Source of the DNA: a virus | Lineage: Duplodnaviria > Caudoviricetes | Direction: 5' to 3' (one strand) | DNA length: 64,000 nt | IMG/VR virus record: IMGVR_UViG_3300033555_000001 | Coordinates: 128,001 to 192,000 of that record | Notes under the pieces: generated by a model | The model's database searches: none | The model's input: only the letters and a program-made list of their open reading frames with translations | What the model was told of the DNA's origin: nothing | Shown here: positions 1-64,000 of the stretch, piece after piece | Layout: each line of letters begins with the position of its first letter | How positions within the stretch are numbered: the first letter of the stretch is position 1 | Made by a program: the position numbers and the translations under genes

Positions 1-1
1 C

Positions 2-958
2 GCAAATAAAGTTCGCACTAGCAACTTTAAGTCTACCGTACAAAAAATATGGAAAGATAGCGATGCAGTTACTAAAATAGCAGCGAAATTATCAGACCCA
101 GAGGGAGCAAAGAGCTTGCGCAAGGGTACATACACGCCGGGCGAAGAGTTTAGAATTTCAATTACATATGATTCTCCCAAAGACGCGCCGACTGCTGCGG
201 ATTTAAAGAGAGCATTTTATCCAGAATTTAAGAGTGTTACAATACAAAAACCTTCTGAATATTTTAAAGATGCAAAAACTTATACATATATCTTTGACTA
301 TAACGAAAATTTTAAATCAAAGCCTACTATGGAGAGCTTGACGACAGAGAAAAAAGCGATTGCTAGGGTAAAGGCAGCTTTAATGCAACCTCGTGATGCT
401 CAAGATCTTCGTGAGACTCAAGATGAGCGTGGCGAAGATTTTGTAATGACTGTAGCTTATGATTTTCCTGAGAACGCACCTACCGTAGCAGAACTAAAGG
501 ACGCTCTAGCTCCAGAATTTAAAAAAGTTCGACGTGAACGGTCACAACGAGATCGTAACGTGGCAATTTATTACTTTCAATACAACAAAGGCTTTAACGA
601 ACTGCCAACAATGGAGAGCTTGACCGAGGCATTTGGCCCGCTGGAAGCACTGTCTCACTCTGATTTGCAGAACTTTAATTTGGATGAGCCAGTTGCAGGA
701 CCTGCGTTAATGGCTGGCTATGAAGGTGGTGGCACTCATGAGGATACTGTTCTTGCACTTGGTGTAGATCCAGATGCAGATGATGAAAACAAATCACTGC
801 GAGTTGGTATTGATGGTCCATGGGACGGCATGCTGCACGCTAAGTACTTTCAAAATAATAAAGAAGGCTACAAGGCCGCGCTTGATTACGCTAACATGCT
901 GCGCACCGCTAATTTAAAATCAGGCGGTCGCCCAAAGGGCTGGAAAGACAATAACTAA
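2..958 (+). CDS. 5'-truncated protein with tandem ~95-aa repeats separated by PTMESLT linkers; probable head/internal protein
   Basis: The frame is open from base 2, so the TTG at 116 is not the true start. Two similar blocks (YDSPKDAPTAADLKRAFYPEFK / YDFPENAPTVAELKDALAPEFK) each end in PTMESLT. Confidence 0.7.
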   Translation, partial: ANKVRTSNFKSTVQKIWKDSDAVTKIAAKLSDPEGAKSLRKGTYTPGEEFRISITYDSPKDAPTAADLKRAFYPEFKSVTIQKPSEYFKDAKTYTYIFDYNENFKSKPTMESLTTEKKAIARVKAALMQPRDAQDLRETQDERGEDFVMTVAYDFPENAPTVAELKDALAPEFKKVRRERSQRDRNVAIYYFQYNKGFNELPTMESLTEAFGPLEALSHSDLQNFNLDEPVAGPALMAGYEGGGTHEDTVLALGVDPDADDENKSLRVGIDGPWDGMLHAKYFQNNKEGYKAALDYANMLRTANLKSGGRPKGWKDNN

Positions 959-1341
959 TGCTGTTAAGCCAAATCAGAGAGGAAGTTTCGCAAAAGCAGC
1001 TTGACCAAGTTGAGCTCTTTGCGGACCGGTTGTGGGGTAGGTTGGGCGTTGATGTGTCGTTTACTCGGCACTTTATTGAGCGGCTAAATGACTCACGTAA
1101 TGGAAAAGAAATTTCCTCGGCAGAACTGATTAGGCTGTTTAAAAAAGAGTATGAGGCCTATGGCGATAAAATCAGCGGGATTACCGCTGATGGCGAAGCT
1201 GTAATGTTAGATCTTTTGACAAGCATTAATTTGCCATTTGTGATGAAAACCGCGCGTGACGGTTCCAGAGAACTTGTCGCAAAGACGGTAATGCGCAAGA
1301 AAGATTTTAAATCCAGTGATCAAATTTACAAGGTTCAATAA
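958..1341 (+). CDS. conserved phage protein, possible BECR/RelE-like fold
   Basis: 127-aa ORF whose start overlaps the upstream stop (TAATG). FTRHFIERLNDSRN..IS..ELIRLF resembles the DUF4258-type H..ER..R.I pattern. Confidence 0.55.
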   Translation: MLLSQIREEVSQKQLDQVELFADRLWGRLGVDVSFTRHFIERLNDSRNGKEISSAELIRLFKKEYEAYGDKISGITADGEAVMLDLLTSINLPFVMKTARDGSRELVAKTVMRKKDFKSSDQIYKVQ

Positions 1342-1883
1342 TGGAACCAGTTGAAGTAGATGGTTGGAATGTTGCGCACTTAAACGGCGGGTTGCTCTTA
1401 AGCTCAAACGATTTTATGGTGCAGTTTAGCCCATCAGAAGTTGATAAGTTACTTAACATTCTAAACACCCAAACCCCCGGAAAACTGCGTGACACGCGTG
1501 GCGATGTTGTTACCGTAATCCCTGAAAAAAATCACGTGATCCTTACTAGAGCCTCTGATGAGATATACCCTGGTGGTATTATTCTTCCTGTAGACGCGTT
1601 CTCTGATTTTGACGAGGATGAGCCAATTGTAGAGGGCATTAAACCAGCGTTTAGACGAGTTGGAAATAAAATTAAGCGCGGTTATAGAGTTACTAGTGGT
1701 CGCCGTAAGGGTCGAGTAATTGTAAATCGTGCTACTGCAAATAAGCCGCCAATCAGCGGCCGGACTCGCGCTAAGCTAAGAATTGCTGCTCGTAGAAACA
1801 AATTTGTTCGGGCACTAAAATCTAAAATGACACGCAGAAAAGGCGCAAGTATCCGCTTACGCCGAATGAACCACACGGATTAA
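1341..1883 (+). CDS. putative prohead-core-like protein with a strongly basic C-terminal domain
   Basis: 180-aa ORF with TAATG coupling. An acidic linker DFDEDEPIVE is followed by the K/R-rich GIKPAFRRVGNKIKRGYRVTSGRRKGR, a pattern seen in T4-like prohead core proteins. Confidence 0.5.
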   Translation: MEPVEVDGWNVAHLNGGLLLSSNDFMVQFSPSEVDKLLNILNTQTPGKLRDTRGDVVTVIPEKNHVILTRASDEIYPGGIILPVDAFSDFDEDEPIVEGIKPAFRRVGNKIKRGYRVTSGRRKGRVIVNRATANKPPISGRTRAKLRIAARRNKFVRALKSKMTRRKGASIRLRRMNHTD

Positions 1884-1884
1884 C

Positions 1885-2031
1885 ATGGACTTTAGCGCGG
1901 CCAGAGAGAAAATTATTGAATTGCAGGTTGAACTTGCAAAAGATAAACCCGGTTCAAAAGATCCAAAAATAGAGGCGTTGGTAATTGCGCTGATGAGAAC
2001 CCGCACCGCACTTGAAAAGCTCATGACATGA
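1885..2031 (+). CDS. small hypothetical protein (48 aa, MDFSAAREKIIELQ...), below the ORF-track cutoff
   Basis: ATG lies 1 nt after the upstream stop; its TGA overlaps the next ATG (ATGA), so it fills the gap exactly. Confidence 0.6.
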   Translation: MDFSAAREKIIELQVELAKDKPGSKDPKIEALVIALMRTRTALEKLMT

Positions 2032-2708
2032 CTTTTTCCTACCAAGATTACAGTACCGAGAGCGTCAAGGGTTGCAGGTACTACATAACTCCAGCTGGCG
2101 CTTTTCCTTCAATTACAACCGTGCTTGGTGGCAGTGAAACAGCCGAGAAAAAGGCGTCTCTTGAGAACTGGCGAACATCGCTTGGTCAAGAGAAAGCTGC
2201 AGCCGTATCAAAGAAAGCCACAGATCACGGCACAATGGTTCACTTGTTAACTGAGCGATTCCTAAAGGGAGAAGATGTTTTTGCTCCTGTAAATGGTGCA
2301 CCGGTTCCTGGACCGGATATGATGGCATTTAATGCGCTAAAACTTAAGCTCAAACAAATCAACGAAATTTGGGGTCAAGAGCAGTCGCTGTACTCGCCAT
2401 CGCTTGAAATTGCTGGCCGGTTTGATTGCATTGGGCTCTATAAAAATATACCTTCAATCATTGATTTCAAGACCGCTAGCCGCCTCAAGACGCGCAAGGA
2501 CATTGAAGACTATGAACTGCAACTGTTCTTTTATGCCACTGCGCATAACGAGCTCTTTGGTACTGACATTAAGCGTGGTGTAATTCTAATGAGTTCCGCA
2601 GGCGGTATGCCACAGGAATTTGTTGTGGATTTTACTGAGGATCATCTCTTAAAGCTAAAAGCTCGTGTCGCTATCTTCTACGAAAAACTTCTAAAAGACT
2701 TTGAATAG
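2028..2708 (+). CDS. PD-(D/E)XK exonuclease (Cas4/lambda-exo-like)
   Basis: PSITTVL N-terminal motif, G..VH..E, GRFDCIG..IIDFKT and YELQL..YA motifs. Confidence 0.85.
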   Translation: MTFSYQDYSTESVKGCRYYITPAGAFPSITTVLGGSETAEKKASLENWRTSLGQEKAAAVSKKATDHGTMVHLLTERFLKGEDVFAPVNGAPVPGPDMMAFNALKLKLKQINEIWGQEQSLYSPSLEIAGRFDCIGLYKNIPSIIDFKTASRLKTRKDIEDYELQLFFYATAHNELFGTDIKRGVILMSSAGGMPQEFVVDFTEDHLLKLKARVAIFYEKLLKDFE

Positions 2709-2738
2709 TCCTAGCCTCTAGCAGGTTCCTGAGACGTG

Positions 2739-2744
2739 TAAATA
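2739..2744 (+). promoter_or_regulatory. late promoter core TAAATA
   Basis: Intergenic GTAAATAG upstream of the GGAG RBS of ORF 2772; resembles the T4 late consensus TATAAATA. Confidence 0.6.
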
Positions 2745-2771
2745 GAGCATAGTTTATTTCTTGGAGTCTAC

Positions 2772-3260
2772 ATGTCTGCGCTTAACGAATTTACAATGAA
2801 CCTTCCTATGATTGGCACGTCTCCAATCGGCAATACTGTTAGTGAATTACCTGCTGAAGTACCGGCTGACCAGGTTCCAGCAGAACCTGAAATGTACGAT
2901 GTCACGGCAGACACTGAATTGCCCGCGTGCATTAGCCCAGAGTGCTCCCATATTACGGTAAGTGTAGACAGCGCGTCTGGAGCTGGTCCTTATTCTGATA
3001 GTTCACCTGAGGTATTCGTGGATCTTGTTCTCAATGTTAACATTATGGAGAAACCTGAGGACGGTTCTGTTGGCTATGGCACTACACGCACATACAAAAT
3101 AGTAAAACGGGTTTCTCTAGATAAATTAAAGCTTGCTTTTCAAGCTGAGTCTGAAACGCCTGTTAGCATTGTAGAAGCCCTTTCCCCAGAAGCCCTGCAA
3201 AAACAAGCCGCATCAGCACGCGCCGCTCAGCGCGCACGTCAACTTGCCGGTCTAGAATAA
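2772..3260 (+). CDS. hypothetical acidic protein with a scaffold-like C-terminal motif
   Basis: 162-aa ORF with GGAG RBS; ends RARQLAGLE, compare the scaffold end LQRLAGISK. Confidence 0.6.
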   Translation: MSALNEFTMNLPMIGTSPIGNTVSELPAEVPADQVPAEPEMYDVTADTELPACISPECSHITVSVDSASGAGPYSDSSPEVFVDLVLNVNIMEKPEDGSVGYGTTRTYKIVKRVSLDKLKLAFQAESETPVSIVEALSPEALQKQAASARAAQRARQLAGLE

Positions 3261-3269
3261 GGAAAAATT

Positions 3270-4157
3270 ATGCACCCAATCATTATCATGTCGTATGACA
3301 GATCGCCCGCAATTAAAAAGGCGATAGAGATTTTAGAAGACGCCGGTTTAGAAGTTCGTTTGCTGAACACTAACAGCGCTCGCTTGGCAGATTTTTTGGG
3401 TGCCTTGGCGGGTGACGAAGATGACGATGATAAGGAAGACAGTAAAAAAGACGCGCCAGTTGTTGACACGGAAATTGCTGATGCGGCTAAAGATGCAGCT
3501 GACGCTTTTGACGACGATGCCGCAAAACCTGAAGTTGCCCTAGAGTGCATTATCGATGGAGAAAAAGTAAAAGTTCTGGTGGTAGAAGGAACAGGTATTA
3601 TGCTGCACCCATCGTCAATTACTGCCGGCGCTCGCACTGTGTACTCCATTAATGAATCGCAATTTGCCTTTTGGCCAAGCGCGATTTCAAACGCGCCTAT
3701 TACTGAGGAAGTAGAATTAAAGTTTGAAAATGTCAGTGGGCACTTTGAAATTGTATTAAGTGAAGAAGCGCAAAATCCACCAGTGCTTAAAATTGGGCGT
3801 AACTGGCTGATGGAAGCAGACTATCCAAAGAACAGTTGGGCAATCATGAAGGGTTATCACTTCGAAAAAGGCTCGGTCAATTTAGAAGACATCCGTAAAG
3901 AGCGCTTGGTAACTGCACAGCTATGTATGAAGAACGATACAGGCAGATTAATGTGGATTCTGACATCTGGAGATGGTTATGAAGTCGGACACACTCACGA
4001 CATTCATAATGATCAAACGCTACGCCCAATGGGTTCTGTAAAGGTAATCGCAACTGTTAAGCTGGGCGAGACTGCCGCAGAAGATAAAATTACCGGCAAA
4101 GCGCCTGAAGGTAAAGACATTACTAAGCTTTCAGCTCCAGTGTACGTTTTTAAATGA
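3270..4157 (+). CDS. hypothetical acidic protein
   Basis: 295-aa ORF with AAGGA RBS and an acidic tract. Confidence 0.65.
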   Translation: MHPIIIMSYDRSPAIKKAIEILEDAGLEVRLLNTNSARLADFLGALAGDEDDDDKEDSKKDAPVVDTEIADAAKDAADAFDDDAAKPEVALECIIDGEKVKVLVVEGTGIMLHPSSITAGARTVYSINESQFAFWPSAISNAPITEEVELKFENVSGHFEIVLSEEAQNPPVLKIGRNWLMEADYPKNSWAIMKGYHFEKGSVNLEDIRKERLVTAQLCMKNDTGRLMWILTSGDGYEVGHTHDIHNDQTLRPMGSVKVIATVKLGETAAEDKITGKAPEGKDITKLSAPVYVFK

Positions 4158-4164
4158 TCATATT

Positions 4165-4365
4165 ATGCTAGTCCAATATAATCATCTTTCAGAGCTCACA
4201 GCTGCCGATCTTCAACGCTTAAAAGTTAAAGTTATGAATTCGCCGGTTGGTGGGTCACCAGTATTCTTAGACGACAAAGTATTTCCTCTTACGGAAATTA
4301 TGGCGCAAAAGAAAATTTGGGAAGCAGAAACTCAACTAACGTCAAAGAAAATTCTACTCGGATGA
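4165..4365 (+). CDS. small hypothetical protein
   Basis: 66-aa ORF whose stop overlaps the next ATG (ATGA). Confidence 0.55.
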   Translation: MLVQYNHLSELTAADLQRLKVKVMNSPVGGSPVFLDDKVFPLTEIMAQKKIWEAETQLTSKKILLG

Positions 4366-4997
4366 TCCATAGCCCATTTCACGTTGTAGAAAACTTTATT
4401 TCTCCGCTGCAGTGCGAATCACTGATTAGCGCTCTGGCGCTGACGCGGCCGGACTACGCTGAGAACGGTCAGCCACTCAAGCACGAGCGCCAGGTTCCAT
4501 CAGAACACGGTGGAAGTCTTCTAGGTGAGCTGTCAGCAATTGAGCCACTTATTGAGCGCCGCTATTCAGGTGCTGTTCAGAATACTCAACTGCTATTTCA
4601 ACAGTACTGGGAAAATGCAAAAGCGCCGGCCGAGGGACTTGGATGTGAGAGCTCTAAATTCCTACGCAAAAAATGGACGCGTATTAAAGACGTTGATTTA
4701 GTTGGGTTTATTTGGCTTAAAGATTTTCACAACACTGTGCCACTTGATCCGCGGCATGAGGTGTACGGCGGCAAAATAGAATTTCCCGGTTACGACTTTA
4801 GCCTGACACCAGTGCGAGGAACTCTGGTATTATTTCCGGCAACACCTCATTTTGTAAGCGCAATTTCTCACGTCCTGTTAGGATCGTTAGAACAGATTAA
4901 AGTAACAATGAAGCTCACGCAAGATGGAGCTGCCTGGCAATACATGGCCGCTAATTTTCCAGGGTCGTATCAGGAATGGTTTACTGAGGAGTTGTAA
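4362..4997 (+). CDS. 2OG-Fe(II) oxygenase-like (P4H-like) protein, possibly degenerate
   Basis: HVVENFISPLQCE N-terminus and YGGKIEFP...PVRGTLVLFP core. Start moved to the ATG at 4362. No clear HxD/E is present. Confidence 0.65.
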   Translation: MIHSPFHVVENFISPLQCESLISALALTRPDYAENGQPLKHERQVPSEHGGSLLGELSAIEPLIERRYSGAVQNTQLLFQQYWENAKAPAEGLGCESSKFLRKKWTRIKDVDLVGFIWLKDFHNTVPLDPRHEVYGGKIEFPGYDFSLTPVRGTLVLFPATPHFVSAISHVLLGSLEQIKVTMKLTQDGAAWQYMAANFPGSYQEWFTEEL

Positions 4998-5007
4998 AAC
5001 GCAGTAC

Positions 5008-5925
5008 TTAGGAATATCGCTTCCAGGATCCAGCAGTAGCAGAAGATCCTACCCACTCAAATACTTGATTTAGAGTTCCCAAAGATCCGTCATCTAGTTC
5101 TGCGTAGTTTAAATGAATCAGCGATCTTTCAGGCCCAGTGTTAATTGAACCTGGGTCTGAGGGTAAACCATCTCCCCCTGATAAATTCATAGGTTCAAAT
5201 GCTGTCAACATGACGGCGTCTGCACCATCATCAAATTTATCTGCGTTCATAGTAGTATCTACTACGGTATCTGGCACGGCTTTGACACGACCAGGCATAA
5301 TAATCCACGGATCTTCTTGATTCACGGTGTCGCGCAGGGCATCTATACTCCCACCCATAGCGCTCATCATACTTGTCGGATCGGTGGAGCTGGTAAGCAC
5401 CAGTGGATACCGGCGGACGCGCGGCTTCAGCACTAACACTCCATTTTCACTCCACTCGGTGCTACTAATTTTAAAAGCTAAACCGGGAGCGCTAAACAGC
5501 TTTCCAAGTACTACTGTCCCTAAATTTTTAACTAGAATTCCAATATCGCCGGCTATTTGCCACCTAATGCCTGTAATAACTGCGCCTAACACTCCATCGG
5601 TGTCTCTTTCTATTCTGACTTCTTGATCGTGCGGTAACTTAAAATCGTACACGACAATCTCGGGAACATTCATTCCACTTGAGAAAAGTTCTGGCGGCAT
5701 AAGTCCGGTATGGTGCGTTATAAAAACACCCATTGGATTAAGCACATCAGAAAAATCTTCTAGGACCGCAACTTTGATTTGGTTAGCTGATTGGCCCAGC
5801 TCACGTGATCGGAAAAAAGTACCACCGGCAGTTAGTCTAGCTCGAGTTGCAGATCTAGTTTGCAGCTTAATTGGGCCAACTGGTGCGGGCTTGTAGGAAT
5901 ATAGCTTGGGATCGTTCAGCGCCAT
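5008..5925 (-). CDS. putative virion protein with tail-sheath-like motifs
   Basis: 305-aa ORF coupled to the PAAR gene; contains FRSRELGQSANQIKV and NLSGGDG motifs. Confidence 0.45.
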   Translation of the reverse strand: MALNDPKLYSYKPAPVGPIKLQTRSATRARLTAGGTFFRSRELGQSANQIKVAVLEDFSDVLNPMGVFITHHTGLMPPELFSSGMNVPEIVVYDFKLPHDQEVRIERDTDGVLGAVITGIRWQIAGDIGILVKNLGTVVLGKLFSAPGLAFKISSTEWSENGVLVLKPRVRRYPLVLTSSTDPTSMMSAMGGSIDALRDTVNQEDPWIIMPGRVKAVPDTVVDTTMNADKFDDGADAVMLTAFEPMNLSGGDGLPSDPGSINTGPERSLIHLNYAELDDGSLGTLNQVFEWVGSSATAGSWKRYS

Positions 5926-6224
5926 TATGACTCGATTGAAACGTCAGGAGATCCGGTTGTGGCTACCCCATCGTGAATTTTTTTACCGCACTTGTGTGGA
6001 GCAATCTTTGTTACGCCAGTAAGGGCTACGGGCCTGTTGTTAACAAAAACAGTTGTGGACCAGCCGCCAATAAAAACAGTTGGTGGAAAGCAGCCATGGC
6101 CGGTGGTAGATGGAGTCTCTTGAGTGGTGATGGGCAGCCCATTTGCAAAAACATTTGCACTGCCGCCTGCGGCATGATCACCGCAACTTACACTGTCACC
6201 TATTCTTACTGTGTTTCCGCTCAT
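5925..6224 (-). CDS. gp5.4: PAAR spike-tip protein (gp5.4-like)
   Basis: RIGDSVSCGDH..GSANVFANG, HGCFPP, STTVFVNNRPVA, H.C...HDG..TGSPDV. Confidence 0.9.
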   Translation of the reverse strand: MSGNTVRIGDSVSCGDHAAGGSANVFANGLPITTQETPSTTGHGCFPPTVFIGGWSTTVFVNNRPVALTGVTKIAPHKCGKKIHDGVATTGSPDVSIES

Positions 6225-6227
6225 TCA

Positions 6228-6806
6228 TTATTTAGAATCCGGAGCCGGATCTGAGGCGGCAACGTTAATGGTATCAGTAAAACCTAGCCTGCACAATTCA
6301 AAAAACAGTTTTCCAGGACTTACGATTATGGACGGCAGTTGTATTCCGCCCGCAATAAGCGCGCTGGCGCAGAGTTCACTGCATACCTGCCCAGTGCCCT
6401 TTCGCCCAATATCAGTGTTAAAGAATTCTTTAAGTCCTATTGAAACTAAATTGTATAAACTATAAGGTTGAATGTTTACGCGACTCATGAGCGCCGGTTC
6501 CATGTCTGTAAAAAGCACTTTTGCGGAAGTTAGCTGCACTGTTATGCGGTGTGAGCTGTATGTGCTTAGCGGTAAAATACGCTTTCCGGCAAACATATTA
6601 GCCTCTACTATCATGAGGCGCTTTTCACCAGAGGGGCTCGTCATCCACAGCGCTACGCCATTATGATATATTTCTGATCCGGTAAAAAACCAGATTCCGG
6701 AATACAAGAGAGACTTAAGAGCAAACTTTTTAGGTATGAACACGTGAATAATATCGCCGTTAGAAATAACCTCACGCGCTTCTTGGTAAGTGATTGTTCT
6801 AGACAT
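6228..6806 (-). CDS. permuted papain-like (NlpC/P60, YiiX/YaeF-type) amidase
   Basis: GDII near the N-terminus; His motif SEIYHNGV precedes Cys motif QVCSELCA (permuted order). Confidence 0.75.
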   Translation of the reverse strand: MSRTITYQEAREVISNGDIIHVFIPKKFALKSLLYSGIWFFTGSEIYHNGVALWMTSPSGEKRLMIVEANMFAGKRILPLSTYSSHRITVQLTSAKVLFTDMEPALMSRVNIQPYSLYNLVSIGLKEFFNTDIGRKGTGQVCSELCASALIAGGIQLPSIIVSPGKLFFELCRLGFTDTINVAASDPAPDSK

Positions 6807-6813
6807 AATAGAC

Positions 6814-8445
6814 TTATAGCGGTAAGGATTTACAATACGATCTTACTTGTTCAACTCTTCTCAGCCAGCCCGCTTTAAACGCTGCTTTAGACGGAGCTTT
6901 TTCTACTTTTCCGAGCAAATACGCCTTCATTGAATTACACACGGCGTCAACGGATTCAACGTCTGATAAAGCAGAAATATTAGCCCGCGTCAAAATTGTA
7001 TTTGCGCCACCAAGCCCGCATAAAAAACCAATATTAAATATTGCAATCGCAGTACGTGGTTTATCTTGAGCCAGCGCTGAAGGTCTTTTACCATTCCAGA
7101 ATGAGCTGTATCCTGCGTCACGCGCCTGTTGGTACTTGACGTCTGTTACTTTAATGTTCTTGTTAAACACCTGCGCAATACCGAATTTTGTTTCACCGCC
7201 CGGATCTTTAGGATGATTTACATAGCCTACTTTTCTGCGCTGAGTTTTTGTACTGATTAACCCGTCGCTAACTTCTTGATCAGTAGGCGGCGTTGCCTGC
7301 CATGCAATTACTTCAGTAGCCATAGTGAGTGCCCACGCAAGCTCAAATAAATCAGTGGTGGCCGGTGCAGCTGTGATTGGCACAGCATCTACAGTGTTTG
7401 GGTACCCTGGCCCAAAGGGCGCGCATCCACCTGATCTGGCTCTGGCATTTTCAGGAGTGAGAACGGCGTCTGATGTTCGTGTTTCCAACGACGTTGGATC
7501 CGCGGAGTTGTCTGCGTTAGTGCGCTGCGCCACAGCAAGTGAACCTCTGATGAGCGGCTCAGGATCAATCCTGGTATCATTTGGGAGGCGGCATTCAAAG
7601 TGCAGGTGAGCACCAGTGCCATGCCCGGTATTTCCTTCTTGACCAATCACTTGCCCAGCAATAACTTTTTGATTTTGCGCTACCAGCATTGTGTCTAGGT
7701 GCATGTACACTGTAGTGCACAAGTGTTCGCCAGCCGCGTTAACGTGTTTAATTTTAATGTAATTACCAGCGCCCCTGGGCTCAACCCCTTTAAACACAAC
7801 CTCACCATCCGCTGCCGCCAATACGGGACCAAGCTTGCCGCCCTTGTAGGCAAAGTCGCAGCCCTTGTGTGGCTTGACGATTTTATCGTTGGGGTGTAAG
7901 CGTGCAATACTGAAGCGAGAAGTAACAACCGAGCCAGGAAGAGGGTGTATGAATTGAATACTGCTTGATTTGCTGCCAATTGCTGGTGAGAAAGTATAGC
8001 CGCGCTTATCAATTAACCCAGCGGCGTCTGAGGCCGAGACAACTATCTTAAATGTTTTGCCGAGATTTGGCGCAGAAAAAACACCAAACAGCCGAGCGGT
8101 AGGACCTGCTGAAGTAAATGCCACGCCTGACCATGTTGGTATTTCAGTAGACTCTGCATACCTAATTGACCAGGATGTTGGTGTGCGTTGCTCTCCGGCC
8201 GGCAGTGATTGTAGTTTGAAAGTAGTGTCTACGTTACCGGCGCTGTTAAGAGAAATAGAGGTTGTGTCTATTTTGTTTGCGACATTTCCAGTAGCGTCAT
8301 GATGCATGCCAGTAGGATTGTTTGCGGTTGCCATAAAGCAATCCGCGGTTTCTCCTGGCAGCGGCTGATTGTCCTGAATGCCAGTGGCCCGGTCGGCCCC
8401 TGCACCCTGAACTACAACCGGCGGTTTAGGGCAGCAACCAGCCAT
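6814..8445 (-). CDS. multidomain peptidoglycan hydrolase: Ig-like + M23 endopeptidase + GH108 muramidase + PG-binding
   Basis: M23 motifs HKGCDF, YMHL and HLHFE; GH108 motif GYVNHPKDPGGETKFGI; C-terminal GWLRRV. Directly downstream of the spanins. Confidence 0.85.
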   Translation of the reverse strand: MAGCCPKPPVVVQGAGADRATGIQDNQPLPGETADCFMATANNPTGMHHDATGNVANKIDTTSISLNSAGNVDTTFKLQSLPAGEQRTPTSWSIRYAESTEIPTWSGVAFTSAGPTARLFGVFSAPNLGKTFKIVVSASDAAGLIDKRGYTFSPAIGSKSSSIQFIHPLPGSVVTSRFSIARLHPNDKIVKPHKGCDFAYKGGKLGPVLAAADGEVVFKGVEPRGAGNYIKIKHVNAAGEHLCTTVYMHLDTMLVAQNQKVIAGQVIGQEGNTGHGTGAHLHFECRLPNDTRIDPEPLIRGSLAVAQRTNADNSADPTSLETRTSDAVLTPENARARSGGCAPFGPGYPNTVDAVPITAAPATTDLFELAWALTMATEVIAWQATPPTDQEVSDGLISTKTQRRKVGYVNHPKDPGGETKFGIAQVFNKNIKVTDVKYQQARDAGYSSFWNGKRPSALAQDKPRTAIAIFNIGFLCGLGGANTILTRANISALSDVESVDAVCNSMKAYLLGKVEKAPSKAAFKAGWLRRVEQVRSYCKSLPL

Positions 8446-8448
8446 AAC

Positions 8449-8697
8449 TTATTTGCAGCTCTTAAGGGCCGCGCGCTGCTCGATTTCATAAGCGGTAGAC
8501 AGCTCGCGATCACCCAACAAATCCCTGATTGCGTCAAACACCGAAGTATACGGCGGCTCGTACTGATATGTAGGCTGCGCAGGATCAGGGGTAGCGCACG
8601 GTACTGCAATAGGAATATTCACTGTTTCGGGAATTTTTACCCCGCTTGTAGCGCAACCGCTCAAGAACACAGTTGCGACTAAAATTGCTAATTTCAT
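8449..8697 (-). CDS. outer-membrane lipoprotein spanin (o-spanin, Rz1-like)
   Basis: Start moved to MKLAILVATVFLSGC (lipobox LSGC); Pro-rich body with further Cys residues; follows the i-spanin. Confidence 0.8.
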   Translation of the reverse strand: MKLAILVATVFLSGCATSGVKIPETVNIPIAVPCATPDPAQPTYQYEPPYTSVFDAIRDLLGDRELSTAYEIEQRAALKSCK

Positions 8698-8698
8698 A

Positions 8699-9064
8699 TT
8701 ATGGCCTTTCGTTAACCAAATCCAACGCTGACTTACAATCATTGCCAGGCGTGCTTGGGGTTTTTTTGTAAATGATTTTAGCTTGAGCTTTATTTTTTGC
8801 TGCTAGAGCGGTTGCTTTTTGAACTTCAATTCTGCCAGCCTCAACACGAGCATCCGTGTCTATTTTAAGCTGCGCAATGGCATCATTTTGAGACTTTAGC
8901 GTGGTTGACAAAATAGTGTTTTGCTGTGTCAAAGAGACTATTTCTTTGTTTAGGTTAACAATTTTTTTCTTTAGCCCGTTAACGTATAAAAAAGCTGCAC
9001 CCAGCACAAGAACAATCAAACCAACCCCAATTAGTCGGGTGTACAACGCAGACAATCCAAACAT
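8699..9064 (-). CDS. inner-membrane spanin (i-spanin, Rz-like)
   Basis: N-terminal transmembrane helix, coiled-coil body, C-terminal Cys; GGAG RBS. Confidence 0.8.
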   Translation of the reverse strand: MFGLSALYTRLIGVGLIVLVLGAAFLYVNGLKKKIVNLNKEIVSLTQQNTILSTTLKSQNDAIAQLKIDTDARVEAGRIEVQKATALAAKNKAQAKIIYKKTPSTPGNDCKSALDLVNERP

Positions 9065-9089
9065 ATGTTTCTCCTATATTATTGTTACT

Positions 9090-9317
9090 CTATGCCGTAT
9101 AACGAGCCACACCTGAATATGGCAGCGTGAAAAATATTGTTGTTGTGTTGTTATCAGCTGACATTTGAATATCGTACGGCATGAATTTCTGAACGGCGCC
9201 GTCGAATACCGAACTGATGTCGACAATAACTGGCTTACCAAGATTATGGCTAATGACCCATGTTGTTGCTGGAGTTGCTTGGACAAATGTAAAAACTGGC
9301 ATTCCTGAGATAAACAT
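9090..9317 (-). CDS. small single-domain HNLG beta-protein; paralog of the N-terminus of 9835..11169
   Basis: FVQATPATTWVISHNLGKPVIV...SADNNTTTIFF aligns with FVQGPPSKSWVINHNFGRPVIV...SADQNTTTILF. Confidence 0.75.
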   Translation of the reverse strand: MFISGMPVFTFVQATPATTWVISHNLGKPVIVDISSVFDGAVQKFMPYDIQMSADNNTTTIFFTLPYSGVARYTA

Positions 9318-9565
9318 TAGACCACCATAGCGATACCAGCTCGCGCAGATTGAAAGGTAACTACGGCAGTTGTATTATTGACGTACGAAATACCAAATGG
9401 AATAACCCTTGAAAGATTACCATCAACCGTAATGTAGACGTCAATAATTGGGTAATCATACAGCCCGTGATTAATTGTCCATACTGTCGCAGGAACTGCT
9501 TGCGTGTGTTGATAGCAAGTAGCAACGCGGCTTTGTAGAATCTGCCCAGTTGATCCTGTACTCAT
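9317..9565 (-). CDS. small single-domain HNLG-type protein; paralog of 11169..11414
   Basis: RVAT.YQHTQ..AT.W.I.H.LYD.PIIDVY is shared with 11169..11414; AAGGAG RBS. Confidence 0.75.
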   Translation of the reverse strand: MSTGSTGQILQSRVATCYQHTQAVPATVWTINHGLYDYPIIDVYITVDGNLSRVIPFGISYVNNTTAVVTFQSARAGIAMVV

Positions 9566-9577
9566 TTTTAGTGCTCC

Positions 9578-9673
9578 TTAGATTAGACGAGCGTAACCAG
9601 CCGTAGAGGAACTAAACGTGGCTGTCATTTGATTATTACTATCAACACGATTAGCATTACTGTAAAACTTCAC
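9578..9673 (-). pseudogene. internally deleted in-frame remnant (31 aa) of gene 11423..12025
   Basis: GTG-KFYSNAN is fused in frame to RVDSNNQMTATFSSSTAGYARLI*; the parent gene starts MKFYGNAN and ends HNSNNQVTLTFSTAVSGYARLI*. Confidence 0.75.
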
Positions 9674-9716
9674 GGTAATCCGTTATTGATTGGCACTGTG
9701 TGAAATTCATCAGATC

Positions 9717-9722
9717 TATTTA
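9717..9722 (-). promoter_or_regulatory. late promoter core TAAATA (duplicated copy)
   Basis: Context CAGATCTATTTA is the same as at 12069..12074. Confidence 0.55.
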
Positions 9723-9754
9723 CGATTATTTGCAATTATTTGCGGCATATACGA

Positions 9755-9779
9755 AGAAAGCGGCACTGGGCCGCTTTCT
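9755..9779 (-). terminator. intrinsic terminator-like hairpin (duplicated copy)
   Basis: AGAAAGCGGC-actgg-GCCGCTTTCT, 10-bp stem. Confidence 0.65.
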
Positions 9780-9834
9780 AATTACTTCTGAGTATTACTT
9801 AGACTGCAGCAAGACCCATGCTCCTATATTGTTA

Positions 9835-11169
9835 TTATCCTAAGTTACTAAACAGCTGCAGTTGTCCTGCTTTTGTTGTGACAACGTTAGCTTTAGTGGT
9901 CCAAGTTACTCCATCAGGCGAACTCTGCAGCGCGAACTCTTTTGCGTGATAACCGCTGTCGGCGTTGAAGGCTTCCATTCTGATTGACCTTACGGTTGCA
10001 GCACTAGCAAACTCAAGTTCCCAAAAAGTTGGGATTGTCGCGTTTGGCCCGTATGGGTCGTTTTGCCAGTAAGTAATTGTATTGTTATCATTAGCGTTTG
10101 ACGCCGGATATTGAGGAGGGGTTGTATTTGCAGAAGCGGTACCCACGATTCGCGCACCCGTACCATCAGTTGACTCGTAGAACGAGAACTCGCGAATGAT
10201 TTGGAGGTACGTGCCAAAATTGGCTTCCCAACTAGGTTGCGTTGCTAATAGTCTCCAGCGAGATGCGCCACTAACCACTAGAGGGCCGTTAGTGTATCCG
10301 CCTGCTCCAATTGGAAAAAAGCCCTCAGGATAACTTCCAGCAAATCCATTTGTTGAGGCAAACGACGAGGTTGGGTCAGCTACTAGTTTAAAACCATTAC
10401 CAATGGGGAGTTGATAATCATTTGTTACGGCCCAAAGATTACCAAGAGAATCTTTTTGATACGCAACTCCGGCGAGCGGACCGTCATACTTCATGCCATT
10501 GTGCAGCGTGGTCAAATACGAACCATTACTTTGTATACATCCACCTGCTGGCTGGGTACCCTCAGACCATGTATAAAGCCCACAAGGCGCATATGAGCCC
10601 GCACCAGGCGGCACGCTAAAGTTAATGCTTCCAGTGCCACCAGGACTGCTAATTTCAGCAATAATCTGATTTGCAAATGGCGCGTAATTTCGATAGGACT
10701 GAGTGTACTTATTGCTTATTGCCAAACCACGCTCGTTGAGCAGCATATATTCTGGAATGTCATTTTGATTAGCGTAAACATTACCGTTGTATCTACCGTA
10801 AGTTTCACCGGTAACAGGGTCAACAAACAGGGACTCAGTGAATTCAGCGCTAATCTGCTGTCGTGCTGATTGCACCTGATTTAAATCATGTTCGTGCTCG
10901 GACAACAGCACATAGTAATCTGTAGTTGGCTCAACAACATCGTAGCCGACAATCCTGGCCTCACCAAACAGCGGGCTGGCAAAAAGAATAGTAGTTGTGT
11001 TTTGGTCTGCCGAAGTTTGAACCGCTAGCGGGGTAATGGGCTTTAACACGCCGTTAAGTGTTGCCAACACTGTTACAATTACAGGCCTGCCAAAGTTATG
11101 ATTAATCACCCACGATTTAGAGGGCGGTCCTTGCACAAATGTATTGATAGGTAAGCCGGTTTTTGACAT
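9835..11169 (-). CDS. putative receptor-binding/adhesin protein: HNLG domain + central domain + C-terminal F5/8 type C (discoidin) domain
   Basis: C-terminal SNANDNNTITYW...WELEF...VRSIRM...FALQSSPDGVTWT is discoidin-like. Confidence 0.7.
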   Translation of the reverse strand: MSKTGLPINTFVQGPPSKSWVINHNFGRPVIVTVLATLNGVLKPITPLAVQTSADQNTTTILFASPLFGEARIVGYDVVEPTTDYYVLLSEHEHDLNQVQSARQQISAEFTESLFVDPVTGETYGRYNGNVYANQNDIPEYMLLNERGLAISNKYTQSYRNYAPFANQIIAEISSPGGTGSINFSVPPGAGSYAPCGLYTWSEGTQPAGGCIQSNGSYLTTLHNGMKYDGPLAGVAYQKDSLGNLWAVTNDYQLPIGNGFKLVADPTSSFASTNGFAGSYPEGFFPIGAGGYTNGPLVVSGASRWRLLATQPSWEANFGTYLQIIREFSFYESTDGTGARIVGTASANTTPPQYPASNANDNNTITYWQNDPYGPNATIPTFWELEFASAATVRSIRMEAFNADSGYHAKEFALQSSPDGVTWTTKANVVTTKAGQLQLFSNLG

Positions 11170-11414
11170 TAGATCACCAGTGCCACGCCTGAGCGTGCCT
11201 CTTGAAAAGTTACGTTAGCCACAGTATCACTTACGTGGGATATTGATGCAGGAACAATTTTAGTCAGTGTTCCGGCAATATCAGTATAAACGTCAATGAT
11301 TGGGAAATCATACAGCCGATGCTCAATTACCCAGGTTGTTGCTGCCGTAGTCTGTGTGTGTTGATACAGCGTGGCCACTCTTGGTGTAAGCTGGCCAGGT
11401 TTGTATGTTTTCAT
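11169..11414 (-). CDS. small single-domain HNLG-type virion accessory protein
   Basis: 81-aa ORF with TAATG coupling; paralog of 9317..9565. Confidence 0.75.
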   Translation of the reverse strand: MKTYKPGQLTPRVATLYQHTQTTAATTWVIEHRLYDFPIIDVYTDIAGTLTKIVPASISHVSDTVANVTFQEARSGVALVI

Positions 11415-11422
11415 CTCGACCT

Positions 11423-12025
11423 TTAGATCAAGCGCGCGTAACCAGAAACTGCCGTGCTGAAAGTAAGTGTTACTTGATTATTGCTGTTGTGTTCTACAGT
11501 AAGCGGCTGCACTTCGTTGGTGCCGACAAATGCGCGTACGATTGGCTGATAGCCCAAGTTGTGCAAGATGACCCACGATGTAGCTGGTGCTGATTGGTAA
11601 AATGTAAACGCGTATGTTGGTCTGCTTGCACCATCTGCATGGCCAGTAAGAATAACAGCACGACCAATTGCCAGCGCAGCAAGAGATACTTTTACTGAGT
11701 TTGGTGACAGTACTTCAATTTCGTCAGGAATAACAACGCGTGATAGCCCGTCGAATACTTGAATTTGTACCGAGGTAGTATTTAAGTTGTGAGCAATAAC
11801 CCATTCACCTGCAGCGACCGATTGGTTGTGTGTAAAAGAAGTAATTTCGCGGGTCATTGGTACCCATACTGGCAAATTATCAGTAAGACTCAGGCAAATA
11901 TAAACAATTTTGTTTACAAAGGCGATTTGACCAACCTTTGGTGATATTGGAAATGCTGTCTCAATTGGTAAAACTGCGTTTTGGAGTTCGTTCTGTTGTA
12001 GATTAGCGTTGCCGTAAAACTTCAT
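11423..12025 (-). CDS. virion accessory protein with two HNLG domains
   Basis: HNQSVAAGEWVIAHNLN and FYQSAPATSWVILHNLG repeats; AAGGA RBS. Confidence 0.75.
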   Translation of the reverse strand: MKFYGNANLQQNELQNAVLPIETAFPISPKVGQIAFVNKIVYICLSLTDNLPVWVPMTREITSFTHNQSVAAGEWVIAHNLNTTSVQIQVFDGLSRVVIPDEIEVLSPNSVKVSLAALAIGRAVILTGHADGASRPTYAFTFYQSAPATSWVILHNLGYQPIVRAFVGTNEVQPLTVEHNSNNQVTLTFSTAVSGYARLI

Positions 12026-12068
12026 GGTAATCCTTTATTAATTAGTAATGCGTGAAATTCATCAGATC

Positions 12069-12074
12069 TATTTA
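12069..12074 (-). promoter_or_regulatory. late promoter core TAAATA
   Basis: Intergenic, between the terminator and gene 11423..12025. Confidence 0.6.
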
Positions 12075-12096
12075 TGATTATTCGAGGCATATACAA

Positions 12097-12121
12097 AGAA
12101 AGCGGCACGGGGCCGCTTTCT
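12097..12121 (-). terminator. intrinsic terminator-like hairpin
   Basis: AGAAAGCGGC-acggg-GCCGCTTTCT, 20 nt after the fibre gene stop. Confidence 0.7.
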
Positions 12122-12140
12122 AATTACTTCTGAGCATTAC

Positions 12141-14171
12141 TTAGACTGCAGCAAGACCCATGATTACAACTTTACACGCAATTGCCGTGTTGAAAGTAAC
12201 TTCCAATGAGTTAGCAGTCAAGAACTTGATGCTTTGTGGAATGACAACTTCGTCAGTACCATCAACAACTGTTACGCTGCAGTACATCTGGCCAAGGCTG
12301 TGCGTTACGGTGTGTGTTGCTGCAGCGGTTGCGCCGTTGTACAAAAAGTACATTTTTCCAACGCGAGCATTAACAGCAGTAACACTGGCAGTAAGTACGC
12401 CTTCAGCAGCAGTAGCACGTGTAACTTCCGACGCAAGATCAGTACGCAGTACGCCTTCAGCAGCAGTAGCACGTGTAACTTCCGAAGAAATAGCTGCTGC
12501 GTTTGTTGCATCACCAGCAATACGAGCTGCAACTTCATTTGCAATATCAACTGCAAGTACGCCTTCAGCAGCAGTAGCACGTGTAACTTCCGACGCAAGA
12601 TCAGTACGCAGTACGCCTTCAGCAGCAATAGCGCGCGCTTCTTCCGTGTTAACGTCTGCAATACGTGCGGCCGTTTCTGCGGTGTCAGCGGCAGCGCGAT
12701 CAGTTGCCTCTTGCATGATGGCAGCAGCATTTACGCCTTCAGCCGTTGTGGCACGGGTTGTTTCTGCAGAAATTGCGGCAGTGTTATCAGAAATTGCCGT
12801 TTGAGTAGCTGCAGAGACAGCAATAGCATCAGCAGTTACTGTGATGGAACCATCAGCAGCAACAACATTAACAACATTACCAGTCTGCGTTAAACCATTA
12901 CCAGCAGTGACTGATCCAGCGCCGTTAAACTGAACAAAAGATACTGCAGTAGTACCAACAGTAACAACTTCCGCCGTTTGTGTAAAGCCCAGATCGGCGT
13001 TAACAGCACCTTCACGAACATAAACGCTGGCTGCATTAAACTCTGCGGCCAAGTCCATGTCTACTGAACGAGTCAGCGCGGCGCCTGTGCCATTGAAAAC
13101 ATAGATACCGTTTTCTGACAATATAGCTTGGGACCTAACCAACACGCGATCACCAGTAACAAGGGTTACACCGTCGTAGCCAGCAGCCGCAATAGCAAGA
13201 TCTATGTTACCAACTGTTGCTACGCGAACTGGATTTTTCCAGGAGAGACCCTGAACACGTGCGTTAAAGTCGGCTTCAATCGCTGTTTCGCGTGAAGTTG
13301 CGCGCGAGATCTCAGTTGCCAGGTTGCTAGCAATTAGCGCTTCAGCAGCAGTTGCACGTGTAACTTCAGCGTCGGTTGCAGCAGTTTGAGCAGTATCAGC
13401 GGCGGTTGAACGTGTAACTTCCGAAGCAAGATCAGTACGCAGTACGCCTTCAGCAGCACGAGCAGTACTTGCTTCAGCAGTAATAGCTGTTTGTAGTACC
13501 GTGTCAGCAGCAATACGATCTGCAACTTCAGTAGTAACACGACCATTGACCGTTGTTTCTGCCAGTGTAGCACGTGCAATTTCGCTAGCAATGTCAGCAG
13601 TAAGTACGCCTTCAGCAGCAGTTGCGCGGGTGATTTCAGAAGCTAGGTTACCGGCAATAACGCCTTCGGCGCCAGTTGCGCGAGTTGTTTCTGCAGAAAT
13701 TGCGGTAGCATTTGTTGCATCACCAGCAATACGAGCTGCAACTTCAGTAACAATCCGACCGTCTAACAGGGAATCGGCTGCAAGACGTGCTGCAACTTCA
13801 TCTGAGGTAGCAAGAACAGCTGCTGCAATCAGAGCTTGAATTTTTTCAAACAGATTTACTACTGATGTTGCGGTTGCCAGGTTACCAGTATAGGCGCCCG
13901 GAGCAAATGTACCATTTGAGTTCAGGCCAACAGCAGCTTCGATAGCATCAACTTCTGCCAACAGCGCAGTAGCGTCACCACCAGTAGCAAGTGGGATCCA
14001 GCTATCAGCAATACCGACATAGATAATGCCAGAACCGGTGACAAACAAGAGACGGCCGACGTTGCCAATTAGGCTGTTATGAACTGGTAGTACGCTTACT
14101 TTTTCAAGGCGAAGGTTTTGAATCTCTGACGCGCTTGAGCCGTCAAATACTAATGAGCCATTAATTTTCAT
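12141..14171 (-). CDS. coiled-coil tail/head fibre protein
   Basis: Ala/Thr/Glu repeats (EVTRATAAEGVLRTDLAS) flank a WKNPVRVAT...DGVTL..GDRVLV..Q...ENGIY fibre domain; C-terminal HSLG domain. Confidence 0.8.
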   Translation of the reverse strand: MKINGSLVFDGSSASEIQNLRLEKVSVLPVHNSLIGNVGRLLFVTGSGIIYVGIADSWIPLATGGDATALLAEVDAIEAAVGLNSNGTFAPGAYTGNLATATSVVNLFEKIQALIAAAVLATSDEVAARLAADSLLDGRIVTEVAARIAGDATNATAISAETTRATGAEGVIAGNLASEITRATAAEGVLTADIASEIARATLAETTVNGRVTTEVADRIAADTVLQTAITAEASTARAAEGVLRTDLASEVTRSTAADTAQTAATDAEVTRATAAEALIASNLATEISRATSRETAIEADFNARVQGLSWKNPVRVATVGNIDLAIAAAGYDGVTLVTGDRVLVRSQAILSENGIYVFNGTGAALTRSVDMDLAAEFNAASVYVREGAVNADLGFTQTAEVVTVGTTAVSFVQFNGAGSVTAGNGLTQTGNVVNVVAADGSITVTADAIAVSAATQTAISDNTAAISAETTRATTAEGVNAAAIMQEATDRAAADTAETAARIADVNTEEARAIAAEGVLRTDLASEVTRATAAEGVLAVDIANEVAARIAGDATNAAAISSEVTRATAAEGVLRTDLASEVTRATAAEGVLTASVTAVNARVGKMYFLYNGATAAATHTVTHSLGQMYCSVTVVDGTDEVVIPQSIKFLTANSLEVTFNTAIACKVVIMGLAAV
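12394..12627. repeat. 54-bp-period coding repeats including a perfect 72-bp direct repeat (12394..12465 = 12556..12627)
   Basis: Direct base-by-base comparison; a related copy lies near 13.41-13.46 kb. Confidence 0.85.
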
Positions 14172-14207
14172 TTAGAAGTCCTCAGTGGGTGAAATTATAC
14201 GGGCGAA

Positions 14208-14435
14208 TTAAAGAATTCGCTTTGTTGCCGTGGTCAGTGCTTTGACCGCGTTGTTAAGTGCTACGGGCTCTACTAATGCCTGCCCAAGGTTAAACTCAGT
14301 GAGATACTCCGTGTCAACGTCTGCAAAGCAGAAGATTCCGCGTTTCCCATCTTTTTCAATTTTGTCTAGCTTAAACCCTTTTACTTTAAGAGCTGCCGCC
14401 AACACAATATCGCTTGTTTCGAGGTGTTGTTTCAT
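14208..14435 (-). CDS. DUF5659-like small protein
   Basis: Start moved to MKQHLETSDIVLAAALKVKGF; GIFCF and ALVEP motifs. Confidence 0.6.
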   Translation of the reverse strand: MKQHLETSDIVLAAALKVKGFKLDKIEKDGKRGIFCFADVDTEYLTEFNLGQALVEPVALNNAVKALTTATKRIL

Positions 14436-14461
14436 GAGTACGCCGTTATTTGGTATCCAGG

Positions 14462-14467
14462 TATTTA
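14462..14467 (-). promoter_or_regulatory. late promoter core TAAATA
   Basis: CTAAATAC, 27 nt upstream of the ATG at 14435. Confidence 0.55.
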
Positions 14468-14481
14468 GTATTATCTGGGTT

Positions 14482-15420
14482 TTAGAACAGCAAAACAATT
14501 GCACGGCCAACAGCCGCAGTGTTGAATTTAACTAGCACAGCGTTTTCATCAACAATTCTAATTTCATCAGGCAGCACCTGCACATCGTCTGCGTCGTAAA
14601 TGGTAACTGTTGGTCGCCGCGAGTTTTTGTTGTGATTAATTAACCACTCAACCGCGGCAACAGTTTGAATGTGCTCCCAAGTTTTGATTGAGCCATTAAG
14701 TTGCGCGTCTATTGAGACCAGCGCTTGCTCTACCGTGTCTCCGACAATTTTCTGGAATGGACCAGCTGCGCTAATTTGCGCAGCGCTGTGCTTAATTCCG
14801 GTTGAGCTTAAGTGCGCTGCAAGATCCGAAACGCTAACACCATTAATTAGGCCAAGCAAGCTAATGTCACCACCGACATTTAGCGATCTAATAAATGTAC
14901 CGCCTGCGCCATCGATGCTGAATACTGGCTGACCACCGGAAACTGATCTAATTATTACCAAATTAGACGTCATTGATACGCCGGCAAGTGGCTCAATAAC
15001 TAAAGCAGTACTGGCTGATCCTGGCGGATTAATAATCAGTTGATCTAGATTACTAATTGTGCCTTCAATAACGGTGCTTGATCCAAGCACTTCCAAATCA
15101 CCAGAGATGGTAACTTTTCCTGACGCTGCGTCAACACTAAAAAATTTATTGTTTAGCGCGTTAAGAACAAAGGGTTTATTTGTGCTGAGGTTAATTGCCC
15201 CAGTCTGTGAATTAGAGTACACCGCTTGCAGCGCAATCCCATTCCCTGTGCCGCCACCGTCGCTTGAAGTACCGTCGCTAAACATCAGCGATCGGCCGCC
15301 CACCGTGAATATTGGGCCTGTTACACCACCTATATTAGCAATGCCATGGTCAGGAACAAGACCTAGTTCACCAGACTCACTGTTAAGATAAATTAAATTG
15401 AAAGCGGGTTTTTTGCTCAT
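14482..15420 (-). CDS. virion structural protein with a C-terminal HNLG-type domain
   Basis: Gly-rich beta segments; WEHIQTVAAVEWLINHNKNSRRPTVTIYD at the C-terminus. Confidence 0.65.
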   Translation of the reverse strand: MSKKPAFNLIYLNSESGELGLVPDHGIANIGGVTGPIFTVGGRSLMFSDGTSSDGGGTGNGIALQAVYSNSQTGAINLSTNKPFVLNALNNKFFSVDAASGKVTISGDLEVLGSSTVIEGTISNLDQLIINPPGSASTALVIEPLAGVSMTSNLVIIRSVSGGQPVFSIDGAGGTFIRSLNVGGDISLLGLINGVSVSDLAAHLSSTGIKHSAAQISAAGPFQKIVGDTVEQALVSIDAQLNGSIKTWEHIQTVAAVEWLINHNKNSRRPTVTIYDADDVQVLPDEIRIVDENAVLVKFNTAAVGRAIVLLF

Positions 15421-17063
15421 GGTTTTACCACAATCGTGACGCTTTGTGAATTATCGCCCGGAGTGTTGTCAACCTCTGGTGACACTGCAGTGCCTTCAAT
15501 CTGTATTGCTGAAGCGCTAGATGTTCCGACCGCATTTAATATCGCTGTGGCGCTCTGACCGCTGCCAAGAGGAATGCGCGGTAAGCTAACAACCGTAAGT
15601 ACTCCCTCTGTCAGAACAGTAGTACCAGCCGGAGAATTTGTTATTGTAACTGCAGTGCCATTATTTGAGCGCAGCTTGATTACTCGCTGCACCTCAGTAG
15701 CCGGAAGTAATCCGTCGTTTGTAGTTATTACTTGAAACGCGAACTGTGCACCGCCAATGATTTGTGTAGGCGCATTAAAGGAGAGACCCAGATTAACAGT
15801 TGCACCCTGCTGCGGGGCAGTAACGGTAATAATATTAGACTTTATTTCGTCATCAAAACCAAACTGATTAATGGCGCGTAGCCGCACAGTATAGATACCA
15901 GGTGTGGCAAAAGTCCACACGGGATTTGTGGCTGTTTCGTCAACAAAGCCGTCATTTGTAAAATCCCACTGCAGCGTTGTAGCATCAATTGATGTATTTG
16001 TAAAGCTCACGACCAGCGGAGCAACACCAGATAATACGCTTGCTGTAAACTGCGCTGTTGGGGCTTGCGTTGGCGGTATTTCTGGAACAGGCACATCCAG
16101 GGGATTAGACAGCACAACAACTTGTTTAATGTCCATCATAATAGCGTTGACATCATACACAAACCCTACTTGCTGTAACACGCCGGTTCTTGGCGGGCGC
16201 AGTGTTACTTGCCCTGTTGCACCACAAAATACCGGTCGATTGATTTCATCGTCGGTAAATGTCCAATCATCAGATCTGACAACTCCACGTGTAATGACTT
16301 GCTCAACTTCACCCTCGTACATGTCGGTCGTAATAATACCAGAAACTCTGGTTGTGTAATCTGTACTGCGCGCCAGGAATAATCTGCGACCTTTTCTTAA
16401 CTGCACCAGTGAGAACTGCGGCAGCTCCTCTGCCGCCTGGCCGCTCATGATTGGCTCTTCAAGACGCGTTGAAGTAGTGCCTAAATTAACTACGTTGAGC
16501 CAAGAGACCGTTGTAACAAAGGTGCCGTTGCTCTGTCTTAGAGGAGAACCTAAGCTGTCAAGAACAATATGACCGCCCTCAGTGTCTCCAACCAGCCCTG
16601 CCTCTGAGCCAACGCGTGCAGGATGAACCACGGCGTTAGATGTTACTGAACCCGCAAACACCCGCAGCTTCTCTACCCACTTAGTACCATTAAACACCCG
16701 CCCAATATTTTCAACCGTGTCAAACCAATACTGATCTGGTGCGGGTGCAGTTGGAGCTGATGAGGTGTATATAGGCGGGAGAAGTGTAATACTGCGGGTG
16801 AGCGTACCTGTCATAAGACTTAAGTCCCAGTACAGGTATTTTGTTCCCGGTCCAGAGAGCGGACCCCACGCACGGGGCACCGTTCTTAATTCTTCAACTA
16901 TGTAAGTGCTAGCGCGATGGGCAAAGGAGAGTATTGTTTGATCTGGCGAGACAATTAAATCAATAAATTGCCCGCCTGATGCAGTAGACCGCTGCAGAAA
17001 AATAGCATTTCCGCTAACGTCTGTTTGGTGTCTAACTATTCCTTGTCTAAAATTTAATTTCAC
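15417..17063 (-). CDS. putative decoration protein: DUF2190-like cement domain + PKD + DUF11 Ig-like domains
   Basis: PKD motif PTAQFTAS..SGVAPLVVSFTNTS...WDF...NPVWTFATPGIYTVRL; DUF11-like TNDG..PAT.V...DNTPGDNS. Confidence 0.7.
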   Translation of the reverse strand: MKLNFRQGIVRHQTDVSGNAIFLQRSTASGGQFIDLIVSPDQTILSFAHRASTYIVEELRTVPRAWGPLSGPGTKYLYWDLSLMTGTLTRSITLLPPIYTSSAPTAPAPDQYWFDTVENIGRVFNGTKWVEKLRVFAGSVTSNAVVHPARVGSEAGLVGDTEGGHIVLDSLGSPLRQSNGTFVTTVSWLNVVNLGTTSTRLEEPIMSGQAAEELPQFSLVQLRKGRRLFLARSTDYTTRVSGIITTDMYEGEVEQVITRGVVRSDDWTFTDDEINRPVFCGATGQVTLRPPRTGVLQQVGFVYDVNAIMMDIKQVVVLSNPLDVPVPEIPPTQAPTAQFTASVLSGVAPLVVSFTNTSIDATTLQWDFTNDGFVDETATNPVWTFATPGIYTVRLRAINQFGFDDEIKSNIITVTAPQQGATVNLGLSFNAPTQIIGGAQFAFQVITTNDGLLPATEVQRVIKLRSNNGTAVTITNSPAGTTVLTEGVLTVVSLPRIPLGSGQSATAILNAVGTSSASAIQIEGTAVSPEVDNTPGDNSQSVTIVVKP

Positions 17064-17087
17064 GTTTTGCCTTAACGGTGTGTCCCC

Positions 17088-17093
17088 TATTTA
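17088..17093 (-). promoter_or_regulatory. late promoter core TAAATA
   Basis: Intergenic CTAAATAG, 25 nt upstream of the GTG at 17063. Confidence 0.55.
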
Positions 17094-17110
17094 GGAACAA
17101 AAGCAGGTTA

Positions 17111-17755
17111 TCAGCTAACGGTGATTACCAAAGTATATACAACTGTAAGCTCACGGTTTCCAGTATGCTCAATTGGCGAAAAGATTAAATGTGACAGCAT
17201 GAGTTCGTCTGTCTCATTAAGCAAGTTTGTACCAACGCCAGCGGTAAAGAGACCCAGCTCATCAAAAAAGAACTGACCTTCTGTTGGAATGGCAGCGCCA
17301 ACTCCAACGCCGTCAAGTCCACCGCCCGAACCCGTGTCACTGTCTGCGCCGTCGGTAGGACGATTTGCAGCTTCGTCTGCTGAAATAACACAGGTAACAA
17401 TAACTCTGGTAGACGTGCTGTTTGGCACGTTAGTAAACGTTACGCTATTGCCGGCACCAACGCCAGAATCCGCATCATCAACAACTTCAAAGTACGTTGG
17501 GTTATACAAATCAGCAGCAACACCAGTTGTGTTAGGTGGTCTAAACACAATTTGCTGCGACGAATCAATATACGTACCTTGATTACCAAGCTTTAGCTTG
17601 AAAATTTCAAAGTTAGACGCGTTAGACAGGCCCCGAGCAATTGCTGTAGCCATGTTTCCAGGGTGAATAGCGTTCTTCTTATCAACAAGCACTGTACCGC
17701 TGCCGTCAGTAATTTTAACGTGGCCCTGAATAGATGTTTTGAATAGTTCCTTCAT
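17111..17755 (-). CDS. conserved virion structural protein
   Basis: GHVKITD...LVDKKNAIH N-terminus, DELGL motif and H..FSP..H C-terminus typical of large myophage tail/baseplate proteins. Confidence 0.65.
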   Translation of the reverse strand: MKELFKTSIQGHVKITDGSGTVLVDKKNAIHPGNMATAIARGLSNASNFEIFKLKLGNQGTYIDSSQQIVFRPPNTTGVAADLYNPTYFEVVDDADSGVGAGNSVTFTNVPNSTSTRVIVTCVISADEAANRPTDGADSDTGSGGGLDGVGVGAAIPTEGQFFFDELGLFTAGVGTNLLNETDELMLSHLIFSPIEHTGNRELTVVYTLVITVS

Positions 17756-17784
17756 GTTTCTTTCCTAGAGAGGATTAGCAGTTC

Positions 17785-17790
17785 TATTTA
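17785..17790 (-). promoter_or_regulatory. late promoter core TAAATA
   Basis: Intergenic, 30 nt upstream of the ATG at 17755. Confidence 0.5.
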
Positions 17791-17796
17791 TCAGAA

Positions 17797-20700
17797 TTAC
17801 AGAACGATGAGTTTCAACTCTGTCTGCGCTATTAAACTCAACCTGAATAATCTTGAACTACCCCGTTCTACCACGGTAGCAAGCTCAGGTGCAGGATCCT
17901 CTGGACGCCACACGTAAAATACCGGTGTGGTTGATGGCTCCATTGAAAAAGAGAGTTCTATTACTCGCGCACCAGGTGCTGGTATTACAAAAGGCGTTTC
18001 AAATTCGCTGTACAGCGTTCCGGCCGGCGGCAAGCCCGCAGCAGGTAGCGGTGGCATTTCAGCAGAGTAAATTATTGCCGTGCTCTCGGCCTGGCCGTCC
18101 ATTGGTCCAGCATCAAGGCCATATTGATCTAAACCGTACGCAGTGTCCAGGGCAAATACTGACAGCGCTTCAGTTATGGCCGTTGAAGCCGTAACACCAG
18201 AATTTTCCTGCACTTCAAAACCAGCGCCAATTGCCGGAACACCAAAATTAGGAGTGATGTCGCCTGATGCTACAGCTGCGTTAAATGCTGCAATAAAATC
18301 GCCGAATGTCGTATCATCAAGCGCGTTGTTAATGAGGTACCCAGAAATAAGAGCAATAAGATCGTTTAATCTGCTAGACTCGACTGGGTCAAGTTCGGTG
18401 CGCGCAGAAAGAGCCTTGGCCTCTAAAAAATAATCAGTAAGCGGCAAGCCCGTATCATAGGCACCGTCTGCAACTTCTGCGTCGTACGGCGTGTTATCAT
18501 ACCCTGGTAAAAATCCAATAAATGGGCCGTCACTCACCGTTACATCGAGCGGCATATCATAGCTTGACTTTATTAGCAGCTCATTGAGCTCCGCAATCTG
18601 TACACCAGTAACCTCGCTAAAGAGCGCATCAGATTCTCCGCCATCACCCTTTAGTAAAAATGCAATACCCTCTTGCATGTTTACGATAACATGCTCGTTC
18701 ATACCAGAGCCAAATGTTACCAGTGTGGATTCAGCGTTGAGCGGCAAATACTTTGTGTGAAAGTCCAGGTCCCAATCAAATATTACAGGATCAGTAACCA
18801 AAGATCCAATTGTGCGTACTGTTCCTATGAGCTCACCAGTCACTGCTGCCCTGATCACTGCGTGCGTCGCCGGATCACTGAACTCAGCAATGGATAGCGC
18901 ACTATCTCTAAACTCGGTAGATGCCGGTATCCACCCCTGCAACACCGCCGTTTCAGGTGAGGTGTTAAAGAGGGGTACGCCAGATCGCGCAGTGTGATCT
19001 ACAAACCTGACATCAATAGTCTGCGGTGCCAGGGGCGCCAGCACTTCAGCGTGTGCCGCGTCTTTTGCTTTAATTGAGATTGAAATAGCATCAGTGGTGG
19101 TGCGCTCAAGGAGCACAAAATCCGCTGCAGTTGGGCTTCTGCCTGCAGTTGTTTTAATAATTGCAAGGTCGTGGCCCAGTGCCAATCGGTGTTCATCACC
19201 TGTAATCTGCAAAATAAAAGAGCTGCCAGCTACCGCAGTTGGTACTTCTAACAGCACATAATCGTCACTCAGCGAATTGGTTCCTCGAGCAACAAGGGCG
19301 CCATTACGGTACATGTTCCAGGCGCCATCAGCCAAAGATTTTATTACGTAAGTTAAATCAGGGGCATCTTGCCGCAACCTTTTAAGAGACACAAGTCCTG
19401 CAGGTAGTTGCCACTCGCCATCGCCAGGTACTTTTTGATTACTAATAAACAGTTCAGCGGTTGGAGCGGTAATTTTAAAACCAATTTTCCCGTTCCAGTA
19501 CCACTCGCCCACCGTTGCGGCAGGCTGCCACCCCGATACTGAACCATGAACTAAGTATGATGGCCGAGAATTAAGTGTTTCAAACGCAATACTGTCTGAT
19601 TGTTTTAAGCCGGTGCGACCTGGCCTGATTGTAAAGTGCAGCCCATGCTCGCGGTCTCGATAGCTAAAGCCAGCCTCTAATTGAACCAACCTAGGTGTGC
19701 TAAAAACAGGCGAACCGTTTAACGCGCCAGCAGTATAAAAACCCTGCAGCTCGTACGCAGTGTTACTTACCCATGTAAGTACCCACTTTGCCGGGGTGCT
19801 GTTGTGATATGCCGCCCCGTGCATTACCAAGCGTGGGATTCGTGCTGATCCAAGTGCTGCCGCTCCAATTTGCTCGGGTGGCGAATTGCGCACGGTCCAT
19901 GAAATAACATCACCGCCAAAAACACTCTCTTCAATAAATGCGGCAGAGGTGTCTTGGTACCGCGATGAGTTCAGCCGAGCAGCAATAAATGGTTTTGAGG
20001 CTTCAACAAGTTTAAATGACAGGCCAATCCCCGTGTTTGAATACGCATTACCAACTTGAATATTGTCAATCAACACCCACAGGAGCGTCTCAGTATCAAA
20101 GTACTCTAGCGCAAACGAACTGCTGTACCACAATAATAAATCTGCTGTAGTATCAGGATCATTTCCAGAATGAACGCCCTCAGCCGTGGTGGTATTCTCT
20201 GAATCATACACTGGCACGGCAGTTGAATCTGTGCCTGCTAAATTTACGCGATTTTCCGGTGATGTGCTCTGTAGTGGCAGTGGTCGATCAAAATCAGGCA
20301 GCGCTCTCAGTCTCCACTGGCGGCCGCTAACAACGTTTCCAGCAAGTACCAGGTTAAATGATTTAAGATCATAAGACGCAAAGCGCGTGTCAAATTTAAA
20401 ATCTAATGTTTTAAAGTAGTCTTCACCCGCTGAATTAGTAGCGTTGTAAACTAATTCACTTGCGTCGTAGCTGTCAAAATCATATCCATAAAATAAATCA
20501 AGATCATCAGCAACTGGTTCGTTGTTTTGAATCTCAATATCAAAGCGATCACCCGCTGTGAACTGGTAATCAGTTCCTGCTCTTATAGTAAATGCAAGTA
20601 CACCATCGTTAAACAGCGTATTAACTGTAGCCACACCCGCATATTCAAGATCACTGGTGGCGCTAATAATAAATTGCGTGCTGCTGATAGCTGTCAGTAC

Positions 20701-21912
20701 AACTGAACCAGTTTTAAATCCAGTGTCAAGAACCGTAATTTTATTTTTAGTACCACTGGTATCAGTCAAGTATCCGTATCTGGTACTTGTAAACAGTGGA
20801 CGTGAATAAGCAATTGGATTTACTTTTATCAGGCTCCACGCTTCAAGAGGGGCTGTTGGGTGCACCGCAATTTTACTGGATGGCGAGAGCGCAAGTACAT
20901 CTGTTGTGTTAAGCTGTTGATCAGCTCGTAGACTAAAGCTTAATTGAAAAGAATCAAACTCACCCGCATAGTAAGGTGCACCGTCAGTTGGCGTAACCTG
21001 AGCAATAGTTCCAGCGCCAATAATCCCAGTAACTTTACCACGCACTATAAATGTTGTGGCGGATGTGGCTTCAACACTCCACTCTTCGTATAGAGCGCGC
21101 GCAAAGTTAGCGCTAATATCAAAAATAGAGACACCACTGCGCAGTACATCAGGATAGGCAAGCGCTCCAGATTCCCGGCTAGCGGGCAGGTTTTCATTAG
21201 CCCGCTCGACAAAAACCGGCAGGTAATTTGGTTTATCCGACAGGCCCATTACTTTAACGGCGCCAGGGCCAGTAATCTGTACCTCAGAGAGCGACACCTG
21301 TGTAACTGGTCCCAAGAGCAACAGCGAATCCGCTTGAAAGCTTAACTGTACAGAAATTGGAAAAGTATCAGTAACCTCATAAGTCTCGGCAAATCTACCG
21401 GTAATAAGCGGCTGAGAGCTTATTGTTTGCTTAATCTGAAACACGAACGCACCGCGTGATTCAAAAAAGTCATGGCCTTCAAGCAGTGGCTCTGAGCGCG
21501 CCGCTTGCCCGGCTCGTTGAACAAACGCATCGCTAATTCCCCGACCCTGCGAGGAACGTGGGTCAAACGCAAATGGCACTAGTGGCAGGTCAGTGTTCTC
21601 GTCACGGAAAGCGCGAAATGATCCGCGATTTTCGGCTGGAGTTGAATTTTTAGTAAACGTGCTAAAGCTTGGACTTACTAATCTGTGCAGTGGAACAGTT
21701 GGTGCAAAGCCCGTTGGGCCACCTGAAAAATAACTAGTAGGCCAAGCACCCTTTGCAAGCACTGAACTAAACATACGCTCACCAAAATTTACGGACATAG
21801 TATCCGTAAAGCGATATTCTTCTACGATTTCTGATAATTTCGAATGATATGGCTTAGTGTCCAGGATAAACGCAACAAGGGCATTAACGTAAGTACTATT
21901 TTTATTTGCCAT
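17797..21912 (-). CDS. large virion structural protein (1,371 aa)
   Basis: Start moved to the ATG at 21912 (GAGG RBS). YVNALVAFILDTKPYHSKL N-terminus; repeated beta modules. Confidence 0.75.
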   Translation of the reverse strand: MANKNSTYVNALVAFILDTKPYHSKLSEIVEEYRFTDTMSVNFGERMFSSVLAKGAWPTSYFSGGPTGFAPTVPLHRLVSPSFSTFTKNSTPAENRGSFRAFRDENTDLPLVPFAFDPRSSQGRGISDAFVQRAGQAARSEPLLEGHDFFESRGAFVFQIKQTISSQPLITGRFAETYEVTDTFPISVQLSFQADSLLLLGPVTQVSLSEVQITGPGAVKVMGLSDKPNYLPVFVERANENLPASRESGALAYPDVLRSGVSIFDISANFARALYEEWSVEATSATTFIVRGKVTGIIGAGTIAQVTPTDGAPYYAGEFDSFQLSFSLRADQQLNTTDVLALSPSSKIAVHPTAPLEAWSLIKVNPIAYSRPLFTSTRYGYLTDTSGTKNKITVLDTGFKTGSVVLTAISSTQFIISATSDLEYAGVATVNTLFNDGVLAFTIRAGTDYQFTAGDRFDIEIQNNEPVADDLDLFYGYDFDSYDASELVYNATNSAGEDYFKTLDFKFDTRFASYDLKSFNLVLAGNVVSGRQWRLRALPDFDRPLPLQSTSPENRVNLAGTDSTAVPVYDSENTTTAEGVHSGNDPDTTADLLLWYSSSFALEYFDTETLLWVLIDNIQVGNAYSNTGIGLSFKLVEASKPFIAARLNSSRYQDTSAAFIEESVFGGDVISWTVRNSPPEQIGAAALGSARIPRLVMHGAAYHNSTPAKWVLTWVSNTAYELQGFYTAGALNGSPVFSTPRLVQLEAGFSYRDREHGLHFTIRPGRTGLKQSDSIAFETLNSRPSYLVHGSVSGWQPAATVGEWYWNGKIGFKITAPTAELFISNQKVPGDGEWQLPAGLVSLKRLRQDAPDLTYVIKSLADGAWNMYRNGALVARGTNSLSDDYVLLEVPTAVAGSSFILQITGDEHRLALGHDLAIIKTTAGRSPTAADFVLLERTTTDAISISIKAKDAAHAEVLAPLAPQTIDVRFVDHTARSGVPLFNTSPETAVLQGWIPASTEFRDSALSIAEFSDPATHAVIRAAVTGELIGTVRTIGSLVTDPVIFDWDLDFHTKYLPLNAESTLVTFGSGMNEHVIVNMQEGIAFLLKGDGGESDALFSEVTGVQIAELNELLIKSSYDMPLDVTVSDGPFIGFLPGYDNTPYDAEVADGAYDTGLPLTDYFLEAKALSARTELDPVESSRLNDLIALISGYLINNALDDTTFGDFIAAFNAAVASGDITPNFGVPAIGAGFEVQENSGVTASTAITEALSVFALDTAYGLDQYGLDAGPMDGQAESTAIIYSAEMPPLPAAGLPPAGTLYSEFETPFVIPAPGARVIELSFSMEPSTTPVFYVWRPEDPAPELATVVERGSSRLFRLSLIAQTELKLIVL

Positions 21913-22002
21913 GTTGCCCTCGCGCAACGCAAGCGCTGACACGCGCCGCTTTGCTGTTTCTGCTTAGCGCAGTATAAAAATAAACCTTGTTTTCAGTCAT
22001 GG

Positions 22003-25000
22003 TTACTCGTAAGATGGAGCAATTGGCGCAGATCGCACCACTTTAATCGAATATGCGCTCAGTCTAGATGTCTTAAAAATATCTGTCATTTCATACTGAG
22101 CAGCGCAAATATCATTTAGGACGGCAAAAAATAGCTCATTAATCTGAGAAGGTTTTGCGGTGTTCCAGATCCGTGACATTGTATTGCGAGTATTTTCTGC
22201 CGAACTGAACAGACTGTCGCTTTTACTAAAATCCAAAAATGTCATGTAATCCGGCATTTGAAACGCACCACTGTCATCAACCAGTGCTGTATTTAGGACC
22301 GTGAACAGAAGTGTTGATTTGACCAACTCGCTCGGCGCTAGAACCTGGTCGGAACCAAATCCAAACTGCGTGCGCGTACCATTTCTTTCGTCGTACGAGG
22401 CCCGGCGAGGAGATGGCAAAATATTACCAGCAGCGTCGGCACCACACGCGGTGTTTACCATTTTATCCCACAGTGCCTCAGGAATACGAGTTCTTTGTCC
22501 CGGTCTAATTAGCGCCCACTCAACGTGCGTATTTTTAAGATCCAGTTCCTGTGAGTCGTCTCTGAGTGTAAAGTTTCGCGTAAAGCGCAGCTTAAACGTG
22601 TCATCTTTGGTAACAACATATGACAAACCAGAAATTGTAATTGCGTCGTAACTGTACGGATTGCTCGCAGAGCCAGTTCCACCAAAATTTTGAAAGGTCA
22701 AATAATTAGATGGGCCAGTTATAAGCAACTGAGTAACAGCTCGAATCGACAGTTTCTTTCTGCGAGCCTGTGTTGAGCGATTTTTAACCCAGAAGAAATA
22801 CTTAGTGCGCGTGATTTGACCTTCGCTGTCACGTACTGGTACCGCAACGTACTGATAGTCAATTTTATACTGGCTTTGAATCAACAACACATCGTTGACT
22901 TCCGGATCAAAATCCAGCTCAGACTGCAGTGGAGCATAGGGCCTAATAATAACTACAACCTCTGATCCAAATGCTACAGACTGCACTGTTAGTGCAGTGC
23001 CAACAAGGGTGAATGTGCCGCTTAGCTGCGCAGCGCCGTTTACGTAAACAGAGATTAAATCTTTTGTAGTGCCGGCCGGAACAGCGAGGCCCGCAAAGCC
23101 CATTGTTGTTGCAGTAGTGCGGAGCACTGTGCTCTCAAGCTCAGCCCAAGCGCCCCACGTAGTTTGATAAGCGCCGGGTGAGGTACCATCATTAAGACTG
23201 AGCGCAGCGTTATTAGTGGCAAGTTTAATTAATTCTATTGTTGGCTCAACAGAAACAAATGCGCCTGGATAAGGCAGCCATGAGTTATTTGGTACTTTGG
23301 TATCAGCGTCAAGCTCGTCTTGGGATGGGACAGACCACGCTCTCCAACCAACCCCGTTGTTAATCACATTCGCTGGATCGGTTGGATCATTGCTGAGAAT
23401 CAACCCATCGCCCACTAATCCGGAGGGGTCTGACAGCGGTACCAGTGTTAACACTTGCACTGCGTCAAGTAACTCTACTGAACTTCTTAAAGCGTCAACA
23501 ATGGTATCAACCAATATTTCCGGGCCGTACACGTTATTTTCTGTTACCCGCACTGAAATAGAGAGGCCAAACTCAAGGAGCGGCACAACAAGTACTTGAT
23601 CAGCAAAAACTTGAAGCTCATCATTTATTGTTTCTTGAACTGCAGGTATTAAATTTTCTCCGGCGATTGAGGTGCCGAGCAAATCAAAATCATTAAGATC
23701 TGCAAATAGTGCTGAATTTCCAATGCTTACTGTTGAATCAGCCCCGCTTGTTCCAGAAATAATTATAATGCGGTTTTGATCAAGTTTTGCTGGGGCACCG
23801 GGGAACTGGGAATTAATCACGGAGATTAATTCACCAAATGTTTGCGCTTCATCGCCAGTAAATGTTACCGTAAGTGCTGTGCCGTCTAGCGTAATTACTA
23901 GAGAATACACTGTAACTGTGGCTGGATCTGTAGACAACCGCAGCCCGGTTTTACTGGCTTCAGTTTTAGTGGATCCAAAATTAATTGCTTGATAGCCGCG
24001 CGTTGCCGCAACAGCTGGTTTAGCCAGCACACCAGTAACCCGTGAACTATTAACTAACTGCACGGTGCTCTTACCAGAAGATACCTCAACGGCTCTTAGA
24101 TAAGTAGAAACGGTCCACATGTTTATAGGCTCACCCGCATCATTACGCTCCTGCACGCGTTGGGTTGGCTCTTTAATAAACAGCAACTCACCTACAACAT
24201 CAGTATTTCCAACTGATTCTATGGATACCACGCCCAGTGGCTGATCTAGATCAGGGTTGTTAAGCGATATAAATTTAGAGAATCCGTCAAGCACTAAAAA
24301 CTCAGACAGCGGACGAGTATGACTGTCATCTTGCTGCCACGCGCCAAGCCTCATCCCCGCAGAAATTCCCAAAATTTTAAACGTTGAACTTTCAAGAACC
24401 GCCGTAAGTGTTTCTTCTTTTTCTACCAGGGTCAAATTAGAGAAGAACGAACCATTAAATGCTGGGTGAGCAGCCTGGATGGCAACACCAGCGTGGCTCC
24501 AAGCCACTGGTCTAGTTTGCCAGATTCGTGTTCTGCTGTAGGTTTTTGCGCCATACACTTGGCCATCAGCCCGTGTTAAGACATCAAGATCAGCGTTACC
24601 AGAATCAACAAGCGCAAGTGCGTCGTACTCAGTTGGTGGTACACGACTTTCAATCCATTCAACTACATCAACGGTTGAAAAGTCCGCAAGCGTTCCCCAA
24701 CGACTAAGTCGCTCGTCAATTGAGCCATAAATCTTATCGTCCGAATAAGGAGTGTACTCCAAATTTGTGGTATCCCACCACACGCGGCCCAGCTCTTTTG
24801 TACCCCACGTGCGGAGCGGATCAAAATTAGAGTTTCCAACAACCTGTGTTGACACGTTATAACGCGCAGGGTCGATGTCTGAAATAATGTTAATGCTCTC
24901 AAGAGCAGTTGGGGTGTGCTGACCAATCAGCGGGTGCCACTGCGGAATCTCTTCAATGAGCTCTGCATCCACATAGTTAAACAATTTAATCGGATTAAAC

Positions 25001-28000
25001 TTAGGTGTAGCTGGGCCATAGCCGGTTACTGACACGGTTCCTGGTTGCAGCACATACAGTGTTCGATCATTTATAATCTGCGCACCACTTAAATCAACAA
25101 GCTCATCAGCCACAAATGGCAGAGTTACCTGCAATGGGTAAATTATTGCTGCACCCCGTGCGTCAAACTCTGTAAATTCGTGAATGTAAGTTCCAACAAC
25201 TTGTGCCTCAAATGCTGTTTCACCATCAAGATCGTCAAGCGTAAACCACCGCCCTTCATCTCCTCGCAGGATAGTTTTAAAGCCAAAATTCTGCAAAGTG
25301 TTAGAGTCAAATTGGAACTTAGTAAACTGCTGCAGCGTATCGCTTACCAGTACTTTTAGCTCTGGGAATACGCGCGAGCGTGAATCACCATACTCGGCTA
25401 CTTTGTAGGCCCAGTACTCGTCAATCTTAGCATCTTCAAATCTGTCATTATTAAGAAAGGCGTCAATGGAAGAGTTAGTTCCCTTCATTTGCACCAGTCC
25501 ACGCCAGAAATTAAACTGCGTTCTCTCCGTGATGTCCAAGTCGTCCATGTATTTTTTAGGAGAAAAACCAAGCAGCGCCAGTGCGTGACGCGTTGAGGTT
25601 TCATCTTCAAACACATGATCTGCATCATAGTAATGCGCAATTTTATCCGTGCTGGCCTGCAAGTTTTGCTTGACCTCATCACCTACCAGATAGTGACCGC
25701 CAAACTCTGGACGCAGCGTTTGTGCTGCTTGGCGTCGGCCATTAAGCTTAATGGTGCTGATTCTGGCGCCACTAAACGGATCATAAATCAAACCCTCGTT
25801 TGTTGATGGCGAGGTTAGATTGTTGAACACAAACAAGTGCTCGTATTCATCAACCTGCGCGTGCACGCTGAACATTGGAATGCTGGATCCAATCTGCGAT
25901 TTACCGCGCGACCTTAAAATGGTAAGATCAGTAGTGTTGATTTTTGCGCCAAGCGTGTCAAATACACCAGGGTGACCGGTAATATCAAACAGCGAGCTGT
26001 CAAAAAACTTGCTTAACAGCCCAACATCTTGGTCTAGCCAAACGCGATCCATAAATGGATTAATGACATGACCCTGACCAAGCTGGATGCCGGCATAGAC
26101 GCGATCTACTAATTTTTCTACTTCGAGCTGCCAATTTCTAGTTCTGCCAGTTCCAGCATCAATGTTAGAGCTGAGCCCATCACTAAATCTCCAGCCTTCT
26201 TTTTCGCGCAGCTGTGCATAACCAAACAGGAAATTTAACACGTTCTGCAAGCCAGTAATTGTAAGCGGAAGCTGTGTCACCACCGGTGTGGACAATTCTG
26301 TGGTTGGTTGGTACCACGGCAGAGCGGTGTGTTCTCCGTTAAGAGCCGTAAAGGAAACTCGGTCTCCTGCTGTGTCAAAGGCGCTGAACGATACCTCTAA
26401 AAATCTGGCGTTATAACCATCAACTCTAAAGACCCAATCACTGGCGTCTCCAGCTGGTACAAAGCCTGATACAGTTGCGGCGTTGCTGGATCCAATTTGA
26501 ACCACTGAGACTCGCAGACCCTGCAGCCACAGGTCGCGTGCGTACGGCGACCGCTTAAACCGCAGTGCAAATGCGCTCTCTGGCAGGGATTCTACATCGT
26601 TAAAAACACGCAAATCATCAGTGCTGACTAGCCCACCTGCACGATAGCCAAGATTAACGTCCCAGCCACGGTAGGCCTGAATTGCATAGCCCTGCGTTGT
26701 ATCAATTGAGCCTTCACGCAGTGCATGCGAAAACACCTGCCCAAAACCTAAGATTTGGTTGTGCGTTGCTGGCTCAAATATTACAACTGGCAGGCCAGCA
26801 GTAACGGTCACGCTGAACTTGTCGCCAATTCTAAATGGTTTGCCGCCATCATTAATTACTGCGTCTGCAATGCTGAATCCTTGGCCAGACACTGTGTTAC
26901 CTGCTCCAACGCGCAGGTATCCAACTATTACGCCTTTAGCCGCGACGCTAAATGACTGCGCCCGATCAGCAGTATAACCGTCATGTGTAATACTAAATGT
27001 GGTTCCAGCGAGTCCAGTTACTGAGCTAAAGAGAAACTCAGGCGTGCGTGCAACAGCCGCTATTGGATCGCCGTGCAGCTTAAATCGGCGATGACCAGGC
27101 ACTGCCATATCAAAGCTGTCATACAGAATGCCATCTACTTCTACCCACTTAAATCCCCACAGGTGACCTAAAAATCCCATTGGGTCAGCTCTAAAGAGCG
27201 CACGAGCCAGCGAATATCTAAATTCAACTGACTTTGTCCACACTGTTTCAACAGGTGAACCCTCGCCAAATACATACGCGCGTGTTGGAGCAGGTGGCAG
27301 CGTGGTAGTAAGAGCGTTAGTACTGTACGCAAATCCTGAATTTACATAGGGTGGCAGCAGCATATCACGGTTAGTGTCTACCGATAATTTTAATCCTGGC
27401 CGAGCAGCCTGAATGTCTGTCCACATTGTGCTCTTCCACGAGCGGGCTTGCGTGAATACCACCGGGCTTGTATTTAAATTTGGTGCATCAGCGCGCAGTA
27501 CCCACTCAGTTCCAGCAAATGATTCGCCATCCGTAATTTGAATTACTAATTTTTCTACAAGCGCGGTACCGGCTCTGGCCCAACCATGTGACGCCACTGT
27601 CCACAGCCCGTTGTTTGCTGGGGATGCTTCGCTTACTAACAACACGGTTTGTCCAGCAGAGAGTTGGCGGCCGTCAACTACCGGTAAACCGCTCAGTATA
27701 GTATTGGTTTGAACCGCGCTAAACAGCACAACACGCGCAGTTTGACCGGTAATATATCCGTTTGCTGGTGCGTCAATCATGTCAAGCGTGATTTCGGCAG
27801 CATAGCTAGAATCCCAGGCTGGTGGTTTGGTTTCAAAACCCAACAGTCTCCATGGATCCAGATTTGGGCGAGCCGTTTTTAGGACGCCAGGAATAGTTTG
27901 TTGGTGCGCAGTAAGTGCGTTAAACCACCGGGCTGGCAAACCAGCAGAACTGTAGTTCCAAGTAAAAGCGTCAGTGTTTACATAGTCCGGTGCAGTTGGG

Positions 28001-30978
28001 TCATAGCCGTTTGCTGCTGCCCAGACTGCAAGTTCGCGTTGGAGCTGTGCGCGAAGTGGACCGGTGAGCGCAGTACTTATATCAGTTTCTGAAAAATAGT
28101 ACCGTGCTTCACTGTTAATTCCATTAAACAGCCGCGTCTCAATCTCCATGATCACGCTGTTTAGCAGGCTAGCCGGATTAATTGATATAAACGCGCCGGT
28201 TAAATTAGGTTGCGCAATCCACAGTGCACCGTCCCACATTGAAAGAATATTAGAACCGCGGTTGTACCAGTAATCGCCGATTGCGGTTGCGACTGGTGAG
28301 GCACGCTCATCGCTGATTACGTTGAACACGCGCAGGTCGCTGCCGTTAAACCAAAGCTCGCCCTTAAATGGTTGCGCTGGCGGGGTCTCAGTAAATGAGC
28401 CAACGGCCGGAGTAAATGTACCGTCTGATCGCTTTACTAGAGTTCCTGGCAGGAGCAACCGATCTCTGAACTCTGATGTAAACTGATAGAGCGGTGTGAG
28501 GTGGCCGTCATGGTTGCGCAACAGTGAAACACCAAGCTCGTTGTCAAAAATAACGGCGGGCTGAACCAGCGCACTTACGCCAAGCTGTGGCAGCGTTGCT
28601 GGAAATCCAATTACAGGTGATGTTGAATCATAGAGCACGGAGCGTACATCACCGTCTCTCAGCCGCTGGTTTAATAAAAAGTCCGTGAGCTCTGTTGCTG
28701 ATGGATTAGCAGTATTTGCGCTCAGAAAATTTACAAACTCTTGGGTGAATAAATCAGCAATTGAATTTGTAGCCGTTTCGTACTGACGCTGTGCCAGGTC
28801 AACAACAGACACTGGGGTCAAGTCACGCTGCATAAGCAATGAAGCTAACAAGTTTTGCTGTTCTGACCACAGCTTAATTGCGCCGCCAAATGCACGGTTT
28901 TGTGCGGTACCCGGTAATTGGTTAGTCAGTATGCTGCGGAAGTGCGAGTACAGGGTGCCTTCAGGAATTTCAGCGCCGTTATCAGCAGCCACGTTCGCAT
29001 AGAACATGCGCGGAACCTGCCACGCACCAATTCCTGCAACATCAGCCACTGGGCCGCCAAAAAAGTCAAATATGGCCTCGTCCTCATCTCGGTACACATA
29101 TCTGGCACTTTCAAAGGCGCCTACACTAATTGTAAAGACATCACCTGGGGTGAACGGGGTGGATCCTGCGGTGATGCTGACGTTAAGCTCGCCATTAGAA
29201 TACGGCACGCCAACTGCTGCCGTACTAAATTCGGCTGGCAGTACTTTAAGCTTAGATCCCTCAACAGCAAAGGTAGTTCCCGTAAGTGCAGTAAGAGTCC
29301 AAATTTGCTGCTGCGCAAATGGATTGCCCGCCGTTACTACTAGGCTGCCAGTTCCATCGCCCGCAAATTGCTGCTCTATTACTGCAGCGGTGCCATAACC
29401 TGGGTGCCAGATGGTATGCAGTGCGGCGTCTGTTGTTCGGTAGAACAGGAGAGAATTATCGCCCTCCGCTAATCCATGCGCAAACAAAAAGTCAGCGCTT
29501 TGATTTGAAGCCTGTGCCAGCCTGCGCTGTAGAGCCGGATCAATTGCTGCAGTAGGATCTTCAGCGTAAAAGAATATTGCTGAAACTTTACCAGCGTGCG
29601 TGCCGTTGTAGCGGTACAGGTTAAACAGTGGTGCTTGATTAAATTCAGTTTTGCTCTGTCTGTACGTGGTGCCGGTGGCCGATGGCGCACCATCTTTAAA
29701 TGTAGAGTTAAGTTCTACATTAGCTTCGTACTGGATAATTGGTCGCACGGCCTGAATGATTTTAGAGCGGTCTAGTCCAAGTCCGTCAAGCTCATCACGG
29801 TGATACCAAAAATTAGCCTCTTGCCAGTCGCTGGTATTGCTGGTAGTATCACCAGTAAGAACCCACTGCTGATTGGCTTCCGAAATATAAGTCTTGCTGG
29901 CATGGGCGTCAAACACACGTGCACCTGCAACAGCCGTTTCTCCGCTGTAATCTCCGGCCCGCGTAAAAGTGCCAGGCTGCACAGTGTAAATCCCGTTTTC
30001 TGCTGAGGCACCCTGGTTTTTCACAAGTACGCGATCACCAGCTTTAACTACAACGCCGCCGATTGTTTGATATGTGTCCAGCGAATCAATTGCGGTAATC
30101 TTGCCCTTTACTCCTGGGCCTACATTTGGTGTTACTGAGTGCACGCTAGAAATAAATGGAGCAGTAATGCTGAACTTATCGCCTGTAACAAATGATTCGT
30201 ACGAGGTAAGAACGCCGCTCTCACTATAAATTGGGTCTCTTACAACCGTAAACTCAAGCAGTACTTTACCGCCTGCCTGGTATTGCACATCAAGCGGGCC
30301 AGTTTCTGGCAGAGCGTATGACTGAACACGCTCAGCAGCCGAAATACCTGGGCCACTTGCAGTAATGGTAAAGTTTTGTGCGTCTAAGAAATCTATAACC
30401 CAAGTTTGCTGGTAAAATCCGGTGCCAGAGAGCACAATCTGGCCAGTGGTTGAGGTTACAACATTTAGTTTATCAGCACCAGAATTTTTTGGCGCTGCAA
30501 TAACATAGTACTCTGGAGAAAGAGTTGGATTCCATGAGAGTGCTGGAGCGCTTGGCAGCCCTTGAGCAACCCAGTAGTAATTAAAGAAGTTAGTAAAGCG
30601 TTCCAGATCAATTGGCGGAGAATAGTTGTTGCTCTGCGAGTACAGCCATGTAGACTGATTCGCCGAAATACCAAGCACTTCAGCCTTGCGAATTAAATCT
30701 TGAACGGTAAAAGAGTGAACTTCGGTACCAACTTTAAACGACAGCACAGGAATAAGCGCGTTAATGTCGCGTTCAGTACTTTGCTGTGGGATCTTTGGAG
30801 TTCTGTCGTCTACTGAAGCTGGCTTGCGGCCAACATAACCGTACAGTGGAACAGCCTCGTCACGCGTAAGAAATCTATTAAAAAGATTGTCTATGAGTGA
30901 AGTGAGCATAGGGTTCCTCAAATTCTGAGGAACAAGTGAAATAAGATCCTGGTGCGGAAGCGTGTAGTCTTTATTCAT
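22003..30978 (-). CDS. giant virion/baseplate protein (2,991 aa)
   Basis: Uninterrupted 9-kb ORF directly after the gp6-like gene and the endonuclease; contains fibre-type GDRVLVKNQ..ENGIY domains and GD.F.I modules. Confidence 0.8.
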   Translation of the reverse strand: MNKDYTLPHQDLISLVPQNLRNPMLTSLIDNLFNRFLTRDEAVPLYGYVGRKPASVDDRTPKIPQQSTERDINALIPVLSFKVGTEVHSFTVQDLIRKAEVLGISANQSTWLYSQSNNYSPPIDLERFTNFFNYYWVAQGLPSAPALSWNPTLSPEYYVIAAPKNSGADKLNVVTSTTGQIVLSGTGFYQQTWVIDFLDAQNFTITASGPGISAAERVQSYALPETGPLDVQYQAGGKVLLEFTVVRDPIYSESGVLTSYESFVTGDKFSITAPFISSVHSVTPNVGPGVKGKITAIDSLDTYQTIGGVVVKAGDRVLVKNQGASAENGIYTVQPGTFTRAGDYSGETAVAGARVFDAHASKTYISEANQQWVLTGDTTSNTSDWQEANFWYHRDELDGLGLDRSKIIQAVRPIIQYEANVELNSTFKDGAPSATGTTYRQSKTEFNQAPLFNLYRYNGTHAGKVSAIFFYAEDPTAAIDPALQRRLAQASNQSADFLFAHGLAEGDNSLLFYRTTDAALHTIWHPGYGTAAVIEQQFAGDGTGSLVVTAGNPFAQQQIWTLTALTGTTFAVEGSKLKVLPAEFSTAAVGVPYSNGELNVSITAGSTPFTPGDVFTISVGAFESARYVYRDEDEAIFDFFGGPVADVAGIGAWQVPRMFYANVAADNGAEIPEGTLYSHFRSILTNQLPGTAQNRAFGGAIKLWSEQQNLLASLLMQRDLTPVSVVDLAQRQYETATNSIADLFTQEFVNFLSANTANPSATELTDFLLNQRLRDGDVRSVLYDSTSPVIGFPATLPQLGVSALVQPAVIFDNELGVSLLRNHDGHLTPLYQFTSEFRDRLLLPGTLVKRSDGTFTPAVGSFTETPPAQPFKGELWFNGSDLRVFNVISDERASPVATAIGDYWYNRGSNILSMWDGALWIAQPNLTGAFISINPASLLNSVIMEIETRLFNGINSEARYYFSETDISTALTGPLRAQLQRELAVWAAANGYDPTAPDYVNTDAFTWNYSSAGLPARWFNALTAHQQTIPGVLKTARPNLDPWRLLGFETKPPAWDSSYAAEITLDMIDAPANGYITGQTARVVLFSAVQTNTILSGLPVVDGRQLSAGQTVLLVSEASPANNGLWTVASHGWARAGTALVEKLVIQITDGESFAGTEWVLRADAPNLNTSPVVFTQARSWKSTMWTDIQAARPGLKLSVDTNRDMLLPPYVNSGFAYSTNALTTTLPPAPTRAYVFGEGSPVETVWTKSVEFRYSLARALFRADPMGFLGHLWGFKWVEVDGILYDSFDMAVPGHRRFKLHGDPIAAVARTPEFLFSSVTGLAGTTFSITHDGYTADRAQSFSVAAKGVIVGYLRVGAGNTVSGQGFSIADAVINDGGKPFRIGDKFSVTVTAGLPVVIFEPATHNQILGFGQVFSHALREGSIDTTQGYAIQAYRGWDVNLGYRAGGLVSTDDLRVFNDVESLPESAFALRFKRSPYARDLWLQGLRVSVVQIGSSNAATVSGFVPAGDASDWVFRVDGYNARFLEVSFSAFDTAGDRVSFTALNGEHTALPWYQPTTELSTPVVTQLPLTITGLQNVLNFLFGYAQLREKEGWRFSDGLSSNIDAGTGRTRNWQLEVEKLVDRVYAGIQLGQGHVINPFMDRVWLDQDVGLLSKFFDSSLFDITGHPGVFDTLGAKINTTDLTILRSRGKSQIGSSIPMFSVHAQVDEYEHLFVFNNLTSPSTNEGLIYDPFSGARISTIKLNGRRQAAQTLRPEFGGHYLVGDEVKQNLQASTDKIAHYYDADHVFEDETSTRHALALLGFSPKKYMDDLDITERTQFNFWRGLVQMKGTNSSIDAFLNNDRFEDAKIDEYWAYKVAEYGDSRSRVFPELKVLVSDTLQQFTKFQFDSNTLQNFGFKTILRGDEGRWFTLDDLDGETAFEAQVVGTYIHEFTEFDARGAAIIYPLQVTLPFVADELVDLSGAQIINDRTLYVLQPGTVSVTGYGPATPKFNPIKLFNYVDAELIEEIPQWHPLIGQHTPTALESINIISDIDPARYNVSTQVVGNSNFDPLRTWGTKELGRVWWDTTNLEYTPYSDDKIYGSIDERLSRWGTLADFSTVDVVEWIESRVPPTEYDALALVDSGNADLDVLTRADGQVYGAKTYSRTRIWQTRPVAWSHAGVAIQAAHPAFNGSFFSNLTLVEKEETLTAVLESSTFKILGISAGMRLGAWQQDDSHTRPLSEFLVLDGFSKFISLNNPDLDQPLGVVSIESVGNTDVVGELLFIKEPTQRVQERNDAGEPINMWTVSTYLRAVEVSSGKSTVQLVNSSRVTGVLAKPAVAATRGYQAINFGSTKTEASKTGLRLSTDPATVTVYSLVITLDGTALTVTFTGDEAQTFGELISVINSQFPGAPAKLDQNRIIIISGTSGADSTVSIGNSALFADLNDFDLLGTSIAGENLIPAVQETINDELQVFADQVLVVPLLEFGLSISVRVTENNVYGPEILVDTIVDALRSSVELLDAVQVLTLVPLSDPSGLVGDGLILSNDPTDPANVINNGVGWRAWSVPSQDELDADTKVPNNSWLPYPGAFVSVEPTIELIKLATNNAALSLNDGTSPGAYQTTWGAWAELESTVLRTTATTMGFAGLAVPAGTTKDLISVYVNGAAQLSGTFTLVGTALTVQSVAFGSEVVVIIRPYAPLQSELDFDPEVNDVLLIQSQYKIDYQYVAVPVRDSEGQITRTKYFFWVKNRSTQARRKKLSIRAVTQLLITGPSNYLTFQNFGGTGSASNPYSYDAITISGLSYVVTKDDTFKLRFTRNFTLRDDSQELDLKNTHVEWALIRPGQRTRIPEALWDKMVNTACGADAAGNILPSPRRASYDERNGTRTQFGFGSDQVLAPSELVKSTLLFTVLNTALVDDSGAFQMPDYMTFLDFSKSDSLFSSAENTRNTMSRIWNTAKPSQINELFFAVLNDICAAQYEMTDIFKTSRLSAYSIKVVRSAPIAPSYE

Positions 30979-31690
30979 TTATATACCTAAAATTTGGGTG
31001 ATTCTTTCCAGCTATTCCATAACCTAATTCAGCAATTAACAATTTCTGGCTTTCATAAATTTTAATTCCGTCTATTGTACATCTGCGACATAGTGAGGCA
31101 CTAACTTTTTTATAAATTTCTGCTTTAGTTTGTTCAGAAATATTGGCGTTAATTTTTTGTCTAGCCTTAGACATTTTAGCAGAAGTGATAGCTTTTTGCT
31201 CATCTGATCTAGACAACTGAAAATCTGTTTTAATTTCAGACAACTGCTTTATCCACTTTTCACGGGAAGCGGGTGACATTTCTGCCATTGCCGTTTTTAC
31301 TTTTTTAGAGTGACTTTCTTTTTTCCCAGGCTTTTGCCATTCTATTATTTGTAATTTACTCTTTGCGGCTTTTTGCTCCTCGGTCCACTCACCCCTGCCA
31401 CCGCCGCCTGGCGCGCGGTTAAAGAGTGGGCCAGTTTTTAGATCAGCTCTGCCGATCAAATCTATAAGAAATATTTCTAACTCCTGCGCCTGGGATTTTG
31501 ATTGAACTTCAATAATTTTAGGCGCCATCTGAAATCCTTCGACAGTTCTTTTGTCGATTAATCTTCTTAGCCGTGTGCAATGAGTATGTTTAAGATGGTC
31601 AAAAGCTCTCCCTGTTCGCCCTTCGCCTATGTACACAGGCATTTGCGTTTTGGGATCATAATAGATATACGTGCAGTGAGAAAGTTCCAT
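30971..31690 (-). mobile_element. free-standing GIY-YIG homing-endonuclease-like gene with NUMOD3-like repeats
   Basis: YIYYDP...VYIGEG..R..H..E..LI...L.N motif; K-rich helical repeats; visibly AT-richer than the flanks. Start moved to the ATG at 31690. Confidence 0.75.
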
Positions 31691-31721
31691 GCGTACTTGA
31701 GCCAAGAGGTTACCAGTACGC

Positions 31722-31727
31722 TATTTA
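31722..31727 (-). promoter_or_regulatory. late promoter core TAAATA
   Basis: CTAAATAG in the intergenic gap upstream of the endonuclease. Confidence 0.5.
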
Positions 31728-31816
31728 GACTCCGGGCAAAATGTCAAAAAACACAACCCGATACTACATGGCCATATCAGTACAGGCAAGAAGAACCTGT
31801 ACTCCCTCTTTAAATC

Positions 31817-34800
31817 TCATCGCATTTGCCTGATAACCGTTGGAGTAAGAGCTTCAACAATTTCAATGTCGGCCAACTGCGCTGCTGATTGCAAGATTTC
31901 ATCAAAGCCGCACTCAATAGTAAACATGTCGCCAAATGAGTTTGTGCTGTACAGTGGAACCAGGACGGCACTTGCTATTTCAGTTGGCAAGCGGGTGTGC
32001 ATGAGCGACAACAGTTCGGTAACATAGAATGTTTCGCCAAAGTCCCAGTTCGGAATGTCAAAATACGTGTTGATGACATTTAACAGCTCCTCTTTAACGC
32101 GCTCATTTGTCAGTGTGCTGCCCGGGGCGCGCACAACTTTAAACTTAGCACGGAATTGTGGCTCTGCAAGCGCACCAAACAAGAGCCGTAATTTACCGGA
32201 GTGCAGTACAACTGTGTCACTCAACATTTTGTTTTTCAACAAATAAGAATAAGAGTTTCGCAGATCGAGTGGCGTTGGCGGTGTGGGTGCTGAGAGTGAT
32301 ATTCCTCGCAAAAAGCTAATCACTGAATCATAGTACCCCTGCGTAATCACGTACGCATCATGAATGTTGGTTACGGATGGGTCAATGATATTTGTAAATG
32401 GCGCAAAGTGCTGCCACATAAAATCAAGTCCTCGACCATCGCTGTTCTTTGCTGTCTGGCGGCGGCCAAAATTGCCAGCAAAGAACGCGTCTGGCCCAGC
32501 AAGACTAAATGCCTGAATGGCCAGTGTTTTATCCGCAAGAGTAACGCCGGGATTATCAAGCCTAAAGTACTCATAGCTTTGCCCGTCTACAGCACCAGCA
32601 AAACTTTCAAACTGCAGCAGGCGATCAGGAATTAAATCACCGCTTGAATCTTCCTGCAGTAAATCAGTTGGTACTACTTGTAGTTTGTGAAAGTCAACTA
32701 CACCATTACTGTCTTTGACCGCACCAGCCACATCGTACACCTGAGAAGATGCCAGTACTTCACCGCGATAGTCTTTATTTGATCGCAAAATCTTAATGCT
32801 GTCAAACACGCGCTTTTTAGTATCGCTGTCAAGTAACTGATCTGCCTCATTAAACCAGAATTTAGTGGTGCGAGATTGAACAGTAAGCGCCAGATCTCGG
32901 TGGTGAACTTCATAACCAATTACGTTATTAGTCGGTTGCTGCCGCAGTTTTTTAACAAAGATTAACCAGCTGTGCTGCGCAGAACCGGCTGAGTCTTGAG
33001 CAAACAAGAATTCATCGCCGTCGTTAATGCCGCTCGCGTAGTAGGGTAACTGCGAGACTCCCAGAATTTCCCACCAGCCGTTTAGGTTAATTACCCGGGT
33101 CTCGTTAAACGCATCACCACCTCGCACAACGCTGGCAAGATCTACGCTCAAGTCATCTAAATTTTGGAGTACAAATGCATCGCCCGGTTCAAACGCAATA
33201 TTCCCAGCGCTTACTGTAAAAAACTCGGTGCCATCTGCGCTGAGCTCATACGGGTCACCAACTGCGCCGGTCTTAAATGTGCCGCGCAGATTTGACCGAA
33301 CATTAAGGGTAACACCGTCAGCACTGACTTCAATAGTAAACACCTCGGCGCTGAGTACTTCACTTGGCCGGTTATGCACAGTAATTGTGCCACTACCAAC
33401 ACCGGACAGGGTGCGGTGGTAGCGCAGCGCGAAATAGTCTTGCTCTGCAATTGGCTGTAAGCCTGATCCAATATCGCCCGGTGGAAATTTATTAATTCCA
33501 TCCACCGTGCGTGGCACTGCAGCAGCGTAGATCCGTGAATCGTCTTTTGGAAATAAATCTGGGTCTGGAATTCGCGCGAAGACTTGAGAGTTAGGGCCCT
33601 CAACAAATGCCAGCGGTTCACCATACCAGTGCCGGTCGATCAGCGCTTGCATGGCAGTTTTTTCTTTTAGTGAACCATCACCGGTTGAGCCAGCAATCAG
33701 CTTTACAAATGAGTTGCCGGAATAGTGCAGGCCCGCGCGGTTGTCTTCAATAAATGACCGGCGTGGCGGGCTGACAACGCCAGCTGTGGCTGGATCAGTT
33801 GCTGACAGGTGCAACATGGCGTTAATGACACCATTAGTGTTTAACAGCGGTTCAATAACCGAGTCTATCAGCGCCTGACCTGAAAGAGAAGTAGTCAAGG
33901 ACGTGAGGCTCAAGTCGTACTGCATAACAAGATCGTCACCAAATATTTTTACGTTCTCATAAGTTCCGCTTGGATCATTCCAGTCAATGTGCTTTGGCTG
34001 ACCAGCGAATGTACGATTTACCGCCTTAAGTCGCAGGATTGACGGGTCTTTTAGCGGAAAGGTATTGTAGTCCTGACCGTTAACCATGCGGTTTTGCGCG
34101 TAATACGTGGCTGGTGCGGACTGACGCACGTGCTCAATTGTCTCGGAGCCTGCGCCATTTTGCAGAGTGGTTGTGAGGCTAAAGGTGACTGTTGCGGTCT
34201 CGGTGTTACCGGTTGATGAGATGTAAGTAAAGGTGAGAGGCTCATTAACTACCTTGCTCTTTTGCACGACAAGCGCACGGTTAGCGCTCTGCCTCATCCA
34301 AAAACGGAACAGCCCCTGTGGAGCCTCTGCAAAATCTCCGTCTCCAAACACAATTGCAATTTGGTCGTTCTCAAGAGTGTCAACCTCGTACTTTGATCGA
34401 GTGCTGCGATCATCGTTAAAAATCAGGTTTTGCTCGTTAATTGTTTCAACCTGTTTCCAGCGCTGCTCAATACCGCCTTGACCATTAATCTTTTGTACCC
34501 ACACGTCCGTGTGATTAACGTTGTCTGGTAAAAATTCTAGTCTGCGGTTAGGCTGCTTATCAAGAATAGAATAATCAATGCGAGTCAGTGTACCCTGTTT
34601 TACATAGGCCAAAAAGCCTGTGTAGTCTGAGCCATCACCAATACCGTCATTTGCGTAGATAATTGACAGCGCTGAGGCCAAATCAGGCTCGCGTTCCAGC
34701 GGGCCGTTTTCGTCAATGTCGGCTGAGACAACTTCCATTGGAAAGCTGTCCAGCCCAGTTGAAGCAGAGAATGGATATACCCCATTAGTAAATGAATTTT

Positions 34801-35359
34801 GCGTGGAGTTCAGCGCGTACAAGTCCATTACTACGTCACCAACTTGAAACGTCTTTTGCGGCTGACCAAAGCGCGTAGTAAGCACACGGTTTGCTATCAG
34901 CAAAAACTGCTCTTTCCAGTTCGCGTTGTTTGGATCATTCCAGCCAACAACTAAACCAGCAATGTCAGTACCACGCGAATCAAACGCGCGTTCGGTTGTA
35001 CTGATGCTTGTGAACTTTACAAGTCCACGTACCGGAATATTTCGTGTTGCCTTATAGGAAATAAGTTTTGCCAGGCGCAGGATAGACTGTTTACGTTGCG
35101 CGGTAGTAATAAAATTCTCATGCGAGACCATGTCAACACGGTACGCAAGTTGCTCGGCCACGTATGCAAAAATCTCAAGCATAGCAATAAGTTCGCTGGA
35201 CTCAAGCAAATCGTTAAAGACTTCGCTGTAGTAAATGCGCAAGTAATCAACGAGCGACTGTTTGATCGTGTCAGCGTCGTACGATGTAAAGTTTACCTTG
35301 GTAAACCCCTCGTAAATTTTGTCCCAGCTTTCTGCACTATTACTATTTCTGAATGCCAT
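31817..35359 (-). CDS. gp6: baseplate wedge subunit (gp6-like, extended)
   Basis: YDADTIKQSL..YL...FND..ESS...E..AY...YR.D...ENF.TA.R..S..RLAK N-terminus; RMVNGQDY and G.ETIE motifs. Confidence 0.85.
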   Translation of the reverse strand: MAFRNSNSAESWDKIYEGFTKVNFTSYDADTIKQSLVDYLRIYYSEVFNDLLESSELIAMLEIFAYVAEQLAYRVDMVSHENFITTAQRKQSILRLAKLISYKATRNIPVRGLVKFTSISTTERAFDSRGTDIAGLVVGWNDPNNANWKEQFLLIANRVLTTRFGQPQKTFQVGDVVMDLYALNSTQNSFTNGVYPFSASTGLDSFPMEVVSADIDENGPLEREPDLASALSIIYANDGIGDGSDYTGFLAYVKQGTLTRIDYSILDKQPNRRLEFLPDNVNHTDVWVQKINGQGGIEQRWKQVETINEQNLIFNDDRSTRSKYEVDTLENDQIAIVFGDGDFAEAPQGLFRFWMRQSANRALVVQKSKVVNEPLTFTYISSTGNTETATVTFSLTTTLQNGAGSETIEHVRQSAPATYYAQNRMVNGQDYNTFPLKDPSILRLKAVNRTFAGQPKHIDWNDPSGTYENVKIFGDDLVMQYDLSLTSLTTSLSGQALIDSVIEPLLNTNGVINAMLHLSATDPATAGVVSPPRRSFIEDNRAGLHYSGNSFVKLIAGSTGDGSLKEKTAMQALIDRHWYGEPLAFVEGPNSQVFARIPDPDLFPKDDSRIYAAAVPRTVDGINKFPPGDIGSGLQPIAEQDYFALRYHRTLSGVGSGTITVHNRPSEVLSAEVFTIEVSADGVTLNVRSNLRGTFKTGAVGDPYELSADGTEFFTVSAGNIAFEPGDAFVLQNLDDLSVDLASVVRGGDAFNETRVINLNGWWEILGVSQLPYYASGINDGDEFLFAQDSAGSAQHSWLIFVKKLRQQPTNNVIGYEVHHRDLALTVQSRTTKFWFNEADQLLDSDTKKRVFDSIKILRSNKDYRGEVLASSQVYDVAGAVKDSNGVVDFHKLQVVPTDLLQEDSSGDLIPDRLLQFESFAGAVDGQSYEYFRLDNPGVTLADKTLAIQAFSLAGPDAFFAGNFGRRQTAKNSDGRGLDFMWQHFAPFTNIIDPSVTNIHDAYVITQGYYDSVISFLRGISLSAPTPPTPLDLRNSYSYLLKNKMLSDTVVLHSGKLRLLFGALAEPQFRAKFKVVRAPGSTLTNERVKEELLNVINTYFDIPNWDFGETFYVTELLSLMHTRLPTEIASAVLVPLYSTNSFGDMFTIECGFDEILQSAAQLADIEIVEALTPTVIRQMR

Positions 35360-35383
35360 ATATGTCCTAAATCAAAGTACAGC

Positions 35384-35389
35384 TATTTA
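35384..35389 (-). promoter_or_regulatory. late promoter core TAAATA overlapping the GNAT gene stop codon
   Basis: GTG TAA ATA G, upstream of the AGGA RBS of the gp6-like gene. Confidence 0.55.
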
Positions 35390-35830
35390 CACTGGTAGGC
35401 GGTTGGCAGGAATTGAACCCTTCTGGACTAACCACATGCGATTGCTTTGCGGATTATTTTTAAATCCAAAACGCCGATAGAACTTTTGAAGCTTATTAAC
35501 CTGTTCATCATCTGACATAGCTGAATCAGCATTCACGGCTTGACCAGGGAACGGATCTAAAAAGATAAGCTCGGCTGCCTGTGCTTCTGGCGTTTGCAGA
35601 AATTGTTTCATCAGTTTATCGCCATCACCGTTTCCCGGGTTATTAACCGAAATCATTTGAAGCTCAAGGACCTCTTTACTGTACCCATCAGGAATATACC
35701 CGGCGTGCTCTTCATCTTCAAGATCAGACTTCCAACCGTATTTGACGTATCCTTCAGCGGTTTTAATCTGCGCTTCCGACGGGTTTTCTGAAGATTTAAT
35801 AAAGCCTCTACAGATTTCAAGCAGCTTCAT
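35387..35830 (-). CDS. GNAT-family acetyltransferase
   Basis: LQMISVNNPGNGDGDKLMKQFL (motif A) and KLQKFYRRFGFK (motif B). Confidence 0.75.
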   Translation of the reverse strand: MKLLEICRGFIKSSENPSEAQIKTAEGYVKYGWKSDLEDEEHAGYIPDGYSKEVLELQMISVNNPGNGDGDKLMKQFLQTPEAQAAELIFLDPFPGQAVNADSAMSDDEQVNKLQKFYRRFGFKNNPQSNRMWLVQKGSIPANRLPV

Positions 35831-35831
35831 T

Positions 35832-36212
35832 TTACGCCCCAGTACTAAATGACAGCTTTAGTGTTTCGGTAATATTGAGCTCAACGTAGCGCAAGTCAAC
35901 AAAAGCAAAGATCGCGTTGTTATCCGGTGCAGCGTTAACTGACATGTCAATTAGCTGCACGCGCGGATCGTAATCAATTACTTTTTTTAAATCTTCTTTT
36001 ACAATATCAAGGGTCAAATTATCAAGTGGCTGAAATGCCAGTAACGGGATTCGCGTGCCAAAATCAGGCAAGTGCACGCGCTCACCAGGAATTGTGTAAA
36101 TGTGATTTAGTAAATCCTGTTTTACCAGTTCTTGATTTGTGAGCGAAAAGCCACGCTTCTTGTTAGCTAAGTACGAGGCAGTACTGAATCCGCGGTAGAG
36201 TGGTAGAGCCAT
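35832..36212 (-). CDS. gp25: baseplate wedge subunit gp25-like
   Basis: ELVKQDLLNH..T.PGER..LPDFGT.I...DPRV motifs. Confidence 0.9.
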   Translation of the reverse strand: MALPLYRGFSTASYLANKKRGFSLTNQELVKQDLLNHIYTIPGERVHLPDFGTRIPLLAFQPLDNLTLDIVKEDLKKVIDYDPRVQLIDMSVNAAPDNNAIFAFVDLRYVELNITETLKLSFSTGA

Positions 36213-36225
36213 AAATTTCCTTTAA

Positions 36226-37341
36226 TTAAGCACGCCAATTTTTATTACGAGCAGTCTTTGACGCTGCCCGGGGCCATGGCTCGTGCGATGGAACTGTGCT
36301 TGGGCCTGTCAGGCAGTCTGCTCCAGCAGCTGCTGGGCCGTTAAGATGAATGTTAGAACCAGTACAAAGTACTGCCCCCGCTGAGAGAATATTAAAGCTC
36401 TCAGTAGATTCTAAATTAATGCCACCACCGCTTACTGATAGTTTCCCGCACGATGTCAGCTTAAGCGCGCCAGTGGCGCCAATGTTTACCTCTTTACCGG
36501 CGCTCACATTAAACGATCCAGCAGCAGAAATATTAAAATCACCGCCCGTTGAAAAGCTAATGCTGCCCGCACCATACACATGCACTCGACCGTCCTGATC
36601 CATTTCAATCCATGATTTGCCGTGCGCAGTGCTCACATAAATTCGCTCGTTAGCGTCATCCAAAATAACTTGATGACCTGCCGCGGACTTAATTCGAACA
36701 CGGCCGGTTTCCGGGTTGTCTTGAAAAATTAAAGAGTGCCGGCCTGGTGTTGTGAGTGCATAAGTTTGCGGATCCAGTTGCGCGCGACCATTAAATTCTG
36801 GGTCTTTTAAATTTCGCTGATAGCCCTCTTTACCGTCTTTTTCAGTTTTGTCCTGTGCAACCGCACGTTCGTACGCGCCGCGGGTGCGGGCCTCTGGCGC
36901 ATCAAGCGCGTTATTAAACTGCTGCAGCAAATTGTTGTGTTGCGGCTGCACTGGTTCAAATGTGTCAGAGAGTGGGCTCTTTCCAAGGTCTGCTCTATTT
37001 CGACCAGTTGGCATAGACCTGTTACCATGATCTCTAAAATATGACCCCATGTAAACTCGGCGATTTACGTCACCATACAGGAAACCCACCACGCAAAGCG
37101 CACCTGTCTTTGGCACAGCAAAAAAGCCGTATGCTTGCAGCCCGCTAGTGATTGTGGCTGCAGGACCTGCCGGGTAATCTCTGGTTTGCCCTGCTAGAGG
37201 AGAAGAATAAGTTGCCCACGGCAAATCTATTACGTTGTAGAGCTCGCCATCAATTGCTGGCACGTATATTTTAACTCGACCCATTTGCTGAGGATCATTA
37301 GTGTCTACAACAACACCCTCCATTAATCCAGGAGTGTTCAT
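36226..37341 (-). CDS. gp5: baseplate central spike gp5/VgrG-like (OB fold + beta helix, no lysozyme domain)
   Basis: GVVVDTNDPQQMGRVKIYVP...LPWA; TPGRH..QD; SAAGH..LDD..E.I; short repeats at the C-terminus. Confidence 0.85.
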   Translation of the reverse strand: MNTPGLMEGVVVDTNDPQQMGRVKIYVPAIDGELYNVIDLPWATYSSPLAGQTRDYPAGPAATITSGLQAYGFFAVPKTGALCVVGFLYGDVNRRVYMGSYFRDHGNRSMPTGRNRADLGKSPLSDTFEPVQPQHNNLLQQFNNALDAPEARTRGAYERAVAQDKTEKDGKEGYQRNLKDPEFNGRAQLDPQTYALTTPGRHSLIFQDNPETGRVRIKSAAGHQVILDDANERIYVSTAHGKSWIEMDQDGRVHVYGAGSISFSTGGDFNISAAGSFNVSAGKEVNIGATGALKLTSCGKLSVSGGGINLESTESFNILSAGAVLCTGSNIHLNGPAAAGADCLTGPSTVPSHEPWPRAASKTARNKNWRA

Positions 37342-39449
37342 TTAATTTCCTTGACAGTGCTGGTGTTTTTACCAGTTGCGGTAAGATTATTTTGCAAAAA
37401 ATTCATTGCTGTTGCCAGCTCAAATTCCTGGGTAAATTTGGAGCCTTCAATTTTTGTTCGAATAGAGCGCACAAAAAAGTAGTTATCGTAAAACAGGCGC
37501 GTGCCAAAGTCTTGCCCGGCAATTAGCTCATTAGTAATAAAATCTACGTTAGGACCAAACACATTTACTTTTACAAAAATGGGCGTGCCTACCATACTTG
37601 GCCCCTGTAGCGGAGAGTTTACCTTAAAGCCGCCACCCGGAGACTGCTGTAACCCGGGTGTTAGCCGAAGTAGCTCCGCCTCAAATTGCGTTCTGTACTC
37701 GGCTTTTGAGTTGTCATTTGTTTTTGAGTTTCCATTATCAGCAAAAGTAGTAGCGCTTACGTGTTTTAATATTGATGTAAGTGTTACGCGCTCAAGCAGA
37801 TCTGGGTTACCCCTGATTGTCATCTTTATATCTGTTGAGCCACCCACCAAGTAGTTAGTTGAGTTTTGAGTATAGCGTTGGGCAATTGTCTGCGCAGATT
37901 CTCCTGACGCTCCAGTACCAGCACTAAGATTACTGAAATTTGTACTTTGATCCCCAGTACGAGGCGGGAAAAGCACAGGGTCTTTTGATCTAATATTTGC
38001 TGGGCTACTTTGCCCGCCCCGTACTTCTTCGCCATCTGCCTGCTGATTATCTACTTTATCTGCAACTGTCAATAACTTCCCTTGTCCTAACGAAGTTTTA
38101 GACAGCAACATCAGATTTAAATTCTTAATTTTTAAATCAAGCGACAGCACATCTATATTTTTACCTGAAAATATGTAGTCGTATTCTAGGAAGTTTTTTG
38201 GAACTTGTATATTCCCACCTTGACCGGCAATGGTTTCAAAGTATGGTGCTTGATCACCAACAGCATCAGTCTTTGCATTTAGTTCTACATTTGGAACCAC
38301 AAACTCTACAACGTCTACGTGCACAGTATATGTTGAATCGTCGCTGGTTATTGAAACGAGATGTTTAAAAAATTTAACATTGCTGGTGGTACCTGGATCT
38401 TTTTTAAAGTTCCCAAGTTCCATGACTTGTACTGTTTGACTCAAGATAATATCAAGCACTTCTGTAATTGAGATGTTTGGATCAACAGCAATAAAACTGT
38501 CTTTTGCAGGTGCGGCATTATTAATTGGCGTGGTGCGTGGGCCTACTCGCTTGTTTTCTTCTGTGCGTAACATGTCTCTAAAATTTGTTTCAATGGCGCC
38601 ACCTTGTGCTGGCCCAGAAAAGCCGTAGTCTGCCCAGCCTTTAGGCAGCGTAATCATGTACTGCACTGGACGGCCGGAAGAAAACTCCAGGCCTAATTTT
38701 GCCGTTGTGGTGGTGGCTTCGGCGTCATTGTACTGCCTGAAGCGGGCAAAAGACTCGGCGTTAAGTCTGCGTTCGAACGCTGCCACTACAGCGCCTAGTG
38801 TGTTGGCTCCATCACCAGTAAAATATGATGAGGCAGTTCCAAGATTTGTCCATTTACTATTTACTTCTCTAGAGCTGAGCACACCTACTAGCGAGATAAA
38901 TTTACAGGCGTACACGCCCTTTGTGTCATTTAGGTCCAGCTGTATCTCGTTAAAAAGTGCCGGAATACCAACTGACTGAACAACTTTTGTTTCGCCGCTT
39001 GCAGTGTGCCCAATAAACATGATTCTAATAAGCACAGACATGCCGCTTGTGCTTACTCCGAACCGCGCTTCCATTAAAAACTGTAGAAAATTAGCAAATG
39101 ATATTCCTTGACTGTCAAGTATTGTCATTGCAAGCTCTTGAGCCGCAGTATTAGGGCTGGTGCCGGGCGCCGCATAGCCCGTTGCATTAGACTTAATATC
39201 AAAGGAAGTAACTGTGAATTGCGAAAATCTGCGAGTATCCATCATTAGGAAAACTCCGCCACCGGGCTGACCGCTTACCTTTACTTCGTTTCCTAACTGC
39301 GTGCACGCATCAACGGCCTGTAGCGATTTGGCCATTGAGCCACCGCTGGTTTCAGTAAACTGGCGTAGCTCTTCTGTGCTTCGCGCGGCGAGCATTACAT
39401 AGTGAATACTGTGAGACTGAAACTCATCTAATTTATTTTTAATAAACAT
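37338..39449 (-). CDS. putative baseplate hub protein (gp27-like)
   Basis: Lies between the gp53-like and gp5-like genes; has IRGNPD and Y.V.SI...I.G.KFTQ..E hub-type C-terminal motifs. Confidence 0.6.
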   Translation of the reverse strand: MFIKNKLDEFQSHSIHYVMLAARSTEELRQFTETSGGSMAKSLQAVDACTQLGNEVKVSGQPGGGVFLMMDTRRFSQFTVTSFDIKSNATGYAAPGTSPNTAAQELAMTILDSQGISFANFLQFLMEARFGVSTSGMSVLIRIMFIGHTASGETKVVQSVGIPALFNEIQLDLNDTKGVYACKFISLVGVLSSREVNSKWTNLGTASSYFTGDGANTLGAVVAAFERRLNAESFARFRQYNDAEATTTTAKLGLEFSSGRPVQYMITLPKGWADYGFSGPAQGGAIETNFRDMLRTEENKRVGPRTTPINNAAPAKDSFIAVDPNISITEVLDIILSQTVQVMELGNFKKDPGTTSNVKFFKHLVSITSDDSTYTVHVDVVEFVVPNVELNAKTDAVGDQAPYFETIAGQGGNIQVPKNFLEYDYIFSGKNIDVLSLDLKIKNLNLMLLSKTSLGQGKLLTVADKVDNQQADGEEVRGGQSSPANIRSKDPVLFPPRTGDQSTNFSNLSAGTGASGESAQTIAQRYTQNSTNYLVGGSTDIKMTIRGNPDLLERVTLTSILKHVSATTFADNGNSKTNDNSKAEYRTQFEAELLRLTPGLQQSPGGGFKVNSPLQGPSMVGTPIFVKVNVFGPNVDFITNELIAGQDFGTRLFYDNYFFVRSIRTKIEGSKFTQEFELATAMNFLQNNLTATGKNTSTVKEIK

Positions 39450-39450
39450 G

Positions 39451-39837
39451 TTATACGATTGGTGTTATGTTAGTCAGTGGAATTTCTCTAGTAGAAGCAA
39501 ACCCGCCGATTTTCCCAGCAAGAAGCGATTGCACTCGGCTGCGTGATGGAATGCGCAGTACACGGCCTAGCGCGATCTCGGCAAATGGATCTAAAATTGC
39601 GTTGTACTGCGCAATAAACCACCACAGATGAGAATCACCCAAATAAGCAGCTGCAATTAAATCCAGCCGACCTTCAGTTTTTTTGTCAACGGTGTATCTT
39701 TCATCAGTGTCATCAAGCTCAAATACAGTGCGTTCCCACCACTCAAGGTTGCGAGAGCCTACTTCGGTTTTGCCGCCAACCACATAGCGTGATTGTTGCA
39801 CCAGTGTTGAATTAGTTTCAGCCAAATTCTTCTCCAA
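39451..39837 (-). CDS. gp53: LysM-like baseplate wedge protein (gp53-like)
   Basis: RLDLIAAAYLGDSHLWWFIAQYN..DPF...G..LRIP. Confidence 0.8.
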   Translation of the reverse strand: MEKNLAETNSTLVQQSRYVVGGKTEVGSRNLEWWERTVFELDDTDERYTVDKKTEGRLDLIAAAYLGDSHLWWFIAQYNAILDPFAEIALGRVLRIPSRSRVQSLLAGKIGGFASTREIPLTNITPIV

Positions 39838-40983
39838 TTAATCTCTGCTAATAACATTGCCTTGTTCGTCATATCGAATCTCTGAAATAAATGATGGCTT
39901 AGGCATAATCTTTTTTAGATTATTACGGCCTTCATTACCATAATTTCGTGACGCCTCGCTGATGGATGGCGGCGGTGCCGGCTGTGGCGTGCTGTTAGTA
40001 ATTCCTTGATTGCCACCCACCGGTTCAGACGCGTATTTGGAACCTTCAGCTCGAATAAGCGGCGCGTACGCGTCAAGCATAAGGCCAAATCTAAATGCAG
40101 TAAGATCAAAGCCGTTAAACTGTTCGGCCGAAAATGACTCAACAATGTTTAAGTTAATGTTCATGACAGTTGGGAATGGAATCTCTTGTCCGTCTTTGTC
40201 AAATACGTTAGTTGGGATCCAGTCGCAATCTCGCGGCCAGTTCCACTGCGCATTAGTAAGTACGACTGGAACCGTGCCGACAAGTCCTCTCCAACCAGAA
40301 AAGTTAAGAACTGGCGGTGGGCCGCCCAAGCGAGTACTAAACTCGCCGTCTAATTGTTTTTGCCCAAAAAAGGGCATACACCAACTTCTGATTCGGTTAA
40401 TAAAATAATAGTTTTTCTGCGCCTCTTCGCGGGTCCGGCAAGTAAATGTTGCTGAGATCGTCCATGTGGTGCTCTTAGTACCGCGATATTTTTGAAATTC
40501 GCCGGGGAGTTGCGAGGTTTGTAGTGCCTCGTAGTCTGCAGTGCGGTTCTCAGTAACCTCTGGCATGTTATCAAAGACAACACCGCCGTCCTGCGAGTTT
40601 ACACCGGTTAACTGAACCTTGTGCTGTTGGTTACCCGCATCATTTGCCTTGCCCAGTGCAGCGTTGGTTGCTGCGGCAGAGGTAGAACTAGTTTGTGCCT
40701 GTACCAGCGAGGCAGCAGTACTGTAGTACGGGTTGTCAGACAGTTGGCTATCAGACACTGCTGCATTAAACACCGCTGCAGCACTAAGTGCTTGGAACGT
40801 TGGAGCACCCGTTCCAAGTTTAGTAAATGGGCCAGTACTGCCAAAGGTAGTTGTTACAGCGCTGAAGCTCTCGTTGACCAGCGAGTCAACCGGTGCAGTG
40901 GCGTAGCTTATTAAATTGTTTGTGACGCTGCCCAGGCCGGATACGCTTGGCAGTGATTTAATAGTTGAATCTAGCAAACCCAT
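39838..40983 (-). CDS. tail-tube initiator/baseplate protein (gp48/gp54-like)
   Basis: P.VTENRTADY, R.W..PFFG and GGPPPVL.FSG motifs; position in the baseplate operon. Confidence 0.6.
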   Translation of the reverse strand: MGLLDSTIKSLPSVSGLGSVTNNLISYATAPVDSLVNESFSAVTTTFGSTGPFTKLGTGAPTFQALSAAAVFNAAVSDSQLSDNPYYSTAASLVQAQTSSTSAAATNAALGKANDAGNQQHKVQLTGVNSQDGGVVFDNMPEVTENRTADYEALQTSQLPGEFQKYRGTKSTTWTISATFTCRTREEAQKNYYFINRIRSWCMPFFGQKQLDGEFSTRLGGPPPVLNFSGWRGLVGTVPVVLTNAQWNWPRDCDWIPTNVFDKDGQEIPFPTVMNINLNIVESFSAEQFNGFDLTAFRFGLMLDAYAPLIRAEGSKYASEPVGGNQGITNSTPQPAPPPSISEASRNYGNEGRNNLKKIMPKPSFISEIRYDEQGNVISRD

Positions 40984-41705
40984 TACTTCTCCGCCGCGCG
41001 CCGTTGCGCTTTAATTTTGTTGAACATGAGCTCTGCAATTTCTGGTTTATCTTTTAGACCTACCAAAATTGTAAATTTGTTTAGGTCGTTTTCTTTGACC
41101 GCATGGCGTGCCAATGAAGCGCTGACCATGTTTACTGGAATTTCATCATCAGTATATTTGAGCACCGCATCAAGTTCAGCAACAGAATCTAATTTTGCCG
41201 ATGGAGCTGAAGTTCGGTTCATTGAAATAGCATAATGCGCAATGTCACCGCCGTCAGGTGTTTTAAAATATGTGTCAAGCATGCCTAGATAGCCATCTGT
41301 TATGTCGGTGCCAGCGGCAACCGCGATAGGTTCAAAACCAGCTTTTCGCACTTCTTCAAAAGCAGCAAAGGCTGAAGTAGCAGTTAAAAACTTTACTCCA
41401 TCAGCTTTGCCGGACGCGGTCATAAAACTAATTCGCTCACCTGCAGAGAGTGGATTGCGCAGCTTGTCTTTTGAGCTTTCTACACCCTCAACTATTACGG
41501 CGATTGGCACGGCCTCTAAATTAAGTTTTGGGTTATTGCGAATGTACTTTTTGGCGGCGTCAAAGAGCGCGTAGTGCCCGATAGTTGGGGGCGAAAATCT
41601 GCCGACCACAATAGCAGCTCGCCTGGATTGCTCGCCAGCAGTGCCCTCAAACAGGAATAAAATTACATCGTCAGTATCATTCATCTCATATTTAGTCCTG
41701 AACAC
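40983..41705 (-). CDS. HIGH-motif nucleotidyltransferase (cytidyltransferase-like)
   Basis: GRFSPPTIGH (HIGH-like), NPLS..R and VSASLAR motifs. Confidence 0.75.
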   Translation of the reverse strand: MFRTKYEMNDTDDVILFLFEGTAGEQSRRAAIVVGRFSPPTIGHYALFDAAKKYIRNNPKLNLEAVPIAVIVEGVESSKDKLRNPLSAGERISFMTASGKADGVKFLTATSAFAAFEEVRKAGFEPIAVAAGTDITDGYLGMLDTYFKTPDGGDIAHYAISMNRTSAPSAKLDSVAELDAVLKYTDDEIPVNMVSASLARHAVKENDLNKFTILVGLKDKPEIAELMFNKIKAQRRAAEK

Positions 41706-41850
41706 GGAACACTGCGCGGGTCACCCGCGGGTCCCGGGTTTAATACAATAAATGTGGCGGCCGGGAGTGCGTGATCCCGGGTGGTGTGGCGCCCAGGCCC
41801 AGGATAGCTTAGAATTACCTATGCCGATCAACACCCTCTTAGGATACAAT

Positions 41851-42378
41851 ATGACGGCAATTAAAACTACAGTACTGCCAGCAGAATCAACAGTAAAACC
41901 AGCAAAGCAAGTAAAAGCCGCAAAGAAAGAACGGTCAAAGTCTACCAAAGGGCACTATGTTACTAACGCCCAGTTACTTGCAGCGTTCTATGAGGCTAAA
42001 GCAGCCGGTAAATTAACAAATCAAATGGCAAAGTACCTGATGATGGTTGCCACAAAGTACTCTTACCACCCGTGGTTTGCGAACTATTCGTTCAGAGAAG
42101 ATATGGTGTGCACGGCGGTTGTTAATCTGTGCGCAAATTGGCACAAGTTTAATCCAGAGAAACAAGAAAATCCTAATCCGTTCTCGTACTACACAACCGC
42201 ATCGTACCGCAGCTTTCTTTCGTACCTGGAAGCCGAGCGTAAAGAGCGAGATATTCGTGATGAGCTCTTAATTGGAGCAGGATCTAACCCATCGTTTAAC
42301 TACGGTTCCCGTCAAGGCGCCAGCGGTAAAACATCTGATGATACCGCTTTTGCCGGCACAGGCGGCGGCGAAGATTAA
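41851..42378 (+). CDS. gp55: late-transcription sigma factor (gp55-like)
   Basis: HYVTNAQLL, FANYSFREDM, FNPEK..NPFSYYT..SF...E.K motifs. The start could be 41821 or 41851. Confidence 0.85.
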   Translation: MTAIKTTVLPAESTVKPAKQVKAAKKERSKSTKGHYVTNAQLLAAFYEAKAAGKLTNQMAKYLMMVATKYSYHPWFANYSFREDMVCTAVVNLCANWHKFNPEKQENPNPFSYYTTASYRSFLSYLEAERKERDIRDELLIGAGSNPSFNYGSRQGASGKTSDDTAFAGTGGGED

Positions 42379-42854
42379 TTAACGGTAATTCTGGCGCAGG
42401 CTTTTTCACGGATTGATTTATAAGCCGTTTGAATAAAGCCTGGCTTTGCCTCAGCAGCTTTTCTTGACAGCGCTCTTAAACTAGCAGTGCTGATCCAGCT
42501 CAGCGCAGTACTTACTAGAAATGCGGTTACTACAGCCAAAACAGCAAGTACTAATATTGGAATTATCATTGCTATTGGCGCGGAGCTGAAGTTCAACAAT
42601 ACTCCAGTGCCGGCCGATGCGGCAAGGAACGCCAAGGTATGTCCAAGTAACGCCATGAAGATACCGCCAACCATAATTAGCAGTACAACAACGCACGCGC
42701 CACGCAGCACAGCAGTGATGTACTCGCACATATCCCCAGTATACCACTCTGTTTTCTTATCGCTCTCATCGCGGCTGAGGCAATGGTTAAGAGAGCCATA
42801 TCGCGCAGCCAGCCGCCAGTGCAAAGATTTTGTACTAAAGTTAAATGCTTTCAT
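42375..42854 (-). CDS. hypothetical membrane protein
   Basis: Two long hydrophobic segments; GGAG RBS. Confidence 0.65.
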   Translation of the reverse strand: MKAFNFSTKSLHWRLAARYGSLNHCLSRDESDKKTEWYTGDMCEYITAVLRGACVVVLLIMVGGIFMALLGHTLAFLAASAGTGVLLNFSSAPIAMIIPILVLAVLAVVTAFLVSTALSWISTASLRALSRKAAEAKPGFIQTAYKSIREKACARITVN

Positions 42855-42866
42855 AGCTTCTCCTGA

Positions 42867-43199
42867 TTACTGGCAACCCGCAAAACCGCAGGCTACATCA
42901 TAGATAAATTCAACCGTTTGAACTGGCTGTACTGCGTTCATGCGCTCAACAAGGACAGCCCCGTCTGTCCACCAATCAGCCCAACCTTGCGGTGAAAGCT
43001 TAATAGGATTTACAGTACTATCTTCAGCTGCCAGTTCCCACAAAAATACCCAGTACTTCAAAGCAACAATAATCTCAGGCGTCAGCACATCTTTAAATTC
43101 TTCCACACCAAGATTTGCACCGCCATCTTCATGAGTTGCCCAAAGACCACTCGCCATGTAATCCGGGAATACTCGTATTTTTTTCATTTTATTCTCCAT
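42867..43199 (-). CDS. hypothetical protein
   Basis: 110-aa ORF overlapping the upstream gene end; IRVFPDYMASGLW N-terminus. Confidence 0.6.
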   Translation of the reverse strand: MENKMKKIRVFPDYMASGLWATHEDGGANLGVEEFKDVLTPEIIVALKYWVFLWELAAEDSTVNPIKLSPQGWADWWTDGAVLVERMNAVQPVQTVEFIYDVACGFAGCQ

Positions 43200-43533
43200 A
43201 GAGCTGCTTATTGACTAAGTTGTTATACTCCGCTTGCACCGCCTCTAAATGCTGCTTTGCATCCTTAATTTGCAGGGTCAGCTGTAGGCGGGCTTCAGCC
43301 ATGATACCAGCCAGCTCCTCAGCTGTTTTTTGTCTATAATGTTCTAACCTAAATCCTGGCACCTTAAACACTGTGCGGTTCCAGTCGGATTCTGCAACAT
43401 CTGCGTCAAAGGTGATAGAGGTCTCTGCACCGTATTTCTCAACAAGATCCTGTACATCCTCAAGCAGCTCGGCTAGTGTGCCGTTAAAACTGTGAGGACT
43501 TATTATTCCGACTGTTTTTTTAGTGTTAGTCAT
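43189..43533 (-). CDS. hypothetical protein, paralog of 43536..43880
   Basis: F.GT..L...L.E.YG.E and R..T.EE motifs are shared. Confidence 0.65.
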   Translation of the reverse strand: MTNTKKTVGIISPHSFNGTLAELLEDVQDLVEKYGAETSITFDADVAESDWNRTVFKVPGFRLEHYRQKTAEELAGIMAEARLQLTLQIKDAKQHLEAVQAEYNNLVNKQLYGE

Positions 43534-43535
43534 TT

Positions 43536-43880
43536 TTAACTCTCTTTGAACTTAGCCCTGAACTTAGCCTGCAGCCGCGCAAGTTCGGCGAGCTCGTATT
43601 CTTCTTTTCTGGCAGCATCTTCCGCCTGAGTTTTTGTTCGAAGCGTGAACTCTTCATCTGTTTCTGGACGCTGTTTAGTTAACGCAAACCTGGACGATGG
43701 GTGCGAATCATAATCATAATGAAACTCAGGCTGCCAGTCTAGCTCGCACTCACCACCATGCTCTTTTGCCAGTTCTGTCAGAGCGGCTATTATACTGTTT
43801 ATCGTGCCCTCAAACTCATACGGCTGAATAGTGCTGACTTGCTCTGTGATTTTGATTTTAGTAGCTGGTAATTTGCTCAT
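43536..43880 (-). CDS. hypothetical protein, paralog of 43189..43533
   Basis: FEGTINSII..HGG and RPETDEE..R motifs. Confidence 0.65.
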   Translation of the reverse strand: MSKLPATKIKITEQVSTIQPYEFEGTINSIIAALTELAKEHGGECELDWQPEFHYDYDSHPSSRFALTKQRPETDEEFTLRTKTQAEDAARKEEYELAELARLQAKFRAKFKES

Positions 43881-43907
43881 GATTATCTTTTTGGGTTAGC
43901 GTAAATA

Positions 43908-43937
43908 ATTATATCCTAATCCCGAAATAAAGGTAAA
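43908..43937 (-). promoter_or_regulatory. sigma70-like early promoter
   Basis: TTTACC-18 nt-TATAAT upstream of gene 43536..43880. Confidence 0.55.
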
Positions 43938-43963
43938 CTAAATTGTAACGGTTTCGGTACCAG

Positions 43964-44179
43964 TCAAATACCCGCTCTCAGCATAATTGCCTCTAAGCGC
44001 TTACCCATCTCATCTGTGAATACAGTTGGGCCATTGAACACCTCGCACAGACCATCAATAAACGCGGCATCGTCAACCAAAAGCCGGTCCCTGTGATTCT
44101 CACAAAACTCTATCGCAACCATTACATCAACTATACTAGTCTGCCTATTCTTAATTTTTGGCATTAGCATTGGCTTCAT
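43964..44179 (-). CDS. hypothetical protein
   Basis: 71-aa ORF in the accessory cluster. Confidence 0.55.
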   Translation of the reverse strand: MKPMLMPKIKNRQTSIVDVMVAIEFCENHRDRLLVDDAAFIDGLCEVFNGPTVFTDEMGKRLEAIMLRAGI

Positions 44180-44203
44180 TCAATATTCCTGTATAATTTA
44201 AAG

Positions 44204-44608
44204 TTACCAGTCAATGACCAGCTGATATTCGCCGGCTGGCAAGAGCCCACGATCGTGCAAATCATTTGCCAGTACTTCGTTCGAAGGATAGAAATTCCGC
44301 TCCCAGAACAGGCACAGTCCATGATTGCGATCCCACTCATCTGCGCTGCCTAACTTTTGTTGTGGATCACGCGCGAGCCATGCAGCAAAGCTAACGCCCC
44401 TTTCATCACCATTTACTTTTTCAGGGATAGAATCATTTTGATAGTCAAATGCTTCTATATCTGGAACGGTTATGTTATATATGCCGCGTTCCCTACAGTC
44501 ATTTTGTTGCTGAAAGGAATACATGCGGCCGTATGTTTCTTTGACGAGCGCGTCCCAATCCTGTAAATCAATGCTTTGAACAGTTTTAATTTTTAACATG
44601 ATTTTCAC
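44204..44608 (-). CDS. hypothetical protein
   Basis: 134-aa ORF; WD.LV..TYGR.Y.FQQQ and FWERNFYP...L.AG.Y.I.IDW pattern. Confidence 0.65.
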   Translation of the reverse strand: MKIMLKIKTVQSIDLQDWDALVKETYGRMYSFQQQNDCRERGIYNITVPDIEAFDYQNDSIPEKVNGDERGVSFAAWLARDPQQKLGSADEWDRNHGLCLFWERNFYPSNEVLANDLHDRGLLPAGEYQLVIDW

Positions 44609-44855
44609 ATGTGAACGTTAGTTCAACTGTGCCACCCTCAAAATGGTTGTAGTCCGCGTTTGAACGAACAATCTTAAATGGGCCACGACATTGCTCCATT
44701 GCAGCCTCGTAAGTCATACGTTTTGCGCCTGATCGCCCACCCAATTCCCAAGTGGCTCTTGCAGAGACAACATATTCCCCTCCGCTCATAGCGATAGGTG
44801 TAGAGACTGACGCACAGCCGGTCAGTAGGAGCGATAGAAGGATAATAAGTTTCAT
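44586..44855 (-). CDS. small lipoprotein
   Basis: MKLIILLSLLLTGC lipobox; two further Cys residues; GAGG RBS. Confidence 0.7.
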   Translation of the reverse strand: MKLIILLSLLLTGCASVSTPIAMSGGEYVVSARATWELGGRSGAKRMTYEAAMEQCRGPFKIVRSNADYNHFEGGTVELTFTCENHVKN

Positions 44856-44934
44856 TTTCTGCCTCAGAATAATTTAAATTTACCGTTTTGTATAATTCAG
44901 CAATACGGTGAGTCATATGTTCTTTAGTTCTGTT

Positions 44935-45378
44935 TTATTTCGCTGTCATTTTCTCATAATAATCGCCCCACCATTTAGCCTCACGTAGGACTCTGCCATT
45001 GACAATATCTACGCATTTTTTATCATTCTCCTGCATAACTACGCTAAGGCCACCTAACATTTTATGGTACGGTATAATTTTATCTATGGCCATTTGGTAT
45101 CGGGCGGCTGTTACTTGTTCGTCTAAACCTAGTGCAATTGCTTGTTCTAAAAGAATATCACCAATCAAATGCGATTTTTTAGAAACTGCAGGATTATCAG
45201 TCGTCATTCTAAGACTTATAAACTCATAATATACTGAGCAATTTATTAGTTCATGGTGCGTATTAGCGCGCCATTTTTGAAAGCGCAAGTGGTCTTTTTC
45301 AGATATTTCGCTATGCGCGTGCATACTACACGATGCAGCTAAAATAAGTGCAATAAGTTTTTTCATGTTATATCCCAT
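44935..45378 (-). CDS. putative secreted/periplasmic protein
   Basis: Signal-peptide-like MKKLIALILAASCSMHAHS. Confidence 0.6.
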   Translation of the reverse strand: MGYNMKKLIALILAASCSMHAHSEISEKDHLRFQKWRANTHHELINCSVYYEFISLRMTTDNPAVSKKSHLIGDILLEQAIALGLDEQVTAARYQMAIDKIIPYHKMLGGLSVVMQENDKKCVDIVNGRVLREAKWWGDYYEKMTAK

Positions 45379-45471
45379 GTTAATTCAAACAGTTAAAAGT
45401 TATTCTGGATTCTCAGCTGCATTTTCGGCCCTTTGAAAGATTATCAGACGCTGACAGCATTTTAACATATT

Positions 45472-47136
45472 TTAAAGCTCTAATTTAAATTTTAAATTAC
45501 CACTGTCTTCACAGCGTAACCAACCATCAGCTCTCATATTCTCTAATTCTGTTTTACTGGCATCAAAATTCTTTACTATTCCAGGCAGCGCGGATTTCAT
45601 AGCTTGATATCGCAACAATCTAACTGGCCCTTTAACGTAAAAATAGTTAGGCCGTGTTGTCTTAATCAGTTTAAACCCTGCTCTGAGGTACGCATCACCC
45701 ACTGAAATTCTGCGATCTGCATAGGTGATTAAAGTCCGGTACGACTTTTTTCTGAGCTCTGCTAGAATTCGCTGAAATCCTCCGGTGACCGAAACTCCTG
45801 CACTGGCAAATCTAATTAGCTCTAATTCTTCTTTACCAAACCTAGCATGTCCAAAGCTAGCCGCTTGAACAAGTTTGTCATTATCAAACAGCCCAATAGT
45901 AAAACTTGCCTGCGCACTTCCTTGCAAGTGCCACTGCTTAAAAAATTCAGGACAGCCGCCCTTAAGCACTTTTACTTTTAGTTTTCTAGCCATTAGTCTA
46001 GGCAGCAATCCTAACTTAGCAAGTATAATGTTGTGCACCACAAGAGGCTTTTCATCTATTTCAAAATCCCAGAAGTGCAGTAACTGAATACCCGCAGCTT
46101 CAGCTAATTCAGTTTTCTTAATTAACGGTTGGGATACAGATTGGTCGTGATGCCAGTACACTCCATTTACTTCTATTGCTAATTGCTTAGCCGGAATATA
46201 AATGTCTAGTTCTAACGGTGAAATAACATTTCTGTCTTCTACCAAATACGAGAGATCTGTGTTAGATACCATTGCTTCAACGACTGTCTGAACTCCGCTC
46301 TTTCTTCTACAATACGGACAGAGAATACCTCTGTGTAGTCTGCCAGCTGCTTCAAATTGTTTGCCGCACTCTAGATGCTGCCACATGTATTTGGTTTCGT
46401 AACCGGACCAATCAGCTTTTGTGAACACTGGTATAACACTGCAGTCAGTTTTAATCTTCTGCATCTGCTCGTCAAAAGACCCGTCTAGAAAGCGCAATTT
46501 TGCTCGGTTGCTTAATTGTTTTTTCACTTCAGCAGTTTTAGTATAGTGAACCTCACCGTACTTAAGTAAAGTAGTTGATTCTGTTTTTATTCTAGTTTCT
46601 TGTTTTTCTGTTACCGATCGCCGTGCATGAGTAGCTGAAATTTGTTTCTTAATAACATCCGAATTGGCTGGATTTTCAGTACCGTATCTGAGCATATTTG
46701 TCGTAGCAGCTTTTTCTCGAACTTTAGGTGCGGACCATGATGCTTCATATCCGTACACTGCTAAACTTGTTTCTCTAATTTTAGCCCTGACAAGTTCAGA
46801 ACCCGCAGCATGTTCGGTTCCATACTTACTAAGATTGGTTTCTGATCGTTTTGATTTTGTGCTCTTTGAGACTGCGGCGCACTTAGGACTGCAGAATTTT
46901 TGAAGTTTGCCGTTAGCGTTTAAATTTAACGACTGACCACAGGAACAGTTTGGCCTGATTGAAATATCATTCTTCAATGCGTACATTTTTTCGGCAAGAG
47001 TAATCCACCCACCCAGATCCGCAGACATTAAATCAGCTTTAAAGATTTTTCCATTTGCGGAATTTAGCAGGCCAGTCATGAACTTACCGTCACGGTAAGC
47101 AAGATCCTGAAAGCGAGCTAGGAATAATTCAAACAT
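45472..47136 (-). mobile_element. Hef-like homing endonuclease (Zn ribbons + TNL.KYG repeats + Vsr/DUF559-type PD-(D/E)XK + C-terminal GNAT-like domain)
   Basis: CSCG..FCSPKC; ETNLSKYG/TNMLRYG repeats; ELDIYIP..AIEVNG.YWH; ITYADRR..G..Y...GF; visibly AT-rich; sits just downstream of the capsid gene. Confidence 0.75.
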
Positions 47137-47142
47137 CCTTTT

Positions 47143-47151
47143 ATTATAACA
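47143..47151 (-). promoter_or_regulatory. extended -10 promoter (TGtTATAAT) 6 nt before the ATG
   Basis: Minus strand reads TGTTATAAT-AAAAGG-ATG. Confidence 0.55.
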
Positions 47152-47244
47152 TCAACATTTATTTCGGGTTGAGTTATATTATCAACTAAAATTTAAAGTT
47201 ATGGAAAGGGAACGTTTAATCAGTGCTATTATTTTCTGGGTGCA

Positions 47245-47270
47245 AAAAAGGAGACCTAGGTCTCCTTTTT
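47245..47270. terminator. bidirectional intrinsic terminator after the major capsid gene
   Basis: Perfect palindrome AAAAAGGAGACC-TA-GGTCTCCTTTTT. Confidence 0.85.
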
Positions 47271-47315
47271 AAGATTAAGTTGTTGCGGAACAACAACTTA
47301 GAAAGTTACATCTGA

Positions 47316-48587
47316 TTACGAGAACGAAACGTTTGTGATCCTGATCCGTGCGTAGTAATCCGCGCTGTTACCAAGCGATGTACCAGCGTTGGTGAACGTA
47401 GCTTTTCCGTACCGGGTCATGAGGCTCACTGCTGGCATGAACGTGTTAGCGTCCATAACAACACCGGTGCTCATCAGTGGAACGTATGGGCAGTAAAAGT
47501 AACCTGTATCCAACTCTGACGAACCGCCTTTGTAGCCGATCAAGATGTCTTCGCCAGTTGTACCAGTAGCCGAACCAGCGCCGCCAGTCAATGTCCAAGC
47601 ATCATTCAGACCCCAGTTGTACGAGTAAACGCGCATCTGGCCATTCAACATACCAACAAGCTTGTTACCGGTAGGATCTTGGAACTGGCCAGAGACCGCT
47701 GGTGCAAACACGGACTTTGAAGCAGATTGCAAGATCGAAGTAACCAAGTGCGAACCAACCAACCAGTTACCAGGTCCACGACGCGTTTTAGCGCCGATTT
47801 CGTTTGCAAGCTTGTTAACCAAAATACCAAGTTCAGCGTAACGATCACCAATGAAGTTCGGCGAGAAACCAGCTGGTGGAGTTGCGAAGTCGAATGTTCC
47901 AACAGTTGCGGCCAGGGCCAACAGGTCTGTCAAGATTTCATTGTCGATTTCGTGAGCGATCTGAGCTGACAAGGCTGCTGTCAATTCATTTTCCAGATCA
48001 AGACCGTGCTGCGAAGTCATGTCCTGAGCTGCTTCCATTGTCCAACGAGCCTGCAACTTACGGGAACCTGCAGTGATTGTTTGCTTCAAGACGCTCAAAC
48101 GCAACGCACGACCGCCGTAGCCTTCGTAATCGCTTGTATTCGCGCCAACACCAGTACTTGTGTTAGCTGTCAGTGCTGGCGGATAACCTGCCGTACCAAC
48201 GTTTGCTGTCGAATAGAAACGCTTCATCTTCGAGTTGTTTGCAAAAACTTCATCACCAGCAGCGATGTCGTTTGAAGGATCGCCGTTTGTGTCGACGGAC
48301 TCAGCAAACGCAAAGCGCAAGCTGTATACCAAGCCAACTGGACCGCTCATTGGCTGTACGCCAACTAGATCGGTTGCAATAGTACCTGGCAAAATACGAC
48401 GAATCATCGGGATAACGATTTTTTGGAAGCCGTCAACAGCGTTAGCCGTTGTTGCAGTTGCGCTTGCGGTTTCCATCATGTACTGCTTCTGATTCTCCAG
48501 AAGAGTAGACACGATTTGTTTCTTCGAACCAGTAAGGCCTTCTAGCAAGGCGGCTTTAGTTTCGATCCAGTTTTCCGTTAGTAACAT
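47316..48587 (-). CDS. gp23: major capsid protein (gp23-like)
   Basis: LVGVQPMSGPVGLVY.LR, TITAGSRKL.A.WT.EAAQD, EIDNEI, GYFYCPYVPL and LMTRYG motifs. Confidence 0.95.
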   Translation of the reverse strand: MLLTENWIETKAALLEGLTGSKKQIVSTLLENQKQYMMETASATATTANAVDGFQKIVIPMIRRILPGTIATDLVGVQPMSGPVGLVYSLRFAFAESVDTNGDPSNDIAAGDEVFANNSKMKRFYSTANVGTAGYPPALTANTSTGVGANTSDYEGYGGRALRLSVLKQTITAGSRKLQARWTMEAAQDMTSQHGLDLENELTAALSAQIAHEIDNEILTDLLALAATVGTFDFATPPAGFSPNFIGDRYAELGILVNKLANEIGAKTRRGPGNWLVGSHLVTSILQSASKSVFAPAVSGQFQDPTGNKLVGMLNGQMRVYSYNWGLNDAWTLTGGAGSATGTTGEDILIGYKGGSSELDTGYFYCPYVPLMSTGVVMDANTFMPAVSLMTRYGKATFTNAGTSLGNSADYYARIRITNVSFS

Positions 48588-48619
48588 GTGTTGTGCTCCT
48601 TATATAGTGTGGGACAGGA

Positions 48620-49507
48620 TTACTTGCTGATACCTGCGAGGCGCTGCAGATTGGCGATGCTTTCATTAAGCTTCGTTGCTACTGCCGCTGGTTCCAACGG
48701 TGCGTCACCTGTCACGACCGTGGTTTTCTTTTCAACTGTAGACTCACTAAGAGTAGTAGTTGCCGGAGCAGCTACGTCTTCTTTCATGATACGACCGATG
48801 AAGAATTTATATGACTCTTCAAGACGAGCAGTATCGATGTTTTTAAGAACCATCTCCATTTGCTCACGTTTCTTTCCTGATAGATTAGAAAGAATTTTCT
48901 CAAGCTTTACTTCACGTACCATCACGCGATTAGCTTCTTCCGAGTCAGTTAATGCTTGTGCTAGATCTGCAAGTTGTGATTCAGCCACCTGGAGCTTGGA
49001 GCTCACGGAGTCTTCATTAACATGCGCTTTAGCAAATGTGGTTGCGTACGCTTCAAAAATCTGGCGACCAAATTCGTTTTGTTTTACAAGTGCGATATCT
49101 TCCGACAGTTCATCGATTTCGGCGGAGAGGCGAACTTCAAAAAACGCGTCCATTTTGTCGATTAGCTGTTCCATTTCCGATTCAACTTCATCGGCTAATT
49201 TGTACTTTTCTTCAACTAACTTTTCAGCGTACTCAGCTTCAAGGTCGCGGAAACGTTCAATATCAGATTTAAGTTCAGTAACTTCTTTAAGCAAAGCATC
49301 TGCTACAAAGCCATCAACCTTAGTAACCAGTTCATCGCGCTCAGCAAGCCACTGTTCTGCGAGTTCCGAACGAACCGTCAGTGAAACTTCTTCGCGGACT
49401 TGCGTCTTGAAGGATTCAACTGAAGTTGTCCATTGCTCGGAGATTTCAGCTTTAGTTTCTTCGCTAAGCAGCTCAGACTGAAGCAATTTCTGCAGGATTT
49501 CGTCCAT
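48620..49507 (-). CDS. gp22: prohead core/scaffold protein (gp22-like)
   Basis: Acidic coiled coil directly upstream of the capsid gene; KQNEFGRQIFEAY motif; GGAG RBS. Confidence 0.85.
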   Translation of the reverse strand: MDEILQKLLQSELLSEETKAEISEQWTTSVESFKTQVREEVSLTVRSELAEQWLAERDELVTKVDGFVADALLKEVTELKSDIERFRDLEAEYAEKLVEEKYKLADEVESEMEQLIDKMDAFFEVRLSAEIDELSEDIALVKQNEFGRQIFEAYATTFAKAHVNEDSVSSKLQVAESQLADLAQALTDSEEANRVMVREVKLEKILSNLSGKKREQMEMVLKNIDTARLEESYKFFIGRIMKEDVAAPATTTLSESTVEKKTTVVTGDAPLEPAAVATKLNESIANLQRLAGISK

Positions 49508-49602
49508 GCTTTCTCCTAATTAAATTTACCAAATTTTATAACCTGGCAAGTGTTGTGTTCTGCACTGACTGAAACAACAATCGTTTCTTTATCATGTTGT
49601 GG

Positions 49603-49608
49603 TATTTA
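49603..49608 (-). promoter_or_regulatory. late promoter core TAAATA for the scaffold/capsid operon
   Basis: CTAAATAC immediately after the terminator at 49620..49654. Confidence 0.6.
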
Positions 49609-49619
49609 GCGCGCAGTCG

Positions 49620-49654
49620 AAAAAACGCATCAAAAACACAGTGCTTTTGATGCG
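49620..49654 (-). terminator. intrinsic terminator
   Basis: Stem CGCATCAAAA/TTTTGATGCG followed by a T6 tract on the minus strand. Confidence 0.75.
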
Positions 49655-49662
49655 CAGGGAGT

Positions 49663-49830
49663 TTACTCGTCAGATTGTTCTACAGATGCTTCTTCTTTTG
49701 CGGCCGAGAAGCCCGCGAGTTCTTGTGTTTTTGCTACAATGTAGTTGTGGATAGTTACTTCAGCCTGCTCAGGCCGATCATTAATCAAATCCTGCAACAT
49801 TGATTTTAGTTGCTCGCGTGCTTCGCTCAT
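49663..49830 (-). CDS. small acidic head-assembly protein (55 aa; gp67-like position), missed by the ORF track
   Basis: MSEAREQLKSMLQDLINDRPEQAEVTIHNYIVAK...; AAGGA RBS; TAAATA at 49862..49867 upstream. Confidence 0.7.
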   Translation of the reverse strand: MSEAREQLKSMLQDLINDRPEQAEVTIHNYIVAKTQELAGFSAAKEEASVEQSDE

Positions 49831-49861
49831 TGTGAGATCCTTTATATTAGTTAGCGCATGG

Positions 49862-49867
49862 TATTTA
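49862..49867 (-). promoter_or_regulatory. late promoter core TAAATA
   Basis: Intergenic CTAAATAC, 32 nt upstream of the ATG at 49830. Confidence 0.55.
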
Positions 49868-49887
49868 GTTCTACCGGTTGTGTGGAA

Positions 49888-50430
49888 TTACCACTCACTC
49901 TCTTCGGACCTGTCGATCACCGGTTTGACGAGCCTGACTGCCTTTCTAATAGATGCTCCATCAGGGAAAACAAAGTAAAAGATCCCAAAGTTCTCATGAC
50001 GCTTGTACTCGATGCCAGCGTCTTTAAGTTCAGCCTCTGCTTTTTGAGCATTCAGCCGATCTTCGAAACCAAACTCTGGGCGCTCTGTACTGACGCCACC
50101 CATCTTCACGCCGAGGTGTTTACCTTCAGCAACTTTAGACCGTAGAAATTTTTCAAGGGATGCACCGCCTTCGGCGCGAGCCGCTGCGGTGATGGCTACT
50201 TTATCAGTATCCCACTGCTTTTGCGATTCATCGTCTGCAATCGACGCGGCAACTTTACCAGATTTATTGAACAGCACGTTTATACCGTAGTAGTCCTCTT
50301 GATCGGCTTTGGCCGAGTTATTCTTAACAAGCACCGCAAACGTGGCCCCAATTGCGCCCATGTCGCCCGTACCGCAGTATTTATTTTTCTTGATCGCCTC
50401 GGTAAGTGCGATTAATTCCCTCAATATCAT
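49888..50430 (-). CDS. hypothetical protein inserted in the head operon, putative internal head protein
   Basis: ATGA-coupled to the protease gene; N-terminus MILRELIALTEA. Confidence 0.6.
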   Translation of the reverse strand: MILRELIALTEAIKKNKYCGTGDMGAIGATFAVLVKNNSAKADQEDYYGINVLFNKSGKVAASIADDESQKQWDTDKVAITAAARAEGGASLEKFLRSKVAEGKHLGVKMGGVSTERPEFGFEDRLNAQKAEAELKDAGIEYKRHENFGIFYFVFPDGASIRKAVRLVKPVIDRSEESEW

Positions 50431-51041
50431 TTTCCACCTTTGCGGATGGCCTCTAACAGGGCGTTAATTTCTTTCTTAAAGTACTCTTGAGCCTTTGGAT
50501 CATGCACAACGGCTTCGGCTAAAGTGAGAACTTTCTTTGAACCAAGAGCTTCTGCAACGTAGTTTGGATAGGCGTCTGGCGCGCTTGGTGTGGAAACAAT
50601 GTCCATTGTCACAAATGCAAAGTCTGAAACATTACCACCTTCATTTACCGTACCTGTACCACGGGAGCTCACACCTAGTCTGACTCCACCCTCCATGATG
50701 GCCTTAGCAATATTACCGCATGGCGTATTCAACATCTTCATTTTGCCAACTGCGTTGTTGCCGTCCATACGGATTTCAGTAATGGCGTGCGATACATTTG
50801 CCAGGTTAATGCTTAGAACATCGGGATGGTTTAATTCTCCCAAAATAAAATTGCCCTGTTTAATTTTACTCTGGCATTCGTCAACTGCGCGAGTAATTTG
50901 ATCAACCCCATAAGTTCTTCCGTTACCGTTTTTCATCGCGGCCTGCATCATGATTCCGGACAAAAACATATCGCCACCCACGCGTTTCATTTCTGTCAAA
51001 TTAGTAACATTCGGTGCAAGATATTCTGTCAACAAGATCAT
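50427..51041 (-). CDS. gp21: prohead protease (gp21-like)
   Basis: KNGNGRTY, GELNHP, VSHAI, TPCG.I.K...G..LGVSSRG.G and D.VSTPSAPDA motifs. Confidence 0.95.
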   Translation of the reverse strand: MILLTEYLAPNVTNLTEMKRVGGDMFLSGIMMQAAMKNGNGRTYGVDQITRAVDECQSKIKQGNFILGELNHPDVLSINLANVSHAITEIRMDGNNAVGKMKMLNTPCGNIAKAIMEGGVRLGVSSRGTGTVNEGGNVSDFAFVTMDIVSTPSAPDAYPNYVAEALGSKKVLTLAEAVVHDPKAQEYFKKEINALLEAIRKGGK

Positions 51042-51119
51042 TTTGTAACTCCCAGTTTTAACTTAGCTTCCAGACCTGCAATAATCTTTATTACGGTCAC
51101 GGCTTTAACTTTATTCTTG

Positions 51120-51125
51120 TATTTA
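51120..51125 (-). promoter_or_regulatory. late promoter core TAAATA
   Basis: Between the portal and protease genes, downstream of the hairpin. Confidence 0.55.
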
Positions 51126-51161
51126 GCGTACAGCTCTTTTTTAGGGCGCCGGCCAAATAAT

Positions 51162-51179
51162 ACCTGCCCGTAGGCAGGT
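51162..51179 (-). terminator. UNCG-tetraloop hairpin after the portal gene
   Basis: Minus strand ACCTGCC-TACG-GGCAGGT followed by an A/T-rich tail. Confidence 0.6.
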
Positions 51180-51203
51180 GTTCTACGTACTATAAGAAAT
51201 AAA

Positions 51204-52853
51204 TTACTCTGCGGGTGGCTCTTCTGCAGGGGTTAATGTCTTAAATGGCGCGTCTTCAAAGTCCGTGTCTAATAACCCAGCTGCAGGATCCATATCCATT
51301 TCATCAGTTCCACCACCACCTTGTGCAACGTCAGTTCCTACAATCACTGGCGCACGCTGAGAATAAACAGCATCGTCGTACAGCTGCTGCATGATAGGCA
51401 CACCTGCTGTATCAACCATGTTCTTTTCTTCTTTGAGCTGAACTTCATTCATCTGAATTTCATCGTCAGACAGACCAAGATAGCGCTTAAGAATAAACCG
51501 GCGTGACAACCATTTAACCTCTTGAATATTGGTAAACGAGCTAATAAGATCGGCGTCAAGAGCTGCCTGGCGGTAGAGTGCAAAGTTCGCTGGGTCTGGT
51601 AGTTTAATGCTGAATACTTCATCATCAACGTGTAGCCCACATACCTTTAGGTAAATCTTAAATTCGGCGTCGTAGATCTCATTGATCCTGTCCTGCAGCC
51701 TCGAAATAAAGTTCGCAAATCTGAGCTCTTCAATGTACGCAATACCTACTTTGCCGTCATTAGACTGCGGATCGGTGCCACCACTGCCGCCCATGTACGA
51801 GGTAGGAATACGCAGGCCGCGGAAGATCTTATCCTGGAATTGCTTGAGTAAATTAGTACCAAAGTCCTCGCTGCCACCGGGCAGTGTTTCAACCCGTGAA
51901 CCTTTACCGGCCGCTGTTACTGGGAAAAAGTAATCTTCTTGGAGTGAAGACGGATCGTACTGCCCGTCAACCGTGTCCTTCATGCCATTTGTCTGTACAC
52001 CCGGTGCGCGCTTTTGACGAATTTCATTTTTGATAGATTCAAGATAACGCTTTACCGCTTGCTGGTTCATGTTACCGGTGTCAATGTAGAACACGCGTCG
52101 CTCTGGGGCTCGCACAATTCGGTAAATGATTACTGCGTCTTCCAGCATTGACAGCTGGCGGTAAACGCGGAAAATTGGTTTTAGTACCGAAGCGCCAAAG
52201 GGTGCAGAGTCCCCCATGTCGTCTGACATAGAGAAATGAATCATTGCCGATGCTGGAACAATATCAAACTGCTCACCGCGATTTACACCAAAGCCAGTTG
52301 TACTTGCAATGCCAGGGCGGCGCAAATGATAATTTATTCGCGATCCCATTTCGTCAATTTCAATTCCAGCTACTAGCGATGGATCCACATACGCCCATTT
52401 TCTGGTGTCACTTGCCTTGCGGAAGAAACAATCACCGTACTTGATCATGCATCTTGATGTACTAAACACACGCTTCTTGAGGTCCTGCAGCTGTGCCCAC
52501 TGGCGTAGAGCCGCGCGAACTGTTACCGTTGTAGTATCTGAAACGTCTTGGTTATCTTCTTTTTGCCACTGAATTAAAAATGGCAACTCAGTCTTGTCAT
52601 CTTTACCGGACATTTCTTCTGCAATAATATCCAGTGAGCGAGAAATATCAATGTCTGCGTCCATTGCATCGTACTGCTTGTACGTTGCAGTACGGCCGCC
52701 AGGGCCGCGCATGATTTGCGAATACCAGGTAACGGCGGCCAACGAGCTGGCGTCAGTGCTGCGCGGATCGTATGCATCCGTTGCCAGCGTGGTGTACATT
52801 TGTTTTCGCGTCTTTGGAGATACTATCTTCCACATCGCGGAGAGTTGTGCCAT
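51204..52853 (-). CDS. gp20: portal protein (gp20-like)
   Basis: LSMLEDAVIIYRIVRAPERRVFYID.GNM, QEDYFFP..GSRVETLPGG and EELRF motifs. Confidence 0.95.
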   Translation of the reverse strand: MAQLSAMWKIVSPKTRKQMYTTLATDAYDPRSTDASSLAAVTWYSQIMRGPGGRTATYKQYDAMDADIDISRSLDIIAEEMSGKDDKTELPFLIQWQKEDNQDVSDTTTVTVRAALRQWAQLQDLKKRVFSTSRCMIKYGDCFFRKASDTRKWAYVDPSLVAGIEIDEMGSRINYHLRRPGIASTTGFGVNRGEQFDIVPASAMIHFSMSDDMGDSAPFGASVLKPIFRVYRQLSMLEDAVIIYRIVRAPERRVFYIDTGNMNQQAVKRYLESIKNEIRQKRAPGVQTNGMKDTVDGQYDPSSLQEDYFFPVTAAGKGSRVETLPGGSEDFGTNLLKQFQDKIFRGLRIPTSYMGGSGGTDPQSNDGKVGIAYIEELRFANFISRLQDRINEIYDAEFKIYLKVCGLHVDDEVFSIKLPDPANFALYRQAALDADLISSFTNIQEVKWLSRRFILKRYLGLSDDEIQMNEVQLKEEKNMVDTAGVPIMQQLYDDAVYSQRAPVIVGTDVAQGGGGTDEMDMDPAAGLLDTDFEDAPFKTLTPAEEPPAE

Positions 52854-52856
52854 GTA

Positions 52857-55775
52857 TTAGCCTCGTCTGAGGAGTTGATTAGTAAACTGTTCTGAATCAG
52901 CAAATCTAACTGCAGGACGCATGGCTAGCAGCATTGCGTCCGTGGCGTCTGCGTTTCGGGTTTCAACTGCTAGGTTATCACGCATGACTTGCAACATGCT
53001 TGTTAACACTATCATCATATCAGTATTTGTAGGTGTACCAACTGCAGGAACCTCTTTTGCTGCGACTGGTGGCGGTTCAATTGTATTTACCGTAGCCGGC
53101 ACAACAGCTTTTGGTATCTGAACCTGCGGCTGGCCCATGATTGCCTGTGCATCTCCGATTAGGGTTGATGCGCTGAGTGCACCGGCTTGGGCACTTGAAA
53201 ACTTTACTTGTGCCGCTGTTGCCTTAGTTGTAGCTTCAGTTGTTGCTTTTTCTGATTCAGCGGCGGCTTGTTGAGCGCTTTTACCCATTTTCTTAAGTGT
53301 TTTAGAACTATCGTCCCACAGCATACCCATAGCATTCATGTTTTCTGTTGAAGACTTTTCAAACGCCTCACCGCCGCCCTTTAAGTCTTTTACAAGCTGC
53401 GAGTCGTTGCTTAAAAACAAACCAAGCACGCTACCAAGGCCACTAAAGAGCCCGCCAAAAAAATGCTTAACCATTGCGTTTGCGCCCGCAACAAAAACGT
53501 CAAACTTGTTCTGCAACCAGCCGCCTGCGCCGGATCCAAAGACATAACCAAAAACGTCAATTAAAAAATTAGGAATTGCCGTTAAAAAGGCCGTAACAAC
53601 TCCGCCTACTCTGTTAAAAAAGCCACCGCTTGGATTTAATGCAATCGCCATTTCACCCGTAATTGCCTCTTTTATACCATCTATAATTCCAGCTATAGGC
53701 CCAAAAGCTTTGGCCGCGACCTTTAACCCGCCTATAATAGTGCCAATGCCGCCGGTTAGAGCGCCCGCGGTGCCGGCAAACACACTTCTGATTGCCGCTA
53801 GTGCGCCGTTAGAAGAGTTAATGGCCTGCACCCCGCTAATAGACGATTGCACCGCTCGAGGAATACCCGTAAGACTCGTGTAGAGGCCACTGGCGCCAGA
53901 TTTAATAGCCGCCAGTGGATTTAATAGCGTAGAAAGAACTGAACCGGTACCTTGTGCTACTTTAGCCAGCGCTCCAGTGGCTCCAGCGGCGCCACTGGCA
54001 CCCTGTGCGCCGGTTGCTAGTGCTCCAGCGGCTCCTTTGATACCTCCGCCGGTCAATAGAGATCCCATTAACTTGACTATTGGTCCACGGAATAGGGTAA
54101 GCAGTACGCCGCCAACCGCAGCTCCAATAGCAGGCACAATACTTTTTTGTATGCCCTCAGTCCATGCGGTTAACTTACCAACAGCTCGACCAAAAGAACC
54201 TACTGACTTACCAAAATCAGCGTTAGCCGTAGCGGGGCCGCTGTCAGCTGCAAGTGCCGCGGCATCGCTGGCCTTCCCAACTTGGCCAAGCTTTGTGGCA
54301 TCAATTTTTGCCCTCAAGTCTTCAATCGCGTGCTGCATGCCTAAATTACCGTTATTTGCCGCCTCTGCATACAGCGCATTTATTTTCTTAGAAAATTCGC
54401 CCTTGCGAGCGACCAATTCCTGGCTTTCTGCTCCAGTAATTGCAGTACCTTTAAGGCCAAGTTCGGTTATTCGCTGCGCATTTCCAGTATCGCCAGTAAG
54501 TGCGCCAAGGTTTAGGATAGCAGCGCGCTGGTCTAATCTTTCTGTAACTGTTGCTCCGCGTGCGGCAATAAGCGCATTACCAAGCGCTGTTGCTGCCTCG
54601 CCGGTTAAACCTAACCTGTTTCCAAGTGTTCTGATCTGTATCAATTCCTGCATTCGCGCCTGACGCTGAGCTGGTGCCAAGCCCAACATCTCACGCTGCA
54701 CCTGTTCATTCTTGCCAAGGCCGTCTACAACTTTTGCAAACTCATCAGTAGTAAGCAGAGTAGAAGCACGCAGATCTGAGAACGTTTTAATTTGTGCGTC
54801 TACAGCGCTACCAAGATCGCTGTTAAGAATACCAAATTCAGTACCGGTAGAGGCCAGTGCAGCCTGGAATGTTCGCGCTTCAGCTCCAAAGACGCCAATT
54901 GTTGCCAGCTGGCCATCGGCGGCCGAAATTAATTTATCGTATTCATTCAGACTGCCCTGACGCGCGGCGGTGCTGGAGTTCTCACGCACCATTTCGGTGT
55001 ACTCTTTTAACGACATGCCGGCCCTGGCCGCAAAGAACGACAGATCCGCCAAGTTACCGGCCGAGCCCAAGCCAAGGCGGGCGAGCGTCAAGTAATCAGC
55101 GGTTAATTTTGTTGTTATGTCAATAAGGCCTGAAAATACGGTAACAACTCCACCCGCAACAGCGCCAAGGCCTGTAAATCGTCCCAACATTTTGTCAACA
55201 GTGGTGCCAAACGCTGTAGTAGTACTGTCTAATCGCGTAGGCACTGGCCTGATCGCGCTATCTGCACCAGCCCGGCGGCGCATGCGCGCCTGTAAAATTC
55301 GGGCGGCTTCCTCGGTCGGCGCGTTAGAAGCGGCTCGCGGCGTTGCTGCTGCAGCTGCACCGTTTAAACCGAGTCCTTTTAATCTTGTGGCTGCTCCGCG
55401 CAACACGCCCATGAGCGAGTCAATTAAACCACTGCCGGTACCGCCGGATGTTGGTGTAGCCCCACCCTTTGCCGCGGTAAGTGTACCTTTAAATTTGGCC
55501 ATTTCAGAGGCAAGGGAGCCAAATCCGGTGGTTGTGCGGCCAACTGACGTGTTTAAGCTTACTAAGCTTTTATTCAGCCCGAGCAGTGCGTCATTTGTAT
55601 TCTTAGCTGTTAAGGCAATAGCTGTAAAAACTCGGGTGCCGGCGCGAATAGCTCCAGCGTTTTTTGCCTGCTCTGCTTTGTCTGCTGAAGATGGAAGCCG
55701 CCCGCCCGAGCCCGCCATTGCATTGCTGAGCAGTGTTTTGATATTTTCTAGCGTTTTAAGGATTTGTTCATCCAT
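52857..55775 (-). CDS. tape-measure-like protein
   Basis: 972 aa, Ala/Gly-rich and helical with hydrophobic segments; adjacent (divergent) to the gp26/gp51-like chaperone genes. Confidence 0.6.
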   Translation of the reverse strand: MDEQILKTLENIKTLLSNAMAGSGGRLPSSADKAEQAKNAGAIRAGTRVFTAIALTAKNTNDALLGLNKSLVSLNTSVGRTTTGFGSLASEMAKFKGTLTAAKGGATPTSGGTGSGLIDSLMGVLRGAATRLKGLGLNGAAAAATPRAASNAPTEEAARILQARMRRRAGADSAIRPVPTRLDSTTTAFGTTVDKMLGRFTGLGAVAGGVVTVFSGLIDITTKLTADYLTLARLGLGSAGNLADLSFFAARAGMSLKEYTEMVRENSSTAARQGSLNEYDKLISAADGQLATIGVFGAEARTFQAALASTGTEFGILNSDLGSAVDAQIKTFSDLRASTLLTTDEFAKVVDGLGKNEQVQREMLGLAPAQRQARMQELIQIRTLGNRLGLTGEAATALGNALIAARGATVTERLDQRAAILNLGALTGDTGNAQRITELGLKGTAITGAESQELVARKGEFSKKINALYAEAANNGNLGMQHAIEDLRAKIDATKLGQVGKASDAAALAADSGPATANADFGKSVGSFGRAVGKLTAWTEGIQKSIVPAIGAAVGGVLLTLFRGPIVKLMGSLLTGGGIKGAAGALATGAQGASGAAGATGALAKVAQGTGSVLSTLLNPLAAIKSGASGLYTSLTGIPRAVQSSISGVQAINSSNGALAAIRSVFAGTAGALTGGIGTIIGGLKVAAKAFGPIAGIIDGIKEAITGEMAIALNPSGGFFNRVGGVVTAFLTAIPNFLIDVFGYVFGSGAGGWLQNKFDVFVAGANAMVKHFFGGLFSGLGSVLGLFLSNDSQLVKDLKGGGEAFEKSSTENMNAMGMLWDDSSKTLKKMGKSAQQAAAESEKATTEATTKATAAQVKFSSAQAGALSASTLIGDAQAIMGQPQVQIPKAVVPATVNTIEPPPVAAKEVPAVGTPTNTDMMIVLTSMLQVMRDNLAVETRNADATDAMLLAMRPAVRFADSEQFTNQLLRRG

Positions 55776-55809
55776 CCTGGGTGTCCGGTAAGCCCTTAAC
55801 AGGGCAGCG

Positions 55810-55828
55810 TAAATAGGTGATCTATTTA
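55810..55828. promoter_or_regulatory. back-to-back late promoter cores (TAAATA on + at 55810..55815; on - at 55823..55828)
   Basis: Both lie in the 72-nt gap between divergent late genes. Confidence 0.6.
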
Positions 55829-55847
55829 GATAAGAGGACTACGTCAC

Positions 55848-56636
55848 ATGTCTGACACTCAAAACCCGCTGCTGGCCAAGATTAAATTGCCAGGCCGCAC
55901 ATTCCAGCTCCCATCCCGTGGTGCAATGTACAACAATGGTGAATTAGCAGCAGATTCGCCAACCGGCGAAATTCAAGTATATCCGCTAAGCGCTCTTGCT
56001 GAAATAAATTTAAAGAACCCTGATTTGCTGTTTAACGGCCAGGCATTGGTTGCTGTGCTGAATGAGTGCGTTCCAGCAATTAAAAAGCCGCTAGACATGT
56101 TTGGGCGAGATGTTGACGCGCTGCTGTTCTTCTTGCGACTAGCAACGTACGGCCAAGAGTATCGGATTGAAGTAAAGCACGATTGCGCAGAGGCTAAACA
56201 ACACGCCTATGCGGTTAATTTAGAAGAAGTAATCCAGCGCATGGTATTTCTTGACCCAACAGTTATTGCCAGTAAACAGACGGTGGTGCTGTCAAATGGC
56301 CAGACCGTTTATACTCGCCCAATGAAGTTCAGCGATATTATTGCGCTCTTTCATAAGAGCGGCAGCAAAAAAGAACTTACCCCAGATGACATCAAAGAAC
56401 TTGCTGTTACTAATCTTATGTCAATGATCGAGCGAGTTGAGGATATTACTAACGCAGCTATGATTGAAGAGTGGGTGCGCACGCTTACGACTCCAATGTT
56501 TAATCGAATTACTGAGGCTGCAAACGAGCTCAACAGTTGGGGTCCTGAGCAAGTGGTAGAAATCAAGTGCAAAGACTGCCACGGAACAATGCGCGTAGAG
56601 CTGCCGCTGAATCCTGTATCTTTTTTCACCGAATGA
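55848..56636 (+). CDS. gp26: baseplate hub/tail assembly protein (gp26-like)
   Basis: LPSRG..Y, E...LKNPDLL.NG, D.DALL..LR.A.YG, CxHxC and CKDC Zn-like pairs, ends PVSFF. Confidence 0.8.
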   Translation: MSDTQNPLLAKIKLPGRTFQLPSRGAMYNNGELAADSPTGEIQVYPLSALAEINLKNPDLLFNGQALVAVLNECVPAIKKPLDMFGRDVDALLFFLRLATYGQEYRIEVKHDCAEAKQHAYAVNLEEVIQRMVFLDPTVIASKQTVVLSNGQTVYTRPMKFSDIIALFHKSGSKKELTPDDIKELAVTNLMSMIERVEDITNAAMIEEWVRTLTTPMFNRITEAANELNSWGPEQVVEIKCKDCHGTMRVELPLNPVSFFTE

Positions 56637-56664
56637 TTTTGGATGGCGATCGCACCAAAATCAT
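56621..56664 (+). promoter_or_regulatory. candidate programmed -1 ribosomal frameshift signal
   Basis: In-frame slippery heptamer T TTT TTC (56621..56627), 5-nt spacer, perfect stem ATGATTTTGG (56633..56642) / CCAAAATCAT (56655..56664). Confidence 0.7.
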
Positions 56665-56863
56665 AAACATGATCGATAGAATGTCCCTGGATGTCAAGGC
56701 GCTTATTCAGTGCGCACTTGATATTGCAACACATACTAGAGGCGGCGTGCCGTACGAGACCGCACTTAACATGTCAGCTTTTGAGCGTGATCTGGCAATT
56801 GAGGGAATTAATAAGAGATTAGAGGCTGCGTCTAAGTCTCCATTTGGTGGCATGATGATGTAA
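56633..56863 (+). CDS. gp51: gp51-like assembly protein (76 aa), in the -1 frame of the gp26-like gene
   Basis: ATGA overlap; GG..YE.A.NMS.FER....I pattern resembles gp51; no clear Shine-Dalgarno. Confidence 0.65.
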   Translation: MILDGDRTKIINMIDRMSLDVKALIQCALDIATHTRGGVPYETALNMSAFERDLAIEGINKRLEAASKSPFGGMMM

Positions 56864-56864
56864 T

Positions 56865-56892
56865 AAAAGGGGATCTTATAAGATCCCCTTTT
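56865..56892. terminator. bidirectional intrinsic terminator
   Basis: Palindrome AAAAGGGGATCTT-AT-AAGATCCCCTTTT between convergent genes. Confidence 0.85.
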
Positions 56893-56924
56893 CTTTTATT
56901 CGGCATTTAGGTTAATGTCAAGTA

Positions 56925-58175
56925 CTACGCCGTAAGACGAAGGTTTAATTTCTTCATGATTTCTGGCAGCCGATCCAAATACTGCTGAGGCACGCCATCT
57001 AGCCCATCATGCACCATAATTCCATGCTGATCAACAGCTTCCCAGAGCGCATATCTGGCGCGGCGTTCCCACGCAAAGTACCCACTGAATACCGATTTTA
57101 TATTTTGCCTGTTAGGCGCACGCTTGAGCAGTCCAAGACAGGCGTATTTTCTGGCAGCCGAGAACTGCGCAGCAATTCGCTGCAGGCGAGCACCAATTAA
57201 CATTAACTCAGACGTAGTAGCGTGTGGCGCAGCTTTGAGAATAATATCAGCGGTGAGTGAAAAGCCCGATCCGTTGGTTAGTAGTGTTGGGGAAATCTTT
57301 GAACCATTAGCCAGGCTCATGAGCACTTGCTTGATGGTACCGCGGTATTGATCAGTATACGGGTGCTGCAAAATCTGTAAACACAGCTCTTCCCTAAACG
57401 ATTCTTTATCTTCAAGCAGCCGCAACAAATCTGGAAACATCAGCCGCAGCGCGTTAGATCGATCGTGAAATGCTACTTCCAAGTGCTCCATTAAAAACTG
57501 CACATACGCAGAGTCAAGATCAATTCCCTGACCAAAGAGCATTTCTCTGAGCCAACCAGGCCAGGTTTCAACCGCGGCGATTGGCCACACTGAAGTATCT
57601 CGTAGCTGCAATTTACCACTGCGTGCAAAATAAAAGTTTATTTCTGGTGGCTGCCGTAATAACCAAATAAGCTGTGGGATAATTTCTGGCCGGCCGGTTG
57701 ATAACAGCCGGTTAATTATTACTGACTGATTGAGATTGGGCTGCAGATAGACTTTTGAAATAGCCGCATTTTCCGGCCTGACTCCTGGCTCGTAGTGCAG
57801 CTCAGTGGTTACGGCGTTAACCAGTTCTAAATCTGTGCGACTCAGTGTGCGAGGCACAAGAGTGCTCAGCTCCATGTTCTCTTCGCCAAGATTAAACCCA
57901 AGCTGCTTTATGGTGAAAAAGTAATCAAGGGCCGGTCGGTAATCGCGTACTTGATCCCTGAGATCCATTAGCCGCACTTGTACTTCACAGAAGCCCCGCG
58001 GCTTGCCGGATTTAATTGCTCCACGATACAAGTTCGCAAGCCATAAGATTAAGTCCTGGCGAGCCTCAATTTTTCCACGATGCAGTCGCTGCAGATCAGG
58101 CCAAAACTGCGTCCAGTGCAGGGGGTGATTGTGTGGCAAAGCGCCGGTGATGTTTAGCTTGTATGGACGTGTCAT
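56925..58175 (-). CDS. stand-alone family-A/T7-type polymerase-like protein
   Basis: Motif A-like GIDLDSAYVQFL, motif B-like RGTIKQVLMSLANG, motif C-like IMVHDGLDG, in the correct order. Confidence 0.55.
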   Translation of the reverse strand: MTRPYKLNITGALPHNHPLHWTQFWPDLQRLHRGKIEARQDLILWLANLYRGAIKSGKPRGFCEVQVRLMDLRDQVRDYRPALDYFFTIKQLGFNLGEENMELSTLVPRTLSRTDLELVNAVTTELHYEPGVRPENAAISKVYLQPNLNQSVIINRLLSTGRPEIIPQLIWLLRQPPEINFYFARSGKLQLRDTSVWPIAAVETWPGWLREMLFGQGIDLDSAYVQFLMEHLEVAFHDRSNALRLMFPDLLRLLEDKESFREELCLQILQHPYTDQYRGTIKQVLMSLANGSKISPTLLTNGSGFSLTADIILKAAPHATTSELMLIGARLQRIAAQFSAARKYACLGLLKRAPNRQNIKSVFSGYFAWERRARYALWEAVDQHGIMVHDGLDGVPQQYLDRLPEIMKKLNLRLTA

Positions 58176-58181
58176 GCTGTA

Positions 58182-58190
58182 ATTGTATCA
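58182..58190 (-). promoter_or_regulatory. extended -10 promoter (TGaTACAAT) 6 nt before the ATG
   Basis: Minus strand reads TGATACAAT-TACAGC-ATG; no Shine-Dalgarno. Confidence 0.5.
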
Positions 58191-58203
58191 TCTTCTAGAT
58201 GCT

Positions 58204-58227
58204 AAAAAGGGCATACAGTGTATGCCC
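58204..58227 (-). terminator. intrinsic terminator
   Basis: Minus strand GGGCATAC-act-GTATGCCC-TTTTT. Confidence 0.75.
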
Positions 58228-58251
58228 CTCTGGTTATTCAAACTGCAGAAA

Positions 58252-58479
58252 TTAGGGGAAAGCGCCTAACCAATACCCAATGCCGTGAATAACTCCAATT
58301 GGAAACAGCAAGGCTCCGGCAATTAACAGGATCCAAAAACCTGCTTTAATTGAAACCACAATGTGCGTCAGCCATGCCGCAAAAATGATAACTGGAAGAG
58401 CAACAAATAGTAGCACCGTTGCCACCGCACCTTTCTTGCTAAAGAATGAGTTAAAGCTAGAGCTAATCCTGTTAAACAT
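58252..58479 (-). CDS. small membrane protein
   Basis: Start moved to MFNRISS; two hydrophobic helices ending PIGVIHGIGYWLG. Confidence 0.65.
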   Translation of the reverse strand: MFNRISSSFNSFFSKKGAVATVLLFVALPVIIFAAWLTHIVVSIKAGFWILLIAGALLFPIGVIHGIGYWLGAFP

Positions 58480-58681
58480 TAGCTGCCGGCGGTGCAGTAC
58501 CCTGCCGCACGCTCTTTTTAAGAGCCAAATATGCGCCACGAAAAGTATTACTGTTTACGGTGACCGTGCCACGCTTGTCCCGTGTGTACGCCACGGCTTT
58601 GACGTCGACGCCCTGTGCAATTGCAGCTTTTTCTAGATTACGGGTAACTTTGCGCAGGCTTTTTGCTGTTTTAGCGTTCAT
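58472..58681 (-). CDS. small basic hypothetical protein
   Basis: GAGGAG RBS; MNAKTAKSLRK N-terminus. Confidence 0.65.
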   Translation of the reverse strand: MNAKTAKSLRKVTRNLEKAAIAQGVDVKAVAYTRDKRGTVTVNSNTFRGAYLALKKSVRQGTAPPAANV

Positions 58682-58740
58682 TGTGTGCTCCTCTTAAAAA
58701 TACTATTTTAGCCTGTATTGAATTTTAAGAGAGAGCCTTT

Positions 58741-59139
58741 TTAGGTTGATGCTTTTGCTGCCTTGGCTTTAACTCTGGCGCGCTTTGTTTTAAGCTTTCG
58801 ACGTTCTGCTTTTTCTTCAGGGGTGAAGTGCGTAGGGTGAATCAGTGCAGTTTGATTTGCGGCGTGCGTGCTAAGATAATTACCGGCCCCGTGCAAAAAG
58901 GCGATTAGCTGTGCGGGTTTCATGCCATATCGCGGCGCGCCATTTTCCACTTTTCCGAGCAAACTATTACAACTGCGGTGCAGCACGGCTCGAACGTGTC
59001 CGCCTTTATGGCAGTGATCTAGCACCGCCTCTTCTGGAGTGCAAACTAAGTTGCAAATAGCACAAAACCCGCCTTGCTGTTCGTGCATCAGCGTGCGGGT
59101 TTTCTTTACACCGGTAGTCTTAAGTTTTGTAGGAGTCAT
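58741..59139 (-). CDS. gp49: recombination endonuclease VII (gp49-like)
   Basis: Q.G.CAIC..LDHCH..GHVRAVLHRSCN.LLGKVEN. Confidence 0.9.
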   Translation of the reverse strand: MTPTKLKTTGVKKTRTLMHEQQGGFCAICNLVCTPEEAVLDHCHKGGHVRAVLHRSCNSLLGKVENGAPRYGMKPAQLIAFLHGAGNYLSTHAANQTALIHPTHFTPEEKAERRKLKTKRARVKAKAAKAST

Positions 59140-59142
59140 CCC

Positions 59143-59415
59143 CTATTTAACTGGGCTCTGCTCACCCCAAATTTCCATTTCTTCTGGTTCACCCGTAACG
59201 ATTAATGTTTTACCGCTTGCTTTTATAATACCATATTCACCATCGTCCCAAATTTCTTGAGGATCGGGAATGATTGTAACTTTACGTGTAATATAGCAAA
59301 ATCCATCTCGGGCTGTTGGAAATTTATTTGAAAAGTACCGCTCATTGTCTCGCTGAGTAATATAAATTTTAGCAGAGGCAGTGCGCGGTTTTTCTAAGAT
59401 TTCTGATAATTTCAC
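59143..59415 (-). CDS. hypothetical protein, putative internal head protein
   Basis: Coupled start; N-terminus MKLSEILE; its TAG stop forms part of a TAAATA core (59144..59149). Confidence 0.55.
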   Translation of the reverse strand: MKLSEILEKPRTASAKIYITQRDNERYFSNKFPTARDGFCYITRKVTIIPDPQEIWDDGEYGIIKASGKTLIVTGEPEEMEIWGEQSPVK

Positions 59416-59876
59416 GGCGACTTCTTCAATGAAGACTCAAAGGTAGAGGCTTCTTCAATTTCAAAGTTAAACGAATTATCAGTTACTCGCTTGACGACGT
59501 AATCACCATCATTTAGCTGCGCGGTCATACTGTTTTCAAGTTGAACTTCAATTGTATCTCCGGAGTACTTAAACGCTGAAATTTTAAGTGGATCCATGTA
59601 GACGGTAAAACCCTCGGCATCAGCCGTTTGATTAGGGCGAATTGGAGCCAGTGTTTTAGAGAGTTCAACCGCGCTAAACGTGCCAAACGGTTTTGATGTT
59701 GTACCAACCACGCTCAAGACCTCGTACGTTACTGGCTTTGTATCCAGTGGGCGAACCATGTAAGTAAGGGTTGATACGTACTTTGAAACTTCGGATTCGT
59801 TATTTGACCACAGGTCTTCTACGGCAACTTTTTCAATTGCCGCTTCAAAGATAGGTTTTAGATCTGATAATTTCAT
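59412..59876 (-). CDS. hypothetical protein, putative internal head protein
   Basis: GGAG RBS; TAAATA upstream; N-terminus MKLSDLKPIFEA. Confidence 0.6.
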   Translation of the reverse strand: MKLSDLKPIFEAAIEKVAVEDLWSNNESEVSKYVSTLTYMVRPLDTKPVTYEVLSVVGTTSKPFGTFSAVELSKTLAPIRPNQTADAEGFTVYMDPLKISAFKYSGDTIEVQLENSMTAQLNDGDYVVKRVTDNSFNFEIEEASTFESSLKKSP

Positions 59877-59883
59877 GACTGCT

Positions 59884-59916
59884 CCTGTAAGATCAGATAT
59901 TTAGCCCTCTATGATC
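59884..59916. repeat. 33-bp direct repeat, copy 1 (late promoter + gp46 3' end remnant)
   Basis: CCTGTAAGATCAGATATTTAGCCCTCTATGATC; 32/33 identical to 60281..60313. Confidence 0.9.
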
Positions 59917-59934
59917 TTGATAAGTCTACGGTGT

Positions 59935-60273
59935 TTAATAAAGTGGTTTTTTCTTAGTGAAAATTACATCGAACGAATTATCATTCTGTTCAAAACGAAA
60001 CATCGCCCAACCAGCAGCTTTTTCTTTTGCTATTGCTAAATTAAATGTCGCTTTATAAACATCAGGCGTGGTATTTTTTGGCATCTTAATAAGTTTTGAT
60101 TTGACGTCGCAGCCAGCGTTGTATAACTTCATCAGCTTGGTGGCGTCGGCACGCGACATCCATATATTGGCTGCAGAACCTTTGTCTTCAAGAAACTCAT
60201 AGAAGCCGTCAAGATCGGTAAATGCAAATCGCAATTTGGCTTCGGTAATTTGTAATAGCTGCTTCAATATCAT
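59935..60273 (-). CDS. hypothetical protein flanked by direct repeats, putative internal head protein
   Basis: N-terminus MILKQLLQITEA; own TAAATA and GGGGG RBS. Confidence 0.65.
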   Translation of the reverse strand: MILKQLLQITEAKLRFAFTDLDGFYEFLEDKGSAANIWMSRADATKLMKLYNAGCDVKSKLIKMPKNTTPDVYKATFNLAIAKEKAAGWAMFRFEQNDNSFDVIFTKKKPLY

Positions 60274-60280
60274 AATTCCC

Positions 60281-60313
60281 CCTGTAAGATCAGGTATTTA
60301 GCCCTCTATGATC
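60281..60313. repeat. 33-bp direct repeat, copy 2 (includes the gp46 stop codon and TAAATA)
   Basis: CCTGTAAGATCAGGTATTTAGCCCTCTATGATC. Confidence 0.9.
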
Positions 60314-62037
60314 GTACTAAACCCGTGATGCTTTTGTATTGTCATTGACCGATCTAATCGACCTTGGATATTTTGATGATGACTGATAACATAGATACCA
60401 AGATCCTCGTCACGGCTCTTTTCTTTTAGAATCCTGACAATTGCGTCAATTCCCGCGCTGTCAAGTGCGCCATCCAGCTCGTCAATCAGGAGCAGATTAC
60501 ATTTGGCGTGCAAGTGGTGCAACACGTCTCTGAACGCCAGGGCCATGCCGGTATTGACGCGCTTCTTTTCGCCGGCTGACAAGTTACCAAAGTCAAGGTC
60601 TCGCCCAAACTCAGACACAGTACAGCTCAGGTCAGCGTCAAATTTCACAATGTGCGGCAGCCCAAGCTTAGCCGTGTAGTTGTTGATTCGACTGTTCAAG
60701 AACGGAATGGTTCGGCTAATAATTCGCCGGCGCAGAAATGAATCTTTAGAGGTAAGCAGCTTTAGCAGAAACGCCTGATGTTCTAATCGTTTTTTCAGAG
60801 CATCAACTTTTTCAGGTTCTGCTGCTTGTGCAGTTTCAGCGCTTAACTGCTTAAACGCTTCAGTGTGCGGATTAACTGCGGTGGCTAAATCACCAAGCTT
60901 TACGGTCATGACTGATGAATTTTCACGGGCGGCCAAGAGCTCTTTCAAGTTACTGTGCTTGATAGCGCCTTCAACTTCAGCGAGCCGCTGTGCATGGGAC
61001 TGCACCTGTAGAGCCAGGTCGCCTACCACTTCCTCAACCTCCAGCAGTCTGGCGCCTTTAGCTTCAATGGCCGCATCCAGTTCTGTGAGCTTTTTTGGAG
61101 CATCAGCAAATTGCTGCAAACAGTACGGGCAATTTGCTTTAGCCAAGTGCGTCTGCTCGCTGAGTAGCCTTTCTACTTCAGCGGTGAGTAACTGCCGATC
61201 TTTTTTGGCTGGGGCCAGCTTAGAGTTTAGTTGTGCACCCTCTTGCGCCAGAGCAGTGCGCTCGTCATGCAGTAACTGCTCAAGCTCAAAGTCAACTGTG
61301 CCAAGCACCGCCAGGGTTTTTTCAATACTGGCTATTTCTTGCTGGCGCGTAACTTCCCAGCGATCTACTCTACTTGAGGCATCTGTAATCTGCTTTTGAT
61401 GCAGTTCTGCTGCTGTTAATTGCTGCTTGAGTACCGCCTCTTGTACTTTTAAATCGCTCTCTGTTTCGCGAATCAGCTCTTTGAGCACTTTTGCTTTTTC
61501 AGACAGGAGTGTAATGTTAAACAGTTCTTCAATTTGATTGCGCTGCGCTGCGGTTGGCAGCTGCAAAAACGCCACTGAGTTACCGGAGAAAATAATAGTC
61601 TTGGTAAAGAGATCATAAGAAATTCCAATGATCTCCTCGATCATTTTATCGCACTCAATTACGCTTTTACCTGGTGTAATGTCATCGCCGTTCTTCCACA
61701 GGTTAATTGTAAAGTGCTCACCACGTGTTCGTAAAATTTCATACTCATCACCGCCCCGCTCAAATGACAGGCGTACTTCCATGAGTGTGTTCTTTGATGC
61801 GTTTGTGCTGTTAATCAACCGCTGTAGACTGATATTGTCAAACGGCTTGTTGTACAGCGCGTAACACAGCGCGTTAATGATTGTAGTTTTGCCAGCGCCA
61901 TTTGAGCCGCCAACGTCTAGATTTTGGCCATCAATAGTTACAGTGCCAGGCTCGGCCAGATTTATTACGGTATCATTTTGGCCGAACGATAGAAAGTTTC
62001 TGAGCGTCAAGTCCCTGAAATACAGTGTACTGCTCAT
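60298..62037 (-). CDS. gp46: SbcC/Rad50-like recombination ATPase (gp46)
   Basis: Walker A GSNGAGKTT, zinc hook CPYC, signature LSAGE, Walker B LLLIDE. Confidence 0.95.
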   Translation of the reverse strand: MSSTLYFRDLTLRNFLSFGQNDTVINLAEPGTVTIDGQNLDVGGSNGAGKTTIINALCYALYNKPFDNISLQRLINSTNASKNTLMEVRLSFERGGDEYEILRTRGEHFTINLWKNGDDITPGKSVIECDKMIEEIIGISYDLFTKTIIFSGNSVAFLQLPTAAQRNQIEELFNITLLSEKAKVLKELIRETESDLKVQEAVLKQQLTAAELHQKQITDASSRVDRWEVTRQQEIASIEKTLAVLGTVDFELEQLLHDERTALAQEGAQLNSKLAPAKKDRQLLTAEVERLLSEQTHLAKANCPYCLQQFADAPKKLTELDAAIEAKGARLLEVEEVVGDLALQVQSHAQRLAEVEGAIKHSNLKELLAARENSSVMTVKLGDLATAVNPHTEAFKQLSAETAQAAEPEKVDALKKRLEHQAFLLKLLTSKDSFLRRRIISRTIPFLNSRINNYTAKLGLPHIVKFDADLSCTVSEFGRDLDFGNLSAGEKKRVNTGMALAFRDVLHHLHAKCNLLLIDELDGALDSAGIDAIVRILKEKSRDEDLGIYVISHHQNIQGRLDRSMTIQKHHGFSTIIEG

Positions 62038-62369
62038 TTTGAAAGCTTTACTGGCAAGTCGTTAATGCTGATGATCTTAATCGTAAAATCACCCTCTTCT
62101 TCTGCCTTCTTTGAAAAGCTAGAAAAAATACCAGACATGATACCAGACATACGTTCGGAGTCCTTGTGGCATATGTATACGGAGCCGCTGGCTTGAGGCA
62201 TGGTGTACTGCTCACCGTCAAACACAACGCTTTCAATTCCTGAGCTCAGTTTCCATGAATCACCATTAGCAAAGCCGCCATACCAGCTAGCAAGCACTTT
62301 ATTAATTGTGCCATGTTCGGCAGAATCTAACTCTACAATTACCCATGCATCCGGATGATAGTCGCTCAT
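62034..62369 (-). CDS. conserved phage hypothetical protein
   Basis: PDAWVIV...KVLASW.GG..GDSWKLSSGI motif; ATGA-coupled on both sides. Confidence 0.7.
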   Translation of the reverse strand: MSDYHPDAWVIVELDSAEHGTINKVLASWYGGFANGDSWKLSSGIESVVFDGEQYTMPQASGSVYICHKDSERMSGIMSGIFSSFSKKAEEEGDFTIKIISINDLPVKLSK

Positions 62370-63415
62370 TCTGTTCTTAATTCCTCATAAATTTGAACCA
62401 ACATCTCTGGATCAATTGTTGCTGTTGGCGACACACCCTCGTGAATTAACTGTCGCACGGTACCGTCCAGCGATGACAGGTCTAGTTCACCCTCCAGTTC
62501 TAACCCGGAGTTGAGAGCATCTTTCTTAGATTGTAAGTCCTCTTCGACAGAAAATTCTCTTAAATTAAAGGTTGACATCATTTCTTCTCGCAGGGCCTGC
62601 ACATCGCTGTAGCCAACATCTACGTCAAGTACACATCTGACTCGCCCGCCGGATTTAAAGCTCATTTCGCCTGTGAGTACCTGAGAAAGCTTAGTCTGAT
62701 AAAACAGTGGAGCGTCCTCATAATCAAAGAACTCTACACTCTCAGTTCCAGGAATAAAGAGACAGGCACCGCGTTCAGTATCCCAAGAGTCGCCAAAGGT
62801 GGTTGGAAAAGTGTTGCCAATATAAATGATGTTCTTGTTTACTTGGCGCAGGTGAAAGTGCCCGCTGAAAATATACTTAGGCCCAGTAAATTGATCTGCG
62901 TCCGGGCCGTGTTCTAGTCTGCGGTCGGTACCAGACACAACAAAATTTCGGAACTCAAAGTGCCCAAGCACGTACTTGTAAGAGTTAATCTGTTCGGCGA
63001 GCTGCGGGTATTCTTCTTTGAAGATAAAGGGTGTTGCAAATAAATCAGGCGCCAGTTCCATTGGCTCATTAACAATAACGAAGTTCTTCAGATCTCTGAA
63101 TTGGTCAGTGCTAAACACTTCGCGATTGGAGCGGTGATACAGGTCATGGTTGCCCACCAAGAAGAAAACTGGTAAGCCCAGGGCGTCTAATCTGCGGGCA
63201 CCCTCTTGAGATGCTTTTAATGTTCGCACATTAATTGCATTTCGGGATTCGAACCAATCACCCAGGAACGCGATATGTGTGGCTTTTTGTTCGATGGCTC
63301 GGGCACAAAACCAGTCTATGTAGTTTAGACAGTCTTGCAGATGTTGGTCGCTGTTCGACCGTGCGCCCCAATGAATGTCGGTGCACATCATCATTCTCAT
63401 ATTGGAGGTTATCAT
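62366..63415 (-). CDS. gp47: SbcD/Mre11-like nuclease (gp47)
   Basis: TDIHWG, LGDWF, GNHD, GHFE and SGHFH metallophosphoesterase motifs. Start moved to the ATG with an AAGGAG RBS. Confidence 0.95.
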   Translation of the reverse strand: MITSNMRMMMCTDIHWGARSNSDQHLQDCLNYIDWFCARAIEQKATHIAFLGDWFESRNAINVRTLKASQEGARRLDALGLPVFFLVGNHDLYHRSNREVFSTDQFRDLKNFVIVNEPMELAPDLFATPFIFKEEYPQLAEQINSYKYVLGHFEFRNFVVSGTDRRLEHGPDADQFTGPKYIFSGHFHLRQVNKNIIYIGNTFPTTFGDSWDTERGACLFIPGTESVEFFDYEDAPLFYQTKLSQVLTGEMSFKSGGRVRCVLDVDVGYSDVQALREEMMSTFNLREFSVEEDLQSKKDALNSGLELEGELDLSSLDGTVRQLIHEGVSPTATIDPEMLVQIYEELRTE

Positions 63416-63513
63416 GCCGCCGCTCCTTGGAGACAACCGCTAATAACTACTCTAAGTCCTGCAAAGTTTACTACCAAAAATTGCTGCGTTGGGTATAAAG
63501 TGTAAGCCGTCAT
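63412..63513 (-). CDS. 33-aa upstream ORF coupled to gp47
   Basis: AAGGA RBS; MTAYTLYPTQQFLVVNFAGLRVVISGCLQGAAA*; its TGA overlaps the gp47 ATG. Confidence 0.4.
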   Translation of the reverse strand: MTAYTLYPTQQFLVVNFAGLRVVISGCLQGAAA

Positions 63514-63685
63514 TGGATCCTTATTGGGAGAATGTGACGGCGACTCAGAAATTATATCCAGCTGGTCAGACAGTGCCACCTGGAAACGGGCTCGGGTTGT
63601 GTTGATCCCGACCGGCCCAGAATACTATTTTAAGAGACTAATCTATAATGATGTACCGTGTAACATAATATAACTGGAGTCTGCC

Positions 63686-63970
63686 ATGAAATTTCTGAAA
63701 ATTGCGTTCCACGCCGATACCGAGGAATCACTGGACTCGATTCTTGAGTACATGAAAACGACGCTAGACAGAAATGAAATAGTTACAGAAGATGGCTTTA
63801 CGTACATTGAGATCCTTACCGACGCCGAGTTGGTGGATGAGCTGATTTGCCTTGGCGGTTGCCTGCTGGAGCTTGACAATGATGGTTATGAGGACGCGTT
63901 TTTTGTCGAGATCGTGGAGCTTGATGTTGCTCCAGTGGACTGCGACGCACCACCGCAGTACTTGCAGTGA
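63686..63970 (+). CDS. acidic hypothetical protein
   Basis: GGAG RBS; 94-aa D/E-rich ORF. Confidence 0.6.
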   Translation: MKFLKIAFHADTEESLDSILEYMKTTLDRNEIVTEDGFTYIEILTDAELVDELICLGGCLLELDNDGYEDAFFVEIVELDVAPVDCDAPPQYLQ

Positions 63971-64000
63971 GCGATCTTCTCAATCCTAAGGCTATTTGTA

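Follow-up and report, generated by a model that had tools for sequence, protein, structure and literature searches.

Bacteriophage T4 uses a 10-residue tag to pack Alt and three small internal proteins, one of which, IPI, is a counter-defence protein that is injected ahead of gene expression. Short terminal peptides also send unrelated cargo into the HK97-fold shells of encapsulins; these cargo-loading peptides differ, however, in being C-terminal, in binding the shell protein itself and in remaining uncleaved, and encapsulins are cellular nanocompartments, not virions. The capsid-targeting sequence (CTS) of T4 is MKTYQEFIAE (PMC8442874), genetic work ties residues 4 and 7 to targeting and residues 8 and 10 to processing (PMC9026906), and it has been suggested in the T4 literature that T4-like phages may take in various proteins through the CTS. 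In addition, T4 gp24, Alt, gp21, gp67 and gp68 carry short N-terminal propeptides that gp21 cuts at (L/I)-x-E, the MELITE start of Alt being cut at ITE-6 (PMC5694885). In the phiKZ-like giants, such as SPN3US and 201phi2-1, many proteins, ejection and inner-body proteins among them, are loaded into the head via N-terminal propeptides, which a gp21-related protease likewise removes after Glu, but these propeptides are mostly longer than 100 residues and the cleavage motif is (S/A/G)-x-E (PMC5694885); moreover, those phages have no recognised gp22-type scaffold.

The window analysed here, a stretch of 64,000 nucleotides, is part of the 310,728-bp genome of an uncultured, T4-related jumbo myovirus. 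The original prediction was that small proteins dispersed within 35387–60273 share a portable, Glu-ending leader with which the phage loads variable effector cargo into its head. We found leader tags on about 25 otherwise unrelated proteins, in three forms and genome-wide, with most copies of the motif lying outside the window, so the system extends well beyond that interval. Our preferred reading, which we hold to be fairly probable, takes the shared N-termini for capsid-targeting propeptides of the T4 type, which the prohead protease would remove.

The likeness to the T4 CTS lies in a strictly N-terminal leader of about 10 residues on unrelated, fast-evolving proteins, with an aromatic residue or Leu at positions 4 and 7, Leu or Ile at 8 and Glu at 10, and in an S77 protease gene that stands beside a scaffold gene and a gp23-type capsid gene, late-type promoter cores being linked. 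The phage differs from T4 in having about 25 carriers, as counted from the genes, where T4 has a handful; in three tag forms that replace one another on one body; in carriers that reach 525 aa and have enzyme domains, among them Amidoligase_2 and HD plus P-loop kinase; and in that its relatives reserve a hypervariable slot between the protease and scaffold genes. Starts resembling the short T4 propeptides are here spread over many non-structural, non-conserved proteins, which is a further difference.

The head module and the tagged proteins of the window

The phage encodes a T4 gp21-type prohead protease, and genes for a gp23-type capsid protein and a scaffold protein adjoin it, all on the minus strand. 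The protease (50427..51041, 204 aa) matches Pfam PF03420 (Peptidase_S77) at 6e-23 with 81.8 bits, against a cut-off of 27. It starts at 51041 with MILLTE, as the original prediction had it, followed by a second L-T-E at residues 15–17, and an N-terminus of the form M(K/Q)LL.E.L.P....LTE(M/S) is kept across about 58 relatives; T4 gp21, for comparison, starts MNEPQLLIE. The major capsid protein (47316..48587, 423 aa, start MLLTENWIETKAALLEGL), recognised by tblastn, starts at 48587 with the predicted MLLTE; its N-terminus is conserved among relatives, and T4 gp23 has KPLLEGEGL at the matching place. Both starts resemble the MELITE of T4 Alt and the QLLIE of gp21. The annotated major capsid proteins that it matches belong to T4-related jumbo phages and are 41–54% identical, namely 54% in RsoM2USA, the nearest cultured relative, 50% in XacN1 and 41% in 121Q/PBECO4.

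Between the protease and capsid genes lies that of a scaffold-like protein (48620..49507, minus strand, 295 aa; PHROG 10922), which is conserved in 50 related loci and whose ends are near-invariant in an alignment of 17 sequences (alignment A2), with MDEILQKLLQSELLSEE at the N-terminus and L.RLAGI at the C-terminus. The start of the T4 scaffold gp22, MLKEQLIAEA, resembles the T4 CTS, and likewise the N-terminus of this phage's scaffold resembles its own tags. The module also holds a 55-aa protein, MSEAREQLKSMLQDLI (49663..49830, minus strand), with TAAATA 37 nt upstream and homologues in 51 related loci, and the 549-aa portal protein (51204..52853, minus strand), which served as the anchor with which 78 related loci were fetched. 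A megablast search of the head module against phage records gave no match.

All eight N-termini quoted in the original prediction were recovered, the one at 59415 from a GTG start, (V)KLSEILE. Four of the tagged proteins are encoded on the minus strand as follows (a slash is written after the Glu). The 180-aa protein at 49888..50430 (MILRELIALTE/A; N-terminus MILRELIALTEA), whose start overlaps the stop of the protease gene, fills the hypervariable protease–scaffold slot; it has only partial homologues, in eight related loci, and no Pfam or PHROG match. The 112-aa protein at 59935..60273 (MILKQLLQITE/A; N-terminus MILKQLLQITEA) has its own late-type promoter cassette, with no Pfam or PHROG match and no homologue in the 78 related loci. 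The 154-aa protein at 59412..59876 (MKLSDLKPIFE/A; N-terminus MKLSDLKPIFEA) has a body conserved in 15 related loci, and the gene at 59143..59415 for a 90-aa protein ((V)KLSEILE/K), which matches no Pfam or PHROG family, overlaps the stop of the 154-aa gene with its start. An AlphaFold2 model of the 59876 protein has a mean pLDDT of 87, whereas residues 1–10 score 51 and are unstructured, the first strand beginning at residue 16; the leader thus lies outside the predicted fold. The model matched nothing in the PDB at E<=0.001, and such matches as it had were viral and unnamed.

Two further proteins are weaker candidates. The 147-aa protein starting MKLLEI (35387..35830, minus strand) lies between two baseplate-wedge genes, at a position where RsoM2USA has only a 165-nt gap; a homologue in the same place in the related locus L039 starts MKLNEL, its first 100 or so residues failing to align. 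The 127-aa protein starting MLLSQIRE/E (958..1341, plus strand), the start of whose gene runs into the stop of the gene for a 1010-aa modular protein, matches the C-terminal end of the PHROG 23027 profile (602 positions), which is the only Pfam or PHROG match among the six named proteins.

Tag forms, enrichment and promoter cores

The tag is an amphipathic leader of 5–12 residues, with hydrophobic residues at i, i+3 and i+4 and an (L/I/F/V/T)-x-Glu end. It occurs as MxTFKQFLxE, in the same register as the T4 CTS; as MKLSELLxE, the MK(L/I)SELLxE version of which resembles the T4 gp24 propeptide MAKINELLRE; and as MILxELLxxTE. The MKLSEL and MILxEL forms are one residue out of the T4 CTS register and fit it in outline only. 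Seven proteins fit the start M-x-(T/S)-F-(K/R/Q)-(E/Q/D)-(F/Y)-(L/I)-x-E, compared with just one of 1436 internal Met residues for the strict MxTF-type pattern. The proposed enrichment was borne out over the whole genome: M[KIL]L.[EQD][LI] begins 11 of about 470 ORFs, against 0.2–0.8 expected, the lower figure (0.23) coming from the internal frequency, with 1 of 1682 internal Met matching, and the higher (0.78) being the mean of 20,000 N-terminal shuffles that preserve column composition, in which the maximum was six. The strict form gave 0.01 in the same shuffles, compared with at least four observed. Enrichment is restricted to true N-termini. The loose MK(L/I)xE(L/I) form was observed 18 times, but about 4.6 are expected from internal Met, and because of this sizeable chance background several loose-form candidates may be coincidences; the proteins at 35830 and 958, a hub gene at window-relative positions 130741–131502, which starts MKLVEL, and an Acb1-like gene may be among them. 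The closest homologues of the Acb1-like protein keep its MKLYELKE start (as MLLRELASF and the like), and another solved Acb1 also has residues before its first strand, so that this start is not assignable as a leader.

A hydrophobic-x-E within residues 5–15 is present in 15 of 24 tagged proteins, compared with 66 of 444 others. The bodies are otherwise unrelated, as had been claimed, since all-against-all blastp with the first 15 residues removed left one related pair among 27 tagged proteins, and the tagged proteins do not stand out as basic or small: their median pI is 5.9 and their median length 154 aa, the genome-wide values being 6.3 and 147 aa. Within the tags, synonymous codon use varies freely; the signal is therefore at the protein level, and a nucleotide-level signal was rejected.

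Tagged genes are linked to candidate late-type promoter cores. The hexamer TAAATA peaks 30–39 nt before starts and stands ahead of structural genes; it occurs within 12–60 nt upstream of 8 of 24 tagged genes compared with 39 of 446 others (p=0.0012), and tagged genes have their nearest upstream copy at a median distance of 390 nt, other genes at 2245 nt (p=1e-5). No such core is near several of the tagged genes. The claim that most of the named genes sit behind TAAATA cores stood in part. The start at 60273 lies 27 nt behind the core (60295–60300) of a 33-nt promoter/RBS cassette (60281..60313, minus strand), and that at 59876 is likewise 27 nt from the core (59898–59903) of a second copy with one mismatch (59884..59916, minus strand), while for 59415 and 50430 the core stands 488 and 695 nt away, ahead of genes to which they are coupled. 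The claim failed for 35830 and 958, which have no TAAATA core within 3 kb upstream.

Tag swapping and virion proteins in relatives

Orthologues of the 59876 protein carry one conserved body behind MKLSDLKPIFE, MKLLQELLSISE, MKTLLELLSMLHE, MKIFEIVE or MKITFKQFLE (alignment A1), and the paralogues at window-relative positions 87890 and 84980 carry different tag forms. On this comparison the putative tag evolves and moves independently of its body, and tags are interchangeable; new proteins could therefore enter the virion by gaining a tag, in some cases along with a late promoter. The gap between protease and scaffold genes ranges from 283 to 4374 nt across 50 related loci. Within it are 81 distinct ORFs that reach or exceed 80 aa; their bodies fall into 46 families, and most of these ORFs have leader-like starts.

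Ten abundant virion proteins of RsoM2USA have been published, including ORFs 89, 132 and 438, with band assignments that are ‘most likely’ in their authors' words (PMC8504454). ORFs 89 and 132 start MKTFKQFLSE and MKTFKQFLNT, and ORF 438, read from its second Met as a re-annotated start, begins MLTFKQYAQPILTE. An MxTFKQF-type start is thus found in three of the 10 abundant virion proteins and in 9 of the 486 ORFs of RsoM2USA (hypergeometric p≈5e-4), evidence that comes from that phage and concerns this one form, which the original prediction had not seen. About 30 RsoM2USA paralogues of roughly 195 aa start MKLxEI, and none is among the abundant virion bands. In the XacN1 record MxTFKQF starts are absent, and the virion chitinase and lipase have no obvious tag.

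Alternative readings and a possible route into the head

The tags might be no more than a generic N-terminal habit without a sorting role, a Lys-rich, helix-forming start that aids translation initiation or folding, with the T4 likeness a coincidence. N-termini indeed commonly have Lys as their second residue and hydrophobic residues as their third and sixth (column frequencies 0.15–0.31), the loose class B regular expression has a background of about 25%, and the six window proteins are all without known function. However, shuffles that preserve these same column frequencies fall far short of the counts observed for the general pattern (0.78 against 11) and for the strict one (0.01 against at least four), the hydrophobic-x-Glu end is kept more often among tagged proteins (15 of 24) than among others (66 of 444), orthologues swap tags yet keep the body, and tags cluster beside the protease gene and are enriched among RsoM2USA virion proteins; we therefore regard a mere habit as very unlikely. 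The absence of the MKLxEI paralogues from the abundant bands of RsoM2USA would fit recognition peptides for machinery other than the prohead core. Such peptides might be read by a phage chaperone, a modifying enzyme or a hub for assembly or at the membrane, or might be degradation signals that set how long a protein lasts. Such a role seems unlikely to us, because N-termini of this kind are also found on the prohead protease, capsid protein and scaffold, the tags match T4 propeptides of known role, RsoM2USA virions contain tagged proteins and no other gene was found to co-vary with the tags.

The best-kept feature of the tags is their hydrophobic-x-Glu end, and processing and targeting map to different residues of the T4 tag (PMC9026906), as would be expected if the tags were pro-segments only, keeping proteins inactive until head maturation or lysis, with head targeting due to other parts of the protein or absent. 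Yet a gp21-type protease acts inside the prohead, and its substrates must therefore be there; the bodies have no other common feature by which they might be targeted, and in T4 the first 10 residues suffice to package foreign proteins (PMC9026906). We consider this reading highly improbable.

The reading as capsid-targeting propeptides would have the tag bind, late in infection, to the scaffold and protease core on which the gp23-type shell assembles, thereby enclosing the tagged protein in the prohead. The S77 protease would then cleave after the Glu of the tag, and the freed body would remain in the head and presumably enter the host with the DNA. The S77 protease, the T4 register, tag swapping, the hypervariable slot, the promoter cores and the RsoM2USA virions are all consistent with the portable, Glu-ending tag of the original prediction as a means of loading cargo. 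Support is lacking for its label of ‘effector’, since the six named proteins show no recognisable domain or fold; any function of the cargo is putative.

A more specific version, which we regard as doubtful, is that the cargo leaders mimic the two assembly ends of the scaffold, so that the jumbo phages of the RsoM2USA kind would pre-load about 25 diverse proteins for delivery with the DNA. A leader of the MILKQLLQITE type would copy the near-invariant scaffold N-terminus (..ILQKLLQSE..), and a second leader in relatives, M..LRKLAGLP..E, would copy the invariant C-terminal tail (..LQRLAGI..); a protein given either end would co-assemble into the core. The pre-loaded enzymes would be the amidoligase-domain protein, the HD plus kinase protein and perhaps the Acb1-like anti-CBASS phosphodiesterase. 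This stays an idea, because the strict pattern resembling the scaffold N-terminus (hh..hh.{1,3}E) shows no enrichment across the phage genome (2 hits, 1.1 being expected).

The mechanism itself is already known from T4; what would be new is the expanded repertoire and its several tag forms, and in the literature searched we found no description of an expanded, multi-form tag repertoire in jumbo phages with a T4-type scaffold. Judged from its genes, the set of proteins that this phage probably packs and injects is unusually large and changes fast. If the tags work as in T4, a clade of jumbo phages would deliver dozens of proteins, including enzymes, at infection, a prediction that the cultured RsoM2USA makes directly testable. 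The tag would then provide a simple sequence rule for listing the injected proteins of uncultured phages, and the list itself would be a source of candidate early counter-defence and host-takeover proteins.

Short N-termini shared by unrelated proteins

The N-termini quoted in the original prediction, which had pointed to a shared start on otherwise unrelated small proteins, were all found in the sequence, the gene at 59415 having a GTG start. ORF calling over the whole genome (the IMG/VR record is 310,728 bp, estimated 87% complete, and the window is its bases 128,001-192,000) gave about 470 ORFs, and the proposed genome-wide enrichment check, using the pattern M[KIL]L.[EQD][LI], returned 11 proteins starting in this way, against 0.23 predicted from the frequency of the pattern within proteins (one of 1682 internal Met residues fits). 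Shuffling the N-terminal columns among genes, which keeps the usual N-terminal biases, gave a mean of 0.78 and a maximum of 6 in 20,000 trials. This confirms the observation, which extends further than first reported.

By reading all N-termini, we recognised three forms of the tag. Form A is found in seven genes, all outside the window (MITFKEFLGE, MITFKQYINE, MITFKEYLLE, MLTFRQFLQE, MISFKQFLTE, MSTFQDFLVE and MRFKEFLAE); form B, MK(L/I)SE(L/I)..E, in about 12, among them the genes starting at 59415 and 59876, with 35830 and 958 as looser fits; and form C, MIL(R/K)(E/Q)L(I/L)..TE or MQLLQELL, in six, 50430 and 60273 among them. The carriers total about 25 proteins, or 5-6% of genes. When 27 tagged proteins were compared by blastp without their first 15 residues, a single related pair was found, one member of which carries form A and the other form C. 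The Leu, Ser, Thr and Phe codons vary freely between tags, so what is conserved is the peptide and not a signal in DNA or mRNA. The ATG of the 958 gene overlaps the stop of a 1010-aa modular protein (window-relative -2074 to 958), which has internal leader-like strings at its module borders (MESLTE/MESLTTE three times and NMKITE once).

The head module and its related loci

The head genes run on the minus strand in the order portal (51204-52853, 549 aa), prohead protease of the T4 gp21 family (50427-51041, Peptidase_S77), a 180-aa gene, a conserved 55-aa gene, a 295-aa scaffold-like gene and the major capsid gene (47316-48587). The capsid protein is 54% identical to that of RsoM2USA, a Ralstonia jumbo phage and the nearest cultured relative (MG752970), 50% to that of XacN1 and 41% to those of the 121Q/PBECO4 group; a search at the DNA level found no similar record. 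The S77 protease, the capsid relatives and the gene order together make T4-type head assembly the right reference frame. Directly downstream of the capsid gene lies a 554-aa homing-endonuclease/HNH-like gene (45472-47136, minus strand; PHROG 3339 at 1e-98, Pfam DUF7487). Antisense to the scaffold gene, a 297-aa open frame (48588-49481, plus strand), which a length-based ORF picker favours over the real gene, is probably not a gene.

A portal-based search gave 78 related loci (portal identity 49-82%). In about 58 relatives the protease N-terminus is kept as M(K/Q)LL.E.L.P....LTE(M/S), so that the core enzyme, too, opens with a form B/C-like start and then has a second hydrophobic-x-Glu. The gap from protease to scaffold, occupied in the window by the 180-aa gene at 50430, varies from 283 to 4374 nt. 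Within it lie 81 distinct ORFs (at least 80 aa each), whose bodies fall into 46 families. By eye, these mostly start MKLLQEML.L.EA, MLLKEL....E, MITFKQFIAEE or with a second leader, M..L(R/K)(K/R)LAGLP; the fixed tag patterns match 40 of these ORFs. Written as M..L(R/K)(K/R)LAG(L/I/V)P..E, this second leader, noticed in the slot after the protease (L029-L106), starts 41 of 1202 ORFs of the related loci, against about 5 expected, and also RsoM2USA ORF380 (259705-260019); it is absent from the window's genome. The scaffold protein ends in an invariant tail that is similar to it (..LQRLAGISK here, 48620-48650).

The 59876 protein has a body that is kept in 15 related loci. In nine aligned orthologues the leaders include MKLSDLKPIFE, MKLHELKLFE, MKLLQELLSISE, MKTLLELLSMLHE, MKIFEIVE, the form A-like VTLKQFLELQE, and MKITFKQFLE, each ending in hydrophobic-x-Glu immediately before the conserved body. 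Such different leaders on one body indicate that the tag forms are interchangeable. In an AlphaFold2 model of the 59876 protein (pLDDT 87), residues 1-10 are unstructured (pLDDT 51). One related locus, L039, encodes a homologue of the 35830 protein (L039:208-906) that exceeds it by 85 aa and still starts MKLNEL. A 138-aa protein of L039 (L039:4520-4936), starting MILSEILDS, looks from its first residues like a homologue of the MITFKEFLGE protein, the two being neither aligned nor scored; if homologous, it would be another body with different tag forms.

Gene setting and possible cargo

The genome has few copies of TAAATA (142). Because these are most frequent 30-39 nt before start codons and occur ahead of baseplate, tail and head genes, TAAATA is a plausible late-promoter core related to T4's TATAAATA. 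It lies 12-60 nt upstream of 8 of 24 tagged genes, compared with 39 of 446 others (p=0.0012). The nearest core upstream is at a median of 390 nt from tagged genes and 2245 nt from the rest (p=1e-5). The unrelated tagged genes 59876 and 60273 have in common a 33-nt cassette of core and ribosome-binding site (59884-59916 and 60281-60313, minus strand, one mismatch), of which the genome holds no third copy. The proposal that the tagged genes sit behind such cores thus stands for these two, and for 59415 and 50430, which are coupled to genes behind cores, but not for 35830 and 958, which are not near one. Baseplate-wedge genes flank 35830 on both sides; at this place RsoM2USA has no more than a 165-nt gap, and L039 has a homologue. 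The cluster at 59143-60273 is flanked by SbcC-like and endonuclease VII genes and is not part of a structural operon.

The tagged proteins are mostly without family. An Amidoligase_2 domain is present in a form A protein of 525 aa, and HD and P-loop kinase domains in one of 375 aa. A 146-aa protein starting MKLYELKE is an Acb1-like anti-CBASS 2H phosphoesterase (G000:C1:236419-236859, window-relative 108419-108859; Pfam PF23474 at 1.6e-23). Nine residues, MKLYELKEI, stand ahead of position 1 of the Pfam Acb1 profile, and the closest homologues start MLL(R/K/Q)EL; the MKLYELKE start may belong simply to this family. RsoM2USA has homologues of only four of 27 tagged proteins, so the set turns over quickly. 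The suggested role as effectors would, by analogy with T4 IPI and Alt, be a reasonable guess and nothing more.

Virion proteins of RsoM2USA and likeness to T4

Mass spectrometry of gel bands has identified ten abundant virion proteins of RsoM2USA (ORFs 38, 86, 89, 132, 257, 356, 359, 361, 383 and 438; PMC8504454). Three of them, all encoded far from the structural module, fit form A: ORF89 (MKTFKQFLSE), ORF132 (MKTFKQFLNTLMEA) and, from its second Met, ORF438 (MLTFKQYAQPILTE). Form A fits only nine ORF starts in that genome, and finding three of them among the ten virion proteins has p≈5e-4. This enrichment, which concerns another phage and form A only and depends on band assignments, supports a tag that marks virion proteins more strongly than any other evidence. 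The deposited starts of ORF438, ORF379 and ORF37 look wrong: the true start of ORF438 is probably the second Met, the protease alignment starts 90 nt upstream of ORF379, and the Acb1-like frame continues beyond the ORF37 start to an upstream GTG, giving MKVTELLD. Between 175 and 215 kb (ORFs 274-336) RsoM2USA also encodes a set of about 30 paralogues of some 195 aa, every one with an MKLxEI start; in position they match an array of MNLYNLH paralogues here (window-relative 127660-131502).

The capsid-targeting sequence (CTS) of T4 is MKTYQEFIAE (PMC8442874); in IPIII, the N-terminal 10 residues are enough for packaging, with targeting assigned to residues 4 and 7 and processing to 8 and 10 (PMC9026906). 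In this register the corresponding residues of form A are Phe4, Phe/Tyr7, Leu/Ile8 and Glu10. Read directly from T4's own head genes, gp24 starts MAKINELLRE, like form B here; the start of Alt, MELITE, which is cleaved at ITE-6 (PMC5694885), and QLLIE of gp21 are similar to the starts of the protease (MILLTE) and the capsid protein (MLLTE) here; and the scaffold gp22 starts MLKEQLIAEA, close to the T4 CTS.

We consider it moderately probable that the tags constitute a capsid-targeting and processing system of the T4 type, which here extends to about 25 proteins and uses three forms that are interchangeable. The remaining probability is shared by three rivals: the starts may be a generic N-terminal habit, they may be a tag for other machinery, or they may serve as a pro-segment with no role in targeting. 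For capsid targeting, the CTS has been suggested to be an evolutionary device for bringing various proteins into capsids (PMC9026906). The mechanism is already known from T4, and this reading of the tags is directly testable in RsoM2USA.

Follow-up and report, generated by a model that had tools for sequence, protein, structure and literature searches.

The gp26-like baseplate-hub assembly gene of a large tailed phage probably yields both a short and a long protein by programmed -1 ribosomal frameshifting close to its 3' end, a reading to which we assign a probability of roughly 85%. The gene lies in a window of 64,000 nucleotides (positions 128,001 to 192,000 of the IMG/VR record IMGVR_UViG_3300033555_000001), which belongs to a viral record of 310,728 bp (87% complete); the window DNA occurs in an ice metagenome, its probable source. 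The frameshift had been put forward in an original prediction made from the letters of the window, and it is now strongly supported by the conservation of the slippery heptamer, by relatives in which the shifted frame lacks a start codon and by a covarying stem downstream. Frameshifting in tail assembly chaperone genes is a hallmark of long-tailed phages; to our knowledge, the T4-type phages are regarded as being without it, and no published report of a frameshift in gp26-like genes was found in the open-access literature.

In the mechanism that we infer, most ribosomes would read TTT TTC ACC GAA and terminate at the TGA that follows, which would produce the short form of 262 aa, and a fraction of them would move back by one base on U_UUU_UUC with tRNA-Phe in the P and A sites, helped by a hairpin that starts 5 nt downstream and would cause a pause during the slip. 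After the slip, translation would continue with CAC CGA AUG and onwards for 78 more codons in all, giving the long form of 338 aa. The short form would then correspond to T4 gp26 and the long form to T4 gp51, both of them hub-assembly chaperones, with one gene in place of two.

The gp26-like gene, its probable slip site and its surroundings

The 262-aa product matches the Pfam family PF12322 (T4_baseplate) with 38.6 bits (cut-off 24.5; E 1.2e-9) and phrog_150, annotated 'baseplate hub', with E 1.2e-10, and the AF2 model matched phage baseplate hub proteins in BFVD with E values down to 2e-17. No other PF12322 match was found in the 310,728-bp genome record. Used as a nucleotide query against a phage collection, the locus gave no match; tblastn retrieved relatives in jumbo myophages, namely RsoM2USA (46.5% identity), XacN1, Xoo-sp13, PA5oct, Atu_ph07 and the GAP32/CBB group. 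The coordinates of the features discussed here are collected in Table 1.

Table 1. Features of the gp26-like locus and its neighbour (positions in the window)
Feature	Position	Strand	Basis
Candidate tail tape measure protein, 972 aa, divergent from the gp26-like gene	52857..55775	-	ORF list
TAAATA late-promoter-like core, upstream of the gp26-like gene	55810-55815	+	sequence reading
Shine-Dalgarno-like AAGAGGA, 9 nt 5' of the gp26-like ATG	55832..55838	+	sequence reading
gp26-like baseplate-hub assembly gene, 0 frame (short form, 262 aa)	55848..56636	+	ORF list, Pfam, PHROG
Domain with a tail-assembly-chaperone-like fold, residues about 138-231	56259..56540	+	VIA-align
CxxC (C241, C244) of a probable zinc ribbon	56568..56579	+	invariant alignment columns
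Slippery heptamer T_TTT_TTC on the conserved Phe-Phe	56621..56627	+	sequence reading, conservation
-1-frame extension, 78 codons and stop	56627..56863	+	ORF list, alignment
5-nt spacer ACCGA	56628..56632	+	sequence reading
Hairpin, presumed frameshift stimulator, sequestering the ATG at 56633	56633..56664	+	fold, covariation
TGA stop of the 0 frame, sharing bases with the -1-frame ATG at 56633 (ATGA)	56634..56636	+	
Extension residues 39-72, homologous to the tail at the C terminus of T4 gp51	56741..56842	+	hhalign
Intrinsic-terminator-like hairpin and T run, directly 3' of the extension, closing the transcription unit	56865..56892	+	

The 262-aa ORF ends ...PVSFFTE, encoded by TCT TTT TTC ACC GAA TGA, and the heptamer stands in the X_XXY_YYZ register, in frame and two codons 5' of the TGA. 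An open -1 frame runs from 56567 to its stop at 56861-56863, and the predicted slip product joins 260 residues of the 0 frame to the 78 of the extension (...PVSFF/HRMILDG...). The extension is present in a single copy in the genome. The ATG of the -1 ORF encodes extension residue 3 and lies inside the stem, and no Shine-Dalgarno motif was seen in the sequence before it. The original prediction had described exactly this arrangement, an in-frame T_TTT_TTC, a 5-nt spacer, a perfect 10-bp stem that buries the ATG and an open -1 frame, and its product sizes of 262 and 338 aa were reproduced from the ORF reading.

The stem is formed by ATGATTTTGG (56633-56642), whose first three bases are the ATG, pairing with CCAAAATCAT (56655-56664) in 10 perfect pairs around a 12-nt loop. 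Taken alone the hairpin is unremarkable (MFE -13 kcal/mol, z -1.39; 15 of 200 shuffled sequences fold equally well), and its weight therefore comes from conservation and covariation in relatives. Among the 15 nearest relatives of the window sequence, 92% of the stem cells are paired and six of the ten base pairs have changed on both sides in a compensatory manner, values that none of 500 shuffles reached and that compare with pairing in 18-50% of cells for slid controls. The compensated stem anticipated in the original prediction is thus found in homologues, and its 5-nt distance from the heptamer lies within the 5-9 nt expected of a stimulatory RNA structure. Other clades have different stem sequences that start 2-6 nt 3' of the heptamer, some of them long-range (XacN1, clades B and D2), and no consensus downstream stem emerged for clade C.

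The combination of a bacterial-type heptamer with a hairpin after a short spacer is shared with E. coli dnaX (tau/gamma) and with IS3/IS911. In contrast to these systems, no upstream Shine-Dalgarno-like stimulator was seen, and whereas the shifted frame truncates the protein in dnaX, here it would extend it.

The gene encodes a conserved cysteine cluster, in which the CxxC motif of Table 1 stands just 5' of the slip site; C113 is likewise invariant in the family alignments and C74 nearly so, which suggests a zinc ribbon that would bind metal. A CxxC is also present in T4 gp26 (CPECG) and T4 gp51 (CPKCK).

On its 5' side the gp26-like gene is adjoined by the divergent 972-aa ORF, which is rich in Ala and Gly, has the portal gene on its other side and matched no family in Pfam or PHROG; a tblastn search with it gave only one weak relative, in RsoM2USA. 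In the ESM Atlas features its named nearest clusters are TMP_3, PhageMin_Tail and TMP, with scores of 0.93-0.94, and these features are the basis for considering the ORF a tape measure gene, as a lead only. In PA5oct, MS identified the product of the gene at the corresponding position as a virion structural protein. Past the 972-aa ORF follow the genes for the portal, the prohead protease and the major head protein. A 554-aa homing/HNH endonuclease (45472-47136, - strand; phrog_3339, E 1e-98) adjoins the major head protein gene (47316-48587) and may be a mobile element inserted into the head module. The region on the tail and fibre side holds a 2,991-aa ORF (22003-30978, - strand) and further long ORFs of 1,381 aa (17797-21942) and 1,180 aa (31817-35359). 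Directly downstream of the gp26-like locus, on the opposite strand, lies a 416-aa ORF (56925-58175, - strand) with no Pfam or PHROG match.

Conservation in relatives and competing accounts of the frame break

The comparison set consisted of 80 IMG/VR loci, retrieved by an alignment-based search, and 11 isolate records, from which 74 distinct related sequences were compared, with identities of about 13-75% overall and of about 23-75% to the window in the gp26-like part. T_TTT_TTY is kept on the same two Phe codons in 72 of these 74, against an expectation of about 0.23 per sequence calculated from the codon usage of the same genes. The retention of the heptamer is far above chance, and the original prediction's expectation of a conserved TTTTTT(C/T) in homologues was borne out. 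TTT encodes the first Phe in 72 of the 74 sequences, compared with a TTT share of 55% among the Phe codons elsewhere in these genes, and the codon 5' of this Phe ends in T in all 74 (background 41%). That codon occurs in eight kinds (TCT, AGT, AAT, ACT, GCT, GTT, GAT and CAT), and since TCT and AGT both encode Ser and belong to different codon families, selection acts on the base and not on the residue. The exceptions are three loci, representing two distinct sequences, with T_TTC_TTC, which still holds the shift-prone tetramer U_UUC (PMC4066793). In E. coli, U_UUU_UUY is among the efficient -1 motifs, heptamers of the type H_HH.U_UU.Y are among the most efficient ones, and U_UUU_UUC, which is found in IS elements, is shift-prone (PMC4066793).

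Two loci of the set stand out in their layout. The slip site of RsoM2USA carries a run of nine T (locus L001, 3267-3275), and the IMG/VR record 3300025015_000009 (locus L066) encodes two tandem gp26-like paralogues (2001-3055 and about 3070-4135), both with T_TTT_TTC and a -1 extension of 75-76 codons.

From the heptamer onwards, the -1 frame is open for 59-90 codons in every locus, and in an alignment of 34 diverse loci the extension aligns almost without gaps from its first residue. In 23 of the 74 loci the first 10 codons of the -1 ORF contain no ATG, GTG or TTG, and in eight loci a start codon is absent from the first 20; PA5oct has none in any of its 75 -1 codons. In RsoM2USA no start occurs before codon 48 of 82, yet the sequence resembles that of the window from the slip site onwards. 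Over extension residues 7-20, it is the third codon positions of the -1 frame that vary most, in the near clade as in the distant one, which indicates that this stretch is translated in the -1 frame. In such relatives the -1 ORF would depend on the upstream frame; the window itself has an ATG at residue 3.

The small ORF that begins there is the starting point for the best of the competing accounts, by which the -1 frame is an ordinary small gene of 76 aa translated from the ATG at 56633 through termination-reinitiation at the ATGA, with the hairpin serving the coupling and the T run merely encoding Phe-Phe. Stop-start overlaps are common in phages, the ATGA is present in the window and in 38 other distinct loci, and a shortened separate ORF is indeed listed in the records of XacN1, Xoo-sp13, RAS14, Atu_ph07 and OLIVR5. 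However, these ORFs as annotated cover less than the conserved region, the loci without an early start offer no codon near the slip site from which such a gene could begin, and PA5oct offers none at all, the ATG at 56633 is not preceded by a Shine-Dalgarno motif, and the constant NNT codon and the TTT of the first Phe would be left unexplained. We therefore regard reinitiation as an unlikely replacement for programmed frameshifting. With the ATG overlapping the stop, it could also yield a free 76-aa peptide, and in the window phage it may coexist with frameshifting.

Transcriptional slippage, in which RNA polymerase would add one U in the T run, is more improbable still. Homopolymer runs can cause such slippage, and the nine-T run of RsoM2USA would suit it, but polymerase slippage usually needs runs of about 8-9 and most loci, the window included, have only six T followed by C; moreover, the locus bears marks of ribosomal frameshifting in its exact X_XXY_YYZ register, in a Z base conserved as C or T and in the covarying stem that begins 5 nt downstream. 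Finally, a homopolymer sequencing error or a recent mutation that split a 338-aa gene, conceivable in that homopolymer indels are common in assemblies and the window comes from a metagenome, is effectively refuted by conservation, since the reading frame breaks at one and the same position in 74 distinct sequences, which come from independent isolates and from metagenomes.

A joined CDS is annotated in none of the nine heptamer-bearing isolate records: five list a shortened ORF, and in RsoM2USA, PA5oct, S-WAM1 and LPCS28 the extension is unannotated. In RsoM2USA a 1.4-kb stretch without an annotated gene lies 3' of the hub gene, and the 75-codon extension of PA5oct occupies positions 3310-3537 of locus L086.

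Relation to T4 gp26 and gp51

T4 gp51 matches PF12322 over its residues 1-201 (E 4e-52) and continues with a tail of about 48 aa. Its sequence and that of T4 gp26 are about 20% identical, and the two genes are adjacent and divergently transcribed. T4 gp51 is itself a paralogue of gp26 that carries an additional tail. Both T4 proteins are listed as chaperones of hub assembly, and the finished particle lacks gp51 (PMC3004832). The PA5oct record carries an MS note on the neighbouring gene and none on the hub gene, a pattern that is weakly consistent with a hub protein absent from the virion.

The extension was compared with the tail of gp51 by hhalign. A profile of 34 extensions aligned to a profile of 26 gp51 tails over 34 columns with a probability of 86.7%, E 4.3e-6 and a score of 32.7, compared with a mean of 9.8 (sd 2.1, maximum 16.4) for 100 column-shuffled controls and 11.4 for the reversed control. 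The homology is limited to the C-terminal half of the extension. Against single sequences the same method gave less: the extension matched T4 gp51 weakly (E 0.047) in the expected region and T4 gp26 not at all, and the fused alignment matched the single gp51 in the CxxC motif only. The window's extension had no direct match to phrog_634, 'baseplate hub assembly catalyst'. This family was reached from relatives that have the same heptamer followed by a -1 ORF of 59-67 codons, the cyanophage S-WAM1 (E 4e-31), the Agrobacterium phage OLIVR5 (3e-8) and the Cronobacter phage LPCS28 (6e-11); the extension of S-WAM1 also matched the T4 gp51 tail in BLASTP (E 9e-6).

Since gp51 consists of PF12322 plus a tail and the extension matches that tail, the long form would be equivalent to gp51 and the short form to gp26. 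Like T4 gp26, the short form is a PF12322 protein that ends just after the conserved Phe-Phe, and like T4 gp51, the predicted long form carries the homologous tail; in contrast to the two paralogous genes 26 and 51 of T4, the window phage has a single gene, and its extension exceeds the gp51 tail by about 27 aa, with an N-terminal helix that has no counterpart in gp51. The original prediction had called the locus a fusion of gp26-like and gp51-like proteins, which holds for the gp26-like body and has to be narrowed for the downstream ORF, whose C-terminal half alone, and not the whole, resembles gp51 in its tail.

The distribution of the slip site among the records compared reads as complementary, with either one gene that has the site or two genes that do not. 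The heptamer is absent from T4 and from the Acinetobacter phage vB_AbaM_3014, both of which encode gp51 in a gene of its own. In a complete 368-kb relative, as in the window phage, the single PF12322 gene has the heptamer. T4 gene 26 ends ...KEFFELL with the codons GAG TTC TTT GAG and thus has no slippery site; gene 25 lies directly 3' of it. The notion that the terminal Phe-Phe of gp26-like proteins reflects the slippery codons can accordingly be part of its explanation and not the sole cause, given that T4 gp26 keeps Phe-Phe with the non-slippery TTC TTT. The T4 record further annotates an internal, in-frame product 26' of 95 aa, which shares the stop of gene 26 (locus L085, 2303-2590), so that two products, made by a different route, are already annotated for this T4 gene.

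Fold of the shared body and the tail-chaperone analogy

Tail chaperone frameshifting of the same kind is known from P2 E/E+E' and Mu gp41/42. In the lambda pair gpG/gpGT, as in the window gene, a shared N-terminal body is followed by a -1 shift near the 3' end at an X_XXY_YYZ site, and a conserved -1 frameshift has been described in the tail chaperone genes of long-tailed phages (Xu, Hendrix and Duda, 2004, Mol Cell 16:11, as cited in PMC9024508). Like G/GT, the window gene is a tail-assembly gene beside a tape measure gene, if the 972-aa ORF is one. In contrast to the lambda proteins, those of the window are larger (262/338 aa) and have a cysteine cluster, and no sequence similarity to the G/GT families was detected.

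A structural comparison gives modest support to the analogy. When the model was compared by VIA-align with 48,161 PDB representatives, rank 1 was 3klu YqbN (Z 6.0, 83 aa, 3.4 A), rank 2 was 2ob9, the HK97 gp13 chaperone (Z 5.9, 77 aa, 3.0 A), and rank 16 was 3fgx Rbstp2171 (Z 4.3), values that fall in the range below Z 8 in which a match is a possible 'common arrangement'. All three align to residues 138-239, and YqbN, HK97 gp13 and Rbstp2171 are tail assembly chaperones (PMC9603447). That three chaperone structures should fall on one modelled domain is unlikely to be chance despite the middling Z. The comparison with tail assembly chaperones by Foldseek, which the original prediction had proposed, brought up weak chaperone rows, among them 2ob9 (TM 0.54 by target, E 4.3) and FluMu gp41, and no significant match in the PDB or AlphaFold Swiss-Prot; in a profile search of PDB sequences the sole row, an intein, was insignificant.

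For the long form, AF2 gave a confident model (pLDDT 89.7) in which the extension is predicted to form two long helices (model residues 270-299 and 312-331). It was built from an alignment of the pieced product of the window and translations of the IMG/VR loci with unpaired rows, so that the placement of the extension against the body is uninformative. A complex prediction for the short form with residues 1-730 of the candidate tape measure protein provided neither support nor counter-evidence.

The original prediction had further proposed that gp26 and gp51 are the G/GT-type tape-measure chaperone pair of this lineage. The fold lends this modest support and the gp26-like gene adjoins the candidate tape measure gene; the orientation does not agree, in that a G/GT-type gene lies directly upstream of the tape measure gene and is co-oriented with it, whereas the gp26-like gene is divergent from the candidate tape measure gene. 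By analogy with lambda G/GT, the body common to both forms would hold an intermediate in tape-measure or hub assembly, a second partner would be brought in by the helical extension, and the slip frequency would set the ratio of the two forms. We give this model for the short and long forms about even odds. A more far-reaching version, in which the gp26 and gp51 proteins are very remote homologues of G/GT, the frameshift module is universal in long-tailed phages and T4 with its two genes is derived, is tentative and falls somewhat short of an even chance.

Taken together, the comparisons correct the annotation of isolate phages in which the extension is missing or listed as a truncated small ORF, and the records of RsoM2USA and PA5oct need to be re-annotated. 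A conserved slip site that turns a gp26-like into a gp51-like protein provides a concrete and testable model for both, according to which the gp26 and gp51 types would represent a single chaperone produced in a short and a long version at a fixed ratio. If the remote homology to G/GT holds true, the module of a chaperone with its -1 frameshift would span the T4 superfamily and the jumbo phages, and T4 and its close relatives would have replaced the frameshift by the paralogous genes 26 and 51.

Follow-up and report, generated by a model that had tools for sequence, protein, structure and literature searches.

A predicted minimal PolA-like polymerase encoded beside SbcCD-like and nuclease genes in uncultivated T4-like jumbo phages

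Results

The polymerase-like gene and its putative transcription unit

The DNA analysed was a window of 64,000 nucleotides (IMGVR_UViG_3300033555_000001:128001-192000) belonging to an IMG/VR virus record of 310,728 bp that is about 87% complete. The window was found to contain a gene encoding a 416-aa PolA-superfamily polymerase-like protein, which was flanked on both sides by terminator-like hairpins and was preceded on the same strand by genes of c10, endonuclease VII, SbcC and SbcD. The features of the locus, counted from the first nucleotide of the window, were as follows.

56865..56892, strand not assigned: bidirectional terminator-like hairpin, common to the polymerase gene and the convergent baseplate-hub operon (-17.9 / -18.1 kcal/mol)
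56925..58175, minus strand: gene of the 416-aa PolA-superfamily polymerase-like protein (open reading frame, 261 homologues, AF2 model, fold matches)
58182..58190, minus strand: TGaTACAAT, an element of the extended -10 type, with its end 6 nt ahead of the polymerase ATG
58205..58231, minus strand: terminator-like hairpin with a U-run, between the upstream small genes and the polymerase gene (-16 kcal/mol, z -3.5)
58472..58681, minus strand: c10, a protein of 69 aa with the pattern MNxKxAKxLR ... GxYxxxKK (HMM match, E 5.5e-10)
58741..59139, minus strand: endonuclease VII, T4 gp49-like (PF02945, E 2.4e-14; phrog_423, E 5e-36)
60298-62037, minus strand: gp46-like SbcC (phrog_77, E 1.6e-96)
62366-63436, minus strand: gp47-like SbcD (phrog_100, E 1.8e-55)

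The open reading frame was found to be real, and the three motifs which a sequence-only reading of the same DNA had proposed were all present, as D219-L-D-S-A, R278-x3-K282-x7-N290-G291 and V-H389-D390-G, respectively. The same reading had placed terminators around the gene, and stable hairpins with U-runs were indeed found on both sides; when both hairpins were folded against shuffled sequences, 0 shuffles folded equally well. On inspection of the sequence, no Shine-Dalgarno was seen between the upstream hairpin and the polymerase ATG. The TGaTACAAT element is possibly the gene's own promoter, in which case the mRNA would be leaderless, and the same arrangement of a -10-like element and an ATG was found at four further genes of the same genome. 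The local late-type promoter motif was CTAAATA, which was abundant in the genome and was not found directly upstream of the polymerase gene. The T4 late promoter TATAAATA had 0 matches within the 64-kb window, and a 13-nt motif (AACCGTTACA(C/A)T) was not present in the polymerase gene's own upstream region. The sole public run containing the locus was a DNA run of an ice metagenome, probably the sample from which the sequence came, and no RNA evidence was found for the locus.

Homologues and their distribution

A word-indexed search recovered 261 homologues, nearly all of them 405-425 aa long and all unnamed, on contigs of up to 375 kb. The exhaustive phmmer search of 1.84 billion cluster representatives matched 41 representatives, all of the protein's own family, and the profile search of the family reached no other proteins and no annotated polymerase; the family is therefore isolated in sequence space. 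The polymerase had no match by sequence in Pfam, PHROGs, NCBIfam, PADLOC or PDB, and the family profile had none in PDB. PF00476 (DNA_pol_A) and PF00940 (RNA_pol) gave no match at E<=1 for the protein and none in the genome scans, and eight divergent family members matched no Pfam family at E<=0.1. Searches of the ESM Atlas by shape and by features gave nothing informative for the polymerase. When the polymerase and two divergent members were compared by tblastn with 50,697 phage records, nothing was found, nor was any cultured phage with the gene. The family is known solely from uncultivated T4-like jumbo phages. The sequence-only reading had described a stand-alone polymerase; the protein is no orphan and belongs to a conserved family with a fixed set of genomic partners.

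Predicted fold and domains

The AlphaFold2 model of the polymerase, built from a 58-sequence alignment, had a pLDDT of 91.4 and a pTM of 0.83. The Foldseek matches against PDB were weak, with a single long alignment, to Pol nu (E 0.76). Every one of the best 13 of 48,161 PDB representatives was a family A DNA polymerase or a T7-like RNA polymerase, which supports, at the level of the fold, the PolA/T7-RNAP-like assignment made by the sequence-only reading. The highest fold-search value was that of Pol theta (10.5, with 242 residues aligned and an rmsd of 4.1), followed by a Taq variant (10.0), Klenow (9.8), Pol nu (8.8), yeast mtRNAP (8.5), T7 RNAP (8.1) and T7 DNAP (8.1), and in the structure ranking the DNA polymerases stood above the RNA polymerases by about 2 Z units. 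The PolA/RNAP matches all spanned model residues about 130-416. The BFVD and AFDB-cluster searches agreed; their top matches were stand-alone proteins, 487-547 aa long and uncharacterised (E 1e-8 to 1e-4, TM 0.50-0.55). Lower down came 'family A palm' proteins, PolAs of phages, the replication protein of the Zamilon virophage and modules joined N-terminally to helicases of the SF3/P4 type. The PolA assignment was made from predicted structure and motif logic, sequence methods giving no link.

The predicted parts of the protein, in order from its N-terminus, were as follows.

57786..58175, minus strand: N-terminal alpha/beta domain, residues ~1-130, with conserved P18-L19, Q40, F86-F87 and G93
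57582..57743, minus strand: thumb stub and beta-hairpin, residues ~145-198 (DSSP of the model)
57471..57557, minus strand: motif A region, residues 207-235, with a helix containing R210 and F214, a strand containing D219 and a helix containing Y224 and Q226
57291..57353, minus strand: motif B or O-helix, residues 275-295, K282-x3-M286-S-L-A-N290-G291-S292 (invariance and T7 RNAP string)
56988..57023, minus strand: motif C, residues 385-396, with hairpin strands 386-388 and 391-393 and H389-D390 at the turn

Residues ~130-416 are predicted to be an RRM-like palm with helical fingers and a very short thumb. The sequence-only reading had judged the protein too short for a replicative PolA, but this part alone is about as long as an exonuclease-free polymerase domain; the reading was right on the exonuclease, as no 3'-5' exonuclease domain or vestige of it was found in the polymerase. 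The N-terminal domain (~1-130) was separate from and unrelated to the PolA core, and it matched no known fold and no RNAP promoter-binding domain. By DSSP, the thumb stub consisted of two short helices, 150-159 and 163-173, each of ~10 residues, followed by the beta-hairpin 178-186 / 192-197, which bears G187 and R192; G187, R192 and P198 were conserved in 157/157 sequences. The fingers, residues 223-380, were all-helical, and K282...N290 lay on helix 275-289. The secondary structure followed the order of PolA, with helices 150-173, the R192 hairpin, helix 207-214, the D219 strand, the fingers and the HD hairpin. This order fits the minimal superfamily core defined by Iyer et al. (PMC2579912), in which an Arg-bearing hairpin is a listed element (Iyer et al., 2008) that corresponds to hairpin 178-197.

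Predicted active-site residues and motif register

Conservation was counted among 157 full-length family members. The D219, K282, N290, G291, H389 and D390 residues were conserved in 157/157, as were G187, R192, R210, R261 and R374. M286 was found in 154/157 and Q226 in 152/157, and Y224 was a Tyr in 150 and a Phe in four of the sequences. The D221 position was acidic yet variable (Asp in 107, Glu in 46), and R278, the Arg of RxxxK, was variable (Ile in 81, Arg in 39, Lys in 13). In a set of 36 sequences reaching down to 22% identity, D219, K282, G291, H389 and D390 were still invariant. The sequence-only reading had made its proposal depend on the conservation of two Asp residues; D219 and D390 were invariant in 157/157. 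The catalytic pair is taken to be D219 of motif A and D390 of motif C, and not both Asp of D-L-D. D219 and D390 are probably juxtaposed as a two-metal pair.

The D219 codon lies at 57519-57521, and the residue is found within strand 218-220. The Y-family palm matches started at model residue 213-215, which was paired with chain residue 1-4, and when the E. coli Pol IV sequence was aligned without gaps from that start, D8 fell on D219, D10 on D221 and F13 on Y224. D219 was assigned to motif A because of its invariance, this palm alignment and the Pol IV sequence register. A different register was obtained from T7 RNAP. Alignment by hhalign of the family with the single sequences of T7 RNAP or N4 gp16 was not significant; alignment with a 12-member T7-like RNAP profile was marginal (P 0.009-0.018) and aligned the motif B strings exactly. 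That alignment placed the T7 motif A strand on residues 192-198, with Pro198 at the Asp position, and was rejected because it left the invariant D219 unexplained, because the Y-family palm alignment and Pol IV place the first-strand Asp on D219, and because the profile alignment with divPolA2, itself non-significant, put motif A at 216-221. A further ground against it was that the T7 segment aligned with model strand 178-186 is presumably helical.

In motif B, compared with the pattern RxxxK...(F/Y or M)...YG, K282 and G291 were kept, the Arg was variable and the Tyr was substituted by Asn in 157/157. Nucleotide binding may be unusual, given this O-helix substitution and the non-conserved RxxxK Arg. 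In motif C, H389-D390 was followed by G391, D393, G394 (157/157) and P396, and the H-D-x5-P spacing equalled that of T7 RNAP and N4 gp16.

Features bearing on DNA or RNA synthesis

Motif B was nearer to that of the RNA polymerases, K-QVL-M-S-L-A-N-G-S-K compared with K-RSV-M-T-L-A-Y-G-S-K of T7 (K631...Y639). Motif C was likewise nearer to the RNA polymerases, HDGLDGVP compared with HDSFGTIP of T7 and HDCFRCLP of N4 gp16. The presence of Met286 at the Phe762-equivalent position and of a non-acidic residue after HD was also RNAP-like. T7 RNAP reads the 2'-OH with Tyr639; by motif alignment, the equivalent residue was Asn (N290) in 157/157 sequences. The position five after the motif A Asp, which we take to be that of Gly542 of T7 RNAP and of the steric gates of Klenow (Glu710) and Pol IV (Phe13), was occupied by the bulky Y224 (Tyr in 150, Phe in four), an equivalence which again comes from motif alignment. 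DSSP and fold comparison found no specificity-loop hairpin, intercalating hairpin or promoter-binding N-terminal domain. With an aromatic Y224 at the sugar-gate position, the polymerase probably makes DNA from dNTPs. As read from these motifs, the active site appears to mix RNA polymerase, DNA polymerase and Y-family features that are normally kept apart.

Genome and conserved neighbourhood

The genome was found to contain T4-type portal, prohead protease, major capsid and baseplate-hub genes, together with its own family B DNA polymerase (PolB). It also encoded a gp55-like late sigma factor, as the sequence-only reading had stated, and a gp61-like Toprim protein (19.3 bits against a Pfam cut-off of 22.1 bits) directly upstream of a DnaB-like (gp41-like) helicase. 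With PolB, a primase (gp61-like) and a helicase (gp41-like) of the phage's own, the parts of replicase and primase are already taken. The polymerase is thus not the replicase, and a replicative primase role is also unlikely since the Toprim protein and the DnaB-like helicase are present.

The neighbourhood was compared among 68 loci, 67 from viral contigs and the window's own. In all of them, the polymerase gene had the gp47/gp46 block on one side and the baseplate-hub/tail/portal block on the other. In the window, SbcC, a small ORF and SbcD (60298..63436, minus strand) formed the upstream end of the conserved module, and a gp46-like gene was found within 9 kb upstream in 43 of the 44 loci having enough sequence. 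Upstream sequence of at least 3 kb was available for 57 loci; of these, 44 contained a PDDEXK_15 nuclease gene and 10 an endonuclease VII gene, 54 had either and none had both. Endonuclease VII fills the slot taken by PDDEXK_15 in most relatives, and the two are mutually exclusive. The most divergent members (22-27% identity) kept the order SbcD-SbcC-PDDEXK_15-polymerase, and in three of the most divergent loci the PDDEXK_15 stop overlapped the polymerase start. The most constant companion gene was c10, which encodes a very basic protein of about 57-87 aa with a variable middle and was found upstream on the same strand in 61/68 loci. The presence of SbcCD-like genes, a PDDEXK or endonuclease VII nuclease and a small basic protein points to a context of recombination and repair. 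Some of this conservation could stem from synteny throughout the lineage and not from function.

No D5/SF3 helicase, resolvase, integrase or transposase gene was linked to the polymerase gene in the 68 neighbourhoods, and the conserved neighbourhood contained no PADLOC match and no defence or anti-defence genes. The production of anti-defence oligonucleotides, which the sequence-only reading had offered as one function, found no support, the context being that of recombination and repair.

In 19 loci, a nucleoside 2-deoxyribosyltransferase-like gene overlapped the polymerase start. This gene was rejected as a core partner, being absent from the present genome.

The predicted complex of the polymerase with c10 scored 0.36, compared with 0.02 for the best control, and one of the three runs scored 0.00; the mark used for the complex score was passed by 58 of 80 solved complexes and by two of 110 mismatched pairs, and at <=0.60 it was reached by just seven of the 80 solved complexes and by both of the passing mismatches. 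The prediction hints weakly at a polymerase-c10 complex.

Discussion

Comparison with known systems

The closest likeness was found with divPolA2, a diverged PolA encoded by barbaviruses, by Vibrio phage ICP1 and by relatives (Yutin et al., 2024, Virol J 21:200, PMC11348598). As described there, divPolA2 is about 420-435 aa long and carries at its N-terminus a globular domain of no known fold, and then a PolA palm/fingers core whose catalytic motifs are intact, with no thumb to be recognised and no exonuclease; divPolA2 is encoded beside PolB, and its structural matches are to DNA polymerases and to T7-like/mitochondrial RNA polymerases. Its authors propose a 'repair DNAP or RNAP' (PMC11348598). 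The jumbo-phage protein agrees with divPolA2 in size, in this architecture, in being encoded beside a PolB and in matching both DNA and RNA polymerases structurally. Membership of our family in divPolA2 was, however, rejected on sequence. BLASTP gave E 0.59 and hhalign against a single sequence P 0.09, and the profile-profile hhalign against an alignment of the five members used for comparison was non-significant (P 0.69). The divPolA2 proteins retain classical PolA strings, namely GGR, IQNLP, D-[YF]-x-x-F-E and RxxxK, whereas those of the jumbo-phage family are G-x4-R, ETWP, D-x-[DE]-x-A-Y and K-x3-M-S-L-A-N-G. The neighbourhoods of divPolA2 are variable (PMC11348598), unlike the fixed SbcCD/nuclease context of the jumbo-phage family, and divPolA2 was found in 266 cultured-phage records, including ICP1, whereas the jumbo-phage family was found in none.

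The TV-Pol/CcPol-MP polymerases share with our family a nuclease-free superfamily-A core with a thumb stub, an Arg hairpin, two Asp and a fingers Lys, and like it they belong to mobile elements or viruses that encode further replication enzymes as well. Checked against the TV-Pol core, the polymerase contained the R192 hairpin, both Asp and K282, with a thumb of two 10-residue helices. TV-Pols were discovered through PSI-BLAST/HHpred links to PolA (Iyer, Abhiman, Aravind 2008, PMC2579912), whereas the jumbo-phage family has no sequence link to PolA; it was set apart from them by database searches and by the published description. The RxxxK Arg belongs to the TV-Pol core and is not conserved in the jumbo-phage family, the N-terminal domain is another one, and the TV-Pol context of a D5/SF3 helicase, resolvase, integrase or transposase is missing. 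The characterised TV-Pol member is the CcPol-MP primase (Bebel et al., 2020, PMC7581432; Rice, 2023, PMC10061031). CcPol keeps the Glu710 and Phe762 equivalents, whereas the jumbo-phage family contains Tyr224 and Met286; CcPol-MP has a small ssDNA-binding partner and an adjacent helicase; here the small basic c10 is present in 61/68 loci, and no adjacent helicase is found.

The family A DNA polymerases (Pol theta, Klenow/Taq, Pol nu, T7 DNAP) differ from the present protein, which has no DNA_pol_A match and no 3'-5' exonuclease, a thumb reduced to two 10-residue helices, Met and Asn in place of the O-helix Phe and Tyr, HDG instead of HDE in motif C and Tyr instead of Glu as the candidate steric gate. 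Compared with T7-like RNAPs, including the heterodimeric N4 RNAP II (gp15+gp16), it lacks a PF00940 match, the specificity loop, the intercalating hairpin and the promoter-binding N-terminal domain, and Tyr639 and Gly542 are substituted by Asn and Tyr, respectively. We found no later literature on such minimal accessory polymerases.

Proposed function and alternatives

The reading we favour, by somewhat more than an even chance, is that the protein is a catalytically active, exonuclease-free minimal family A polymerase which takes dNTPs and makes DNA on intermediates of recombination or repair. D219 on the first palm strand and D390 on the motif C hairpin would bind two metals, K282 of the O-helix would bind the phosphates of the incoming nucleotide, R192 on the beta-hairpin would contact the template or the primer, and Y224 would act at the steric-gate position, giving dNTP use and a DNA product. 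The synthesis may be of the short-patch or 3'-end-extension kind on resected or branched recombination intermediates, in the setting of double-strand-break repair or recombination-dependent replication; we infer synthesis on such intermediates from the SbcD/SbcC and structure-specific nuclease context, which is kept down to 22% identity. The c10 protein, encoded just upstream, may be a working partner of the polymerase, and the N-terminal domain may provide nucleic-acid or partner binding instead of a full thumb. In an extended form which we regard as rather unlikely, the polymerase and c10 would be the two-subunit synthesis arm of an SbcCD-like resection/junction nuclease module, priming de novo or extending and joining resected 3' ends. 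If this were true, the phages would possess a Pol-theta-like end-joining or D-loop-starting activity, a dedicated initiator that starts recombination-dependent replication or repairs breaks without relying on the PolB holoenzyme, and a hybrid active site in which RNAP-like motifs B and C are combined with a motif A of the Y-family-like form D-x-D-x-x-Y.

The RNAP-like motifs B and C could also belong to a minimal single-subunit RNA polymerase resembling N4 RNAP II, which would serve to transcribe some of the phage's genes, or to form RNA primers or R-loops at intermediates of recombination or replication. We consider this unlikely: all 157 sequences have Asn as the Tyr639 equivalent, the bulky Tyr/Phe at the Gly542 equivalent is expected to clash with the 2'-OH, the fingers are all-helical without a specificity loop, the N-terminal domain is unlike the RNAP promoter-binding domains, no PF00940 match exists and DNAPs rank above RNAPs structurally. 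The phage, moreover, has gp55 and abundant late-type promoters for the host RNAP, and the 13-nt motif is missing upstream of the polymerase gene. A primase-polymerase of the TV-Pol/CcPol-MP type, which together with c10 would start DNA chains de novo on ssDNA exposed by the SbcCD-like nuclease, seems less likely again. TV-Pols and CcPol are known minimal PolA cores, CcPol depends on a small ssDNA-binding partner for priming, and the core elements of Iyer et al., namely the Arg hairpin, the two Asp and the fingers Lys, are all found here; the BFVD/AFDB matches include virophage and SF3/P4-helicase-fused proteins of the TV-Pol type, the very short thumb is reminiscent of CcPol, in which the last thumb helix is shortened, c10 lies upstream in 61/68 loci, and its complex score of 0.36 against a control of 0.02 leans weakly the same way. 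Against this stand the run of 0.00 among the three polymerase-c10 predictions, the small size (about 57-87 aa) of c10 and its middle too variable for a typical OB fold, the gp61-like Toprim protein already present beside the gp41-like helicase, the absence of the linked helicase, resolvase or integrase which defines the TV-Pol context, and the Tyr and Met of the jumbo-phage family at the Glu710 and Phe762 equivalents of CcPol.

The least probable of the readings weighed here is a protein that does not copy a template, either a template-independent nucleotidyltransferase (making signal or decoy oligonucleotides, or tailing) or a protein descended from a polymerase that binds DNA without catalysis. 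The substitution of the O-helix Tyr by Asn, the loss of the RxxxK Arg, the Gly after HD where DNA polymerases have Glu and the minimal duplex-gripping thumb are consistent with it, and so is the top structural match, since Pol theta has terminal-transferase-like activity. However, the full invariance of both Asp, of the Lys and the His and of four Arg (157 sequences, to 22% identity) speaks against a loss of catalysis, and the conserved neighbourhood provides no PADLOC match and no defence or anti-defence genes. The R192 hairpin is also retained, the PolA counterpart of which contacts the template (Iyer et al., PMC2579912).

Significance

Small exonuclease-free family A polymerases encoded beside a phage replicase have been recognised only recently, as TV-Pol, CcPol-MP and divPolA1/2, and CcPol alone among them has been assayed. 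The jumbo-phage family is a new, sequence-isolated lineage of these accessory minimal PolA-like phage polymerases, invisible to standard annotation (Pfam, PHROG, NCBIfam). It is also the first such polymerase with a fixed functional neighbourhood, consisting of SbcCD-like genes and a resolvase-type nuclease, which provides a concrete hypothesis for the role of the 'second polymerases' of phages. The Met/Asn O-helix together with an aromatic residue at the sugar-gate position makes the protein interesting for the study of how sugar and template are selected, and also as a compact scaffold for a polymerase. Even if the protein were an ordinary gap-filling DNA polymerase, a useful annotation would be gained for over 260 proteins that are now hypothetical in uncultivated jumbo phages.

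Promoter-like motifs

The motif CTAAATA(G/C) was enriched about 31-fold in upstream regions of the whole genome (30 sites), and the T4 late promoter TATAAATA had no match in the window. CTAAATA is probably the gp55-type late promoter of the phage. In the window, CTAAATA(G/C) was present upstream of five genes:

15417-17063 (-)
30971-31705 (-)
50427-51041 (-)
52857-55775 (-)
59412-59876 (-)

Beside CTAAATA, a second promoter-like class was found, the contiguous motif (A)ACCGTTACA(C/A)T(T/C)T. The whole IMG/VR record (genome C1) contained 22 copies, 18 of them intergenic. They mostly preceded small genes by 40-130 nt, at some places as tandem copies; no conserved -35 accompanied these 22 copies. 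Examples were found at 19393, 52180, 95306, 98353, 220296, 250382, and 263875 of genome C1, and in the window at:

near 43950 (-), genome 171950

Five genes were found to be preceded by an extended -10-like TGnTAnAAT, with only 4-6 nt between the end of this element and the start codon and no Shine-Dalgarno sequence; their mRNAs may be leaderless:

window 58182-58190, site of the polymerase gene
upstream of 45472-47136 (-), site of the HNH/homing-endonuclease-like gene
genome 28920, 231844, and 250430, the other three sites

The HNH/homing-endonuclease-like gene encodes 554 aa, matches phrog_3339 (E 1e-98) and adjoins the major capsid gene (47316-48587).

Gene following the baseplate-hub gene

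The baseplate-hub gene is followed by another reading frame on the same strand:

55848-56636 (+), baseplate-hub gene, TGA stop within an ATGA overlap
56567-56863 (+), next reading frame, ATG start at 56633

A programmed -1 frameshift could fuse the two genes. The ATG at 56633 overlaps the TGA stop of the hub gene (ATGA), and the product read from this methionine aligned end to end with a separate 74-aa gene of related loci (E 1e-16). This separate gene was present behind the hub gene in 61 of the 68 polymerase-gene neighbourhoods, with a stop/start overlap there too. Ordinary translational coupling explains this layout, and therefore the frameshift is not required.

Neighbouring genes of the polymerase

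In 19/68 loci, a nucleoside 2-deoxyribosyltransferase-like gene (PF15891, E 2e-36) was present directly upstream of the polymerase gene (L066:9513-9986, L056:9474-9965, and 17 more related loci); it was absent from the window's own genome. This gene is inserted there with a 4-nt stop/start overlap. For one subclade, the arrangement hints at a link with metabolism of the nucleotide pool or with base modification. In a related locus (L004), a 2914-aa ORF directly followed the polymerase gene. The window contained three giant ORFs in a row:

17797-21942 (-), 1381 aa
22003-30978 (-), 2991 aa
31817-35359 (-), 1180 aa

A putative accessory polymerase in Vibrio phage ICP1

An unannotated 434-aa gene of ICP1 (MW794167; L164:3001-4305) was found to be a member of the published divPolA2 family (Yutin et al., 2024; PMC11348598), its protein showing 42% identity to the representative of that paper. 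ICP1 is well studied and genetically tractable, and experiments on this class of accessory polymerases could use it as a model.
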